64,000 bases of DNA from an uncultured Methanosarcinaceae archaeon (GCA_963833425.1 CAWHXP010000020.1:1-64000), one strand, 5' to 3'; positions 1 through 64,000 are shown, counted from the first letter of the stretch. Numbers and translations are program-made. Notes: a model not told the origin generated them from the sequence alone.

Positions 1-523
1 CCCCTGGCGAGGCTCTACGAAAGCTGGAAGGGATAAACCTGAATTCTATTTCAGTGCAGAAAATCAGGGCAGATAAACCCATCTTGGCAAAAGGTGACTC
101 TGCTTCAAGTGGGGTTGTTGTAGGGAAGATCGCGTTTAGCAGTGAGAGGGCAAAGAGTTACGCTCCTGGAGAAGCTGTGATTCTTGTCCGGGAAATCGCC
201 TCTCCTGATGATCTTCTAGGAATTCACGCTTCAGTAGGCCTCCTGACATCCAGTGGCGCCAGAACTTCTCATGCAGCTGTTATAGCTCGCCAGATGGGTA
301 AAGTCTGTATTGTCAACTGCCGAGAGCTCAAACTTGAACCAGGGGGGGGGGGGGGGGGGCAGGAAATGTAAAATAGGAGGAAAAGAGTTCATGGGAAGGG
401 GACATGATAAGTCTGGATGGGACAAGCGGGGAAGTCTATGAGGGCAAAGTTGAGGTAAAGTTCGAAAAGCCTGTAGAACTGCTTAAAGTGGTGGATGCAC
501 TGAAACGAAAAAAATCTGCTTGA
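1..523 (+). pseudogene. ppdK: 3' part of a pyruvate phosphate dikinase / PEP-utilising enzyme (mobile His domain), frameshifted; truncated by window start
   Basis: Motif GLLTSSGARTSHAAVIARQMGKVCIV. The natural tail (GDMISLDGTSGEVYEG...KKSA*, TGA 521-523) is reached only via shifts at the G18 run (342-359) and an extra G near 393. Confidence 0.75.
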
Positions 524-558
524 TGATAAATTTTGTTTTCTTGAGGATTAAATTTCGA

Positions 559-646
559 GAGAAATTAGATAAAATGTCAAATTTTTAGCTAGTTATTTAT
601 AAAAAATATATAAAAAATCTCTTTTATCAGAAGTTTATCGAAATCT
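559..646. repeat. Degenerate copy of ~90-bp inverted-repeat element (MITE-like)
   Basis: Ends GAAATTAGATAAA...GTTTATCGAAATC; interior resembles the copy at 13573. Confidence 0.4.
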
Positions 647-1266
647 GCGGTATCGAGGGCAGAAACTAATAGAATAATGTGAAAAAAGAGAAGAAATGGG
701 TAATTATGAAAGAAGAAAGCAATAAGGCCGATTATAAATTTAGCCAGTTTAGGTTCGATTACCGTCAGAAGTAAGATCTTTGAGTACTTTATCAGATGGA
801 TGGGCAGCAGAAAAGTGAATAAAAAGCTTTCGAAAAAAATCTACGAAACATCCACAAAATTTTGCTTGTTGATGCTAAATGCGTCTACGACGATAAATGG
901 GAGAGACAATTGTTGGTACCAGACAGACAGAATATGTTGAGCTTTCAAAAAAAGCTGGAAAGTTGTCCAATAGAAAGACTGCAAAAACAGACTTCTTCCA
1001 CTCTAAAAACAATCCAGTTATGTAATAGGAGCAAATGAAAGTTAATTGCAATGTTCTATGTGATCTGCTGAAATTTGGACAGTGTCTTGAAATCGCTGTA
1101 AATAGAGAATCTAATTTATGTATGAGCATAAAATTTAGTTCTTCTGGAGTGAAATTTTTTACTCAACAACTTATTAAGATTTGTGATTTTATAGGATAAT
1201 GACACATTGCCATTTTTAGGTATTATGCCAATTTATCAAGAATCTCCCCTCCAAGTCGTTTATCTG

Positions 1267-1308
1267 GCTGCAGGCCTATTTCACCTACAGCTCACAAGAC
1301 TATTTTTG
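1267..1308 (+). ncRNA. Two-hairpin RNA family, degenerate core copy (A0)
   Basis: GCTGCAGG-cctatttca-CCTACAGC then tcACAAGActaTTTTTg, matching the family hairpin 2 and tail; upstream promoter not recognisable. Confidence 0.45.
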
Positions 1309-1362
1309 ATGGTTAATCCCGTTTTAATAAAAACAAGGTCTCAGTCACTTATTTTCACCGTT

Positions 1363-1590
1363 ATGGTTCGTAGGATCAGAACCACGTAATTTTAGTGCTA
1401 ATTAGTTTAAGTTAGTACTATTTAGAATATATACATAAAATATATAATAAATTATATCTAATTATAATTAAGGAATTTTTTAGTACCTTCAAACAGACTT
1501 AATTGACTGTGGCATTTCCTCCCACAGCACACAAGATAAACTTTTTGACATCTAGTAGTAGTCGATAATCTCAAGATCTTGAGGATTTCA
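1363..1590 (+). ncRNA. Promoter module + two-hairpin RNA (A1), leader of pentapeptide pseudogene
   Basis: CTAATTAG 1398, CTATTTAG 1418, TATA 1441; hairpin 1 AAGG..CCTT from 1470; hairpin 2 CTGTGG/CCACAG 1507-1527; ACAAGAT, T-tract 1542-1546; palindrome 1567-1587. Confidence 0.6.
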
Positions 1591-1624
1591 CAACAAATTC
1601 TTGGTACAGGGAAGGAGTCATGGC

Positions 1625-2071
1625 ATGTCTGACATTAAAGAAGCCAATTTTAAAGCGGATAACAGCGAAAAGGCTGACCTTAAAGGAACTAATCCCCTAG
1701 AGGCTAATCTTGAAGGTGCTAATTTTGAGGGGGTCAATCTTGAAAAGGCTCATCTTGAGGAGGCTAATCTTAAAAAACTAAACTTCAAGGAGCTAATCTT
1801 AGAGAAGCTAATCTTGAAGGTGCTAACCTTGAGGAGGCTAACCTTAAAAGAGCTAACCTTGTAGGAGTTGACCTTATAACAGCTAACCTTACATGGGCTA
1901 ACTTTGAGGGGGCTAACCTCAAAGGAGATTATCCTAAAGAAGATAACCTTACAGTGGCTCATTATTTAACATTTGACTAGTTTTCTAAAGTGAAAACCCT
2001 CCAGATACAAAATCAGGCGAATAGCTCCTAAAATCACTAACATAGAAATAATACGCCCTTTCAAACTGTAA
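1625..2071 (+). pseudogene. Pentapeptide-repeat protein, frameshifted
   Basis: A(N/D)L repeats from ATG 1625 (RBS AGGAG); A6 where the paralogue at 3405-3938 has A7 (near 1772) shifts the frame; end approximate. Confidence 0.75.
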
Positions 2072-2247
2072 TCAGGGTGTAGAATCCGGAATTTATACCT
2101 TATGGCTTTGAGTTTCTTCAAAATATATGAAAATGGAACACTTTAGTACATTATTGCAATCCAAAATAAGGGATGAAGCGGATGCCATGGCTCCGCAGAG
2201 AAAAATGAATCTGTCATTAGCAAATCAGACGGAAGGAGGAAGATAAC

Positions 2248-3231
2248 ATGATCTGCGGAGACCACGGAGAACTGTTCCAAAGGTATAAGAAAAGTCCTAT
2301 ACTTACTGCTGAAGATTGGCCGTATCAGGTACACTCAGTATTTAACCCGGCAGCTGCTATAGTTAATAGTATAACTCTATTACTGGTATGTGTCGAAGAT
2401 CACATGGGCTTTTCTCATTTTACGGTAGCCCGGAGTAAGAATGGAATTGATGGCTGGGAGATAGATAGCCAACCAACCTTTGCTCCAGATCCTATAAACT
2501 ACCCTGAAGAGATATATGGCATTGAAGATGCGCGTATAACTTACATTGATGAGATGGGAAAATGGGCCGTAGCATACACGGCTCTTTCTGATTCTGGTCA
2601 CTTAACAGCTCTTGCCTTTACAGAAGATTTCTGTAATTTTGATCGAGTAGGAGCTACCATGCCTCCTGAAAATAAAAATTCTGCTGTTTTTCCTGTAAGA
2701 TTTGATGGTATGTGGGCAATGTTACATCGGCCTGTACCTCGGATAAGTTCAAAGGCGAATATCTGGATATCCTTTTCTCAAGATATGAAGTACTGGGGAG
2801 AACATGAGGTTCTTCTGTATGCTCGGGAAGGCTGTGATGCCGACAAGATAGGTCTATCCCCCCCACCACTCCGCACTTCTGATGGATGGTTAATTATGTA
2901 CCATGGAGTACGCCAGATGACATCTAAATCCAGTTATAAAGCAAGTTATCGACTTGGATTGGCTCTTCTTGATCTTGAAAATCCCAGGAAAGTGCTTCAC
3001 AGATCTGAAGGATGGGTTTTCGGGCCTCGTGAAATGTATGAACGCAGTGGAGACGTTAATGATGTTGTTTTCCCTTGCGGGTGGGTTTTAGTGGATGATG
3101 AAATTCGCATTTATTATGGAAGTGAGGATGTTTCAGTATCAATTACCAGTGCAAAAATACACGATATCCTGGAGTGGATACGTAGGTACCCTGAGACACA
3201 ATGTCCTGATGGAATACTGCAGATGGTTTAA
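2248..3231 (+). CDS. Glycoside hydrolase family 130-like glycosidase/phosphorylase
   Basis: Motifs VFNPAA, GIEDARIT, NKNSAVFP, GWLIMYHGV, YRLGLALLDLENP, VVFPCG; RBS GGAGG. Confidence 0.85.
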   Translation: MICGDHGELFQRYKKSPILTAEDWPYQVHSVFNPAAAIVNSITLLLVCVEDHMGFSHFTVARSKNGIDGWEIDSQPTFAPDPINYPEEIYGIEDARITYIDEMGKWAVAYTALSDSGHLTALAFTEDFCNFDRVGATMPPENKNSAVFPVRFDGMWAMLHRPVPRISSKANIWISFSQDMKYWGEHEVLLYAREGCDADKIGLSPPPLRTSDGWLIMYHGVRQMTSKSSYKASYRLGLALLDLENPRKVLHRSEGWVFGPREMYERSGDVNDVVFPCGWVLVDDEIRIYYGSEDVSVSITSAKIHDILEWIRRYPETQCPDGILQMV

Positions 3232-3280
3232 AGAAAACTGGGTACTTTTCAGTGATCCAAAAAAAGGTGATACTAGATTA

Positions 3281-3371
3281 AAGGGGACTTGATAAACCTC
3301 TGATTTTCACGAGCCATTTATATACCATTCATAAGCATATGATGAAATTTAGAGTTTATCGAAATCTTCTA
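3281..3371. repeat. ~90-bp inverted-repeat element (MITE-like)
   Basis: GATAAAC...GTTTATCGAAAT termini; interior similar to the copy at 12731. Confidence 0.55.
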
Positions 3372-3404
3372 TAATCCTAGTTTCTCTAAAGATTGTTTTC
3401 TGCA

Positions 3405-3938
3405 TTAGGCTCCTAAAAGGTTGCTCTGATATTCAAGAAAATGCTGGTCTAGTGATTTAAAAAGGAACGGAAACTCTTCTTTTAGTCTTATGAGAAATTT
3501 TTCATCTAATTTTGCATTATAAAGTGTTTTCACTTTAGATAGCTGGTCAATTGATAAATTAAGAGCCTCTTTAAGGTTAGCTCCTTCAAGATCAGCTACT
3601 TGAAGGTTAGCCTTTATGAGGTTAGTTCCTTTAAGATTAGCTCCTTTGAGGTTAGCCCCCTCAAAGTTAGCCCACGTAAGGTTAGCTGTTATAAGGTCAA
3701 CTCCTACAAGGTTAGCTCTTTTAAGGTTAGCCTCCTCAAGGTTAGCACCTTCAAGATTAGCTTCTCTAAGATTAGCTCCTTGAAGTTTAGTTTTTTTAAG
3801 ATTAGCCTCCTCAAGGTTAGCCCATGCAAGGTTAGCCGTTATAAGATCAACCCCAACAAGGTTAGCTCTTTTAAGGTTAGCTTCTTGAAGGTTAGTTTCC
3901 TTAAAGTCGAATATGCCATAATCCCTTCCCTTTATCAC
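3405..3938 (-). CDS. Pentapeptide-repeat protein
   Basis: Continuous ANL/ADL pentapeptide repeats; C-terminal LSKVKTL cap shared with 22561-23082. Confidence 0.85.
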
Positions 3939-3953
3939 GATATTTTTTAGTTT

Positions 3954-4397
3954 TTACTTCTTCAGCGGGATGTACCCAACTTTACTCACAATAGCCTGCC
4001 CTTTCTGGCTCAACTCAAAGTTCATGAATTCTTTTGTGAGTCCCGATGGTTCCCCATTTGTATAGATCTGGAGTGTTCTGGAGAGGGGGTATTCACCACT
4101 TAGAATAGTTTTCTGAGTTGGCAATACAGAGCCTTTTTCGTTATCCAGGCTTAAGACCTTTATGTCTTTATTGACGTATGCAAAGCCAATGTACCCGATT
4201 GCGTTGGGGTTTTGAGTTACTTCACTGACTATTCCACCAGTAGTAGCTTGGGTAAGCACATCAGGTCGGTATTCATTAAATCCAACATCTTTCTTGAAGT
4301 CTGCATAAGTTCCAGAACTACTGTCCCTAGAAATTATGGCTATTGATTTGTCTTCACCACCAACTTGCTTTCAGTTACTGATACTACCATCATAGAA
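3954..4397 (-). pseudogene. pstS: C-terminal remnant of phosphate-binding protein PstS
   Basis: ISN*KQVGG (TGG to TGA), SRDSSSGT, NAIGYIG, GEYPLSRTL; N-terminal half absent. Confidence 0.8.
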
Positions 4398-4757
4398 TCC
4401 ATAAAATCCATTAAGAAATTTGCCTTCTCATTTTTAAGTTCGATCTTTAATATGAAAATGTAAAGGGATTAAGAACTTGTCAAAATGATAGATGATTAAG
4501 TTTTTTGGGAATTAGGCATTGTATCAGTTTTTCTACAATATGATGGACCCAAAGCAGTTACTAGAAAATAAATTTCATCTTCTGAAAACCAATTAAAGTA
4601 TAGTATGCAAAATTTGACTTCCAATATTCAAAACTATATAGGGGAAAAAATTAAAATCGAAAAAAAAGTTATCAGATAAGTTGAAAGGTTCTATCTGTCT
4701 TGACTTTAGGCTCTTTATTCAAAATACACATTTACCATTTTTTCCTATTTTTATCTA

Positions 4758-5117
4758 TTATCTATGTTTACCCTCTTGTTGACTGTTGACTTGGTTTTCA
4801 ATTTCGGTATGGATTTTTGTATATTCGGTTTGTAAGCTGTTGTACTCACTGAGCATTATTTCAAGCTCCAGCTTTATTAATTTGGCTCTTGCTTTTTTTA
4901 TTAAAGTTTTGTCTTCTGCTATAATTTTGAAATTTTTGATATCACTTACGTATTTTTTTATTTCATCTTTTGCCAGAAGTTTATTTTCTTTCGCTTCTTT
5001 TAACATATCCATTTTAATATCTTTTATGCTATTTGCTTTTTTTACGATCTCCTCTAGTTTTTCAAGGTTTGTCTTAAGCTTATTGATTTCTTCTGATGTC
5101 TCTGTGTCTTCAGCCAT
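4758..5117 (-). CDS. Hypothetical coiled-coil protein
   Basis: 119-aa K/E-rich ORF, purine-rich RBS AGGGGG upstream. Confidence 0.55.
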   Translation of the reverse strand: MAEDTETSEEINKLKTNLEKLEEIVKKANSIKDIKMDMLKEAKENKLLAKDEIKKYVSDIKNFKIIAEDKTLIKKARAKLIKLELEIMLSEYNSLQTEYTKIHTEIENQVNSQQEGKHR

Positions 5118-5393
5118 CTTAGCCCCCTTAAATTGTTGTATTCGTAGAATTTTTTATATATTATATAATATAAAGTAGTTAATGTTCTAAATATAAGTAA
5201 TTAAGGATAGAAGTAAATTAATATAATTAAGGTCATCGAAAATATAAAGGTTATATTGAATCAACAATAAAAATAATTCATTTTACATCCAATTTTCCTC
5301 GGAACGAGGAAAAATTGTGTAGCTACTCACAAAATGACCTAAATCGTTATACTAATAATCATATTTTGTGTGTTAGAACATTATGGGGGAAAT

Positions 5394-7227
5394 ATGGAAA
5401 TCGAATCAAAGTTTCTGGTATTAGGCTAAACAGATATTCCAGACCTTGAAGCGCTATCTCAACTGAGAGATTATTCGATTTCCAAAGCTGCAGTACAGCT
5501 GATAGAAGATACATTCCTGGACACAAAAAAAATGTCTTTAATGGCTGAGGGTTATTATCTGCGACTACGAAAAGAGATCGGACAAGAAGGACAGTGGTTG
5601 ACCATCAAGAGCCTGGGTGGGTTTGAAGCTGGAGTGCACAGAAGAGAAGAATATACTAGTTTTCTACCAAAAGAGGTTTCTGCCTTTGAATGTCCAGATA
5701 TCAGGATAAAGGAACTAATTTTCGACCTTAGTTCAGGATTTGACTTGTTGCCATTCCTGAAACTTAAACAAAAAAGGGTTTTACACCAGGTGAAACTGGG
5801 CGAAAGACAAATAGCCGAATTATCTTTGGATCATGTGAGCCTTAAAAGCGAAAAAAGGGAAAAGCTCTACAACGAACTTGAAGTTGAACTGAAGACGGAA
5901 GGGACATCTCAAGATTTGCAGGCTATTGTGGAATACCTAATTGAAAATTACAACCTTGCAGAAAATCCCCTTTCCAAATTCGAAAGAGCTCTTCTCTTCA
6001 AAGATAATCTACCGGAAAAAAAACCATTTTAAGCTTCAAGGAAAGAGCTTTTTGTATGCAGCTTTCAGACCAAGAAAAGAAAGTGAATTATGGGAATACC
6101 TTTTTGGCACAAAACTCTTCTTCAAACATGGAGAAAAAATTGATGAAGTTTGGTTAATTGAAAAAAGGCCAGAAGAATTTGGTGAAATAACTGAACAAAA
6201 GAATGAAAGTAAAAAAGAGAAAGGAGATCTAAAATTTGCAGTTAGACCCGAACACTCTATGACTATGGTAGCTCATAAGGTTTTTTCCCAGCAGTTTGCC
6301 AGAATGCTTGCACATGAGAAAGGGACTCGGAAGGGAGAAAATATAGAAGAACTTCACGATATGAGGGTTGCGATCCGCAGGATGAGGGCTGCTGCAAAGA
6401 TCTTTGAAGTATATATTGATTCAGAAAAGCTTGGACCTCACCTGAAAGAACTCAGAAGTACCCTTGGAGAACTCCGGGATGTAAGGGATTTGGATGTTTT
6501 TCGGGAAAAAGCTGAAGAGTATCTAAAAAAACTTCCCACTGAGAACAAAAATGATCTTGAACCCCTATTTACTGTTCTTGCCGAAGAGAGGAAAAAAGCT
6601 CTGAAAAACATGCTTCTCTACATGGACAGTGAAAAATACGCTAATTTCAAAAAAAAGTTCTCAGATTTTCTTTCTGTTTCCGAATACTGGGCTCTGCCAA
6701 CTACAACCAGAAAAAACGACGCACTGCCACATCGAATTAAGGATGTGCTTCCTTCGATCTTATATTCCAGTTTCGCAGACATCAGTGCCTATTCTGAATG
6801 GGTAGAAGGACCATATGTCTCTGTAGAGAGACTGCATAGACTGAGGATTGCAGCCAAAGGACTGCGATATACACTTGAGTTCTTTGAAGACACGTTAGGA
6901 AAAGAAGCAGAAACAATGATCACCGAATTTAAAATTCTTCAGGATCATCTTGGAGATATACAAGACAATGTTGTTGCAATTGATTTGTTGAGATCTTATC
7001 TACAGACAGGAGATTGGGACCTTTCAGAAAGGCTGCAGTATTCCGGAGAAAAGAAAATTCCCGAATTCCTGAAAGGAGTAGAAGCCTACAAGACATATAG
7101 GGAAGAAGAACTCCACACACTACTCGATACTTTCCTAGAAGCCTGGATAAAAATCCAGAGCGAGGAGTTCATACAGAAAATTGAAAGCGCAATCAAAAAC
7201 CTGTATAAAGAGCCAATATTCTTATAA
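5394..7227 (+). pseudogene. CYTH-CHAD (triphosphate tunnel / polyphosphate-binding) protein, disrupted
   Basis: MEIESKF CYTH start at 5394 in frame with 5532 but with TAA at 5427; ELEVELK motif; frameshift near 6020; CHAD motifs LHDMRVAIRRMR, LHRLRIAAKGLRY, LQDHLG. Confidence 0.8.
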
Positions 7228-7594
7228 GGGAAAGCAGGGGCCATTTATAGTCCTCACACTAAAAGTGAACACTTGATAAAATGAAGAAAATGTGGTTATG
7301 GGAACGCACAATATTATTTCATTAATTGTAACTATTCGGGTAGCTTGTGAGTGAATAATTTTTATTGCTGAATTACTGACAAACATATTCGTGACATGAA
7401 GATACTTACTCATGAATTATTTGCATGGACGAAAAGAAGAAGTGACAACGAAAAAAAATAAACTGGAAATTTATGAGGAAGAATGTAATGAGAAAATTCT
7501 CCAGTATTAATGTTGAAGAATTGAATTGCTAGCACACTGGTAATGATGATTAAAATGGGAAGTTATATCTCTAACAAATTTCTTTTACTTTTCC

Positions 7595-8119
7595 ATGTAC
7601 ACAGAAGAATGGAAAAAAATCAAAACAAAGGTACCTGGAGACCTTTGGGAAAAAGTAGAAGATTTGGGTTTTGATAGTCCTAATACAGCAGTTATTACCG
7701 CCTTAGAAAAGCTAATATGTGAGCCCGAATTAAAACGTTCTGGGAAAGAACAGGAAATCAAGATACAAGAATTGGGAAATCTACTTGAGGAAAAACAAAA
7801 GCGAATTCGAGAATTACAAAGAGAGCTTGAAATAAAAGTGGGCTCCGAGAAAGAACAGGAAATTAAGATACAAGAACTGGGAAATCGGCTTGAGGAAGAA
7901 CAAAAGCGTACTCGAGAATTACAAAGAGAGCTTGAAATAAAAATGGAAGAGACACAGAAGCAAATCAAAGACTTTGAAAAAAATATTGAGAAAGCGGAGA
8001 GGAGGGAAATATATCTTGAAGAAATTCACAATAATTACATGCTCCAGGTTCAAACCTTGATTAAGCAAAAACAGATTTCAGCGCCTGGAGAAAAGAAACC
8101 ATGGTGGAGATTCTGGTAA
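7595..8119 (+). CDS. Coiled-coil protein with internal 35-aa duplication and C-terminal KKPWWRFW
   Basis: 105-bp-period tandem repeat ~7744-7944; basic/aromatic tail. Confidence 0.75.
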   Translation: MYTEEWKKIKTKVPGDLWEKVEDLGFDSPNTAVITALEKLICEPELKRSGKEQEIKIQELGNLLEEKQKRIRELQRELEIKVGSEKEQEIKIQELGNRLEEEQKRTRELQRELEIKMEETQKQIKDFEKNIEKAERREIYLEEIHNNYMLQVQTLIKQKQISAPGEKKPWWRFW

Positions 8120-8158
8120 AATCTGGAAGGTCTATTTTTTAAATCGGTATTTTGAAGC

Positions 8159-9636
8159 ATGAACTATCACTCAGCTGAAGACTAAGCGACTCTTGGTTAA
8201 TTCCTTTCTCTTTCGAGAACAATTCTCCATGCCCATCCTCCGCATTCCACAGGTGTTAGATTACAATTAAATAGTGATCAATTATAGAAAATTCTTTGAT
8301 ATTAATTGCAGTAGTAATGTGTCTATTATGTTTGGTCTGGCAATCAGGACAATTTCATTCTCTGTCTTTTAGCGTTAGCTCATAGTTATGATACCCACAA
8401 ACATGAAAGATCTTAGATGATGGTTCAAATTTACCTATCATAAGAATGTTTTTTCCTGCTCATTCTGATATATATTCGAATTTTGTTACAAAACTACTCC
8501 ACGCCGAATTACATATAACCTGTGCTAAATGATGATTCTTAATATGCCTTTAACATTCAGAGTTTCAATAGCTATTGCTTAGTTTTCGCTAAAAAATTTA
8601 AAGGATAATTTGTATTGAAAATCATTTCTCTGATTTGTTATTTTCTGATGAAGTACAGCAAGTTTTTATTTGATTTTTTATCCTTTTTATAACAGTTCTG
8701 CTTTTGACTAACTCTTTTAAGGGTACTTAAAGCCTCTTCAAATAGTTTTTCAAGTGCGTAGGATTTTCAATTTTTTCTCCAGTTGATATAACAGCAAAAT
8801 CTTTTTTCCCAGCGTCTACCCCGGTAGTCGTGGATTTCGAAAACATAGTTTAACTGAATTTCTCTTCCATCGTCCACTAAAATGTTGATGTAGTAATCTC
8901 CGGTGCGAGACTTTGAAATAGTAGCGGTTTTAATCCCCATTCAAATATTTTATAAAGAACTTCTATGATTTCTCCAATTTTAGGAAGCTTAAAAGTATAG
9001 TTTTCAAAATCCATATTGTAGTGTTGTGGTATCGGAAATGACCGAATCGAGTTCTTCTTTGATTTGATTTTAAGAAAATCATTTTTTTTCTCGAAAAAAT
9101 CTATTGAATATAGATTCTATATGTTTAATCATGCCCTGAAATAATTGAGAATTGACTTCTCCCAAACACATATTTTGCTTTTCTAGATTCGAAATTAGTT
9201 TGTTTAAGTCAAACATAGAAATTGATTTCCAGATTTGCTCATATGTTTCTATTTTCTGATCAAAAGCCGATTATAAACAAACCTACAACTATCTATATGT
9301 TGACTAAGTTGATTCAATTTATCAATTGTTGGATATAGCCGAAATTTGAATTTTTTCAGACAAGAACCACATCCATATACCCTTTAAGAACATACCAAAG
9401 TCAGCACTCTTACGATCATTCGAGAACTGAAACCAGAGACAACAATTAGGCTATGGAAAACTCAAAAAGAATAATTGAAAAATACTATTGGAAAGAACAT
9501 ACACTATGAAATGATGGATATTTCACATATTCTATCGACAATGGTAGCAAAGAAGCAGCCGAAAATTGCATGATGAATCAGAGTTAAAGTTGACACTTAC
9601 CTCCACTAAGCTAAAGATCCAATGATTTTATGCTTT
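8159..9636 (-). mobile_element. Heavily degraded IS200/IS605 element (tnpB remnant on -, tnpA remnant on +)
   Basis: Minus-strand fragments read as TnpB (KFKFRLYPT, GVDAG..DFAV, AIETLNVKG); TnpA-like RLWKT..KYYWKEHT near 9448-9510; end-like sequences at 8159-8200 and 9590-9636. Confidence 0.7.
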
Positions 9637-9759
9637 GCCATATAAAAAAAATAGGATAAGTACCCAACTTTGAAAATTTATATAAAACCTAAAAGATTTT
9701 ATTTTATTAAACTACGAATTAATTGCACATTTTAAATCAATTCGAGGGGAAAAGGTATT

Positions 9760-10400
9760 AATAAAAACAGGAGAAAAAAATTTTATCTGAAGGAACGGGA
9801 GCTCATTATAGAAAGCATGCCGGGAAATTTGTGATCGAACTAGAACTCGATAACCTAGAGCAACTTAGCAATTCTTTTGACCCTGCTCTATTTCATGAAA
9901 AAGAGCTGAATCCAGATGCATAAGAATACATTTACAATGCTGTGGATGAATTTCCCTTAAAAAAACCTCTTGAAATAATGATATATCTTCCTCCTAACGA
10001 AGTCAGTACAGAAATCGAAGTTAACCTCACAAGAGCTATACGGAATCACTTCTCTTATAAGAATCTCCTTACTGAAATCGAACTAAGAAGAATTCTTTAT
10101 CAAGGAAAAACAAACTTTCTAATAGCTCTTATTTTTCTTTTTTTGTGTCTTCTTACAATTCGACTGTTTTCGAACTTTGAAGAAAGTTTGATGAAATCTC
10201 TTTTCTCCGAGGGGCTCCTTATAATGGGCTGGCTTGCCATGTGGGAGCCAATAAATACTTTGTTATACGGTTGGTGGCCTATTGTCCACAAATGCAATAT
10301 ATATCACAAAATAATTGAGATGGATATATCAATAAGAACGGCCTCTCAAGCAGGAGAAGATACTTTTTATTACAGTTTTACTCAAAAGAAAGAATTATGA
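9760..10400 (+). pseudogene. Conserved hypothetical two-TM membrane protein with internal stop
   Basis: Upstream in-frame FVIELELDNLEQL..SFDPA..EKELNPDA*EYIYNAV joins ORF 9942-10400; start approximate. Confidence 0.55.
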
Positions 10401-10479
10401 GATCTTTAGGACATAGGATTTATGCGGTTTAACTAAGAATCAACAGTGGTAAATATTTAACTTCCCAAGATAAAAAAAG

Positions 10480-10780
10480 TATTTCACCATGGGATCTTTG
10501 GAACAAGATTAGTAGACAGTTAAGACTCCCAGTTCTGGATGATCTTTTCGATTATATGAAAGAAAGAGGTTTAAAGCTTTCTAAAGTTAATCGTTCTAAT
10601 AAGTACAAAAGGAAGGGGACAGAAAGTAATCAGTAAATTTTTTTATTAAATCAAGCTGAAAGATGTGTTATGTCCATTTGATAAAACAAGTGCTCAGGAA
10701 AGTGCAAAAAAAAGTAAAAAATGGTTGAGAAGTTCAAAAAGCATTTGTGGATCGTCATAAAATATATAACTCGATTAGGG
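10480..10780 (+). mobile_element. IS256-like transposase remnant
   Basis: Broken fragments KERGLK and MCYVHLIKQVLRKV resemble IS256 transposase motifs. Confidence 0.4.
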
Positions 10781-11106
10781 AATTGGTGAAATTTTATTAA
10801 GCATCTGAACCTAGTTGGTGAAGTACCAAATAATGCTAAAATAATAAAGATGGCCTTGATGACGAATCAGTGAAGTACCATATTTTGTCATACTTCATAT
10901 AAATTGAGTTTATTGAGGTTTATATATAAAATTAGATGAATTCTCTGTTTTTGCGGTTTTTTGATGGACTTTGCGAAACTAAGTAATTTGTATATGGAGG
11001 ATAATATACAAATTTTTAATACTGTCCCAACATCGATATATTTTTTTAATTACATTGGTGGAACCATCTTTTATAATTCCTGTTCCCATCTTCTAAGGAC
11101 TAATTA

Positions 11107-11390
11107 CTAAATAGTTCATAATAGAAATAAATAAAGACTATACAAAAGGTATATAATAAAATAAATCTAACAATAAATTAAAGGTTCTTAAATACCTTTA
11201 CACAGAACTCTATGAGCTGCAGGTATATCTTTCCATGCTTTTTCAATGCAGTTCATAAGATTAACGTTTGGATATCTACCATCGTTGATGAGCACACTAT
11301 TTTGAGGATTTCACAAAGACAGCAACTGTAATATCTCCAAATAGATCTTCGAGGGTAGGTATGGAAAAGCCTGTATTCAGGATCATGAAA
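11107..11390 (+). ncRNA. Promoter module + two-hairpin RNA (A2), leader of response regulator gene
   Basis: CTAAATAG 11107, TATA 11150; AAAGGT/ACCTTT 11180-11199; GAGCTGCA/TGCAGTTC 11214-11254; downstream GAGGATTTCACA and CCTGTATTCAGG shared with A3. Confidence 0.55.
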
Positions 11391-11435
11391 AAATTTTCAA
11401 TCGAATCTTTAAAATATAGCTAGGAAGGAAATTTC

Positions 11436-11816
11436 ATGAAAGTACTACTTGTAGATGATGATCCAATATTTCTTGAACTGTCAAAGACTTTTCTTGAAGT
11501 ATTTCACGGAATAACATCCGATACTGTGAATTCTGCAAGGGAAGCACTCGCCAAATTGGAGAAAGATTCCTATGATGTGATAGTTTCGGATTACGATATG
11601 CCTTTTATTGATGGCATCACTTTCTTGAGAAGTATACGTAATAAGAAAATTAGCATTCCTTTTATTTTTTTTACTGGATTCGGAAAAGAAGAAATCATGC
11701 ACTTGGCAATAGAAAATGGTGCAAATTCTTTTATACATAAAACAGGTCACCTAAAAATCCAGTATTCAGAGCTGTCAAAGCAAATATGGCAGGTTGTAAG
11801 TAGTAGTACAGGTTAG
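11436..11816 (+). CDS. Stand-alone CheY-like response regulator receiver
   Basis: KVLLVDDD, VSDYDMP (phosphoacceptor Asp), conserved Thr and Lys. Confidence 0.9.
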   Translation: MKVLLVDDDPIFLELSKTFLEVFHGITSDTVNSAREALAKLEKDSYDVIVSDYDMPFIDGITFLRSIRNKKISIPFIFFTGFGKEEIMHLAIENGANSFIHKTGHLKIQYSELSKQIWQVVSSSTG

Positions 11817-11822
11817 CTAATA

Positions 11823-12452
11823 ACACATAAAAATCGATTTTAAAACTATCCACTACCGAAAAATGCAAGAAATGATCTATTGATAAGCTAAAAACTACAA
11901 GCTTGCTTTAGATTAATAGGAGATGAAAACCTTAATTCATCAGAATTTGCATCGATTATGCTTACAATAGTACAGAATATAGATGAATACGAAGATTCAG
12001 ATGCATACCACGAAAATTTAGTAGAACTAATGAGCAATGCGATTAAGTCTGTTACAGAGTAACTATAAAATAGTGACTGATAACTAAAATAACAAAATAT
12101 TCATGTTCCGGGGTCTTTGATCCCCTTTTGATTTATGACTTTTTGAAGCAGTAAGATGTAATTATTATACACGATTCTGAGTTTCTTTGGATCAGATCAT
12201 AAGCTGAGGGGATAATAAAGTAAATAAAATCTTTAAATTGGTGTACCAAACAAATGCTAACTGTGAAAAGACTAACTTTCTAGAACCAAACCTTGAAAGA
12301 GTCAATCTTACAAAGGCTAACATTAAAAGGTTTCTCCTAGATAAATACAAAGCAAGTCGTAAATAATGTCTTGAGAATGTAACCAAAAAGAGGTGAAGAT
12401 CCATTTGATTTTAAACAAACAAGTTTATTCAGTCCAATTTGCTTTTCTGTTT
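11823..12452 (+). repeat. ~620-bp direct repeat, copy 1
   Basis: Aligns by eye at high identity to 14038-14649; holds an ORF remnant (MLTIVQNIDEYEDSDAYHE..) and a pentapeptide remnant. Confidence 0.9.
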
Positions 12453-12730
12453 ACAAATCTAAATGTTGTTTCATTTCCATGATCATAATGTAGAATGCCC
12501 ATTGCTTTAGGTGTGGATACCATTCCTTATAGTCGTGATATGCAATATAACTAATCCTTTACATATCTATTTTTGACACAACTGAATGTAAAGTCATCAT
12601 CATTTACGATCGGTTATTGTTATTGTACACAATGGTGTTGCTGATGTTGTCAACAAGTCTCCAACCTCAATCCTCAAATTTTGATAGTATTATAAATGTT
12701 TAATTGCCTAAATACAACTTTAAACCACCG

Positions 12731-12820
12731 AGGATTCTGATAAACCTTTCATTTTCACGAGTAATCTAGATATCAGATATAAGCACATGACAAAATTCAG
12801 GGGTTGATAGAAATTCTCTA
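12731..12820. repeat. ~90-bp inverted-repeat element (MITE-like)
   Basis: GGATTCTGATAAAC...GTTGATAGAAATTCTCT. Confidence 0.55.
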
Positions 12821-13025
12821 TAGTTTCATATAACACTTGTTTTTGTACTTCAAGTACATAATGCCTACATTAATTCCACTGAAAGTTAATCACAATCAAT
12901 CAAAACCTAGTAATAATAAAAAATATTTTATTTTATCATTTTTGATATGTTTCATTTATACATTCATATATTGTTGTAGAATATAAATCGAATAGCAGAT
13001 GAATAAAGATATTTAAGGAATTTAT

Positions 13026-13574
13026 ATGATCCCAAGAAAAGCTTTTGTGACAAAAGGTACCGGAGTGCATAGGGCTAGACTAGCATCTTTTGAGCTTGCA
13101 TTGAGAGCTGCAGGAATAGAGAAATACAATCTTGTATGTGTTTCAAGCATTCTACCTCCAAATTGTAAAATCGTACCTAAGGAAGAAGGACTTTTACAGC
13201 TAAAACCTGGTGGCATTGTCCATTGTGTACTTGCAAGGAACGATACCAACGAACCACATCGTTTGATGGCTTCAGCTATAGGAACTGCTGTTCCAGTGAA
13301 TGAAGAAAATTACGGCTATATTTCTGAGCATCATTCTTTTGGAGAAGAAGAAATTATTGCGGGAGAATACGCTGAAGACCTGGCAGCAACAATGCTTGCA
13401 ACGACCCTCGGCATAGAGTTTGATGCCGAAATGGCCTGGCATGAGAGAGAACAGGTATACAAAGCTAGCGGGTATATCTTTGACTCATTTCATATTTGCC
13501 AGACTGCAAAAGGTGACAAAGATGGTAAATGGACAACAGTAATAGCTGCAATGGTCTTTGTTACTACAGACTAA
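13026..13574 (+). CDS. pdaD: Pyruvoyl-dependent arginine decarboxylase
   Basis: SFELALRAAGIEKYNLVCVSSILPP with Ser-Ser cleavage site; GYISEHH. Confidence 0.9.
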   Translation: MIPRKAFVTKGTGVHRARLASFELALRAAGIEKYNLVCVSSILPPNCKIVPKEEGLLQLKPGGIVHCVLARNDTNEPHRLMASAIGTAVPVNEENYGYISEHHSFGEEEIIAGEYAEDLAATMLATTLGIEFDAEMAWHEREQVYKASGYIFDSFHICQTAKGDKDGKWTTVIAAMVFVTTD

Positions 13575-13666
13575 AGGGTATTTCGATAAACTCCAATCTT
13601 TAGCTGTTTGTTTATAATATCTACATAGGCAATTTGTTGAAATCTGAAGTTTATCGAAATTCTCTA
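13573..13666. repeat. ~90-bp inverted-repeat element (MITE-like)
   Basis: ATTTCGATAAAC...GTTTATCGAAAT perfect 12-bp inverted termini just after the pdaD stop. Confidence 0.65.
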
Positions 13667-14037
13667 CATACTTTTCCCATGTTCAAATAAAATGTGGAGA
13701 AATTCTTATGCCCACTGTTTTCAATAATCTAACTCTCAACTCTTTCTCGGTCAAATGAGATAAGTGCTGATTCTTTGAGCAAAGCCACCTACTTTAGAGA
13801 CTTTTTGAAACTTTTGTTCCGATTGAAACTTTTGTTCAGAAACAAATTTTCATACAATCAATATTAAATAACAATATGGATAATTAAGTTTTCTGTATTA
13901 GGTATTTTGATTGAATCCTTATTGATTTGTTTTGGACCCGGAATCTCTCTTCAAAGACACAGGGTTGACATCAGGATTGGCTTAAAATTAATGTGAGAAC
14001 GCACTAATAATCATTAAAAGCAATCTAGTTGATTAGA

Positions 14038-14649
14038 GCACATAAAATTCGATTTTGAAACTAGCCCTGCCGAAAAATGCAATAATTGGTCTATTGATAA
14101 GCTGAAAACTACAAGCTTGCTTTAGAGTAACAGGAGAGGAAAAACCTGAATTCACCAGAATTTGCATCGATTATGCTTACAATAGTACAGAATATAGATG
14201 AATACGAAGATTCAGATGCATACCACGAAACTTTAGTAGAACTAATGAGCAATGCGATTAAGTTTGTTACAGAGTAACTATAAAATAGTGACTGATAACT
14301 AAAATAACAAAATATTCATGTTAGGGTCTTCGATTCCCTTTTGATTTATGACTTTTTGAAGCAGTAAGATTAATTATTATACACAATTCTGAGTTTCTTT
14401 GGATCAGATAATAAGCTGAGGGGATAATAAAGTAAATAAAATCTTCAAATTGATGCACCAAACAAATGCTAACCTTCAAGAACCAAACCTTGAAAAAGTT
14501 AATCTTACAAAGGCAGCATTAAAAGGGTTCTCCTGGATAAATATAACGAAAGTCGTAACGATTGTCTTGAGAATATAATCGAAAAGAGGTGAAAACCCAT
14601 TTTATTTTAAACAAACACGTTTTTCCAGCCCAATTTGCTTTTATGTTTT
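14038..14649 (+). repeat. ~620-bp direct repeat, copy 2
   Basis: Paralogue of 11823-12452; abuts array unit B1. Confidence 0.9.
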
Positions 14650-14651
14650 TA

Positions 14652-14792
14652 AATATAAATGTAATTAAATCTAGTTATATTTCATTGGCTCTCAAAACCT
14701 TAAACGGATTCTCTATCAAATTGCAGACAACGACTCCCTGAGTCACAAAATCAACTTTTTTGACATTTTAGATCAACAGGATCCCCTAAGCT
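14652..14792 (+). ncRNA. Two-hairpin RNA family, array unit B1 (degenerate)
   Basis: TATA-like ~14652; ACCTT ~14697-14701; TTGCAGAcaacgactcCCTGAGT; CACAAAATCAACTTTTTTGACATTTTAGATC tail. Confidence 0.5.
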
Positions 14793-14915
14793 AATAAAAT
14801 AAAAGAGCTCTCATTTTGGGATTTGAGTAATAATCTATCAATATTATCTCTTTGTGTTCATATAACTCTGCAAAAGTTTGCTGCGGATACTGGTGCAAGG
14901 ACATTAGATAGCCCA

Positions 14916-15120
14916 AAGATTAGGACTGCATAATTTTCTTACTATTTAGTTTAATTAGTGCTATTTAGGATATATGCAAAAGATATATAACAAATCAAAC
15001 AGAGTTTTAATTAATAGATTTCCCCACCTTCTGTAGATTTTCCATTGGGCTGTAGGTAATTCCCACCACAGCTCATAAGACCAACTTTTCTGATATTTTA
15101 GATCGCCTGCTCACCTAAGC
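14916..15120 (+). ncRNA. Promoter module + two-hairpin RNA, array unit B2
   Basis: GATTAGGACTGCATAATTTT box; CTATTTAG at 14942 and 14961; TATA 14984; GGGCTGTAGG/CCACAGCTC 15047-15074; ATAAGACCAACTTTT. Confidence 0.6.
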
Positions 15121-15296
15121 TAATTAAATAAAGTAGATAAGCCCCATTCTGGGAGATTTAAGGCATTTACTTGAGTAGGACCGGGGTATTTTTTTCATTG
15201 GGTAGATTATAACCATGTTGTAGGGGCTGAGAATTAATCAGTTCATAATGAGCTTGATTGGCTTCATCATGAAAGCAAGGATGTCTAATACAAATA

Positions 15297-15474
15297 CTAA
15301 TTAGTTAAGGTTATTACTATTTAGTATATGTGCAAAAACTATATAATAAATCAAATATGATATAATTCATAGGTATTACTCATACCTTGCAGTAGACTTT
15401 CCGACAAGCTGCAGGCATCTCTTCACCTGCAGCCAAGAAGGTCAACTTTTTGGCATCTAGGATCAGCTAGATCA
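15297..15474 (+). ncRNA. Promoter module + two-hairpin RNA, array unit B3
   Basis: CTAATTAG 15297, CTATTTAG 15317, TATA 15340; AGGTAT/ATACCT 15371-15387; perfect GCTGCAGG/CCTGCAGC 15408-15433; T-tract 15447-15451; GATCAGCTAGATCA. Confidence 0.65.
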
Positions 15475-15924
15475 TTTAAATTGATAAAAAAGCTAAGTAA
15501 TTTATGGCTTTCGACGATGCAGTGGTTGTTATTTACATGCTCAATGACAAAATTAAGGTGAAGCAAGCTGTACATCTTATGGTTAAAGGCATGGTTGGAG
15601 GTGCATTTTTGGGGATCTTGATAGAAATGTTTACTTTGTTTCTCTTCGCGAAATGGGCTGAAGACCAGGCACTAGATAAATTAAACAAGTTCAAAGAAAT
15701 GATAAAATAAAAGTCAGCCCACCGAAATTTGCTCAATTAATCTTTATGAAAGCTACTATTGAGAGTGTTTTTCGCGAGCTGAATAATTTGCTTCTCCTGA
15801 AAATAATTCTCAGTCCATGAACGTTTTTAGGTTCAAGATTTCACAGAAAAAGTGGCATAATGTCAATCTAATTAATTAAATTAAATCACAATCATAAATG
15901 GAAAAATCCCAAAAGGTTGTTGTC

Positions 15925-16012
15925 ATGGTTCATAAGATTAGGATTACATGCATCTAGTAATATTTAGTTATATTTGTTAATATATAGAATATTTGCAAAA
16001 GGTATATATTTA
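15925..16012 (+). promoter_or_regulatory. Promoter-only copy of the conserved module
   Basis: ATGGTTCATAAGATTAGGATTACAT..TATTTAGTT..TATATAGAATATTTGCAAAAGG-TATATATT; no hairpin RNA follows. Confidence 0.55.
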
Positions 16013-16242
16013 ATCATATCCAGCTAATATATTATGATATATAAATACACTATAACATAAATCCTGGAATAAAATTTTTTAGTGTAACTATATATCACTG
16101 TGTATCTGAAGATGAAAGTTTATCAAGGAGCTTAATAATAGATACCCCAAGCAGAAGGATCTTAGACCCTTATTTACTCAATCTTGAGATAATAAATCTT
16201 AAGTAAGGCTTTATATTACATAGGTTCCTATTCGTGGAGCGT

Positions 16243-16669
16243 CCCGTAGGCAAGTTAAATGTATTCTGTATATAAGGGACCAGCACAATGAGCCCGAAGA
16301 ATCCAAATACAACAGAAGGAATCCCTGCGAGAATCTCGATAAAGGGTTTCAAGAAATCTGCAACTTTAAGATGTGAGACCTCGGAAATGTATACTGCACA
16401 AGCGATTCCCAAAGGCACTGAAAAAATAACTGAGCCAGCAGTCACGAGAAGGGAACCAAGAAATAAAGGTAGTAACCCAAATTGCTGGTGTATGGATGTT
16501 GGTACCACAATTTTCCTGTGAGAAAGTCCAATATTGAAATTTTTTTAAACAAAAGTAAACTGTCGCTGAATATAAAATAGCACATAAGTAATAGGACGAT
16601 GACCGTAAGGGCACTGACTAAGAAGAATCTTGATTCGATTACTTTTTCCTTATGATTCCTGTTAAACAT
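16243..16669 (-). pseudogene. pstC: Phosphate ABC permease PstC, frameshifted and truncated
   Basis: FGLLPL..GSLLVT..VPLGIACAVYISE, IEILAGIPSVVFGFFG; similarity lost after NLPTG. Confidence 0.85.
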
Positions 16670-16782
16670 ATTTCCCTCTTGAAAATAACCTTTACTTATT
16701 TGCTTCGTTAGTGGGAAGCACTTATTCTACTTACCAAATCTATAATTAAATTTCCGTGGAATTCGATGATCAAAAAATTTGC

Positions 16783-17432
16783 TTAGTTTAGTTTGACATG
16801 CTCAGAGGTAACAAGATAAACTACACTTTCACAGATATTACAACAGTGATCAGCAATCCTTTCAATGTTACGAATCATGAGAAATCGATATGTAGATATG
16901 GAAATGATGTTTCGATCTTTCGTCATCATTTCTATCAACTCACTCCAAACTGTATAAAAAAGTTCATCTACATCATCAGCTCTAGCTGCTGTTGTCCTTG
17001 CGAGTTCTTGGTCACGCATCTCGAACGCCCTGAGGGAATTCTCAAGCATGTATGCTGCAATGTCTGCCATTTTTTTCGAGTCTACGGGAGGTTTTATATG
17101 GCTGCTCTCGATTTTTCCGGGAATTTTTGCAATGTTTATTGATAGCCCCATAATCCTTTTGAGATTTGCTGAAATTTTGAGAGCGGATATTACAAGCCGA
17201 AGATCATGGCTATTGGCTGTTGAAGTGCGAGTAAATCAAGGATGGAAACCTCAATTTCTTCTTCAAATTCATCCACTTTTGCTTCAAAGGCAAGTATTTT
17301 TTCAGCCATTTCGACATCTAAATCTATAACTGCAATCATCGAATCTCTGAAGATCAATTCAACCGTCTTTCCAAATGAAAGTACCGACTCCTTGAGCATG
17401 TCCAAATGTCTTAAATATCGTTCTCGAGGCAT
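16783..17432 (-). pseudogene. phoU: Phosphate regulator PhoU, frameshifted
   Basis: LLALQQPIA then shift near 17205; DDVDELF, IERIADHCCNICESVVY. Confidence 0.85.
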
Positions 17433-17439
17433 TTTTCAA

Positions 17440-18237
17440 TCACCCAAACCTGCCAGTAATGTAATCCTCAGTGAGTTTTTCTCGAGGATTATGAAAAATC
17501 TTTCTGGTTTGGTCGAATTCAACCAATTCCCCCATTAAGAAAAAGCCCGTATAGTCTGATACTCTGGCTGCTTGTTGCATATTATGAGTTACAATTACTA
17601 TAGTATAATCTTTTTTAAGATCCATGATAAGTTCTTCAATCTTTGAAGTGGAAATCGGATCAAGAGCGCTGCATGGTTCATCTAAAAGAATAACTGTGGG
17701 CCTTACTGCAAGGGTCCTGGCTATGCAAAGCCTCTGCTGCTGCCCTCCACTCAGGGAAAGCGCAGGAGATTTGAGCCTTGATGATGTTTCGTCCCAGAGT
17801 GCAGCCGACTGAAGGGAACTCTTGACAAGATTATCTATATCTTTTTTATTTACACCATGTATACGCGGCCCATATGCAATATTATCATAAATAGACATTG
17901 GAAAAGGGTTTGGTTTCTGGAAAACCATCCCTACATTTTTCCGGAGGTCAACAACATCTACGCCTTTTCCGTAGATATTCTTGCCTTCGATCAAAATTCT
18001 CCCTTCAACTTTGCAGTTTTTGATAAGATCGTTCATCCTATTTAAGCAACGAAGAAAAGTGGACTTGCCGCAACCGGAAGGGCCTATGAGAGCTGTTACT
18101 CCGTTTTTTGCAATCCGCATGGAGATATTCTTAAGAGCCTGTTTTTCCCCGTACCATAGATTAAGGTCTTCTATTTCTATATTGGGTTGAGACACGTTTT
18201 GGGGTTGATTTGGTATATTTAATAAAGTTTCAGTCAT
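17440..18237 (-). CDS. pstB: Phosphate ABC transporter ATP-binding protein
   Basis: [43 protein letters not shown] 18237 preferred over 18279. Confidence 0.95.
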
Positions 18238-18380
18238 CAAGAACCTCAATTTATTTATATTGTACAAAAATATGAACAAGTTCAGAATGAGTGGTTTAAT
18301 TTCCCAAATAAAGGAAATTGTTCTATAAATTTGGAGAAATTTTTATTGTTTTTCCAAAATTGGAGAAAAACCAGAAAAAA

Positions 18381-18653
18381 TTAAAAAAATCTTAAAATAT
18401 CATTTTTTAACATCTCAATTAGCTCGCTTTTTATAAGATTCTGCAGATACAAATGGTTATAGCACCTTTTTGTGCATCTTTCGTCCTTTAAGCACATGTT
18501 GACAAGTTTTTGATGTGTATTTTCGTCTATACATGCGATATCGAGGAGCACAAAAACTGCGGCAATTGCTAGTTCTATTTCTTTTATGAAATCAATATCC
18601 CATTTAACTTCTCCTGCGAATTCGTTAAGTTCAGGGTTTATGCTAAAATCCAA
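18381..18653 (-). CDS. Hypothetical protein (start uncertain)
   Basis: 90-aa ORF downstream of a promoter-module copy on the same strand. Confidence 0.4.
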   Translation of the reverse strand: MDFSINPELNEFAGEVKWDIDFIKEIELAIAAVFVLLDIACIDENTHQKLVNMCLKDERCTKRCYNHLYLQNLIKSELIEMLKNDILRFF

Positions 18654-18778
18654 CTCAGCTATACTCTTAACTCCCCTTCGTTTTCTGTTTGATTTCGACG
18701 CGTTTCAATCCAATATATGAAATACAAGTTTTTATGAACTTGTCTTCATTCCATTGTTCTAAATTATACTTCTCTCTG

Positions 18779-18867
18779 ATTTAGTATATATTTTCTGTAT
18801 ATATTCTAAATAGTACTAACTTAAACTAATGACACTAAAATTACGTGGTCATGATCCCACAAACCAC
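18779..18867 (-). promoter_or_regulatory. Promoter-only copy of the conserved module
   Basis: Reverse complement ACCACGTAATTTTAGTGTCATTAGTTTAAGTTAGTACTATTTAGAATATATACAGAAAATATATACTAAAT is nearly identical to 1381-1452. Confidence 0.75.
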
Positions 18868-19135
18868 TACAGTGACAATAAAAACTGAAGAATTGTGGTT
18901 ATCAAACGACTTTGAGTGTCGCAAATAGTCGTGTGGAATACATAAGGAAAATTCTAAAACAATAAAGTTATTCATTCTGAATTATAGCACATTGGAAATA
19001 CTGACTTTGACAAAATGCTTAAATATTATTATGACGATTATGTATATAGAAACTAAATAAAATCTATATGGTTCCTCAGAAGTATTTATATTATTAGAAA
19101 ATATAAATAAGATTGATCATGGGGCAATAACCAGA

Positions 19136-20537
19136 ATGCTACTTACCTATAAAATAAAGCATAATCGGGATTTTTCGGAGGAACTCCAAAAAGCTCGAAA
19201 GGTTGCTGAATTTTGTATCAAACATAGGATTCAAAATCGAAATCTTGATTCGCTTCCCACTCCAGAATCTGTTTCTTATGATTATAATTTTCCTGTTTCT
19301 CCTCTTCATTCAAAGCAATTTGGAAATTATGAGAAAAATCAGAACCAGAGGCATAGAAATAGGACGAAAACAAATTCTCGGTCTGTATCTGATTTATTTC
19401 CAATGTCTGATTTTCTTTATCCCGGGGATGTTAAGCACATAGGCTTGAAGTCAACGATTTCCAGCCAGATTCTTAGGAAATATTCCCGAAACCAGGACCT
19501 CAAATCCGTTAAGGATGTAAAATTAATTATTCCGTCGCAAGCTGTTAGTGTCTTAAAGAAAGAAAAAACTCTTATAATTCCTTGCTTGAAACTTCTACTT
19601 AACTACCATTTTTCCAATGATTTTAACAAAATTTCCCAGATAGAAATAGATCACATATATGCTTATGTGGCAGTTGTCTTTCCAAACGAAGAACTCAAAA
19701 GTTCCGAGCACTATATAGGAGTCGACCGCAATACCAGGAGTCATATTGCAGTTGTAGCAGACCCAGAGTCCGGTAAAATCTGGAAATTAGGTAAAATGCG
19801 CTACCACACACATAAAAAATACGAAAATATAAAAAAGAGACTTTATAATACGGGCAAATACGAACAACTAAAAGCTGTAAAAAACAGGGAAAAAAACATT
19901 ATAAATAATCTTAATCATCAGATTAGCCGAAAGATTGTGAATATTGCTCTGTATAATGGGTGTGGAATCAAACTCGAAGATTTAAATGGACTCAGAAAAC
20001 TCAATAGCAAAATTGGAGGTGTAGAAAATGGTGAGAAAAATAAACACGAAAACAAAAAAAGGGAACAGAAAAGAGACAAAGACAGAGAACAAAAAAATAA
20101 ACAAAAAAGCTATCAAAAACAAAAGCAAAATCCTCAAATATACGTGTTCAAGTGAATACTCCCTGAACAGCTGGTCTTTTCATCAACTTCATCAATTTAT
20201 TGAATATAAAGCCAGGCTGCTAGGAGTAGAGGTAGCTTATATTGATCCCCATGCTACTAGTAAGAGGTGTAGCCGCTGTGGACATACAGGCAACCGACAC
20301 AGCAAACAATTTGAATGTCCACACTGTGGTCATGTTGATCATGCCGATGTCAATGCCGCCTTTAACATAGCTTTGACGCCAAAAAGCAATGGCCAATTCT
20401 CTGCAGAAAGAGATGTAGGGAAAGGGAATACTGACACCCCTCTACGGATCCTGGACCGTGCAAATTTCGGTAAACGGATAGCCAGAAAAGAAACTTCTCC
20501 ACAGTTTGCGTGGGAAGTATGTCAGTTTTTAGCCTAA
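19136..20537 (+). pseudogene. tnpB: TnpB (IS200/IS605, no adjacent tnpA) with two insertions and one frameshift
   Basis: RuvC motifs YIGVDRN, IKLEDL, HADVNAAFNI; WSFHQL..FIEYKA; CSRCG/CPHCG zinc finger; frame change within 20028-20155. Confidence 0.85.
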
Positions 20538-20619
20538 GAAGTATTTCTGGTCTTTTGAACTCTAAGGAGAGCATTCTTCTTCCTCGGAGGGTATCAACCC
20601 GAAAGGGTTGGTAGTTCGC
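20493..20619 (+). mobile_element. Two IS200/IS605 right-end-like hairpins downstream of the tnpB core
   Basis: ACTTCTCCAC..GTGGGAAGT-ATGTCAG (20493-20525) and TATCAACCC-GAAA-GGGTTGGTA-GTTCGC (20592-20619); the latter tail resembles GGTAGTTCAC at 22196-22205. Confidence 0.45.
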
Positions 20620-20905
20620 TATATGTGTCTGAAGATATTTTTTCTAACGTTGACCATTGAGAACCCGCAAATTTCTTATTGTACAGAGATATCCTGTTCA
20701 CGAAGTACGGCTGGAAACCATCAAGCTAAATTAAACTCTTTTTTTCAAAATGTTTGTTTCTAATTGACGCAGACGATATTAATATTAATATACTGTAATA
20801 TATAGTACTATTTAGCCTTACTATAGCTATTATGATAATGAATATATATCTAAACGATAATCTAATTAGTAATTAATAATTAATATATGTAAATTCAAAA
20901 TCCAT

Positions 20906-21592
20906 ATGAGCTTCAAAGAAATTATAAGAAAGATTTCTATGCTTCAAAATGGGAAAATTAAAGGCTTAATCTTTGATTGCTACAAAACCCTTATTGATAT
21001 CAGGACCGATGAGCGAAGCTGGGAAACAAATAAAAGGGTAAGTGATTGGTTACTCTATAATGGAGTACGTATTAGCCCTGATAGATTAAGGGAAGAATAC
21101 AAGTGGAAAGTCATAGGTAGGCTGGGCAATTCGGATCAAAAGCACCCAGATATTCGTATCGAAGAAATTTTTGCTGAGATTTGTGCTGATTATGCTTTTA
21201 GAAAAATAGATCCATATTGGCTTGGGATTGAAACCGCGAAAGCTTTCAGAACTGCGTCCTTAAGAAAACTGAATGTCTACCCCCAAAGTCTGCGTTTACT
21301 TGAAAAATACCGAAGTATACCCAAGTGCATTGTTTCTAACGCTCAGAGAGTTTTTACGGAACAGGAACTTCGCTTTTTTAGCTTATACGACCGCTTTAAT
21401 TTCACAATCATGTCTTCTGATTATTATATCAAAAAACCCGACCCCAAGCTCTTCAAGATGGCTCTTGATCGACTTGGACTTGAGCCCTGGGAAGTGCTCT
21501 CTATTGGTGATACGCCGGAAAATGATATTTATCCACCTCAAAGTATTGGGATGAATGCGATGCTTATCAATGATGCCTGGAAGTATGGATAA
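20906..21592 (+). CDS. HAD-superfamily hydrolase
   Basis: IFDCYKTL, IVSNA, KKPDPKLF, IGDTPENDI motifs. Confidence 0.85.
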   Translation: MSFKEIIRKISMLQNGKIKGLIFDCYKTLIDIRTDERSWETNKRVSDWLLYNGVRISPDRLREEYKWKVIGRLGNSDQKHPDIRIEEIFAEICADYAFRKIDPYWLGIETAKAFRTASLRKLNVYPQSLRLLEKYRSIPKCIVSNAQRVFTEQELRFFSLYDRFNFTIMSSDYYIKKPDPKLFKMALDRLGLEPWEVLSIGDTPENDIYPPQSIGMNAMLINDAWKYG

Positions 21593-22084
21593 TCCCCACC
21601 AGAATGATTAATGTTTCAATAGACCAATATCATTAAATCATTTAATGTAAAGGGTTCTGATGTATCTTTGATTTTTTTTCCTTCGTAAAAATCCGGTTTA
21701 AATCTTCCCAGATAATTTTTGTTGCCAATGGGCGTTTAATTTCCCCCACCCTGGTAAGTTTATATTTATTCACATTGTGAGATAACTTTTATTCAATATT
21801 TAATGAATCCACTTGAAACTACTGGTAGATATTTATCATTTTTACATCCGATTTCTTTTTTTAACCTGTAATTTCCCCCTCGATGTTAATTGTTATTAAT
21901 GATGGAATATTTGAGAGATTATCGGTTGACGGCCGTATAAAAATAATTAATGGAATAATCTCAATTATATGAAAAAAGGAAGTGGAGTGCACATTGATTT
22001 ATCCAAAGAACAAATTAAATAATTATATTTTTAGCAAATCAAACCTTGGAAGAGAAGTTTCATTCTGTAGTCATAAAAAGAAGT

Positions 22085-22205
22085 GAAAAAATTGTTTTCT
22101 CAAAACCCTCCAAAAAAATGAGATTGATGGGCTTAGGGACTTATTTTCAAAAGAGAGCGAAATGAACCCAGAAGCCGCTTAGTCTTTAGGTGAGAGGTAG
22201 TTCAC
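22085..22205 (+). mobile_element. Solo IS200/IS605 right-end (omega-RNA region) remnant
   Basis: Homologous to reverse complement of ~8159-8270 (CGCTTAGTCTT..G.TGAG.G.TAGTTCA). Confidence 0.6.
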
Positions 22206-22219
22206 CTAAAGAGAAGGTA

Positions 22220-22490
22220 CTAATCAATTAGGTTATAACTATATATACTATATGCAAAAAATATATAAATTATTGAATCTCTTTATAATTTAGAGGTATT
22301 CAAGCACCTTTAAACATACCTTCTATCGGCTGCTGGTATCTCTTCACTTGCAGCCCACAAGATTAATTTTAGGACACTACTGTCGTTGATGATCACAAGA
22401 TCTAGAGGATTTCACATAGACCAGTAGATCTAATTAAATATGTATTTGAGGTTCAGGTAGGAAAAGTCCTGTATTCAGGAACATGATTAT
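22220..22490 (+). ncRNA. Promoter module + two-hairpin RNA (A3), leader of pentapeptide gene
   Basis: TATA 22262; AGAGGT/ACCTTT 22292-22311; GGCTGC/GCAGCC 22328-22355; ACAAGATT; downstream GAGGATTTCACA and CCTGTATTCAGG. Confidence 0.6.
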
Positions 22491-22560
22491 ATGGCTTCTT
22501 TTAATTCCCACTTGACACAAGACAAACAAAAATTTAGGGGTAAAAGAAAGAGGTTATGGC

Positions 22561-23082
22561 ATGAATGAGATTGAAGAAGCTAACTTTAACGAAGGTAACT
22601 TTGAAAGAGCTAACTTTAAAGAGGATAAACTTGAAAGATCTAGACTTATAAGAGCTGATTTTATAAAAGCTAACCTTAAAGAAGCCTACTTTGAAGGAGC
22701 TAATCTTAGGGAAGCTAATCTTGAAGGAGCTAATCTTGAGGGGGCTAACCTTAGAGAAACTAACCTTAAATGGTCTAACCTTAGAGGAGCTAACCTTCAT
22801 ATAGCTGATCTTAGAGAAGCCAATCTTAAAAAAACTAATCTTGAAAAAGCTAATCTCATAAGAGCTAACCTTATAAAGGCTAACCTTCAAGGGGCTAACC
22901 TTAGATGGGCTAACCTCGAAGGAACTAACCTTGAAGGAGCTAACTTTGAAGGAGCTAACCTTAGTGGGGCTCACTATTTATCATGTGGTCAGCTTTCTAA
23001 AGTGAAAACACTTCATAATACAAAATTAAATGGAGATATCCTCAAGTCATTAAAAGAGAAACATCCCACCCTTTTTGAATAA
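22561..23082 (+). CDS. Pentapeptide-repeat protein
   Basis: ANL/ANF repeats, RBS GAGGT, LSKVKTL cap. Confidence 0.9.
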   Translation: MNEIEEANFNEGNFERANFKEDKLERSRLIRADFIKANLKEAYFEGANLREANLEGANLEGANLRETNLKWSNLRGANLHIADLREANLKKTNLEKANLIRANLIKANLQGANLRWANLEGTNLEGANFEGANLSGAHYLSCGQLSKVKTLHNTKLNGDILKSLKEKHPTLFE

Positions 23083-23796
23083 CCAAAGTTAGAGGTCATC
23101 AAGATCTTAATAGGTTATGGAAAACCCAAAATTAATATTTGAAAAAGTATTATCGGAGCGAAAACACATTATGGAGGATTTCAATTTACCTCTAATTTTT
23201 TTTCTTCGCGATATCCCGTTTTAATCTTTCGTGCTAATTTCTGTATTTAGTTCTGGTGCCTTTACTTACTAGGGCCTGCGGCATGAATGCTTAAAATGCA
23301 TTATCTTGGCGTAGAACTCTAGAGTATAGCTTTTTTCTAGCTATAATCGCTATAGATTTGAATTTTACAGAAAATTGTGCACACTGCCTTTTAGTGTGTT
23401 TTATGATTAAATTTTACAGGTTAATCAAGCCTTAATTTTAAATATGGAACATAAAATATATTTTAGAACTAATTTTGTGAGTAATAGCTGAAATTCAGAA
23501 TCATGAGGCCACATGACAGTAAATGCCATCAATAAATCAAGCGATAAAAAAGCAAAAGATGCAGCACATTTCTCAAAAATTATACGGCGACATCTTCAGA
23601 AACTTACATAAGAGTGTAGAGAATGAAGTCCCAGTTATGATCGGACTTATGAATGTGGCAATCTACTGGATAAATAAATATTTTACGACTGGTTATAAGG
23701 TTGTGAAAGGTTACAATGCTGCCTAAAAAAAAGTAAAAAATAAGTACTTATGGAATTATGAAATCTATCAAAAAGAATCCTGAAAATGCACTGGCA

Positions 23797-24261
23797 TCAT
23801 TTCCCGAATGTCTGAGAGATCCAGTCTTTTATCTCATCTCTGACCCGCCGGAAGACCTTGAGTTTCTCTTCCTCCGACCCTACCGCAGCGGCAGGGTCCT
23901 CAAAACTTTCGTGAATTACTTCTCTTGCTTTGGGAAACTGATTCGGGAGCTCCAAATTTGTGCTGCAGATGGGACAGGCCACTTTAGCCCGATCGCAGAC
24001 CGTGACCGCCAGGTCAAATATGGTGTCCTGAAATTCTTGGGGAGTTTTGGAATGCTGACTGGAGATATCGATACCTATTTCCTTCATGACTACAATAGCG
24101 TGAGGATTAACAGTTGTGATCTCAACTCCGGCACTGTAAGCTTCGTATCGATCTCCATAAACAGCTCTTAAAAGACCTTCAGCCATCTGGGACCTGGCTG
24201 AGTTATGTGCGCACAGAAAAAGAATTTTCTTCTTCCCCTGTGATTCCATACTTGAAATCAT
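23797..24261 (-). CDS. arsC: Thioredoxin-coupled arsenate reductase (LMW-PTP fold)
   Basis: FLCAHNSARSQMAEG P-loop, TVCDRA..ACP, FEDPA; start 24261 or 24249. Confidence 0.85.
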   Translation of the reverse strand: MISSMESQGKKKILFLCAHNSARSQMAEGLLRAVYGDRYEAYSAGVEITTVNPHAIVVMKEIGIDISSQHSKTPQEFQDTIFDLAVTVCDRAKVACPICSTNLELPNQFPKAREVIHESFEDPAAAVGSEEEKLKVFRRVRDEIKDWISQTFGK

Positions 24262-24458
24262 ATTGCTACAATTGTGCATAAAGTAGATCAACATTGCGAT
24301 CGTTCCTGTATCTGAATTTTGAGAGGTTCAACAAGCCAGAAGATTTTCTTTCTTTTTGGTTTTTTCATATTCCAGTTTCATACTCACTTCTTTTCTTTGA
24401 TTCCTTATTCTATACTTTGCAAGCAGCAGAATTTCCCCGTTCTTCCAGCAAAAGTTTT

Positions 24459-25889
24459 TCAGTCATCAAGTCCCAGACGTTTCATGAAGTGATGGTACTG
24501 TTCCAATGGCAGCTGGGAATAGAAGGCTTGGGTTACAACTTCACTCAGGGAAGGGTGAATATCCATACTGCACATTATTGGTTCCATACTTCTTGATTCC
24601 GTATACATGAGAGGAATTATCTGGTGGATCAGGACTGAGGCATGAGGTCCTATAATATGGGCACCGAGAATTTGTTTCCCCTCTACATTCAAAATTACTT
24701 TTACAAAGTAATCTTTGATTTTCAAAGCTGTCCCCTTTGCAGTATCTTCAAAGAATTTGAGGCCTATGCTCACCCTATCCTCCCCATACTTTTCCACAGC
24801 CTCCTTCTCTCCCATACCTACCACGGCAATTTCAGGATAAGAAAATACTGCATGCGGTACAGCGTGGTAGTCTGTCTTCACTTTTTCTTTCAGGATGGCA
24901 TTCAGGTAAACTATCCTGGATTCATAGTTTCCAACGTGCTTGAGCAGATATTTCCCCGTTGCGTCGCCAAAAGCCCAGACATTTGGCTGAGATGTCTCGA
25001 GATACTCATTCACCAAAATCCAGCCCTTAACATCTGTTTTGATTTCGGTCCTTTCAGGATGAAGAATGTCGGCATTTGGAACTCTTCCAGTTGCTACGAG
25101 GATCTCATCTACAGTAATCTTTATTTCTTCTCCTGAATTTTTTTCATTTGCAACTATGGTCTTCTGCCTGTTACCTTCCTTTCTAACTTCTATAGCCTCA
25201 TAGTTTGTAAGGATCTTCATATATTCCGACATTTTTAACCTAGCAAGTTTGGAGATTTCTGGCTCTTCGTGCGGGAGAAAAATGGGATTTCTTCCAATTA
25301 CAGTGACTTCTGCTCCCATGGCAGAGAAAAAATGCCCATACTCAACTGCAATAGAACTCCCACCAAGAATTGCTAGACTTCTGGGACATTCATCAAGTTG
25401 GAGCACAGTGTCGCTTGTTAGATAACCAGTCTCTTCAAGCCTTTTAACAAGCGGGATGGCAGGTTTTGAACCAGTGCATAGGAAAATCATTTTTGAGTAA
25501 AGCTTTTTGTCGCCTACTTTTAAGGTATAAGGAGAAGTAAACTCTGCACTTTCATGGTAGTAGTCAATATTCGGGTTTCCGGTTACCCCCTCCAGAACCG
25601 CTTCTATATTTTCTCTTGTAATCCTTCGCATTCTTTCCATGATTGCAATGAAATCAATATCCCTTATTTCAGCCTTTATTCCAAAAAGAGATGCTGTTCC
25701 CAGTTCTCTGATAAGTTCCGCAGGATAAAGCAAAATTTTTGAAGGAATGCACCCCTTAGTAAGACAGATCCCACCGGGTTCGTCTTTATCGATAACAGCA
25801 ATTTTTATTTTTGGATTCGAATCTATAATATGGTTTATATAGTTCATTGCAGAACCGGTACCTATTACAATCAGGTCGTAATTTTCCAT
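24459..25889 (-). CDS. Dihydrolipoamide dehydrogenase-like pyridine nucleotide-disulfide oxidoreductase
   Basis: VIGTGSA, GGICLTKGCIPSK redox disulfide, WAFGD, IHPSLSE. Confidence 0.9.
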   Translation of the reverse strand: MENYDLIVIGTGSAMNYINHIIDSNPKIKIAVIDKDEPGGICLTKGCIPSKILLYPAELIRELGTASLFGIKAEIRDIDFIAIMERMRRITRENIEAVLEGVTGNPNIDYYHESAEFTSPYTLKVGDKKLYSKMIFLCTGSKPAIPLVKRLEETGYLTSDTVLQLDECPRSLAILGGSSIAVEYGHFFSAMGAEVTVIGRNPIFLPHEEPEISKLARLKMSEYMKILTNYEAIEVRKEGNRQKTIVANEKNSGEEIKITVDEILVATGRVPNADILHPERTEIKTDVKGWILVNEYLETSQPNVWAFGDATGKYLLKHVGNYESRIVYLNAILKEKVKTDYHAVPHAVFSYPEIAVVGMGEKEAVEKYGEDRVSIGLKFFEDTAKGTALKIKDYFVKVILNVEGKQILGAHIIGPHASVLIHQIIPLMYTESRSMEPIMCSMDIHPSLSEVVTQAFYSQLPLEQYHHFMKRLGLDD

Positions 25890-26324
25890 TAATTACTCTC
25901 CGCGATATAAAATTGTTTTATTGTCCCGGGAATCATATCGAAATAATTTCATATTTGCATTTAAAGTCAAGCTTATTCGTAATACAACTCTGCAAGTTGA
26001 TTTAATTTTAAAGCACGATCTAATTTGAAAAGTGTTCTCATTCTGGATCTTCGAGATTCTGTAGACCTTTGATCCTGCAAATGTATCCTAAGAGAGATGG
26101 AATCTAATCCTTGCCCAGACAACAGTAATGAATGACTTAGGCCTTATGAGCATCAATGAAGTATAAAAAATGGATCTTATAAGTTGTGGGTAAGATACGC
26201 TATCCATCGAAGAGCTCCTTGACAATTTTTCACTTTCAGACAAATAATTGCACTAAAACATTTTATTTCAGGATTTATGCCATAGTACATTTATGGATCA
26301 TGATATATTTGCTGAATAGGGTAT

Positions 26325-26408
26325 GATATCTATTTTTTGTATATATACTATATAGTAGTAACTTTAACTAATTAGCATCAAATATGCGTAATCCTAATCC
26401 CACGAAAC
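26325..26408 (-). promoter_or_regulatory. Promoter-only copy of the conserved module (TATA position reads TAGATATC)
   Basis: Reverse complement GTTTCGTGGGATTAGGATTACGCATATTTGATGCTAATTAGTTAAAGTTACTACTATATAGTATATATACAAAAAA. Confidence 0.65.
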
Positions 26409-26622
26409 AAATCTAAAAAATAATTAAACTCACCATTTTTTGGAACTGTAGGTGAAGTCTAAAGAACATGATTTTCAGATCATTCACTAACATGACCTAT
26501 TTTTCAAGTTTTTTTACATCACATTTTAGTTAAATTGTTAAAGAAAACGTTATATAGCCTCCTTCAAAATACTCAAAATAACACAACTATTGTATTATAA
26601 CTTATTTAATGGGGAATTTTAG

Positions 26623-27084
26623 ATGAACTGGCCTGCTAAGAGAACAATTTCAGGATCCACACGCTGGGATCCTTTTGAAGAGATTAGGAAAACTCAGGAA
26701 CGCCTGAACCTGCTGTTTGAAGACTTCATGCCTATGAAAAAATTGGGAGATGGGAATGTATTTACCCCTGCCATTGACATCAAGGAAGAAGAAAACAAGC
26801 TTTTGGTAACTACCGACTTACCAGGAATCAATAAAGAGGATATTGAGATAAACCTCAAAGAAGACATGCTTGAGATAAGTGCAAAGACCGGAAAGGAAAA
26901 AGAAACAGAAGAGGAAGGATATATTCGTAAAGAAAGAGAATATACTCACTTTTACCGCGCTGTCCACTTGCCCACGAGCGTTAAAGAGGAGGGAAGTACT
27001 GCAAAAATTGAAAATGGTGTCCTTACGATAACACTTCCGAAAATAGAGCTAAAAGAGCCAGCAAAAAAAATACAGATTGAATAA
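26623..27084 (+). CDS. hsp20: Hsp20/alpha-crystallin small heat-shock protein
   Basis: WDPFEE, PAIDIKE, DLPGINKEDI, AKIENGVLTITLPK. Confidence 0.95.
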   Translation: MNWPAKRTISGSTRWDPFEEIRKTQERLNLLFEDFMPMKKLGDGNVFTPAIDIKEEENKLLVTTDLPGINKEDIEINLKEDMLEISAKTGKEKETEEEGYIRKEREYTHFYRAVHLPTSVKEEGSTAKIENGVLTITLPKIELKEPAKKIQIE

Positions 27085-27132
27085 TCTCCGAAAGGTGAAT
27101 GGATAATTTTCTATATAATAGGATGTTTATTT

Positions 27133-27600
27133 ATGAAAGGAAATGAGAAGATTATTGAACATTTAAACGCTCGTTTGGCTGACGAACTAACTGCTATCAA
27201 CCAGTACGTTGTCCATGCCGAGATGTGTGAAAACTGGAATTACAAGCAACTGGAAGAGATGATCCAGAAACGAGCCATCGCCGAGATGAGGCACGCTGAG
27301 AAACTGATCTCTCGCATCCTTTTCCTTGAGGGGAAGCCGATTGTAAGTACATTAAATAAAATAATCATCGGCGCAGAAGTGCCAAATATACATGAGTTTG
27401 ACCGGGGAACCGAAGAAACGGCTATTCAAGGTTACAACGAAAGCATCCATCTAGCGGCGGAAGTGAGAGATAATAATACCAAGGTGCTTCTCGAATCAAT
27501 CCTGAAGGAAGAAGAGAACCACATAGACTGGATCGAAGCCCAACTCGATCAGATCAAACAAATGGGTGTTGAGAACTATCTGGCTGAGCAGATTTACTGA
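27133..27600 (+). CDS. bfr: Bacterioferritin
   Basis: MKGNEKII..LN, ELTAINQY..H, EMRHAEKLI.RILFLEG, EEENHIDW. Confidence 0.92.
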   Translation: MKGNEKIIEHLNARLADELTAINQYVVHAEMCENWNYKQLEEMIQKRAIAEMRHAEKLISRILFLEGKPIVSTLNKIIIGAEVPNIHEFDRGTEETAIQGYNESIHLAAEVRDNNTKVLLESILKEEENHIDWIEAQLDQIKQMGVENYLAEQIY

Positions 27601-27726
27601 GGGAGTTCCTGCTATATCTAACGCACTCTTGAGGATGGACCATTGGGGATTTATCTATGAAAACTCCCTGATAAAGAGCAAAAAATGGATTTATCGTCAA
27701 GTACATACATTTTTCTACTAAACTTA

Positions 27727-27818
27727 AGAGTATTTTGATAAACCCCAATTTTGGGCTGGTTGGTTATAAAGCCTATATAAGCAACTTGTTGAAATCGGAA
27801 GTTTATCAAAATTTTCAA
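27727..27818. repeat. ~90-bp inverted-repeat element (MITE-like)
   Basis: ATTTTGATAAAC...GTTTATCAAAAT; both termini differ from the 13573 copy at the same paired position. Confidence 0.65.
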
Positions 27819-28248
27819 TAATCTATGGCTAATAAAGAAAACTCCGATGGATAAATTGGTTCTCAATCAGTTCCTTAAGGCGGGATTCATTTATAACAGT
27901 CATTTAAACCCAACAAAATTTGAAACCTCGGCTCTTTTGAAATTTGCAGATCAAGCGAATAATAATCCAGGATAGCTACCTTTTCAAGTAACAAACTTTA
28001 AAAGCTCGTTACGTTATAGTTACTATTTTAATTGTTTATCTAGAATATAAATATAAAGATAGCGTTATTTATATGAAAATTGTAGCTAACCAAAAATAGC
28101 GGTTCAAAAGACTAAATGAGAATATGAATAAACAGGCTGTACATATTCAAAGTTTGATCAAAGAAAATAGCAGGCTAAACATTAAGATACTTCTGGAAAA
28201 TGCAGAAAAAAGTAAACCTTGGTAGCGATTTTGTAAGTCCGATTATGA

Positions 28249-28672
28249 TTATACCAACGGATCAAACTTCGCTACAATTTGTTTCCTAAGTATATCTGCT
28301 TCCTTGACTGTTATCTCAACATTTTCGTTTTTATTCTTTGAAATAACATTTGTCTTCCTATATAGCCGCCTTCCAAATTCGTCAGGAAATCTTCGCTTCA
28401 AGACCCATAAACATATCCGAATGTTTCCAGCTTCAGCAGCTTCTTGAATGCTTTAGTAATTATCTAGCTCCATCAGCATTACATTTGTTAGTATGTTTAT
28501 AGAATTGGTAATATTTCCCAGATTTTTATGTTTTCAATTTATTCATCCAATCATTAAAAGTTTTATACGTGATTCCTGAAGCTTCGGAAGTAAGAGATTA
28601 TGTGAGTCCTAAAGCAATATTTTCACCGATTTGTTGCTGTATTTCTGGAGTTAATTTACAAGATCGAGCCAC
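28249..28672 (-). pseudogene. Phage-related HTH / terminase-small-subunit-like pseudogene (not in ORF track)
   Basis: Manual translation MARSCKLTPEIQQQIGENIALGLT*..ASGITYKTFNDW..QEAAEAGN..WVLKRRFPDEFG with several stops and a shift. Confidence 0.5.
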
Positions 28673-29180
28673 AAATTCATCGTTTTTATTTCTTTTAGCA
28701 GTTAATATTAGTGAATCTTATATTAATAGTTAGTTAGTTATCTCCTGTATAAACCGGGGTTTATACTCTTAAATCAAATAAGAGCCATTCTCAGACGTTT
28801 TAAGACGCTTTTTTGATTAAGGTAATGTATTATTCGTGGTACTTTCGATAAAAGTATCCCTAGTAGCCCCCATAATAAGTCATTGTTTGAACAAAAAATC
28901 CTCGTCATTTGACTTCTACATAACGGTAACTACCTACTCGATGTTTTTTTTCATAAATTTTTATTACTTTAGAACTATATAAATTTAGTTATTGATTGTA
29001 GAGAAAAATCTGAAACCGTGACTTATGATAAATATGGAGCAAAAATGATCGATTATAGGGCTATCTAAAGCACTTTCTTGAATGAGTTGGAGCTTATTCC
29101 CTTGGACGAATTACGCGCCTGTCGTAGGGCTTTGAGTTCAAGTCATTTAGTTACTGGCGTGGGAAAGGCTTCAGTCTATT

Positions 29181-29401
29181 ATAATTCATAAAATTAGGAC
29201 TACGTAATTTGAAAATAACAACTAGTTCATGATATCGCTATATATAATATTTGGAAAAACTATATATTAACTAAAATTTAAGTATAATTCAAGGTTTTCT
29301 GGAACCTTTAATTGGGCATTCTCTCAGGCTGCAGGCAACGACCCCTTGCAGCTACAAGATCAACTTTTTTGAAATTTAAGATCAGCCTAGCCACATAGGC
29401 T
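29181..29401 (+). ncRNA. Promoter module + two-hairpin RNA, array unit B4
   Basis: ATTAGGACTACGTAATTT box; TATA 29261; AAGGTT/AACCTT 29291-29308; GGCTGCAGG/CTTGCAGCT 29327-29353; ACAAGATCAACTTTTTT. Confidence 0.65.
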
Positions 29402-29552
29402 CATTTAATAAAGCAGTATAAGATCGATTGTGGGACTATTTAAGGTGTTTTTTAACAGGTTAGGATTTATTCTACCTTAAATAAATTATAAACATGCTAT
29501 TGAAGCTGAGAGGCAATCATTTATCGACTAGCATGGAACAGTTTTCTTATGT

Positions 29553-29766
29553 TATGATTGCGAGATCTGAACACGTGATTTTAAAATACTAATTAGTTTA
29601 AGGCTTACTATTTAGAGTATGTGGGAAGACTATAAAATAAATTAAATTTGGTTATTATTTAAAGGTATACCCTACCTTCAAACCATCCTTCTGTGTACTG
29701 CAGGCATTGACTCACCTGCAGTTAACAAAGATCACTTTTTTGGCATCTGAGATCAGCTGGATCACT
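29553..29766 (+). ncRNA. Promoter module + two-hairpin RNA, array unit B5
   Basis: CTAATTAG 29589, CTATTTAG 29608, TATA 29631; AAGGTA/TACCTT 29662-29678; perfect ACTGCAGG/CCTGCAGT 29697-29722; T6 29736-29741; GATCAGCTGGATCAC. Confidence 0.65.
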
Positions 29767-30312
29767 TATAATTGGGCTATTGAATGAATACAGACACAAC
29801 TACAATAGATGTTTACGATGTATATGGCAAGAAATTAATCAAAGGAATTACACCGATAAGTCCAGTCAATCAGACACTTTCAAGTCTTAAAGGTTATAGA
29901 AATACATGAAAATCACACTAGAATATGAAATAAGTAGGGGGATGATTTAAATTCCCAGATTAAGCACTTTGGATAAAACATAACTGTAATAAAATATATT
30001 TAAATATATAACCCTGATTTTATGGCTTAACATCGTATCTTTTTGATGTTCCTATGTATTATTTTTGTGATCAATTGGTAGCATATAAAGATTCTATACT
30101 TTTTTCCTGTATCACAAAAGATCGATTTTTGTCGACTTGATATTTTAACAGGCTTGAAAATTATAATATACAAATTTCTTTTGTTTGAAAACGATTTTTT
30201 GTATAATTTATTTAATATAGTTTTAATTTATTTTTATGTTTATGATTAATGCCAACAGTAGCTATTAATATATATATTTTAATCTAAATATATAATACTG
30301 AATTGAATTGGA

Positions 30313-30750
30313 ATGTTAAACAAAAAATCACATGAGCTGCATGAGAATAATATACCAATCTCCCATGACACTCTACTAAGGGATAACATTGGTATTATTG
30401 AAGTTCGGGAAGCGGAAATTAAACAACTCTACCCGGAAGGCACGCGTTTAGGAGCAGCCGAAAAAGTGCATTGGGGATATATTATAATAGGTTCTAGTAA
30501 TTTTGGCGATGCTCTCTGCAAAGTAATTGGCTGGAAATTTTCAACGGCAACTCCAACCATAGTTCTATGTCAGGCGTCCCAAGATCGCCTAAACCCAAAT
30601 GCCAACCTTGATCACGGATGGCCTGATCAATTCTCAGTTCAGGTGCTTGAAACATCAACCGATTTCGTGATGATCCGAGTCAGTAGGATAGATTTGAATA
30701 GCTCCAACTGGGGACAAAATCTACGGATTGACATGTTAGTCATTGAATAA
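30313..30750 (+). CDS. Hypothetical protein
   Basis: 145-aa ORF with protein-like composition, TATA-like sequence upstream and T-tract after the stop. Confidence 0.6.
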   Translation: MLNKKSHELHENNIPISHDTLLRDNIGIIEVREAEIKQLYPEGTRLGAAEKVHWGYIIIGSSNFGDALCKVIGWKFSTATPTIVLCQASQDRLNPNANLDHGWPDQFSVQVLETSTDFVMIRVSRIDLNSSNWGQNLRIDMLVIE

Positions 30751-30975
30751 TTTTTTTTCACTCAAATTTTTAGATGCTTATTACGGTCGAGTTGAATTTG
30801 GTATTTTCCAGAAAACTACGTATACTGCTCAATATACTCTTAAAAATGATAAATTAAACCATTTTTAATTTATCCAAGATGCTTTTAAGGATCCGATACT
30901 GTGATCATAATAATATAGGAAAAATGTCTTGATTTATAAATTCTTCACACTATGAGATAAGCGAGCTGTGAATAT

Positions 30976-32253
30976 ATGAAGGACCAATACACTAACAATC
31001 AGCCTGAAAGCATTTTTTTTCTGAGTGAAGTGATGAATACACACGCCATAGTCAACGGCAAAAAAATAGGAAAGCTTTTGGACCTTATCATAACTAACAT
31101 GGAGAAGGTGGCTGAGGTTACACACGCCGTTATAAGTCGACCATTCGGCTATCTGTCACTGATGGTACCATGGGACAATGTTATTTCATTAAGCGAAAAG
31201 AACATAACCATAGATCTCGATGACGTAGAAAAATACGCCTGCAAAGTACCTGAAGAATTTATCCTTCTTAAGGATTTCATTCTGGATAAGAAGATCCTCG
31301 ATTTGGAAGATGTAGAGGTTGAGGTTGTCTACGATATCAAAATGGTATTGATGAAGAACAAACTCTATATTACTGACGTAGACCCATCTAAAAATGCGCG
31401 TTATCGAAGGCTAGGTTTTGATAAATTTGCTAGTTTAATTCACAAGAAGAGTGACAAAAACAAAGATGAGCTTATTTCCTGGTCCTATGTTCAAGCTCTA
31501 CCCTCTCATATTGGAAGCTTTGACGGCGACGTGAAGTTAAAGGTATTGAAGGAAAAACTGAAATGTCTACCACCTGTGGACATCGTGGAGATTCTTGAGG
31601 AGCTGGATCACGGGCAGAGGTTGAATGTTATAAATCATCTCGAGGCAGAGCACGCTTCTGATACCTTAGAACAGATTAACCCGAATATGCAAAGGGAGAT
31701 TATTTCCTCTCTGCAGAAAGAGAAAGTTGCAGACTTGATAGATAGAATGACGCCGGGTCAGGCAGTTGATGTACTGTCTGTGCTGACTCAGGAGGATCAA
31801 GCAACGATAATGGAACTAATGGACAAAAGAAATATCGATAAGATAACGCCTATCCTTAAGAAGCGACAGGATACGGTACTTAACCTCATAACTGAGAGAT
31901 ATCTGAAAGCTAAGCCTGACGAAACAGTAGAGACAGTGCAGAACGGGTACATCAACATAGCAAAAGGCAAAGACGAAATTATGTATATCCATATCATAGA
32001 TAAAGGTAATAACCTATTGGGTATGATCGATATAAAAGAGCTCCTTCAGGCGGATAATAAAGCACTCTTGAAAGATATCATGAATAAGAATGTTATAACC
32101 TTGAAGAAAGATAGCATTATTGATGAAGCCACGAAGATGTTTTCCAAATATGGCTTAGGGTCACTTCCAGTGATAGACAATGATAATAAAATAGTCGGAG
32201 TTGTCAGGCAAAGAGATGTTGCGAAGCTAACACTCCATTTCATGGGAGATTAA
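30976..32253 (+). CDS. MgtE N-terminal/CBS-domain protein with PRC-barrel-like region (no TM domain)
   Basis: LPPVDIVEILEEL, MTPGQAVDVL, tandem CBS (LPVIDNDNKIVGVV). Confidence 0.8.
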   Translation: MKDQYTNNQPESIFFLSEVMNTHAIVNGKKIGKLLDLIITNMEKVAEVTHAVISRPFGYLSLMVPWDNVISLSEKNITIDLDDVEKYACKVPEEFILLKDFILDKKILDLEDVEVEVVYDIKMVLMKNKLYITDVDPSKNARYRRLGFDKFASLIHKKSDKNKDELISWSYVQALPSHIGSFDGDVKLKVLKEKLKCLPPVDIVEILEELDHGQRLNVINHLEAEHASDTLEQINPNMQREIISSLQKEKVADLIDRMTPGQAVDVLSVLTQEDQATIMELMDKRNIDKITPILKKRQDTVLNLITERYLKAKPDETVETVQNGYINIAKGKDEIMYIHIIDKGNNLLGMIDIKELLQADNKALLKDIMNKNVITLKKDSIIDEATKMFSKYGLGSLPVIDNDNKIVGVVRQRDVAKLTLHFMGD

Positions 32254-32576
32254 TTCTAAAAAAACAGAGAGTATCGAACCGTTTAAGGTTAAGCTTTATT
32301 TTACTGTGAATAAGAGACAATTACAACGGAGCATCTAAGAAAGTTAAATGTAGATGCTAAGATCAGCCGGATCAGCTAACCTAATAAAATGATTTTTGAT
32401 CTTTAAATAGATAGTATTGTTTTTTTGTAATCCAGTCAAATTTAGTAGAAGCCTAATTCCTGGCTGAAGATTTAATTTTAGATCTAAATAAAAATTTGAT
32501 TCAATTATCATGGAAAATAATAAGACCAATAGAATTTGTAGTAAATTAGTCAACTTTCCAGTCAAATATCTACGAT

Positions 32577-32966
32577 TTACCCATGATTAATTTCGGTCTC
32601 AATCTGCAGGAGCCAAACTTTTGCTTCTTTATTACCATCCTTATCGGTCATAGTGCAACCCAATTCATGAATAACACCAAGTTGTTGATCAAACTCAGCT
32701 ATTTGCTCTTGCATTGTCTTTTCGTATGATATGAAATATCTATGTTTACCTGTTTTATCAAAAAATACCGGAGTACACAAAAAAGAATGTTTCTCGATTG
32801 ATGGGTCACAATCTTCAATAAGTGCACTTGCGACTTTCCAAAGCTGTAACGTACCTTCTTCCCATTTACACGGACGATCTTGGAGATAATCTTCTTTTAA
32901 TTCTGGCATTATTTGCAACGCAGTTTTTGGATCAATTTCTTGTCTGTAGCTATCAATGAAACTCAT
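32577..32966 (-). CDS. Hypothetical protein of integrated element
   Basis: 129-aa ORF starting 1 bp after the upstream ORF stop, RBS AGGAG. Confidence 0.65.
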   Translation of the reverse strand: MSFIDSYRQEIDPKTALQIMPELKEDYLQDRPCKWEEGTLQLWKVASALIEDCDPSIEKHSFLCTPVFFDKTGKHRYFISYEKTMQEQIAEFDQQLGVIHELGCTMTDKDGNKEAKVWLLQIETEINHG

Positions 32967-32967
32967 T

Positions 32968-33201
32968 TTACTCTCCTTTCACTTTCTGCCAACCATAACC
33001 GTCGCCTTCAATTTCTATTTTCTTTACTTTACCTTCATTTACAAGCTTATAAAGCATGTTTTTAGCAGTGGATCTGCTGCATCCTACTAAACTCATAATA
33101 GTCGCAGTGGACTTGATACTGTCAATTGAAAGAGCACTTAGGAACATATCTTCTGTAAACTTCTGTTGAAATCTTGTTTTACCACCTTTCATATTATCCA
33201 A
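32968..33201 (-). CDS. Small winged-helix DNA-binding protein
   Basis: STATIMSLVGCSRSTAKNMLYKLVNEGKVKK..YGW wHTH pattern. Confidence 0.65.
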   Translation of the reverse strand: MDNMKGGKTRFQQKFTEDMFLSALSIDSIKSTATIMSLVGCSRSTAKNMLYKLVNEGKVKKIEIEGDGYGWQKVKGE

Positions 33202-33449
33202 TCTAGCAGCCCATAATTTTTCAAGAAACTACGCTACTGTATACTATTTATTAGTATTTATACTTTATTATCACTTATTAATGGTAATGGTTATTGATAA
33301 TATTTTGATGCTTGAATAGCTGGTTATGTAGAAAATTTTGATGGAAGAAGTTTAACCGTGGAAATTTTAAAAATAGAACAGACAAAAATGTGATATTCAG
33401 GCTAACTCTGTTCGTTATGTATATTCCATATTAGAAGCAAGTCTTCCAC

Positions 33450-33752
33450 TATTATATTCCCCAAAGTTCCCAATTATTCCTGTTATTTTTCCATTATATT
33501 CCCATTAAAAATAATATAAAAACAATAACAGGGGAATTAAAATCATAATAAAAAGGGGAATTATGTTCCCAAAATAAAAAAATGATATATGATATTTTAA
33601 AGTAATAGCCGAAATATTAGAATGTCAAAAAGTGTAATTTTCTATTTCTCTCTTGCATTTTCGGGTTTTTGGGAACAAAATGTCAACTGATTACGTTTCA
33701 ATGGGAATAAAACGGGAATATTTTGGGATAAATGGGAATTTTAGGGGAATAA
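33450..33752. repeat. Candidate replication origin: inverted arrays of TTCCC/GGGAA iterons around an AT-rich core
   Basis: Five TTCC(C) at ~10-11 bp spacing (33456-33503), five GGGA(A) (33702-33750); inner perfect IR TGTTCCCAAAA/TTTTGGGAACA. Confidence 0.65.
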
Positions 33753-33778
33753 AAGGATCAGTTGACTTCATACCCTAA

Positions 33779-36027
33779 TCAGGCATCCTTCAGGAAGATA
33801 AACTCCTTATCAAATAGTGACCAGAAATTGAACTTTGAGTTATCTATACTGAATTTAAAAGCCTTCCTGCCACTACTGCTTATCAAGGTATCTCCTGCCC
33901 TTTTGTAGTCTATATCAGTTTCTTCGTCCATTTTTAACTCTTTGATCTTGTCAAGAAGCCCACCCACTTCCCTATCTTTTCTTCCAAATAGAGCGCGTTT
34001 AACGGATTGGTAATTAATGCCTGTGTAACTCGATATATCATTAATTGTGCATTTCCCTTTACTCGCTATATATTGGATTATCCGTCTCTCATTTTCGTTA
34101 ATTTTTGTTACTGTGTTCTCTTTTTGAGCTTCAAATAACCTTTTTGCCCTTTCGAAGTCTTCAATCTCAGCTAGTAAATATCCACCGTCGTCAAAGATTC
34201 TCTGCTCCCATTTGAAGGCAGCAAAACCGCGAATCATATCAAGGAACATTGGAAATATGCGTGAATTATTCATATCATGTAGATTTATCCTATCCACAAA
34301 GGGTATTTTAACATTAAATAAATTCTGTTTAAGTTTTCCAAACATTCGTCTACATATAAGTACTTCAGTGTTTATTTCCTGCCCGTTCCCACCATTCGCA
34401 GCTTCGTGTTTCTGCGCATCAAATATCCTTTTTTTCTGCTCGGGATTGCTGTCTGCATCAAAGGTGAGTTGACGCTTTGATAATTGATCTGATACAAAGC
34501 TTTCCACATTCGTTAAGTACCAATTTATACGGGGTGGAATTACCAGAGATATTTGTTTTTGATCTTTAACGGTTGTGTAGTAAGTTTCTTCCTGAAAGTT
34601 TGTTGTAGCTTGTTTTATGACTTCTTCAAATGCAGGGTCAGGATCCTTGTCATCCGAAAAAATAATGATACCTGGAGCTAAATTCATGTAGTAAGCAGCC
34701 TTCGCGCTTAATCCGGTTACACGTTTCCATTTTTTGGGAATTAAATGTAGATGTGTTTTTATTCCGTGTGATTTACCAGAGCCTGAAGCTCCATTTACTG
34801 ATATTTGCAAGCCTGCAGTATTAAGACAACACTGACAGGCTATTGAGACACATATCGCTTCTTGTGTATCTTCGGTCCCCTATATGCTTTTTTGCGATTG
34901 TGTTCAATATATAGTCTATCGGGTCGCCTTCTCTCAATACCCGATCTGATTCTTCATCTGCATGCTGGATAAGTTCTGGGCTAAGGTCCATTTCATCATA
35001 GTCTATGTTTAGGGGATTATCTTTTTGAACTTCTTGTTCGGATTTCTTCTGGCTATATATCTGTTTATTCTGGCCTCTGAAAGTGCAATTATCACATTTT
35101 GAGTTAAGGTCATCAGCAAGTGTAATGCTTCCTAACTCTCTCTGGATAGTTTCACATTTCCAAGGGCTTTTTATTTTGCATCCGTCTCCACCTAGTTCAG
35201 AATCACTTTGTGACTGTGTGTAATCATCTCTAAAAAGGTATTTACAGGCAAGGTGTAAAATTTCAGGGTCTGCACCATTAGCCTTCATATCTGCCATAAG
35301 TGCCAGAGTTAACTGTCTGCCTGTGCTGGTATGCAATTCTGTGATATTCGGACTTTCTTGATGGGCTTTGAATTTTTCACGTAGACAGGGCTTGCACTTT
35401 TGCAAAATCACTTTTAACTTATTATTGGTTCCAAATAGGGCTATAAGCCTGTTTATGAGTTTTTCAGGCATTTCTGGGGCATCTTCAAGTGTCCTGATTT
35501 CCCTATTAAATGAGTAAATCTGCCCGTTTTTATGCTTGCTTGGGGGTAGGACTGCATTATTGCCATTTGTTAAAATTTCTATGCCTAAATCGTGATGTTT
35601 TTTGAGCTTTCAGAGCTTCGGTGTATTTAAAGAAGATATGTCCCCGGTTCGTTGTCCTTTTCGACATCAACCAATTATCTGTGTTTAATCCAGCTGTGAG
35701 TTCGTTCCATATTGCAGGATTCCAGTCGTCCAGATCGATTAGAATAAGACCTGATCTTTTCCCGCATTGCAAGCCAATGTTTGCATTCTCAAAGTAAAAA
35801 CTCCTACTAGATCCCCAATATTTTTCTATTTCTCTTTCCGTTAAGGCACTTTCCCTTTTTTGCCAGTCATTTACCAAAACTCCTTTACCTGGGCTCTGTT
35901 TTCCCCCTGTTTTAGGGTTTATCTCAGGTGCATTGGGATTTATCAAAGGATGTACTATCATTCCTAACCTTGTGTAATTTAATGCAGCTTCAAGCATTGT
36001 AGGTTCAGAACTCATCTTTTCAGCCAT
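33779..36027 (-). pseudogene. Bifunctional primase-polymerase + Cys-rich linker + P-loop helicase/ATPase + wHTH, split by two frameshifts
   Basis: NIGLQCG..LILIDLD, RGHIFF, NAVLPPSKH (prim-pol); GASGSGKS Walker A; shifts near 35600 and 34875 join the three ORFs. Confidence 0.8.
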
Positions 36028-36747
36028 CCTTCAAACTGTAGATCCGTAACCGATACATTGGAAAAGGACTGATCAGGTGCTCGTTTTAAATTTATGAAAT
36101 GCCTGATGTTTTGTCTACTTCTTTCAGAATAAACCATATCAAGAGAATCAAAATTCATTCATCCTCTATCCTGTTGCTCTTCCCAACATCTCTTAGGTTC
36201 CATATGGAATTCATAGAGATGATGAGTCGTAGGTCTCTGCCTACTACTAAAAAAATATTCCAGATCGGAGAAACTTGGCATCAAAATCCCACTCCCAAGC
36301 GACAAGATCTCGTAATATCTGCTCTCGAGCAATTCTCTGGTTCTTCTGGAAGACGCCACGGGTTATAAGTATCGGTATGTCTAGAACAACTCTGTCTATG
36401 CCAATAATAAAACAAATTATTAATTTGACTAAGCACCTTGTCTCTGTGTCCATCTGCGGATGTGACGAGAGAATTGTAAGTAATTTGAAATCTGGTACTA
36501 TCAAAATTGTGATAAAAAACACTAATACCACTTTGTTTATACGCAGAATATTTCATGGGTTTTATTCCCCCTTGAATTCGAAGAGAACAACAGAACCCTT
36601 AGCATCAGAACCATCATTTGAATAAGATATTATTATTAACTATGAAAGTATAATTAATAATAGTTCAGTCATTGGAGATGACGATCTGAATTGCCTAGGA
36701 CAGGGCTCAATCTGTCCTGGGCTCAAATCTCTCAATTTTTGTTACCT

Positions 36748-37152
36748 TTATTCATTTTCTCTAGGTCGTTCACCGGAAATCTTCAATGCATTATCTCCAA
36801 GCATCTCGATTTTCACAGAATCCCCTTCTTGGAAAATATTATGCACTGTCTTACCCTCGAGTAACACTTTGAGAATGTCTAAGGATTCAAATTCTTCTGC
36901 ACTTTTAGTGACCAAATCTGATAATGTAGCCACTTTTAGTGTTTTAGAACTAAGTGCTGCAAACATTTTAGGCTCCCGAAGAACGTTTATTTGAGATAAA
37001 TAATTGTCTAATATTTCATACAATGATATTAGTACTTCATCTATATGCCTAAAACTGGCATCAGTTATTTCAAGCATATATTCGTCCGATAACGAATTCA
37101 AATTTTCTTTACACCGAATAGCTAAATCTTTTTTATAATTCATAGTAATCAC
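36748..37152 (-). CDS. Hypothetical protein of integrated element
   Basis: 134-aa ORF with AGGTGA RBS ahead of ATG near 37143. Confidence 0.6.
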   Translation of the reverse strand: MITMNYKKDLAIRCKENLNSLSDEYMLEITDASFRHIDEVLISLYEILDNYLSQINVLREPKMFAALSSKTLKVATLSDLVTKSAEEFESLDILKVLLEGKTVHNIFQEGDSVKIEMLGDNALKISGERPRENE

Positions 37153-37269
37153 CTTACAAAATTATCCATATTTTCGAATTTGTTGAATTAGATGTCCTTA
37201 GGCTGTACATGCAACCGTTAGTTGCAGAGCTAAAAAAGGAAATTATATTTAGCATGTAGACTATGTTAT

Positions 37270-37575
37270 TCATGATGCGTAACTTCTCATTTCTGGGTCG
37301 CTCTGTTCTTGTGGGTCACTCGCGATGAAAGTAGGCGTCTGTATGGGTGTTTTGCAAACTTTCCGACTGCTTGGCCGCGACGGTATTTGCGAAACGCCTT
37401 TAGCAACACTTTTAATTAATATAGCCTGTGCCTGTTCATACACATTTCCACACTTAATTCTATAGTCAATTAAGTCAGAGAATTCTGTATAAAATTTTTT
37501 AAACATTTCTATCGTTTCTGGTTTTAGATCGTTCATTTGCTTCTCTCTCCCAGATGCATTACATTTTTTGAACAT
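37270..37575 (-). CDS. Hypothetical protein of integrated element
   Basis: ORF co-oriented in the operon; GGAGAG RBS before internal MNDLK. Confidence 0.5.
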   Translation of the reverse strand: MFKKCNASGREKQMNDLKPETIEMFKKFYTEFSDLIDYRIKCGNVYEQAQAILIKSVAKGVSQIPSRPSSRKVCKTPIQTPTFIASDPQEQSDPEMRSYAS

Positions 37576-37601
37576 GCAGCTATCGAACTCTCTTGTGTAG
37601 T

Positions 37602-37781
37602 TTAATAGACGATATTTTCATGGCACGTATCACCTGCTATAATTCTAAGTTGATTTTCACTGTCCATCTCTATCATCACACTTTTCACATCTGAATCCCA
37701 CGATTTCATCCAAATCATCGGTAGAGCTATCATAAAGCTTCCTCCCTGTTTTATCACAGTTCTTTTCCCGAATTTAAACAT
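37602..37781 (-). CDS. AbrB/MazE-like DNA-binding protein
   Basis: MFKFGKRTVIKQGGSFMIALPMIW swapped-hairpin signature; RBS AGGTGA. Confidence 0.7.
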   Translation of the reverse strand: MFKFGKRTVIKQGGSFMIALPMIWMKSWDSDVKSVMIEMDSENQLRIIAGDTCHENIVY

Positions 37782-37980
37782 GATTTCACCTTTATGTGCT
37801 AGCCTGTTGATTTGCTGTAAAGAGAAATCCCAAGAAGCTAAGGAAAAATGCCACATCGGGCTAGCAAATAATGCAGAGTATGCAAAAATTTGATTTTATC
37901 TTTATAGCCAATTCGCGAGACTTTCAATTATTACTATTGTAGCACAAATCTAATAGAGGTTAGACATTTATATTTATTTT

Positions 37981-38075
37981 TAATCGACAATAATTAAAAA
38001 ATCAGCGATAATTGACAATAATTAAAAAACTTGACGATAATCGACAATAATTAAAAAATTGGCGTGAATCAACAA
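37981..38075. repeat. Three 28-29 bp tandem repeats plus a partial fourth
   Basis: TAATYGACAATAATTAAAAAA core at 37981, 38009, 38038; partial 38066; inverted TTGTCGA at 38087. Confidence 0.85.
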
Positions 38076-38152
38076 AAGATCACAATTTGTCGAGTATTAA
38101 ATTTATTATTTATAGATATATTCTAATATGAATTAGAACTAGCTATTATGGT

Positions 38153-39172
38153 ATGCAACGAGATAATCTGCAAGTAGAAACGACTGCAGAACGAATTTTA
38201 GGCAGTTTGTTAGAGTCTTATAAAACGACTGCAGAACTAGCAACCGAACTAGGTTATGTCAATCAAGCAGGCAATGCACGTTACAATATGATTTATAGAG
38301 CTTTAAAACAACTTAAAAAAAACGGTTATGTTGAAGGTTATAAAGTAAAATTAGGAAAATATGGAAACGATCCGACATTATATTCAATAGGTTTCAATAT
38401 TCAGAATCTAACTTACATATTGGAAGAATATCCAGGCTTAATATCAAAAATGCAAAAAAATGATTCAATTTGTGAGAATATATTCCGCGAGCATTTGGAT
38501 TTAATTTATGATTCAAGTAAGAAGGATGGGGATGAATATGCAGAAGTGACACTTTTTGAAAAAATAGAAACATCATTTAAAAAAAAATTGCAGTTATCAT
38601 ATGAATTTTTCAGACTTTTCTTGACTACTGACAAAAATAAATTGATTAATAACATTAAAAAACATAATGGATTTTTAGAGAATAAGGTATGCATGACGAA
38701 TCGTAAATCTGATCCGGATCCGAATAAATTGATAGAAATCGATAGAATAACCTTCGACATCGATAAAATATTCAGATTATGTGTTTGGAGGGATACATCT
38801 AAAGGACAAATGTGTATAGAAGGTGTAAACTACTTAGCACAAATGAAATGCGAACTATCATGTGAAGAAGAGCAAGAAGAATATATCGAGTACTTACGAA
38901 TAGAAACAAGATTCTCAGATTTACAAATCAAAAAATTAAGACAGGAAGTCATAAAATACTTGAACCAAATAAAAAACGAAATAGCAGATGCAGACAGTGA
39001 GAAATTAAAAGAAATAGTTGCCCATATTTGGTTTTTAAGATTCGTACTCATAAACTACATAATAAAAACAAAAAACGAAATGTCGGATGCAGAAATTACG
39101 AAATTAATAAACTCTGATGATAAATATAATATTGAAACAGATTTGTTAACTCTTTTGTACGAGAACACCTGA
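38153..39172 (+). CDS. Winged-helix regulator-like protein, divergent from the replication operon
   Basis: KTTAELATELGY..YNMIYRALKQLKKNGYV..PTLY N-terminal wHTH. Confidence 0.7.
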   Translation: MQRDNLQVETTAERILGSLLESYKTTAELATELGYVNQAGNARYNMIYRALKQLKKNGYVEGYKVKLGKYGNDPTLYSIGFNIQNLTYILEEYPGLISKMQKNDSICENIFREHLDLIYDSSKKDGDEYAEVTLFEKIETSFKKKLQLSYEFFRLFLTTDKNKLINNIKKHNGFLENKVCMTNRKSDPDPNKLIEIDRITFDIDKIFRLCVWRDTSKGQMCIEGVNYLAQMKCELSCEEEQEEYIEYLRIETRFSDLQIKKLRQEVIKYLNQIKNEIADADSEKLKEIVAHIWFLRFVLINYIIKTKNEMSDAEITKLINSDDKYNIETDLLTLLYENT

Positions 39173-39429
39173 TTAGAATAAATTAATTCCCATTAAAAAT
39201 TTCAAAGTTAACGGGATAATAGTCTTTGAATACAGGTTAACATAACAACTTATTGAATATTTCTCCATTTACTCGACTATTGCGCTACCGCATTCTAAAA
39301 ATAAGGAGATATGCGCTTTAATACATTTTGGATAAGCGATCTTTTTATTCTATCTGATTAGCTTTGTTTAATATATTAATACATGTATTCAATAACCATA
39401 AATAAATAATAACATTTTATGTTTAAATT

Positions 39430-40647
39430 TTAAGTTTGCTTGTTCAAGAGTTTTTTGACTTCGATGGCTATTTTCTCCAAAACTTTTGGGTCTACACTGG
39501 AAACTTCTAAGAAGGATAAATCTAGTTTTTCTTTATCTTTTTCTAGTTTTAGGGAGGTTGCTTGATCGAGAACCAGTGAACATTGGCTACAAAATTTATC
39601 ATCCGGTTTTAACACATTATTACACCGTGGGCATCTTTTAAGTGTAACGTGTCTTTTGTCTTCAGTTTTGAGCCCGTATTTCTCAAAAATACTATTGTTA
39701 ATTTCGTGATCTGTGAAATTTGCATAAATTTTGAACATTTGAGTACTGCCCCGACTCCAGCCCGCTCTGTGCTTAATTTCCTGCTCATTAAGACCATCTA
39801 AAATCCAGTTTGTTATAGCCATATGTCGTAGCAAATGTGGATATACATTTTTCTTGATGCCTACTTTCTCGGCTGTAGTCTTTATCATTTTTCGGATAGC
39901 TTTATAACTTACAGCTTCTTTATTTTTGTTAAGAGTAATCCATAAGGGAGCTTCTGGATCTTCGTGAAAAGGATGAACTGCAAGCCACTGATTCAAATAT
40001 CCAGCGCTCCAAGTAAGTGGTAACCCTTTTGCTGATGTAGTCTTGTTAACTCCCATTTTTGAAAGGTAAATCATCGCCCCATATTGGTTAAAACTCACAT
40101 TTTTAACCCTACAGGATGCCAGAGCTCCCACTCTCATTCCGCTATCTGCAAGAATTGCAATGATTGCTTTATCTCGTGGATGCCTACAGCCTTCAAGAAG
40201 GTGGGTGAACTCATCTTTGGTCAGTATGTCGGAAGGTTGCACAGGGCTTTCAACTGATTTTAGCTTAAGATCCATGACCCATTTAGGAGAGTTCCCACCT
40301 GTGGACCATCTGAAAAACTTTTTAATCAATTTTTTATAATTTCTGATAGTGTTAGAAGATAATTTTCTTTCATCTTCAAAGGAAATAAGCAATCTATCAA
40401 AAGTATCAGGATCCAACTCGTTCAAGGTTTCATTAAATCCCAGTTCTTGAAGTTGCTCGACCATCCAAGTTGTATAGTATAGGTACCATACTAGTGTTGT
40501 TTTCGCAGCTCCTTCTCGTCGAAGAGCAATTGAAAAATTTTCAATTAATGCTTTGTTTTCTTTTCCAATCTCTGCATTTTCCAATCTCTGTTTTGCTTTT
40601 AAGTAACCAACATCAATACAATGAACATCATCAACCGATTTAGTCAT
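39430..40647 (-). CDS. Tyrosine recombinase/integrase with C-terminal zinc ribbon
   Basis: SGMRVG (R), HLLRH (HxxR), AGW, KIY (Tyr); CPRC..CSQC. Confidence 0.92.
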   Translation of the reverse strand: MTKSVDDVHCIDVGYLKAKQRLENAEIGKENKALIENFSIALRREGAAKTTLVWYLYYTTWMVEQLQELGFNETLNELDPDTFDRLLISFEDERKLSSNTIRNYKKLIKKFFRWSTGGNSPKWVMDLKLKSVESPVQPSDILTKDEFTHLLEGCRHPRDKAIIAILADSGMRVGALASCRVKNVSFNQYGAMIYLSKMGVNKTTSAKGLPLTWSAGYLNQWLAVHPFHEDPEAPLWITLNKNKEAVSYKAIRKMIKTTAEKVGIKKNVYPHLLRHMAITNWILDGLNEQEIKHRAGWSRGSTQMFKIYANFTDHEINNSIFEKYGLKTEDKRHVTLKRCPRCNNVLKPDDKFCSQCSLVLDQATSLKLEKDKEKLDLSFLEVSSVDPKVLEKIAIEVKKLLNKQT

Positions 40648-40782
40648 GTATATCTAACATATATTTAGGACTATAAACTTTTGGATTATAGACCAAATAG
40701 ATAAATAAACTTTAACAGAAACAAACAAGTATACTGACAAATTCAAAGAGCAAATTCAAGAGTTGAATTTTTAGCAAATCAT

Positions 40783-40810
40783 AGCGTGGAAAGAGAGATT
40801 TGAATCCTCA
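40783..40810 (-). other. Degenerate tRNA 3'-end-like fragment (possible att scar)
   Basis: Reverse complement TGAGGATTCAAATCTCTCTTTCCACGCT resembles a T-arm plus acceptor strand. Confidence 0.4.
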
Positions 40811-42028
40811 ATCATTTAAGGAAGTGAATAGAATCCACTTTATCTAAACCCACAAAAAAGGAAAGTGCGATAATAATCCAAAAACAAAAGCAAAAAACTT
40901 GCTAGATACGTTTATAAAGCACCAGGAAAAAAATATTTAGGTCCCTTATAGATCTGAGAGCTTCATTGAAAGCAACCAGAAGGAAGCACATCAAAATAAT
41001 TAAATTACAGCAAATAAATGGTGAAAACTTTCAGAAAAACACAATTAGCTGTTGCTTTGCAGAACTAGAGTTTACATATCTACAATAAAATGGAGAATCT
41101 TTATAGTTAAATCGAAAATTTAAATAGGAAAATTTTCAACTATATGTTTCGAAAGGATAAAAATTAGATGGAAATTTAATGCCAGTTCTAAGTATTTGGA
41201 AAATTGATACAGCAATTCTAATTGCTGAAAATAGGCAATTTCAATGATTTTTCTTTAGAGATAAGCTTTTTCATAGCTTGAGTATTTCCAATATCAATCT
41301 GCTGATAAATCTACTACTGATGTATCACAAAAGAGTATCAAATTAGAAAGATGGATTCTAATACGGATTGTTTAGGTAAAGCCAGACCGAAAATTGCAAT
41401 TGAAAATGGTTTTTTAACCGGAGAATAAATAAATTGGACATGTGAAGATAATTAATATCGTAGCACGGAAAATTGAAACAACAATCTGGTACCTTTTGCA
41501 AATGATAAAATTTATGAAGATTAACGAGGAAACTAGAAGAGCTAAATTCAACAAAGGGAGATTATTGAGACATCTCTCTTTTTTGTTGATGGACGTATAT
41601 AAATAGTTAGTGGATTAAGCGTAATTTTGAGGAAAAAAATGATGGAGAGATATGTAAGAAGAATCTCAGATATTTTCATACCAAATTACTTCCGAATTAC
41701 TTAATAAAATTAAGTAGATAAAGAGATCTAATGTTTCATACTCGATAATAAGTATGTACATTAAATTAAGAAATCTACCCGCATAATGATCCCAAAATAG
41801 TTTTGTAGGGACTTGAATAATCTATATTTCATAAATCTAAAATATTGATTTTTCTATGGACAAGTACAAAAAAATAGTATTAAGATCTATGGATTAGGTT
41901 TTTTTTCTTGGGAATTATTTGGGATAGATTGTTAATAAATAAGAACAGTCATTCGGAACTACAGCTGATGAGAACTACTATTTTCGTGGATAGATTTATT
42001 TAAGGGGTAAGATAAAATAAGATTCATT

Positions 42029-42322
42029 ATGGCTAAGGTAAAGGTTAAGTTATTTGCAAATCTGCGTGAAGCTGCAGACACACACGAACTCCTACTTTCT
42101 GGAGAGAAAGCTTTCAACGTTCTGCTATCCCTCACGGAAAAATATCCAGTGTTAAAAAACCTTATTTTTGAGAAGATAGATGAAAAAAATGAAACTCTTA
42201 CTCTTTGTGGCTCCGTCAGTGTTCTTATCAATGGAAACAATGTTCGACACTTGGAAGGGCTTGATACCATCCTTACAGATTTAGATGAAATCGCAGTTCT
42301 TCCTCCTGTTTCAGGGGGCTGA
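42029..42322 (+). CDS. MoaD/SAMP ubiquitin-like protein
   Basis: VKLFANLRE...LINGNNVRHLEGLDT...PPVSGG terminal diglycine. Confidence 0.92.
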   Translation: MAKVKVKLFANLREAADTHELLLSGEKAFNVLLSLTEKYPVLKNLIFEKIDEKNETLTLCGSVSVLINGNNVRHLEGLDTILTDLDEIAVLPPVSGG

Positions 42323-42339
42323 TTTTTTCCAGGAGGAGT

Positions 42340-42560
42340 GGATCCTGGGTAGGATGTTCAAAGATAATAATTATATTGATGAAGCTTTGAGACTTTTCCT
42401 TGAAAGCATCTCATATATCTGGGTGCAAAGGAGTTATTAATTTGAGCCTGTACAGATAGTGTGTGCTTTGTGCAGAGGCTATAGTTTTCGGGAGGAATAG
42501 TCCTACTACACATATGTTAATAGACCTCTTTCAGGTCGTCTGGCAGCTTGATCGTGTCCA
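42340..42560 (+). pseudogene. Short remnant, possibly moeA N-terminus
   Basis: GRMFKD..IDEALRLFLES after an AGGAGG RBS, directly behind the moaD-like gene; quickly degenerates. Confidence 0.35.
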
Positions 42561-43339
42561 TTCAAACGTAATACTATTTAAAATTTTTGATATATATAAC
42601 CCGAAAATAATTAGATACATAATTTAGCTTCTTTTGTAGGAGATAATTAGCTTTAAAACTTGAACTCATTATAACGGAAAAAGAGCTTGAAAATAAGAAA
42701 ATTGCCAGGTAATTATCCGGCAGAAGTGAAGTAATCATGAACATGATTTTCAGACGAGAATCTAGGTATTTTAAAAGCTTTTTTGATTTATTGTAGTCAA
42801 TGCAAGTGGAATTAAATGTAAAAATTGGCGATCTCAGAAGATATTAAAAAATCTCATCATTTAGGAAAGAATTTTTGTGAGATAACTGTTGGCTCAGCAT
42901 CCACTTTTATACAGCTAATGGAAAGAATACAGAATCAATCGGATTTTACTGAACCTTCAGTACACTACCCTAAATCAAAATTAGATTCTGAATTTGTTGA
43001 CCATACTGTTATTTCTTCATTCCTCTTAAATATTAAAACCTCTTTTAAACATAAAAATCAAACTGTAAATTAGGGAATTAATTTTTGCACTGTATTAGCT
43101 TTTTTCTTCACAATTTATATAATCTATTAAATTTAATAGCTAAAATATCGTCAAAAATTGAAAAAAATAATTATCTAAGAAGATCCTTGTTCAATTAATT
43201 CATAAAAATAGGTCAAAAATATTATGACAATAATATTGCTTTTCCATTTTTCTCAAATATGAAAACCTCCTTTCAAAATAAAAATCAAAACGTCAAATTG
43301 AGGATAAAAATGGATGACATCCATTTGGAAATAGAAAAA

Positions 43340-43384
43340 TTGACGCTCATATCCCCCGGGTCATAACCCAGGGTTTTACGCTTC
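43340..43384. mobile_element. Solo IS200/IS605-type end hairpin
   Basis: TTGACGCTCAT..CCCCGGGT-cata-ACCCAGGG-TTTTACGCT; flanks match 9590-9636. Confidence 0.45.
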
Positions 43385-43487
43385 ATCCGCCTTCTCGGAA
43401 CTTATTCTCGTCGTTAAAAAATGCTTAATTGTAGACATCATCTGGATATAAATTTTTAAATCGGTTTCAAATGAGGTTTGGCGTAAT

Positions 43488-44720
43488 TTAGTGGTGAATT
43501 GAGTCATAAGCACTCTCACCATGGATAGATATATCGAGACCTATGAGCTGTTCTTCATCTGAAGCTTTGACCGGAGTTATTAGATTTATGAATATCAGCA
43601 TGATATAAGTAAACACAAATGCATAAATCGAAGCACCAGCAACAACCACTATTTCTTTGATAAAGAAACCGGTTCCGCCATAAAGAAGTCCATTGGTCAC
43701 TGCCGGATTTATGACATTTGAAGCGAAGATTCCTAGGAAAATTGTCCCAGTCACTCCTCCAATTCCATGGACACCCCATACATCCAGAGCATCATCCCAT
43801 TCCATCTTATTTTTAATATGTACCGCAAAATAGCAGACAATGGCTCCGAGGATACCCATTAGCGCAGCTACTGGCAGGGACACGAAGCCTGCTGCAGGTG
43901 TGACAGTTGCAAGGCCAGCAACTGCTCCTGTCATAAGCCCTACAAACTTTGGTTTCGTTTCCTTGAACCAATCAACTATCATCCAAGTGATTGCTGCAAA
44001 AGAAGCTGCAACATCTGTGTTCATGAAAGCAAGTGAGGTAATTCCATCTACATGAAGCTCACTACCAGCGTTAAAGCCATACCATCCAAACCAGAGAAGT
44101 GCAGTTCCGATAGCCATTAAGGGAATGTTGTTTGGCTTTGAATGTTTATACATCCTTGAACCCACATAAAATACTGATCCAAGAGCTGCAAATCCCGCTG
44201 TCGCATGGACTACGATTCCACCTGCAAAATCAAAGATTCCCATTTTTGCAAGAAGGCCTCCTCCCCATATCATATGGACAAAAGGATAGTATACAAAGAG
44301 CTGCCAGCTGATTAAGAAGATGATGTAAGCCTTAAAAGTAATTCGATTTGCAAATGCTCCGGTAATCAGAGCCGGAGTAATGATCGCAAACATCATTTGG
44401 TAGGCTACAAAGACGAGTTCTGGGATTTCACCGTTTCCAAACATAGTAGTTGGAGTAATGCCGTGCAAAAACATTTTGTCCAAGTTTCCCATGATTGCGC
44501 CTTCTCCTCCGCTGAAGCACAGAGAATAACCAACTATAAACCATAATACAGTTGTCATCCCTAGAGAAACAAAACTCTGCATCATAATTCCTAAAATATT
44601 TCGCTTTGAGGCAAGACCTCCGTAAAAGAATGCCAGACCAGGAGTCATAAGCATCACAAGGCTTGTCGCAAGCAGCATAAAACCTGTTGAGCCAGTATTT
44701 AACATATATTCATCCCACAT
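43488..44720 (-). CDS. amt: Ammonium transporter
   Basis: MTPGLAFFYGG, DFAGGIVVH, LWFGWYGFNAGS, DDALDVWGVHG twin-His; start may be 44705. Confidence 0.95.
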   Translation of the reverse strand: MWDEYMLNTGSTGFMLLATSLVMLMTPGLAFFYGGLASKRNILGIMMQSFVSLGMTTVLWFIVGYSLCFSGGEGAIMGNLDKMFLHGITPTTMFGNGEIPELVFVAYQMMFAIITPALITGAFANRITFKAYIIFLISWQLFVYYPFVHMIWGGGLLAKMGIFDFAGGIVVHATAGFAALGSVFYVGSRMYKHSKPNNIPLMAIGTALLWFGWYGFNAGSELHVDGITSLAFMNTDVAASFAAITWMIVDWFKETKPKFVGLMTGAVAGLATVTPAAGFVSLPVAALMGILGAIVCYFAVHIKNKMEWDDALDVWGVHGIGGVTGTIFLGIFASNVINPAVTNGLLYGGTGFFIKEIVVVAGASIYAFVFTYIMLIFINLITPVKASDEEQLIGLDISIHGESAYDSIHH

Positions 44721-45011
44721 AATTTATATTAGTAACTAGGAAGCCTCATATTCCTCTCCTTCTTCCTATTTATTTATATATAATATTTCCGATTTCCTAC
44801 AATAAAAAGATATTGCAGTTGCATGAGTTGATGCTTTAACTGACAAAAAAGTAAATTCACCTTATTTGACTAGATTAGCTAGCTATTTACTACTTTGGGA
44901 GTCTGAGAGTCTAAAATACTTCCACCTCTAGGTAGGGATGAACCAAAAAACTGGTCATGACAATCTACATGAGCATGATAAACCTTTTCAGAAAACTTTT
45001 GTAAAAATTAT

Positions 45012-46151
45012 TTAATTAATGTTCTCATTAATTTCTTCTTCAAACATTTTTCTAACAGCATTAGGCCCTTTTAGCTCTCCTGCGAGCCTGCGTAGTCTCT
45101 TAGTGTTGTTCCGGTACATATCATTTTTCAGGACTTCCCGAATGCATTCAAGAATGATTTCAGGAACAGTAGAATAACCAAGCATCATACCATAGCCTTT
45201 CTCATTGATCACTTTAGCATTATTCTCCTGCTCTCTGTGTTCTTTGTCAGGAAAAGAGAGGATAGGAATCCCGAAGCTAAGGGCTTCCATTATAGTACTG
45301 TGCCCACCCGGAGCTATGACTACGTCGGAACTTTTGAGGTATGGGAAAGCATCTTTTATAAAATTAAGGATTTGCACATTTTCTGGCAGATCAATCAGTT
45401 TTGAGGGATTAAAGGAAGGGCCTGAAATGAGTGTATAATGAATCGATGGATCGAGTTTTGCTGTTTCGAGCACTTTTTTGAAAATAAGTTCTCTATATCC
45501 GAACCCACCTATTAGAGAAACAATGTGTGGTCTCTTGAGAGGAATTTTTTCAACATCTTCATACTTTTCTTTTATAAGAGGGCCGCTGTAAAACACCTTT
45601 GCTTCGAATTTCGGGGTAAAACTCAGGTTTTCCTTGCAGACAGTATAGGGAAGTGGATAATCAGGAATAATCAGTTTGTCTACTTTTTCAAAAACCTGGT
45701 TGTAAAACTTTTTTGCAATTCCCCCAAGAATTCTGAGAGATACTCCGTTGTTTTCGAAAAATTCTTCCATATTTGATTGGTTGGTGATAAGATATATAGG
45801 AATTTTGAGCGTAAAGGCAGCAAGCACTCCCAGATAATAACTGTCTGAGAAAACGATATCAGGTTTTTTATCTTTTATAAGTCTTAGGAGCTTCGGGCCA
45901 CCCAGAATTTGGCTGCTTTTAAGAGTTGCTTTAATTGATCCTTTGATATCCAAGGCTCCTGCTTTTCCAACAAGTACTATTTCTGAAGGGATTTTATGCG
46001 CAGTGTACCCCGTTTTTTCTACCAACTCTTTTGAGTAGCCATAGGCTCCAAAGTGCACTTTGTGCCCAGCAGCAATAAACTCTTTCCCCAGCGCTAGGCA
46101 TCTACTTGTGTGGCCAAGCCCTTCTCCGCAGATTAAAATCATTATTATCAT
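45012..46151 (-). CDS. GT-B glycosyltransferase (MurG/GT28-like)
   Basis: GEGLGHTSR, APGGHSTIMEAL..G.P, EQENNA. Confidence 0.85.
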   Translation of the reverse strand: MIIMILICGEGLGHTSRCLALGKEFIAAGHKVHFGAYGYSKELVEKTGYTAHKIPSEIVLVGKAGALDIKGSIKATLKSSQILGGPKLLRLIKDKKPDIVFSDSYYLGVLAAFTLKIPIYLITNQSNMEEFFENNGVSLRILGGIAKKFYNQVFEKVDKLIIPDYPLPYTVCKENLSFTPKFEAKVFYSGPLIKEKYEDVEKIPLKRPHIVSLIGGFGYRELIFKKVLETAKLDPSIHYTLISGPSFNPSKLIDLPENVQILNFIKDAFPYLKSSDVVIAPGGHSTIMEALSFGIPILSFPDKEHREQENNAKVINEKGYGMMLGYSTVPEIILECIREVLKNDMYRNNTKRLRRLAGELKGPNAVRKMFEEEINENIN

Positions 46152-47018
46152 CTATTATATCTCCTTTTTCAAGATGGTTTATGCATGTCTTCACTACCTG
46201 CGATCAATAAGCTGCCGAAAGTTATGATGTGGAGCTTAAGCATTGAATTACAAAATCAGAGACGCGATATATCAAAAGTCACTTTCAAAAATGTGCATGT
46301 GAGCGATTTTGATCCTAAGTTTAGAAGTCCTATATTATAATTTCTTCATTATCAGTAGTTTCAATTTGCTGCAATTAGAATGAAGATTCATATTCGTTTA
46401 GAATTTTTCCTCAATTATTTAAATAAGAAAAACTTCATCTATACATCTAACGATTCCATTTTTTTTATAATCGCCTCTAGAAAATCAATAATTTTAAAGG
46501 CCTAAAGTAGAAATTCAGTATATTTTCCACTAAATCAGTTTGTGATTTTTTGAGTGGGTATCTTTTAGATTTATACCTTATTAATCGAAAACGAAGTGCA
46601 GATTTCTTTCTTGATTAAATTTCATTAAGTAGTTCAGGAGTAATTTTATTGGGATATTATATAATGTCTAAATTCCATCTGTTACTAGTCAATAATATCC
46701 TGCCAGATTACTGATTTCAGTTTGTATACTGTGATCTAAATAACTGACATTTAAACATTAAAAATGTTACACATGATACATAGAATTACAAAAATAGTTG
46801 TTTGCAATGGTAATTTTAAACATATCATCATCTTATACAGGATACCAATTTATCTTTAAGTTTTTCCTTCGCGGAAGTCCTGTTCAAATCTGTCTCTCTG
46901 ATTCATGTATTTGCACAATCTTTTTTCTATTTCATTATTCTTTGATTTTAAAGAAAGTCCTCGCTATTTTTTAATATTGTTTAAAATATTTCATAACTTT
47001 TCGGTATGATTTCCAAAA

Positions 47019-49316
47019 TTAAGCTGTCTTGTAGCCGCAGATTTCGTCTCCATTTTTTTCTGAATCATTCAACTCGATATACGCAAAAAAATTCCCCACG
47101 AGGCCTCCTAAGTTTTTTGGGTTGGCGTCAATGAATTCTTTTCTTTCTTCTGGAGGGAAATACTCAAAGACTGAAAATTTACCAAGCTTACGTATCTGGG
47201 AACCCTGATAGCGAGAATCCATCAAGATCCGAATTCCAAAATCCTCTGGAGAGCGGACAATTCTTCCTATAGCCTGCCTTACTTTTCTGATTGTTGGCAC
47301 CTGAATTGCAAATTCCCATCCATCCCCGCAATCGAAAACAGTATCATAAGCAGATTCTACTGCTTTAATTCGATCGTTTAGAGCCGGATATCCTACCCCT
47401 ACTACGATAACTGTCCTACCACGATTATCTCTGAAATCAACGCCTTCAGTTAATGTTCCCCAGAGATAAGTTATAAGTAAAGATTTTCCTCCTTGCTCCC
47501 CGATTCTGAAAAATTTCTGTCGGATTTCTTGTGTTGAACACCCTATCTCGTCAAGGAATATAGGAATAGAAAGCTCAGATTCAAGGATTTTAGCATAGCG
47601 GAGTGCCTCAGCATAGCTTTGAAAATAGATGATAACGTTTCCTGAAGATGCGACAATGGCTGCAAGAAGAGCTTCTTTCAAACTCTCCAGAGTTTCGGGA
47701 TTATCCCGATTTTTTGCAAAAAGAGGGGGAACCGAAACTGAAAGTGTAAGCCTTCTTTCTTTGGGAAAGGTAATGCCATAGGAAATTTCTTCGACCTCTC
47801 GGGAGATACCGAGTGTTGACTTGATCATCTCAAAGGGGCGAAGTGTAGCTGACATGAGCAATGCTGCATAAACGGAATCAAACAATGGTTGAGTAATATT
47901 TTTGGGAATACATGTGAAAAGTTCGATCCTGCTAACTAACCTATTACTTTTTAAATCCCTGCGCACATTCAAAATGGGGTAGTAGTTTTGTCTGTTTGAA
48001 AGTATAATATAAGAAGACAAAAAATCTGCAACATACCTGATATGAGAACGCTTATGGACTGAATGAATCCCTTTTTTATAATTTTCTGCATAGATTGCTT
48101 CCAGCCTAACTCCAAATTCTTTTATTTCTCTAAGTACGATCAGGATTTCCTCTTCATCTTCAAATCCTTCTTTCTTGGCATCCCGCAAAAAGTGAGCTTT
48201 CAGAATGTCGAGACGTTCATAGGGGTCACTGATCTGAATATCTCGCCATTTTTTACTAAGGCTGCTCTTTTCTCCGAACTTCAACTTTGAGTTATACGTG
48301 TTACTGAGAGTTTTCAACAGACAAGAAAATAATCTTTTGGCATAAAGTCTGACTGCATAGTCCTTGTCAAGTGGAATGCCATTTCTTGGGTTATTGACTA
48401 TTCCAAGTACCGAAGAGCTGCCAGGTTCGGAAATTTCGCCTACTTCATAAAGAGATTTCTCGATGGTCAGTTCGGATAGCATTATGGAAGAATGAGAACG
48501 AGCAGACGCCTCTATATTATGTGCCTCATCAAATATGAGGATAATATCTTCCAAGTCGCGTTCAAGCCACTTCAGAAGAGTCATGAAAATTTCGGCACTG
48601 AGTACATGGTGAAAATTGCATATAAGAAGTTCGGTATTTTTGAGTTCCCTTTTGAGCAGCTCATATCCACACATATCTTGGTCCTGTGCGTACTTCATCA
48701 CCTCCTCTGGACTCCTTACATCGGAAAAGAGCCAGGATGAAAATTCATCTCCTTCAAATTTCAGGACCTCATAGAGCTTGGAACAGTGATGATTCCTCAA
48801 AGACTGAGCCCTTTCCCGAGCTTCTTCGACTTCTTTATTAAGCTCATTCATGAGAGCAATAAAAGAAGTATCTTTTGTCTGTTTATATTTTTTATAAATT
48901 TCTTCAAGCTCTTTTTCCTTTGATGAAATTTCCCGTTCAAATTCAAGAAGTTCGTATGTATTTTCACCATTTAGTTTGCATTCATCATAATCGAGATTTT
49001 CAGGGCACATAGAAGTCTTGCCTTTAAGTACAATAGTTTTTAAATTATTATTTAAGGATATTTCTTTTGCTTCATTTATAAACTGGATCATCTGTTGGTG
49101 AACATTAGTAACTACCATGATAATTTTATTAAGATTCTTTCTTACATTCAGTGCAGGAACAAGTGCACTCAGAGTCTTGCCGGTCCCACACGCTCCCTCA
49201 AAAAGTATTATTTTCTCCTGTAAGAGAGCCGAGTTAATTTTCTCCATTGCTTCTGCTTGGTTTGGGTAGCAGTTTTTCTTAGCAAAATAACGCATATATT
49301 CTTTTTTTTGTGTCAT
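47019..49316 (-). CDS. XPD/Rad3/DinG-family Fe-S DNA helicase
   Basis: GACGTGKT, Fe-S cysteines, DEAH, SAT, EGVDF, QAIGRIVRS. Confidence 0.93.
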   Translation of the reverse strand: MTQKKEYMRYFAKKNCYPNQAEAMEKINSALLQEKIILFEGACGTGKTLSALVPALNVRKNLNKIIMVVTNVHQQMIQFINEAKEISLNNNLKTIVLKGKTSMCPENLDYDECKLNGENTYELLEFEREISSKEKELEEIYKKYKQTKDTSFIALMNELNKEVEEARERAQSLRNHHCSKLYEVLKFEGDEFSSWLFSDVRSPEEVMKYAQDQDMCGYELLKRELKNTELLICNFHHVLSAEIFMTLLKWLERDLEDIILIFDEAHNIEASARSHSSIMLSELTIEKSLYEVGEISEPGSSSVLGIVNNPRNGIPLDKDYAVRLYAKRLFSCLLKTLSNTYNSKLKFGEKSSLSKKWRDIQISDPYERLDILKAHFLRDAKKEGFEDEEEILIVLREIKEFGVRLEAIYAENYKKGIHSVHKRSHIRYVADFLSSYIILSNRQNYYPILNVRRDLKSNRLVSRIELFTCIPKNITQPLFDSVYAALLMSATLRPFEMIKSTLGISREVEEISYGITFPKERRLTLSVSVPPLFAKNRDNPETLESLKEALLAAIVASSGNVIIYFQSYAEALRYAKILESELSIPIFLDEIGCSTQEIRQKFFRIGEQGGKSLLITYLWGTLTEGVDFRDNRGRTVIVVGVGYPALNDRIKAVESAYDTVFDCGDGWEFAIQVPTIRKVRQAIGRIVRSPEDFGIRILMDSRYQGSQIRKLGKFSVFEYFPPEERKEFIDANPKNLGGLVGNFFAYIELNDSEKNGDEICGYKTA

Positions 49317-49920
49317 GTGTTTAACCTGATATCTCCCCTACTCCGAAAGTCTTGTGTATTTTCAGACCCTTTGACTTTATGAACAAATCTCTCAAAATGT
49401 TAGTATTTCTGAAAATATTGTCAAATATATCCAAAGTTGGTTACATTCTTTAATTGAATAAAAACAGTGCCTAATACTAATAATCAACATAGAAAGGATA
49501 AGATTTATTTTTAGTTGTTGAGTGAAATTTTATTTTTGCTCTTCGAATTAAGAAAATAAATCTCTCAAAAAATTCAGAACAAAATCCAGATATATAGGAC
49601 CATCCAGTTGAACAATCATTGTTTATCTATAATACAATATCTACAAAGACTCATTTTCCCATTCGCAGATAGCATCCATAACCCATAGCACCGTTTTTCC
49701 GAACGATGTCAAAGAACATTCAACATAGGGTGATTTAGGGATCAACTTCCTTTAGGATTAACCATAATATTTATTAAGTTTCTTGCGCCGTTTAGTGAGC
49801 AATTTTGGAGAAACGCAATGTCAGCTTCGCCGAAACATTATAAAAGAAAATTCTCTGTTCGAGCTGCTAGAAAATAACAGGCGTCTATTTATCTACAATT
49901 ACATTCAAAGTACTTCAATC

Positions 49921-50773
49921 GGTTCCGTTGCAAAAATATCAGAATAAGCACGTAAATCATATGGATGATGAACAAAAGTCAAAATATCCGAGAAAAATGT
50001 ACCAATATTACAGAACTATTCCAAATAATTGATTGGTATATTTAGCTTCATTAAGACCCGAGTAGTTTAGATTCTTGATTTGTCCTTTTTTAACCATATT
50101 CAAAGCTTCAAATCCTTTTAAAATCTTAATTGCAGAGCGAAAAGACTGAAAGCTTAGCATTGGAGCAATTATCCACTTGATAGACCTATGATCTTGTTCT
50201 ACAATGTTATTCAAATACTTGACTTGTCTAATTTCAACCCTTTTAGAAACTTTTTTTCATTTTTCAATTCGTGTATGGCAATAGGATAAGCTGGATTCTT
50301 ATCAACTGTTATTGCTCTCGGCATTTGATTGTGATTTGAACTCAATGCTTTCTTAAGGAATCTCTTTGCAGCTTTTCTATTTAGTTTTGCACTTAACATG
50401 AAATCAATTGTGTTTCCATCTGAGTCAACTACTATGTAAATATATTTCCATTCACCTTTTATTTTTATATAAGTTCCATCAACTTTCCATGAATCGTTCG
50501 TTGGTCTTAAGTGCTTTCTTATCTTCTTTTCTATTTCAGGTGAATATTGATGCACCCATCTCATGATTGTCGGATGGTCGACATTTATTCCCCTTTCTGC
50601 CATCATTTCCTTTAAATTTCTATAGCTTAATGTATTTTTAAGTACCATCTTACGTTTAATAAAATAATTTCTCCTCATAGTGCTTCCATTTAAAGGAATT
50701 TACTGGCATACTATATGCTCCTAAATTTCTACTTTTTCAGTAAATCCCACTCATAATTTTTTGCAACGGAACC
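49921..50773 (-). mobile_element. IS6-family element, 853 bp, frameshifted transposase
   Basis: Perfect 16-bp TIR GGTTCCGTTGCAAAAA; WKVDGTY, TVDKNPAY, NNIVEQDHR; no exact target duplication. Confidence 0.92.
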
Positions 50774-51261
50774 CTTCGAAGAAGCTCCCTGAGAACTTCA
50801 ATATCAATAGACACAAGTAAAAAGGTAATGTCGGGATGGAAAATTAGTCAAAAAACAGATCATGAAATCAAACATGTAAATGCTTTGATAAGGCAATCAA
50901 ATAAAATGAGAAAGTCTGATTGTTATGCAACGGATAATGGGTAAGATTCAGAAAAAATACATTCTATTATTAGAGAATAAATCAAAGCAGATTCAATTAT
51001 ACCTGTAAGAGAGAAAAAAAGGAAGAAAATAAGGGGAAAATATAGAAAACAATTGAATCTGGTATTTAACAAAATTAAATATAATCAAAGAAATATTGTG
51101 GGGATAATATTTTCTAAAGTTAAAAGAAAATTAGGAGAAACATTAAGGTCAAGAAAATTCCGTTATCAAATAAAAGAGATTAAAATTAAATTAATAGTAT
51201 ACAACATAAACAAAACAGTTATAGAAATAATTTGCATCAAATTAAAGATTTCTACAGAGCC
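50774..51261 (+). mobile_element. 3' remnant of IS5-like transposase with terminal repeat
   Basis: DNG*DSEKIH, YNQRNIVG..FSKVKRK..LIVYNI; end GATTTCTACAGAGCC. Confidence 0.7.
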
Positions 51262-51289
51262 AGTTTTAAGTATATTTTTGAACATATAG

Positions 51290-52681
51290 ATGCAAATGCC
51301 TGATATTCTTATAAAAAATACAAGAATATATCATAATAATTCCCTTCAGCCTGCAGAAATCATTATTAAAGACAGCAAGGTTATAAAAATTGGAAAAGAC
51401 CTCAGAGTATCGAGTTCTGATATGATCATAGATGCCGCCGGTGCTCTTACTCTACCTGCAGGAATTGACGTGCATGTTCACTTCAGAGAACCCGGCATGA
51501 CAACAAAGGAAAATTGGTACACAGGTTCTTGTGCTGCAGCTGCTGGAGGAATCACTACTGTCATAGACCAGCCAAATACTATTCCCCCTACAACGGACAG
51601 ACGATCTTTTGAACAAAAACTCAAACTTGCCAGAGGAAAATCTATTATTGATTTTGGGATCAATGGTGGGGTAACGGGGAATATAAATAATTTAGAAAAG
51701 CTCTGGAAATCAGGAGTTACTGCTTTTGGAGAAATTTTCATGGCTGAGTCTACAGGTGGGTTAAATATCACTGAAAAGGCATTCATTGAAGCCCTCTACG
51801 AAATTAAAAAATTAGGAGCCCTTGCAAGCATCCATGCTGAAGACGAATATATATGTATCGAGCTGGAAAGGCTTCTAAAAGGGTATATTTCTTATGACTA
51901 TCATTCAAAAGTACGCCCCAATGAATGCGAAGCAGTTGCTGTTCAAAAAGCCTTAGAGATTATTTCCAAACTAAAAGTTAAGGCACATCTTTGCCATATA
52001 AGCACCCTTGAAGCTATAGGTATTATAAGAAAAGAAAAATATCGTGCGATAAGGGAGAACAAAATACCTCTATCTACTTGTGAAGTTACTCCTCATCACC
52101 TTTTTCTTTCAATAAGGGACTGTGAGAGACTCAGATCTTTCGGCAAAATGAATCCACCTCTTCGGGGAAATCAAAGTATCAAAGCCGTAGTAAATGGGAT
52201 AAATGATGGAACTATTGATATGGTAGCTTCAGACCACGCTCCACATTTGGAATCAGAAAAGGATACTGATATAAGGTTTGCTCCCTCCGGTGTGCCTGGA
52301 GTTGAAACTCTTATGCCTCTCATGCTTGCCGCAGTAAGGAAAAATATCCTTCCCCTTGCACAGATGATAATGGTTACAAGCTGGAATCCAGCAAAGTCTT
52401 TCGGGCTTGATCTTCATGCCAAAGGTAGGCTTGAAGCAGGTTTTGACGCAGATCTTATAATTGTGGATCCCCGTGCTCTTCAACCTATTAAAGCTGAGAT
52501 GCTACATAGTAAAGCTGGCTGGACACCTTTTGAAGGCATGGATGCAGTCTTCCCTAAGTATACTTTATCCAGAGGTGAGGTTATATGGATTGAGGAATCT
52601 ATTAATGCAAAACCTGGGAGGGGCAATTTTCTGAAAGGGGAGGGGAAAAAATCAGAAGAAGACTTTGAAGAAACTGAATAA
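51290..52681 (+). CDS. pyrC: Dihydroorotase
   Basis: IDVHVHFREPG, DQPNT, CHIST, CEVTPHHL, KMNPPLR, SDHAPH. Confidence 0.93.
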   Translation: MQMPDILIKNTRIYHNNSLQPAEIIIKDSKVIKIGKDLRVSSSDMIIDAAGALTLPAGIDVHVHFREPGMTTKENWYTGSCAAAAGGITTVIDQPNTIPPTTDRRSFEQKLKLARGKSIIDFGINGGVTGNINNLEKLWKSGVTAFGEIFMAESTGGLNITEKAFIEALYEIKKLGALASIHAEDEYICIELERLLKGYISYDYHSKVRPNECEAVAVQKALEIISKLKVKAHLCHISTLEAIGIIRKEKYRAIRENKIPLSTCEVTPHHLFLSIRDCERLRSFGKMNPPLRGNQSIKAVVNGINDGTIDMVASDHAPHLESEKDTDIRFAPSGVPGVETLMPLMLAAVRKNILPLAQMIMVTSWNPAKSFGLDLHAKGRLEAGFDADLIIVDPRALQPIKAEMLHSKAGWTPFEGMDAVFPKYTLSRGEVIWIEESINAKPGRGNFLKGEGKKSEEDFEETE

Positions 52682-52801
52682 AGCTCGATACAGAAGATGA
52701 ATAATATTTTTTTAGTAGAAAAAGAAATGTATTCATAAAAAAGTTTAGCTAGAATATTAAAGTGAAAAAATAAATATGTTTACGGAGAGCAGCTATTACT
52801 A

Positions 52802-53350
52802 TCAATACAAATCAATTGAGTCTAGCTGCGATTGCAAAAGTTCTTGATGCTTTTTTTCCAGGAACTTATAAACTGCACCGTGGGTAGCTCCATCAAGTAA
52901 CATCTTTATGGCTGTCCTTATTATAGTATTTTGTTCAGGGTGGCCAAGAATTGATACAGTTTTCCCGTATACTGAGATCTTGACGTTTATTAGAGTTTCT
53001 GCAAGCTCCCTAGTTCTCCCATTCCTTCCTATAATCCGGCCCTTTATGCGTTGGAGTTCTTTTGGAGTAGTAGCAATATCTGAAAGGTCAATGATCTCAA
53101 GCATAAGCATGTCATCTTCCAAAAGTTCAAGGGCTTTTTCGGGACTGAAACCTCTTCCGATAGCTTTGAGAGTTTCTAGAATCCTGAATTCTTTCAACGA
53201 ATCTCCTTCACAGGTGACATCTATTTTTCCACTGTCGCTGTCAATATCTAATTGACATACAGTTTTGTCCTCGATAAATTTTTTAGTTTCTCCTTTAGGG
53301 CCTATAATTGCTCCAACTCTTTCGTGGGGTATTTTGACATACTGAGTCAT
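52802..53350 (-). CDS. KH-domain RNA-binding protein (Dim2/Pno1-like)
   Basis: Two GxxG KH loops (IIGPKG, IIGRNG); start MTQYV at 53350 directly after rio1. Confidence 0.92.
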   Translation of the reverse strand: MTQYVKIPHERVGAIIGPKGETKKFIEDKTVCQLDIDSDSGKIDVTCEGDSLKEFRILETLKAIGRGFSPEKALELLEDDMLMLEIIDLSDIATTPKELQRIKGRIIGRNGRTRELAETLINVKISVYGKTVSILGHPEQNTIIRTAIKMLLDGATHGAVYKFLEKKHQELLQSQLDSIDLY

Positions 53351-53351
53351 G

Positions 53352-54128
53352 TTATTCCGCCTGTATTTTTGTAAATAGTTCTTCAGGTTTGTCTTTGATA
53401 CCATAGCGTCTGAAGAACCGAAGTATATTTTGTATGTCCCTGTAGAGAAACTCTCGAGCATTAGGATGTCCCAGGGTCACAGATTGCCCCATATCAATGA
53501 ATATAGGAGCCAAATTATTTGGGTCAATTAAAATGTTGTACTCGCTCAAATCTGCATGTACAAGACTTGCTTTTTTGTAGAGGAGACGCATGTATTCGAC
53601 TATTGTGCCAAAAACAAGTTTTTGGTCATCGTTTTCAAGAGACGTATTCTTCAGGGAGGAATATGGTATCTCTTTTTCTCCCATAAACTCCATGATAAGA
53701 ATGTTTTTCTCGGCAAATATCGGCTCAGGTACCCGGACTCCTGCGCTTTTTGCACGTTTGAGGTTCTGAAACTCCTTACGTGTCCATGCAAAAATTATAT
53801 CTCTCTTGTTATTTCTAATGTTTGTGAAGCGAGGGTCTTTCATGATATAGGCGTCCATAGCCCTAAAAGTGCTGCTGGAAATCCTATATATTTTTACTGC
53901 CAGTTCTTTTTCCGGACCCTCCGCATAGAATACATTTGCTTCTTTTCCAGTACTAATGGATCCACCCATTGCTCTTATTATGCCCTTATTGGAGATAGTA
54001 TAAAGGAGCTTAAGGGTAGGTATATCAAATACATTTTCTTCCACTTTAAGCCGCTCGGAGTCTTTCTCCTTAGCGCGTAATCTGTCCCTAGAGCTATCTA
54101 TTCTCCTTATTTTTTCTTCCTGATCCAT
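53352..54128 (-). CDS. rio1: RIO1 serine protein kinase
   Basis: ISTGKEANVF, AVKIY, LVHADLSEYNIL, IDMGQ. Confidence 0.95.
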   Translation of the reverse strand: MDQEEKIRRIDSSRDRLRAKEKDSERLKVEENVFDIPTLKLLYTISNKGIIRAMGGSISTGKEANVFYAEGPEKELAVKIYRISSSTFRAMDAYIMKDPRFTNIRNNKRDIIFAWTRKEFQNLKRAKSAGVRVPEPIFAEKNILIMEFMGEKEIPYSSLKNTSLENDDQKLVFGTIVEYMRLLYKKASLVHADLSEYNILIDPNNLAPIFIDMGQSVTLGHPNAREFLYRDIQNILRFFRRYGIKDKPEELFTKIQAE

Positions 54129-54135
54129 TCTTATA

Positions 54136-54465
54136 TTATCCTTTCAGGTACCCTTTTCTCTCAAGCCATTCTACCTGTGGCCTTGTGTACTTCCAGATTA
54201 CGTCTGCCTTTTCATTCTGAAATTCCCAGGGCACAATGATGACAACATCCCCTTCTCTGATCCATGTTTTTTTTTTCATTGAACCAGGGATTCTGCCCAT
54301 ACGTACGATCCCATCAATGCAACGAAGTCTCAATCGATTTGCGCCAAGAAGACTTTCGACTGTAGCTAGAATTTCATTATTGTCTCTACGCGGTGTGCGT
54401 ACCCTTGTAACTGTCTCTTCCATTTCAGACTTGGTTTTGGACGTAGGTTTCTTTAAGTCTGCCAG
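54136..54465 (-). CDS. eif1a: Translation initiation factor aIF-1A (probable CTG start at 54465; ATG alternative at 54423)
   Basis: [33 protein letters not shown] lies 6 nt before an in-frame CTG. Confidence 0.92.
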
Positions 54466-56613
54466 TGTGATACCTCGTTATCTATAGTTGATTATGTGCT
54501 ATAACTATTTAGCCGGTGGGGAAAAAATATCAATGACCATCTTTACTAAGATTCATTGAACAAAATTATATAAGCATATTTTCTTCAACTATCGGCTATA
54601 GATCCTTTTTATTTTTCTGTCAATTTATCTCCAGAAATATCTATTGAGTCAAAATAGATATCAATTAGCTGATTTTTGGTATACTGATTAATTTCGTTGT
54701 ACTTTTTATTTTTAGACCCTGAGTATTAATATATCTTTTTTCGAGCTTTAAGGTTATTTGTTCCGCAGCTTTCAATTTAATATAATTAGTTTAATTTTAC
54801 GAATTTCGTTCTTCCTTTAATAATATCTTATTGTTATTTTTTCATTATTTTGCCTCGAGACGATAACTATATATATTAAATTTGACGTTGTATTGCCTAG
54901 TGCGTAAAATAAGTGGAAATAGATCTGAAATGATAAATTCAAGTATGAAATTAGGTGATTATCTGAAGCAAATTTTCGTGTAATGTAGGTATTCATTTTT
55001 ATTATGCTATATAAATATATTACATATAATTCATTGGAGATCAGTTACCATTCGGTGGCTTCTTACCATAACATTTCGATCATGGTTATATAACTGGGAT
55101 CTTCTCTTGCCTGAAAAAATTTGTGCTTATAAATATAATATGCACGAGTTGTACTCTGTTCCTTATTAATTGGTAATTACTACTTATTAAAAATAGATCC
55201 TTGAGTTTTTCCCGCTTGATGAAAATTTTGTCATTTCAGATAATCCTAACTTGTAGGTATTTTTCATAAAAATTTCATCTTAAAATTGAAAATAACTGAA
55301 TTGATATTGGTTTGTGCAAGTTTACGTGACCAAGAGCCTTGAGTATGCTATACGCAATCAAAATTTCGGTGGCTCACACATTTGTAAGCAAATGATTGTG
55401 TCCCCCCTCGCTATGGATATAAAGAAATTATTCAAAATCAGATGTTTTAATGTGCTAAATGCTTTTTTCTTCTGTTTTCCTAATATTCATGACCTTTTTT
55501 AATTAAGTAGGAAGTTGTACCACCCCCAACAATTTCAATTTAGTTCTCATCAATTCGTAGTTCATCATCTTCCAAATGTTTTTTAATATTAGAGCACTCA
55601 CTAAATATTTGTTTTTCTGTGATATTCTTTGATCTTTACCACTCTTAAAAGAGAATATTTTGGTTCACTGCCAACTAAGAGATGTACATTATCACCACCA
55701 TTATAAATATAGATCAAAATCAAAACATACCATACACCAATTTCAAAGCATATATATTCAAATAGCTGATAATGTCATTGTCTAAAAAAAATCACTGTAC
55801 TTTATATAAAAAATGATTTGGTGTCTTATTTTATAGGTACAATAATTTGCATGAGGTAGTTCCATTGCATGGTTCGAATATATCGTAAAATATGAATAAT
55901 AAATCAATAAAGGTTCTTAAAAAAATTTTCATCCAAACAACGAGCTACAGGGTATTATAATTAGGTAAATATTGGATACTATATTTCTATTCTTCTAACT
56001 ATGTTAAGTCTCTCTTTAATTTAACTGGAAAAGGGACCTACCTCTGTTGAGTATATATTCAAAACTTTGAAAATTTAGGTCGCATTCTCCAATTCCTTTT
56101 CCCTAGGAACCACATATTGTGCATTAACAAAAACAGAAATATTAAAAATTACATCTTCAGAAAAATTCAAACTTCTATTTCCAAGTTTGATCAATAATTG
56201 AGGATCTTCACCTTAGAACTCATTCAGTGGTACATAAAAGAATGTAATAACTTCTGCTATTAAATTGTCAATTATTAGAGAAACTTTTGATTTATCATGG
56301 TCAACTGGAGGAGTAATTGATAGTAAAATTTGAAGATACTAATAAAATTCCAAAAAATATAGAACAATTTATTAAATTCTTATTTTTGCTTCTACTCTCT
56401 CTTTGATATGTGTATTTATATTTTGAATTCTTTTTATTCCATATAATTTTTCCTGATGCACAATCTTTGAAGCTCGTTTAATTACCTGGATACTGGCAAA
56501 ACGCTGATCTAATTGGATCATCCTTTGGAGTGTAGAAGATGTGTTAGTAGAAATAGAATCAGATATCAAACTCGATAAGCTTGATATAAAGACTAAAGAC
56601 AAGGAGAAGTAAT

Positions 56614-56847
56614 ATGGTCTGTCCTGTGTGTGCAGTCGGAGGAATTGCGTATGTTGCCAGTAGGATCTTTGGGTTTCCTGATGTAGTTGTTGCTTTTGTG
56701 ACCGGAATGCTGGCGACTTCTATGGCATATTGGGGAAATCACATTATGTCGAAAAAATGGAAGAAAATAAAAGGTCAACTTGTAGCAATCAATATCTTAT
56801 CAGGGATTATATGTTTATATTCACTTAAATTAATTGGATTGTGGTAA
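56614..56847 (+). CDS. Small membrane protein with N-terminal CPVC
   Basis: 77 aa, hydrophobic segments, RBS AGGAG. Confidence 0.6.
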   Translation: MVCPVCAVGGIAYVASRIFGFPDVVVAFVTGMLATSMAYWGNHIMSKKWKKIKGQLVAINILSGIICLYSLKLIGLW

Positions 56848-58339
56848 ACGTAAAGAACTTCTTTCCACAAAAAAGAATTGGAACTTCGAATTTATTCTAA
56901 AGCAAATTTCAGTCGCAATTATTAAGAGCCTTTATGAGTGGATATCATTGGTAAGAGATTTTAGGCCTCCAATACTCAACTGCATAGGAATTTATCAAAA
57001 TCCTCTCATAAAATATCAACAATATCACGAATTAACTGTAAATTAAAAGTTAAATTTTTACGCATTGTAATAATGTTATTCTTACGATAATGAATTTTCT
57101 TTCCAATAGCCTCCTGAGATTTATGAGTTCACAGGAATTTCTCCAGTGAATCCTAGCATTTTTAGAGTATGTTTAAATGCCAATGAAATAGAAGTATGAT
57201 CCTTAAGTGGAGGAATAACAATTATAAATTAAATCTATTTATCTAGGGTAAACATTCTACTGTCAATCTCTAATCGGAAAAATATTTTCCCAGTTTTGTA
57301 ACAAAATTTCATAACTATTCAGCCGGAGTAAAATAGCATTGTAGCCATCTTATTTAAAATTTGATGCAATTTTGTTCTAACAAATTTTCTTCAATTGATG
57401 ACTGTTGATTTGTTTTTCAGTTTCGCATTAGTTGAAAATTACACAGTTTGACAACTAAAAAAACAGAATTAATAAACGGATTTTGTGTAGATGAATATTT
57501 ACTGGATTTTATTTTTTTGCTTTACCATACATATTTATATCAAACTTTGGGAATTGTATTTTTCCCCTTTGTTTAGAAGGAATTGCAGGTTGCAGCTAGC
57601 TGAATTAATGATTTATTTTGTAATCCTATAATATATTCTCAAAACTTCAAATTTCGCTTCTTAAGCTTTTTCATAATCCATTCTACAAAAACACTATACC
57701 TACGAAATTGGCTGTGTTAACATTATTTGACTTCGTTTGGAAATTTGAAGAAGCTGATTATTTTCATAATGCAGAGTGAACTTTTGGAACACTTATGATC
57801 TTTATTTTATGCCGGCTGCTGCGAGGTCTTGAGCGGATCTGTAAAGGGAGTGTAGGCTTCCCGGTAAAAAAGCCTATAGATTCGGAGTTAAGGTGATCTG
57901 TAGTATTTTTTTCGGCATTTTAAACTCTGAATAATGTATTATATGCGCAAAGTAACACAATTTCAAAAGTTCATCAATACGTTGATGGCTATAAGATCCA
58001 ATCGTAGTAATGTAAATTTTCCAAATTCCTCTATCAAGTTCCCTTCTCCCAGTTTCAATACTTGTATTGAAAAAAGAAAGCCTCAATGTCCAGGCAAGAT
58101 CCGAAAAAGTGAACTTCAACATAAATCCAAAGCAAAAGCAGGAAGAAACCGAGAGGATTAGGCAGGACATTCTTGCAAAACTTACGAGACCTGAAACGAT
58201 ACAGGGAATCCCATACTTAACATCGCAAATGGCAGAGAAGATCGAGAGCATCCCATCCAAGATTATTCTAACATTGCATTTTTTATGGTCAACTGTTCAA
58301 AAAAACCTGTTTTTTTGTTTAAAAATTTAGGCCAGATAT

Positions 58340-58475
58340 CGCAACAAAGAAAATGTCAGAAATACCGGATTCGGTTTTGCTTGAGAAAATTAAGGCTGAA
58401 AAAGAGAAGGTGAAGAATGAAGGAATAATTTAAAAAAATCGAAACTTCTACCTTCAATTGATCCTAAAGAAGTAG
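58340..58475 (+). pseudogene. Type I restriction specificity subunit (HsdS)-like fragment
   Basis: SVLLEKIKAEKEK..EGII resembles the HsdS helical linker; surroundings degraded. Confidence 0.4.
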
Positions 58476-58674
58476 GTCAGATATAACACAGCTCATAAAA
58501 ATATTTCTATTAGCAAGAAGACTGCTTCGCGCTCCTAAAACTCCAAACCAGACCGTACAACTTGGCGCAAGAATGGTATGCTTACCAACATTTCCCGCCA
58601 CCATAGTTATATTTGGTCCAATAACGACTCCATCTCCAGTAGTTAACCCTATTTAGTTGCTGTAGGATCTATTT

Positions 58675-59112
58675 ACAATTTAGAAAAATCAAATTGGATA
58701 ATTCCCATAGCTATTATTACTATGACTATGGTGATGACTATGACTCCATAAAATATGATTAATGTCTTCGAAAAGCAGTCCTTGCCCAGCTTTGCACATT
58801 ACTTTTGTAAGGACTGGTATCTAATGAAAACGGATATTTAGACTATATTTCGTCTCTTGTCTTTTTTCGGATATCATTGTACAAAGCTCTAAAAAGCCTT
58901 TTCTGCCATAAGTAGTAAGCATCCAAAATCCAGAAAGCCATAAAAGGAAAAAATGTCAGATTTACGAATCTTGGACTTGAGTTTTGAGCTGCAAGAGCGA
59001 AAAGAGCAGCTACTATTTTGACTGTCCAGCCTTTTAACAAAAAAGAATTATTTGCCATCCTAACAACGCTCTGAATGAACTCTAGATGTTTTACTGGATC
59101 TTCTTCTACCAT
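58675..59112 (-). pseudogene. Conserved membrane protein (HLEFIQ..RMANNSF..KGW..DAYYL type), disrupted
   Basis: ORF 58843-59112 continues past an in-frame TAG (SKYPFSLDT) and, after a shift, into a final TM helix (KTLIIFYGVIV). Confidence 0.6.
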
Positions 59113-59574
59113 AAAAGTCCTTATTTACATTATTTATCTCTAGTAATACCTATCAGTATCTCATAAAACTAATTGAATTGATTAGCTTTCAAGGAAATAT
59201 CAACCTCGATAAACATTACTCATAATTAAAAAATTAGGTTCTTGAAATTATTCGTATTACAGTTTGAATGTACTCCGAAAATCCAATAGACATTTGGATA
59301 TTGGTCTTATAAGAATACATTTAGATGATAACTATAAATATCAATTATTAGAGAATTTTTCGTTTAGTCTATCTCCCTATTGAAGCTTAATTGACCTAAA
59401 GGGAGAAATTATTGGAAAAAGCTGCAATGAGATATCTAGTTTCTAATTCAGGTTTTAGCTCTGGGTCGTGTCCATTAATTTTTAACACATTTTAACTAAT
59501 CTGTAAAAATTTATAATTTTTCTTAATCTTATCGGCAAATAGAAAATTAAACAAAAAACAAGGTAATAGAAAAT

Positions 59575-60420
59575 ATGAATTACATAATCGCCTCAAAAGA
59601 AGCAGATAAGCAAATAATGGATCAGCTTATTCAACTCTTAGAGGAAGCTGGATTTTACGTTTATAGTGATCGCAAGAAACTTAAAGATGGAGATTGTTGG
59701 CGAAATAAGATCTACTCAGCTATTTGTTCTTGTCATGCAGCGGTTGTCCTGGTTACTCAGGAGGCCCTTGATAATGCGAAATATCCATGGGTATTTAAGG
59801 AATGTTCCATGTTTACAATGTTGAAATATGCAAACAGCCAGTTTCCGATCATTCCTATTACAATGACTGGAGTAACAATTGAGGATATCGATAAATCTTC
59901 CTTCAAAGCACTCCAGCTTAACGAGATTATGGCAGGGTCCTACGAAGACCTCAAGACTGTGATGGACATAATTAAAAGCAAGCTAGGTGAACCAGAATGC
60001 TCAGATGGCCCTCTTTATTATCTTCACAACCTTATTGCAAATATTTCTATTTTGAGTGATAAAACAGAAGACGACTATCTGGACTTCCTTTGTGCCATTT
60101 CAGGGGATCTAAGCCTGCTTCCGCCGCGTATTCAGGAGGCATTTACAGACACATCTCTTCTTTTTTTAGGCCACAGGATAGCTGATTGGGATTTCCGTGT
60201 TTTTTCTGGATTCTTGCTGAATACTTAAAAATAAGTAGTCATAAAAAACACTATTCTGTGCAAATCGTGCCAAGGAATTTTTCTGAGGCCCAAAAAAAAA
60301 GCTCATGTATATCTGGATCACTATTTTACGGAGCTTGATATCCACGTATACTGACACGATTGCCGTGAATTTGCCGCAAAATTCGTAACACGATGGGAGG
60401 CTTTCAATAGTGGCACCTAA
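59575..60420 (+). pseudogene. TIR-domain N-terminus joined to a SIR2-like C-terminal segment, decayed tail
   Basis: LEEAGFYVYSDR..L.DGD.W..I..AI..C.AAVVL..WVFKE (TIR); TEDDYLDFL..LPPRIQ..SLLFLG..DWDFR (SIR2-like); remnant to RWEAFNSGT* at 60420. Confidence 0.7.
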
Positions 60421-61960
60421 GTTCCAGGCTTACGTGGTCCCTCGACCCTTTGAAGAGAAACACAATATCATTTTTTTTCTGAAGATACCGTGAAGCTCAA
60501 GATCTCCGGTCCTTAGTCATTGCGCATTGTTTGGTTCTCGTCTATGCCCAGTCGGGTGCAGGTAAGACTTCACTTATCAATGCAGGGCTTATTTCTCTCC
60601 TGAAGGAAAAAGGGTTTGAAGTTCTCCCTGTGGCGAGAGTTAAAGGTACACTTTTTGAAAATATAAAAACGGACTCGATATCAAACATATACGTCTTTAA
60701 TACTCTCACAAGCTGGGCTGAAGGTGAGTATGATGTTGAGCGCCTGGCTAAAATGAAATTTGTTGATTTTTTGGGTGCACGAGAGCATACGCTGGATGAA
60801 GATAGTATGCCTTACGCCGTGTAGTCATCTTCGATCAGTTTGAGGAAATATTCACTTCGTATCAAGACCGCTGGAAAGATAGAGAGGGATTTTTTGAGCA
60901 ATTAAGCACTGGTCTGGAAGCAGATCCCCTTGTAAGAATAATTTTTGTCATGCGGGAGGATTTTATAGCTCAGCTAGACCCTTATGCAGAGGTTCTACCA
61001 GAAAGATTGCGGGCGCGTTTTCACTGGAACATCTGCGCAGTGAGGCTGCTCTGCAGGCAATCAAAAGGCCATTGATAGGTAGTACTCGCTCTTTTGTAGA
61101 AGGCCTAGCAGAAAAACTTGTTGACGATTTGCTGAAAAGTCGAGTTAAGACAACGCCAGGCAAGACCGCTGAAATAAAAGGAGAGTTCATAGAGGCTTTG
61201 CAACTTCAGGTGGTATGTCAGGATCTCTGGCGGGAGTTACCGCCGGATGAAAAACAAATCACTTTTCAGCACCTGGAAAAATATGACAATGTAGAAAAGA
61301 TACTTTACAGTTTTTACGACGAAGCTATAAAGGCTGCGGCAGAGAAGGCACACATTGATGAGAAGGGCCTTCGCACATTGTGCGGTGAAGTGTTGATCAC
61401 GGAGATGGGAACACTAGGACGGTGTACCGGGCTCCAGAGTACACGGGTGATATTCTCAATGTACCCATTGACGTGATTAAAAGCATGCACCTTATTAGAG
61501 CAGAGTGGCGGGCAGGTACACGCTGGTATGAACTGACACACGACAGGTTTATAGAACCGATACTAGCTTCTAACAAGGTTTTTAATGATGAATTGGTAGA
61601 GAATAAACCGCTAGAGAAAGAATTGGCAGAAAAAGAAAGAAGTAGAAACCGCATTATTAAAGGTTTTGTGGTCTTTTATATTACTATTTTAAATTTAATT
61701 ATTTTTATTCTAGTAGGATTTATAGCTTATCACTAGTATCAGCACGAGGAACAGACGAACCATAATTATTTGGTGAATAACGTTGTGTTCAGTCATAATG
61801 GAAAAATATGTCGCTATAGCGAGTGCTGACAATGCTGCTAAGTTGTGGATGTTTATCAGTACAGAAGATCTTATTAAAGAAACCAGCAATCATTTAACCC
61901 AGAATCTTACACCAGAGGAATGAAAAAAGTAGATTGGTGATGAGCCTTATCACAAAAAGT
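60410..61960 (+). pseudogene. nSTAND1-like NTPase with TM helix and WD40 remnants, multiply frameshifted
   Basis: YVVPRPFEE, AQSGAGKTSLINAG, FDQFEEIF, LQLQVVC..LW, YELTHDR, VNNVVFSHNGK..ASADNAAKLW, NLTPEE. Confidence 0.75.
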
Positions 61961-61963
61961 TAG

Positions 61964-62114
61964 TGCGAGGGGGGTGAAATTCGAACCTACGAATATTTTG
62001 TAAAAGTATCTTAAGTCTGACTTATCCTTTCGCTTTGAGTTACTTATTATTTTATTTAGTCATGTATATTGGATCTTAAGTCTGCAGCCTTTGACTGTGT
62101 TGGGCAACCCTCAC
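61964..62114 (-). pseudogene. Degenerate tRNA-Leu(UAA) with duplicated anticodon region
   Basis: 5' GTGAGGGTTGCCCA..GTCAAAGGC..GACTTAAGATC; 3' TTCGTAGGTTCGAATTTCACCCCCCTCGCA; CAGACTTAAGAT repeated 65 bp apart. Confidence 0.7.
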
Positions 62115-63250
62115 ATATTAAAGGACATATTTAAGAATGTTAGGAGAGCCAACCTATAACACAAGAACAGGCTTTAAGAGAAGATCAACATTTATTTTAG
62201 TTTATTGAATCCATAGTTTTACCTTATTGCAATTGAGTAAACGGCTGTAGTCACCTTTAATACCGCCTTCCCATATACAGATTTGAACCTGGTTTTGGTT
62301 CAAATCCTTTATGCGCTTTTACCCAGTTTTTACCGTCCAGTTTTTTATCATGTAACATTTTCATAGTGTATGCTATAGCATCAATTCTTCAAAAGTATCT
62401 ACATCGTTATACCCGCCCCCAGTATTCCATATCATGTTATGTACCTCTTTAACCAGGTTGCGTATGATTCTAATAAACTAATAAATGCTTCATACTCAGA
62501 TATATTCAATACTTATAAAGAAATCTATACAGTTCTATAGTAGTTGATCTTGTCTCGGAAGCCAGGTACACTGCTTACATATTTTGTATGATGCCAATAC
62601 CATGTGCCTGCGTCTCCGTCAGTGGTGTCGTAAACATAATCTCCATTTTCATACTTCCATATATTTTGAATTTCCTTAGCAAGCGAAAAATTTCAAATAT
62701 ACTTTTCTGATGTATCCATTTCAACCATTTCAGAATACAATCTCAGCTCAAAGTCGTAAGGCACATCCGAGCTAGCTGAAAAGATTCACCTGCTTCTCAT
62801 GAAAGTCCTGCAAAAAGAAATGCGGATAAACACATTAAAAAATAATTATTCATCAAGATATCGACTGGAAGTATACATAATCTCAACTTTAAGGATTATC
62901 AAAATTTGTGGAATGGGGAAAATCTCCCCACTAAGACGTGACGAGATGACAGGGCCAAACAGATACTCTCTGTCCGGGTTTGTTTCTGAACAATCGATAT
63001 TGGTATCAATACTGTATAGATTTAATTACAAAGCTTAAAAACTCTCGTCGAGAAAAAGTATATTCTTCACCAATGATGAAAAATTGAAGATTCAAAAAAC
63101 TTTCTAAAATAGAATACATACGCAAAAAGATTTATGTACCCAAAATAGTATATATGAGCCTGCATACGAGCTACATTTTTGTGATCAGTTAGGCTACAAT
63201 TGCAAAATAAATGCAGGAGCACTGCCATTATAATTGGAAGGTCACAGCAA

Positions 63251-64000
63251 ATGCATGAAGATTTAGAAACAATAATTAAAAAAGGATTCTACAGTTGGAT
63301 TAGAAATTTAAACATCTGCATTCCATTCGTCCTCAACTTTTTTGTCGATTTGATTCTTTTAATCCTATTTTTAGTATTATTGAGTATTTTGCTTTTTGCC
63401 TCAAATACAGGAAATGTAGTTGACCCTACTGCCCTTTCCCAAAAGGAGATTCTTTCCACATTATGGAAAGGATTTACGAAAAATATTATATTGTCTATAC
63501 TTTTAATTCTTTCATTTTTCCTTTTTGAGATGTTCATACAGTCCTTTTTCACGGCAGGTGCAATAGCGATGGCTAAGAAGGCATCTGAGACTGGAGATAC
63601 TACCCTCTCCGACATGTTCATCGCAGGTTCGAGAAATGCTTTCAGTTTTTTTTTGACAAATTTGTTAATAACCCTTCTGGAGGTGGGAGGAATCATATTT
63701 ATGGTACCTGGAGTCCTCATAGTAGGAGATTTAAGTACGCTGATCGAAAATCCAATCGCTCAGATGCAGGGAATGGGAATAATTGCTGCAAGCTTAACTT
63801 TATTGGGAACATATCTAATAGCCATAAGTATAGTGTTTTCACCTACCTTATATGCCCTTGTAATCGATGAACTTGACACTTTTGAAGCTTTAGGCACAGG
63901 TTTTCACTTCTTTATGGAGAATAAAATGGATGTTTTCTTAATCTGGATAATCTTTACAGTGTTGGCTTTTATCAACGTTCTTGTAAGTGAGTATACTGAT
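63251..64000 (+). CDS. Multi-pass membrane protein, runs off window end (not in ORF track)
   Basis: Manual translation MHEDLETIIKKGFYSWIRNLNICIPF... is open to 64000; RBS AGGT. Confidence 0.8.
   Translation, partial: MHEDLETIIKKGFYSWIRNLNICIPFVLNFFVDLILLILFLVLLSILLFASNTGNVVDPTALSQKEILSTLWKGFTKNIILSILLILSFFLFEMFIQSFFTAGAIAMAKKASETGDTTLSDMFIAGSRNAFSFFLTNLLITLLEVGGIIFMVPGVLIVGDLSTLIENPIAQMQGMGIIAASLTLLGTYLIAISIVFSPTLYALVIDELDTFEALGTGFHFFMENKMDVFLIWIIFTVLAFINVLVSEYTD

Follow-up and report, generated by a model that had tools for sequence, protein, structure and literature searches.

The window, i.e. the whole 64,000-nt stretch of DNA analysed here, contains a repeat family that is real and multicopy, has its own promoter and conserves both of its hairpins. 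We interpret it as a predicted family of two-hairpin RNA genes of methane-producing archaea (Methanosarcina group), in which each intact copy lies behind the same unusual promoter and the RNA probably serves as a small regulator or a gene leader. An intact copy consists of the promoter, hairpin 1, a pyrimidine-rich linker of 14-19 nt, a GC-rich hairpin 2 of 8-9 bp, a conserved A-rich tail and an oligo-T run whose distance from hairpin 2 is fixed at 11-13 nt. The predicted RNA is about 80-90 nt long.

Copies in the window

The covariance model R1 was run against both strands of the whole window with the filters off. It returned nine matches, all on the + strand and between positions 1218 and 29757, with E-values from 3e-18 to 3e-05 (Table 1); since R1 was built partly from the window copies these match by construction, and the informative result is the absence of a tenth. 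No tenth copy and no copy after 30 kb was found by R1 on either strand, the next three matches having E-values of at least 0.09. An earlier, sequence-only reading had placed nine + strand copies at these positions and none after 30 kb; the search bears out both statements, the former also by direct reading of the sequence. The exact hairpin-2 pattern occurs twice in the window against 0 expected.

The same reading ascribed one shared plan to all nine copies. This holds for the intact copies, but no promoter module can be recognised at 1267 or 14721, hairpin 2 of 14721 is broken and hairpin 1 of 15047 has one mismatch. Copy 1267 keeps hairpin 2 and the tail and is without hairpin 1, its lack of a promoter being seen in the upstream alignment; the orthologues of 14721 in the related loci L067 and L071 bear different lesions. 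Hairpin 2 also varies elsewhere: its outer pair is A-U in place of G-C in 29697, it reads CUGUGG/CCACAG in 1507, it has a U-A for a C-G pair and a bulged A in 15047, and in 11214 the loop is 23 nt long and the stem extended. The compensatory changes quoted earlier were confirmed: copy 29697 has ACTGCAGG/CCTGCAGT, and copies 1507 and 15047 have CTGT../..ACAG.

RNAfold predicts two hairpins for copy 15408, and none of 200 shuffles was equally stable. The fold z-score is -2.2 or lower in five of the nine copies. Both hairpins appear in the MFE fold of copy 29327, yet its z-score is weak, and copies 1267 and 14721 fold no better than their shuffles.

Table 1. Predicted two-hairpin RNAs, promoter modules and related features of the window (bits, R1 covariance-model score; z, fold z-score).
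Feature	Coordinates	Strand	R1 match	Bits	z	T-run	Remarks
Copy 1267	1229..1308	+	1218-1326	37.1 (E 3e-05)	-1.06		Decayed
Copy 1507	1471..1546	+	1460-1562	66.8	-0.56	T5	Hairpin 1 weak; truncated pentapeptide-repeat ORF (Pfam Pentapeptide) downstream, 1601-1864
Copy 11214	11180..11271	+	11169-11286	66.1	-3.35	T3	Predicted leader of response-regulator receiver gene, 11436-11816
Copy 14721	14684..14763	+	14673-14777	67.3	+0.08		Decayed; first unit of three-unit array
Copy 15047	15014..15092	+	15003-15107	77	-2.20		Free-standing; middle of three-unit array
Copy 15408	15369..15449	+	15358-15467	95.2	-4.41	T5	Best preserved; predicted RNA, hairpin 1 to T-run; 68-aa membrane-protein ORF 55 nt downstream, 15504-15710
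Copy 22328	22292..22372	+	22281-22387	84.8	-2.78	T4	Predicted 5' part of ~270-nt leader of pentapeptide-repeat gene, 22561-23082
Copy 29327	29291..29372	+	29280-29386	91.9	-0.96	T6	Free-standing; next unit behind
Copy 29697	29661..29743	+	29650-29757	84.5	-3.30	T6	41-aa ORF 41 nt downstream, 29784-29909
Promoter of copy 15408	15296..15346	+					Box B ACTAATTAGT; box C CTATTTAG 21 bp on; A-rich stretch and TATATAA 23 bp further
Equivalent promoter modules	1397-1447, 14940-14990, 22218-22268, 29217-29267, 29587-29637	+					By pattern/alignment
Degenerate promoter module	about 11102-11166	+					By upstream alignment
Promoter module without two-hairpin RNA	18784..18813	-					Pattern match; upstream of 90-aa ORF, pstB and phoU/pstC fragments, 18653..16170
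Promoter module with second, different leader family	26172..26355	-					Upstream of dihydrolipoyl-dehydrogenase-like gene, 25889..24459
Second leader family, further copy	15980-16156	+					Same promoter module

Promoter architecture

The promoter comprises a 10-bp palindromic box (box B), a degenerate repeat (box C) two helical turns downstream and then a TATA box. The spacing is almost invariant, 20-21 bp from B to C and 23 bp from C to TATA. A 30-nt promoter pattern with at most three mismatches has 9 occurrences against 0.03 expected. The three boxes occur in order in 24 of 53 distinct upstream regions and box C plus TATA only in 14 more; note that the related loci were gathered by the promoter pattern (the genome scan used the exact pattern), so that sampling partly accounts for the link between promoter and RNA, and that this link is also present in array members which the pattern had not selected.

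From the TATA start to the 5' end of the hairpin-1 stem the distance is 28-30 bp in all 24 copies with three boxes. The sequence-only reading gave 29-31 bp for six window copies and took this as the archaeal start-site distance; the latter stands, while the spacing to AGGT, measured in the six window copies that match the promoter exactly, is 30-32 bp. This agrees with an archaeal promoter, in which a TATA box with an A-rich upstream element is expected ~25-30 bp before the transcript start.

Distribution and paralogue types

In related loci R1 found 46 further copies, distributed over 23 loci of 8 Methanosarcinaceae/Methanosarcinales assemblies, and it found none in 49 other loci (44 non-Methanosarcinales and 5 other Methanosarcinales). 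In other words, the family is clade-restricted. The copies cluster across genomes by paralogue type, not per genome, with at least 7 types that each occur in 2-5 assemblies; a comparison with Methanosarcinales relatives, which the earlier reading had proposed, thus reveals types common to several species. For example, the type of copy 29327 is also found in two other assemblies and that of copy 15047 in five, copy 15408 has orthologues in L067 and L071, and the three-unit array is syntenic in three species. The cross-genome types and the syntenic array imply that the multicopy state is an old one that has persisted.

In a comparison of three close species, with the values read from the alignment by eye, free-standing copies are ~85-90% conserved, which is no better than the surrounding spacers, and only the gene-proximal copy stands out. 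The family had been described as conserved while neighbouring genes decay. This holds only in part, since two or three of the nine are decaying themselves.

Structure and covariation

The support for an RNA structure is real but moderate, and covariation is modest. In the R1-based alignment 82.2% of 893 cells are paired, as compared to 26-48% with the partners slid; double changes are seen in 12 of 17 pairs, and the observed values were reached by 0-1 of 500 column shuffles. An unfitted MAFFT alignment gives 81.2% pairing, with 4 of 500 shuffles reaching the observed value. A tree-aware test counted 17 same-branch co-substitutions against 4.99 expected, an excess reached by 0.28% of 5000 random column-pair sets. 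The covariation suggested by the sequence-only reading is thus upheld by the shuffle and tree-aware tests but not by mutual information with average-product correction, which did not set the proposed pairs apart from background (the highest-ranking of them is 295th among 5092 column pairs).

RNAalifold predicted no pairs for the 54-sequence MAFFT alignment; from 10 free-standing copies it recovered hairpin 2 on its own, and from 6 leaders both hairpins. Differing sequences extend the inner stem of hairpin 1 (0.94 extra pairs, null 0.44, p 0.0002). In hairpin 2, G-U cells outnumber A-C cells by 62 to 18 (32 to 17 excluding the pair with a G-U consensus), a bias that points to a + strand RNA; no such excess was found in hairpin 1. 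Stem sequences are nearly invariant and loops drift, a pattern also compatible with protein recognition or recent duplication.

Comparison with known RNAs

Rfam 15 gave no match in the whole window at gathering thresholds, and with E-values up to 10 the regions 14600-15520 and 22200-22570 gave scattered low-score matches only, mostly on the opposite strand. The family is absent from Rfam, as the comparison proposed earlier now shows.

Among the closest known systems are LhrC1-5 of Listeria monocytogenes and related C-rich-motif sRNAs of low-GC bacteria, RsaE for example (PMC4132741). They share with the present family several homologous copies, each behind a promoter of its own and of common design (dependent on one regulator in LhrC), and two stem-loops in a G-poor RNA. 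The tracts of loop 2 and the linker may also correspond to the redundant CU-rich single-stranded sites of LhrC, located in a loop and between the stems, which there bind purine-rich sequence ahead of start codons (PMC4132741) and here are only predicted to bind. The present family differs in its archaeal host and in having no sequence or Rfam relationship to LhrC; its 3' end would be the oligo-T run 11-13 nt past hairpin 2, whereas LhrC has a hairpin terminator with an adjoining U-tract; the motif is rare in loop 1, and some copies are predicted mRNA leaders.

From the same genus-level host group, the review PMC5867862 describes sRNA154 of Methanosarcina mazei, which is conserved in Methanosarcina and has two stem-loops with an anti-ribosome-binding-site sequence in loop 2, and sRNA41, which masks ribosome-binding sites. 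These and sRNA162 are presented there as individual nitrogen-regulated sRNAs, not as dispersed or tandem multicopy RNAs with a shared promoter. The distinction is one of descriptions, not sequences, and the family may match a catalogued M. mazei sRNA.

Transcription-attenuating or riboswitch-type leaders are similar in that they occur in the 5' UTR of several genes and place a structured element and then a termination signal before the coding region. Unlike them, many copies here have no gene behind and each has its own promoter. A ligand-pocket riboswitch was rejected: in place of conserved unpaired nucleotides with covarying stems, linker and loops differ between copies both in length and in sequence and the stems are nearly invariant, i.e. 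the opposite of a ligand pocket.

Gene leaders and pyrimidine tracts

The reading that we favour, tentatively, is a co-regulated RNA family which would act via anti-Shine-Dalgarno-like pyrimidine tracts, either free-standing or as leaders. Copies 1507, 22328, 11214, 15408 and 29697 each have a gene 35-190 nt downstream (for a pentapeptide-repeat protein, a response regulator or a 68-aa membrane protein, or a short MNTD.. ORF), and four or five window copies are, judging by position, 5' leaders. A self-contained ~80-nt sRNA is therefore one reading only. The leader that includes copy 22328 is conserved in five other loci, the orthologue of copy 11214 (L067:545-662) is upstream of the same gene, and longer homologues of the 41-aa ORF lie behind copies in L065 and L070. 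Array copies mostly have another unit behind them and no conserved ORF, so that the element is not always in a 5' UTR. Of the 55 copies, 32 carry a T-run of at least 5, and its position does not vary among them; the long pentapeptide and response-regulator leaders have only T3-T4, as opposed to T5-T8 in the others.

Loop 2 is rich in C (41%) and U (34%) and poor in G (4%), the genome as a whole having 35% G+C. Pyrimidine tracts, defined as runs of at least 4 nt with at least 2 C, were found in loop 2 of 42 of 54 copies (control 18%), in 35 linkers (29%) and in 6 of the first loops (3%), and in all three unpaired regions of only 3 copies. Start codons in the window have GGAGG- or AGGAAGG-type sites upstream, and in 5 of 6 leaders the linker is predicted by RNAalifold to pair with the Shine-Dalgarno region of the pentapeptide-repeat gene. 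Duplex energies, computed for 24 translation-start regions, revealed no convincing preference of a copy for its own gene.

Part of this also fits a purely cis-acting 5' leader or attenuator cassette, which would stabilise the 5' end, terminate partially at the T-run and mask the ribosome-binding site, the free-standing copies being leftovers of lost genes in a decaying island. We regard this as possible though rather unlikely. Besides the predicted pairing in the pentapeptide leaders, it draws on the many copies in the related loci, as in the window, that immediately precede one of the same four kinds of gene, on the gene-proximal copies being the best preserved, on the richness of the region in gene fragments and on the homology between copies, which spans the whole unit of ~330-370 nt; that is, the whole unit is duplicated, not the RNA alone. 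However, the free-standing types are kept in 3-6 assemblies as distinct paralogues whose changes preserve the structure, and there is no conserved ORF or recognisable gene remnant behind them. Moreover, every array unit keeps a full promoter and a T5-T8 run, which would be needless for the leader of one distal gene, and no evident Shine-Dalgarno site to mask was found in the 68-aa and 41-aa genes.

Alternative explanations

The promoter module is not confined to the two-hairpin RNA. Behind it there is also a decayed pstB-phoU operon, in which PstB is recognised (NCBIfam, 413 bits) and PhoU and PstC survive as fragments, and a second leader family, of which nhmmer found two copies each in the window and L044 and which it also found in L004, L071 and L029. 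A strong inducible promoter could thus have been copied with its initially transcribed region by tandem or segmental duplication, without regulation by RNA, the hairpins stabilising or ending the transcript or being passengers. The promoter is conserved at least as well as the RNA, the homology extends over ~350 nt, several copies are in decay and the information-theoretic covariation is weak. We nevertheless consider this explanation improbable in view of the excess of same-branch co-substitutions, the G-U bias of hairpin 2, the 2-4-fold enrichment of pyrimidine tracts over local controls and the long retention of paralogue types.

It is very doubtful that the two inverted repeats act as DNA, i.e. 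as operators that a repressor or roadblock protein would bind at the transcription start and directly behind it. The arms hardly vary in sequence, CTGCAG is itself palindromic and hairpin 1 covers the predicted start site, where archaeal repressors commonly bind. But the arms lie 3-21 nt apart in hairpin 1, mostly 3-5, and 5-22 nt apart in hairpin 2, a poor fit to operators of fixed spacing; changes in the arms restore complementarity and not the palindrome of each arm (1507, 15047 and 29697 copies, L044:2543), and the G-U to A-C ratio of hairpin 2 also disagrees.

The end of a MITE, IS or other mobile element is the least credible origin: the family is dispersed, multicopy and confined to a single clade, and there are TnpB fragments at 19136-20537 and an IS240-type transposase in L051, but the nine window copies share one orientation, arrays run head-to-tail upstream of genes, and inspection of flanks and neighbours, in agreement with the sequence-only reading, found no transposase, terminal repeat or conserved ORF that accounts for the family (no consistent transposase neighbour, no terminal inverted repeats flanking the units, the sole inverted match being an AT-rich regulator-box motif), and blastn against plasmid and phage collections gave no match.

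Proposed mode of action

If the co-regulated RNA family is the right reading, a dimeric transcription factor would bind the palindrome and its repeat and turn on all units together. The inducing condition may be phosphate or other nutrient or redox stress, as the neighbouring genes suggest. Transcription would start a few nucleotides before hairpin 1, which would protect the 5' end. In free-standing units RNA polymerase would halt at the T5-T8 run and release a small RNA, and where the run is eroded to T3-T4 it would read through, the module then becoming the 5' leader of the pentapeptide-repeat and response-regulator mRNAs. The pyrimidine tracts of the linker and loop 2 would pair with purine-rich Shine-Dalgarno regions, in trans from free-standing RNAs and in cis within leaders, and this pairing would tune translation or mRNA stability.

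Organization of the two-hairpin units

All nine + strand sites, named here by the position of hairpin 2, were read directly, and they do share one plan, as the sequence-only reading had proposed. A promoter module, i.e. the palindromic box B, box C and a TATA element in this order, is followed by the two-hairpin RNA and a downstream stretch. Boxes B, C and TATA are found in order in 24 out of 53 distinct upstream regions; 14 have box C and TATA, seven have TATA alone and eight have no box, all counts depending on the mismatch limits chosen. The promoter module is also borne by array members that had not been selected by the promoter pattern, and a design common to the units implies a common regulator. 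A CTAATTAAAT-like box lies about 45 nt past the T-run of free-standing units, i.e. those with no gene directly behind. It resembles box B in inverted orientation and may offer the putative regulator of that box a third site.

By manual count of our table of copies, the T-run is T5-T8 in 32 out of 55 copies and T3-T4 or interrupted in the others, notably in the long leaders of pentapeptide-repeat and response-regulator genes. The repeat had been described as an RNA plus its promoter; both are there, but the homology spans the full unit, including some 150 nt past the T-run that are conserved in sequence and have no consensus structure. In ten free-standing copies hairpin 2 alone was recovered, with no third hairpin or longer structured RNA past the T-run. 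No small ORF within or after the free-standing units is common to homologous units, in line with the earlier statement that no ORF explains the family. Adding three outer pairs to hairpin 2 was rejected, as roughly half of the copies are unable to form them. Avoidance of CTGCAG, which would hint at restriction-modification, was not seen (26 sites vs about 6 expected).

Features of the two-hairpin unit and of its surroundings in the window
Feature	Position	Strand	Remarks
Upstream conserved box	about -100		seen in the alignment, further to boxes B and C
Box B			ACTAATTAGT, perfect palindrome
Box C	start 20-21 bp downstream of box B		CTATTTAG
A-rich stretch and TATATAA	start 23 bp downstream of box C		
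Hairpin 1	5' end 28-30 bp downstream of TATA start		core AGGU/ACCU
Linker			14-19 nt
Hairpin 2			GCUGCAGG/CCUGCAGC, loop 5-22 nt
Tail			near ACAAGAUCAAC
T-run	start 18-21 nt after start of 3' arm		
Copies 1507 and 22328			upstream of pentapeptide-repeat genes
Copy 11214			upstream of response-regulator receiver
Copy 15408			upstream of 68-aa membrane protein
Copy 29697			upstream of short ORF
Three-unit array	14673-15467		syntenic in L067 and L071
CTAATTAAAT-like box (example)	15120-15136		
Promoter module lacking the RNA	18784-18813	-	upstream of decayed pst operon
Promoter modules before second leader family	26326-26355 and 15980-16009		unrelated to two-hairpin RNA
Second leader family	16013-16156; 26326-26172	+; -	about 150 nt, conserved, behind promoter module
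Decayed phosphate-transport operon	18813-16170	-	90-aa ORF, intact-looking pstB (413 bits), PhoU and PstC fragments
PstS fragment	3954-4259	-	
CYTH/CHAD genes	5532-7227		
Segmental duplication	11853-12466 / 14067-14662		about 600 nt, 85-98% identity, 2.2 kb apart; pentapeptide-repeat-like sequence inside; ends just before decayed copy 14721
Two-copy repeat	13570-13664 / 27722-27816		95 nt, 81% identity; both two-copy repeats lie downstream of arginine decarboxylase and ferritin-like genes and elsewhere
Two-copy repeat	3290-3357 / 12738-12805		68 nt, 76% identity
TnpB-like gene in two ORFs	19136-20537	+	RNA-guided endonuclease family, Cas12f-like TNB domain; in L018 also upstream of the orthologous pentapeptide unit
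Gene cluster	33779-40647		Prim-Pol fragment, several ORFs with no family match, tyrosine integrase; may be an integrated element
Tyrosine integrase with zinc ribbon	39430-40647	-	

Copies in the window and in related genomes

In the window (G+C 35%) the exact hairpin-2 pattern occurs twice where none is expected; for the promoter pattern there are nine occurrences where 0.03 would be expected. These counts exclude an origin by chance. A profile built from the nine copies gave 59 matches in the window and the loci fetched from other genomes. The covariance model of the RNA (R1), searched with filters off against the two strands of the entire window, returned exactly nine copies, all on the + strand between 1218 and 29757 (E 3e-18 to 3e-05), the next-best matches having E of at least 0.09. 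Since the nine copies were in the training alignment of R1, this search adds only that there is no further copy and, as had been noted before, none beyond 30 kb. The earlier reading had overlooked that part of the window copies are relics: differing lesions in hairpin 2 and a lack of promoter boxes mark copy 14721 as well as its orthologues, and in copy 1267 both hairpin 1 and the promoter are gone.

Other genomes were scanned with the promoter pattern and not with the RNA, so that the RNA sample is not selected on its own sequence. Out of 74 loci, 30 belong to Methanosarcina, Methanosarcinaceae, Methanosarcinales or Methanolobus, and the remaining 44, from bacteria and other archaea, are chance matches in AT-rich sequence. 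Leaving out L003 and L045, which overlap with other loci, R1 found 46 copies in 23 loci of 8 assemblies; it found none in the 44 unrelated loci, nor in L004, L007, L009, L028 and L039. Arrays of two to five units, spaced at 330-370 nt, are common. In the copy tree the sequences group by type across genomes and not by genome, giving at least seven copy types, each in two to five assemblies (branch support not considered). The second leader family is present in four other loci, L004, L071 (3560-3701), L044 (425-539 and 3687-3772) and L029 (2538-2621), and in L044 one of its copies is directly followed by a two-hairpin copy.

Probable constraint on the hairpins

In the alignment fitted to R1, 82.2% of 893 cells are pairing, as compared to 26-48% with slid partners, double changes occur in 12 out of 17 pairs, and 0-1 out of 500 column shuffles match the observed values. 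An unfitted MAFFT alignment gave 81.2% pairing, with 4-96 out of 500 shuffles reaching the observed values, depending on the measure. A tree-aware count found 17 same-branch co-substitutions in paired columns vs 4.99 expected, an excess equalled by 0.28% of 5000 random sets of column pairs. Hairpin 2 has 62 G-U vs 18 A-C cells (32 vs 17 when the pair with a G-U consensus is omitted), and cell counts gave no G-U bias for hairpin 1. Varied complementary sequences lengthen the inner stem of hairpin 1 (0.94 extra pairs vs 0.44 expected under the null, p 0.0002). This count is based on 33 distinct inner sequences, after 13 out of 54 rows had been dropped since the pattern did not match their core. 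The wide variation in loop length likewise speaks for an RNA structure.

Unaided, RNAalifold predicted hairpin 2 in the ten free-standing copies and both hairpins in six leaders. It gave no consensus pairs on the 54-sequence MAFFT alignment, probably because the loops, whose lengths vary widely among copies, misalign the arms. The RNAfold z scores of the window copies are -4.41 (15408), -3.35 (11214), -3.30 (29697), -2.78 (22328), -2.20 (15047), -1.06 (1267), -0.96 (29327), -0.56 (1507) and +0.08 (14721). By corrected mutual information the best proposed pair ranked no higher than 295th of 5092. For the compensatory stem changes put forward earlier, the double changes and the co-substitution excess count as evidence in favour, and mutual information and the 54-sequence RNAalifold run as evidence against; variation within the stems is too low to decide on covariation. 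Judged from these comparisons, a + strand hairpin constraint on the RNA is likely, with a strong case for hairpin 2 and a moderate one for hairpin 1.

Gene context

Downstream of copies in other genomes we find the same four gene types as in the window. The earlier reading had missed the genes that lie behind copies 1507, 22328, 11214, 15408 and 29697. Phosphate-linked neighbours include PstS, PstB, PhoU, Ppx/GppA, CYTH-CHAD, HAD phosphatases, ArsC-like, PLD and NUDIX genes, a hint that the RNA family may be in a phosphate or nutrient-stress regulon. No tRNA genes that could serve as island borders were found in the whole window.

Possible function and alternative explanations

The unpaired parts of the RNA are rich in C and U and poor in G (loop 2: 41% C, 34% U, 4% G; loop 1: 44% C). 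Loop 2 bears a pyrimidine run with two or more C in 42 out of 54 copies (control 18%), and the linker does so in 35 out of 54 (control 29%), an enrichment in both. The ribosome-binding sites of window genes are purine-rich. In the pentapeptide leaders RNAalifold predicts pairing of the linker with the Shine-Dalgarno region of the own gene: seven pairs, retained in 5 out of 6 sequences, with zero double changes. When the nine RNAs were matched with 24 translation-start regions, the duplex energies mostly tracked the strength of the Shine-Dalgarno site; the own gene ranks first for the two pentapeptide leaders (in one narrowly), eighth among the 24 for the copy before the response regulator and close to last for the copies before the two small ORFs. 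The complement of the tail has 10 - strand matches in the window, own tails included, and six on the + strand, all beyond 33 kb; none stands out.

The C/U-rich tracts, the purine-rich ribosome-binding sites and the likeness in design to the LhrC RNAs of Listeria lead us to favour a family of co-induced pyrimidine-tract riboregulators. A common regulator would switch on all units through the promoter module; free-standing copies would release the RNA at the T-run, and where the T-run is eroded, read-through would produce a self-masking mRNA leader.

The main rival is a purely cis-acting leader, the free-standing copies being relics. A three-species comparison favours it, and the retention of paralogue types speaks against it. 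Alternatively, what was duplicated may be a promoter cassette with the hairpins as passengers; the sequence-only reading had given the RNA its own promoter, and the module is indeed present, but it also serves the decayed pst operon and the second leader family. Hairpins acting as DNA operators would fit poorly with the variable spacing of the arms, the compensatory changes between them and the G-U bias. A mobile-element end is the weakest explanation: as stated earlier, no transposase or terminal repeat accounts for the family, given that terminal inverted repeats were not found, no transposase is a consistent neighbour and plasmid and phage collections gave no match.

The riboregulator reading can be carried further, to a family that would be in archaea what the multicopy anti-Shine-Dalgarno sRNAs are in bacteria; we consider this unlikely in its full form. 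A Methanosarcina clade would have long retained seven or more paralogue types, jointly induced by one candidate transcription factor via the palindromic box, and these may be the RNA branch of a regulon for phosphate or nutrient stress. Each type would act both as a released RNA of about 80 nt and, if its oligo-T stop is eroded, as a self-masking leader. The anti-Shine-Dalgarno end of 16S rRNA contains CCUCC; the ACCUUCU-like tracts of the linker and the UCAC/CCUC-like tracts of loop 2 would imitate this end and so broadly damp translation. A separate idea, that hairpin 2 and the motifs downstream of it resemble the 3' end of 16S rRNA, was dropped as evidence; permissive Rfam scans of 14600-15520 and 22200-22570 gave no match to an rRNA model.

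Relation to known systems and significance

An Rfam search, suggested by the earlier reading and run at both gathering and permissive thresholds, found no family matching the two-hairpin RNA. LhrC of Listeria is described as five copies under one response regulator, with CU-rich sites in a loop, in the stretch between stems and in the terminator loop (PMC4132741). The predicted archaeal RNAs resemble that description in being multicopy, in their shared promoter design and, for loop 2 and the linker, in CU-rich unpaired sites. The M. mazei sRNAs 154, 41 and 162 are reviewed as single nitrogen-regulated RNAs, sRNA154 having two stem-loops and an anti-RBS loop (PMC5867862; PMC4152357); going by these descriptions alone, they are set apart from the multicopy family seen here. 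The two-hairpin RNA is offered as a candidate family of regulatory small RNAs or leaders with no Rfam entry, the catalogued M. mazei sRNAs being compared by description only.

A limited literature search turned up no description of an archaeal sRNA that forms a multicopy family behind a dedicated shared promoter; it also gave nothing relevant on multicopy sRNAs of Methanosarcina, a link to the phosphate regulon, 'mobile promoters' or stress-induced pentapeptide-repeat genes. To our knowledge, the mechanism has been worked out for very few archaeal small RNAs.

We regard the family as moderately interesting, on account of its many copies with a common promoter design, found here in an archaeon. 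If the RNAs are not expressed, the family is still a striking duplicated promoter cassette within a decaying genomic island. If they are expressed, they would form a compact regulon with one promoter design, a candidate transcription factor site and a few recurrent target genes, and the covariance model is ready to annotate the Methanosarcina genomes of peat, fen and Antarctic sites. The copies would then also be a natural series in which the module is a released RNA or an mRNA leader according to the length of the oligo-T run, and which would inform on the regulatory use of archaeal termination.
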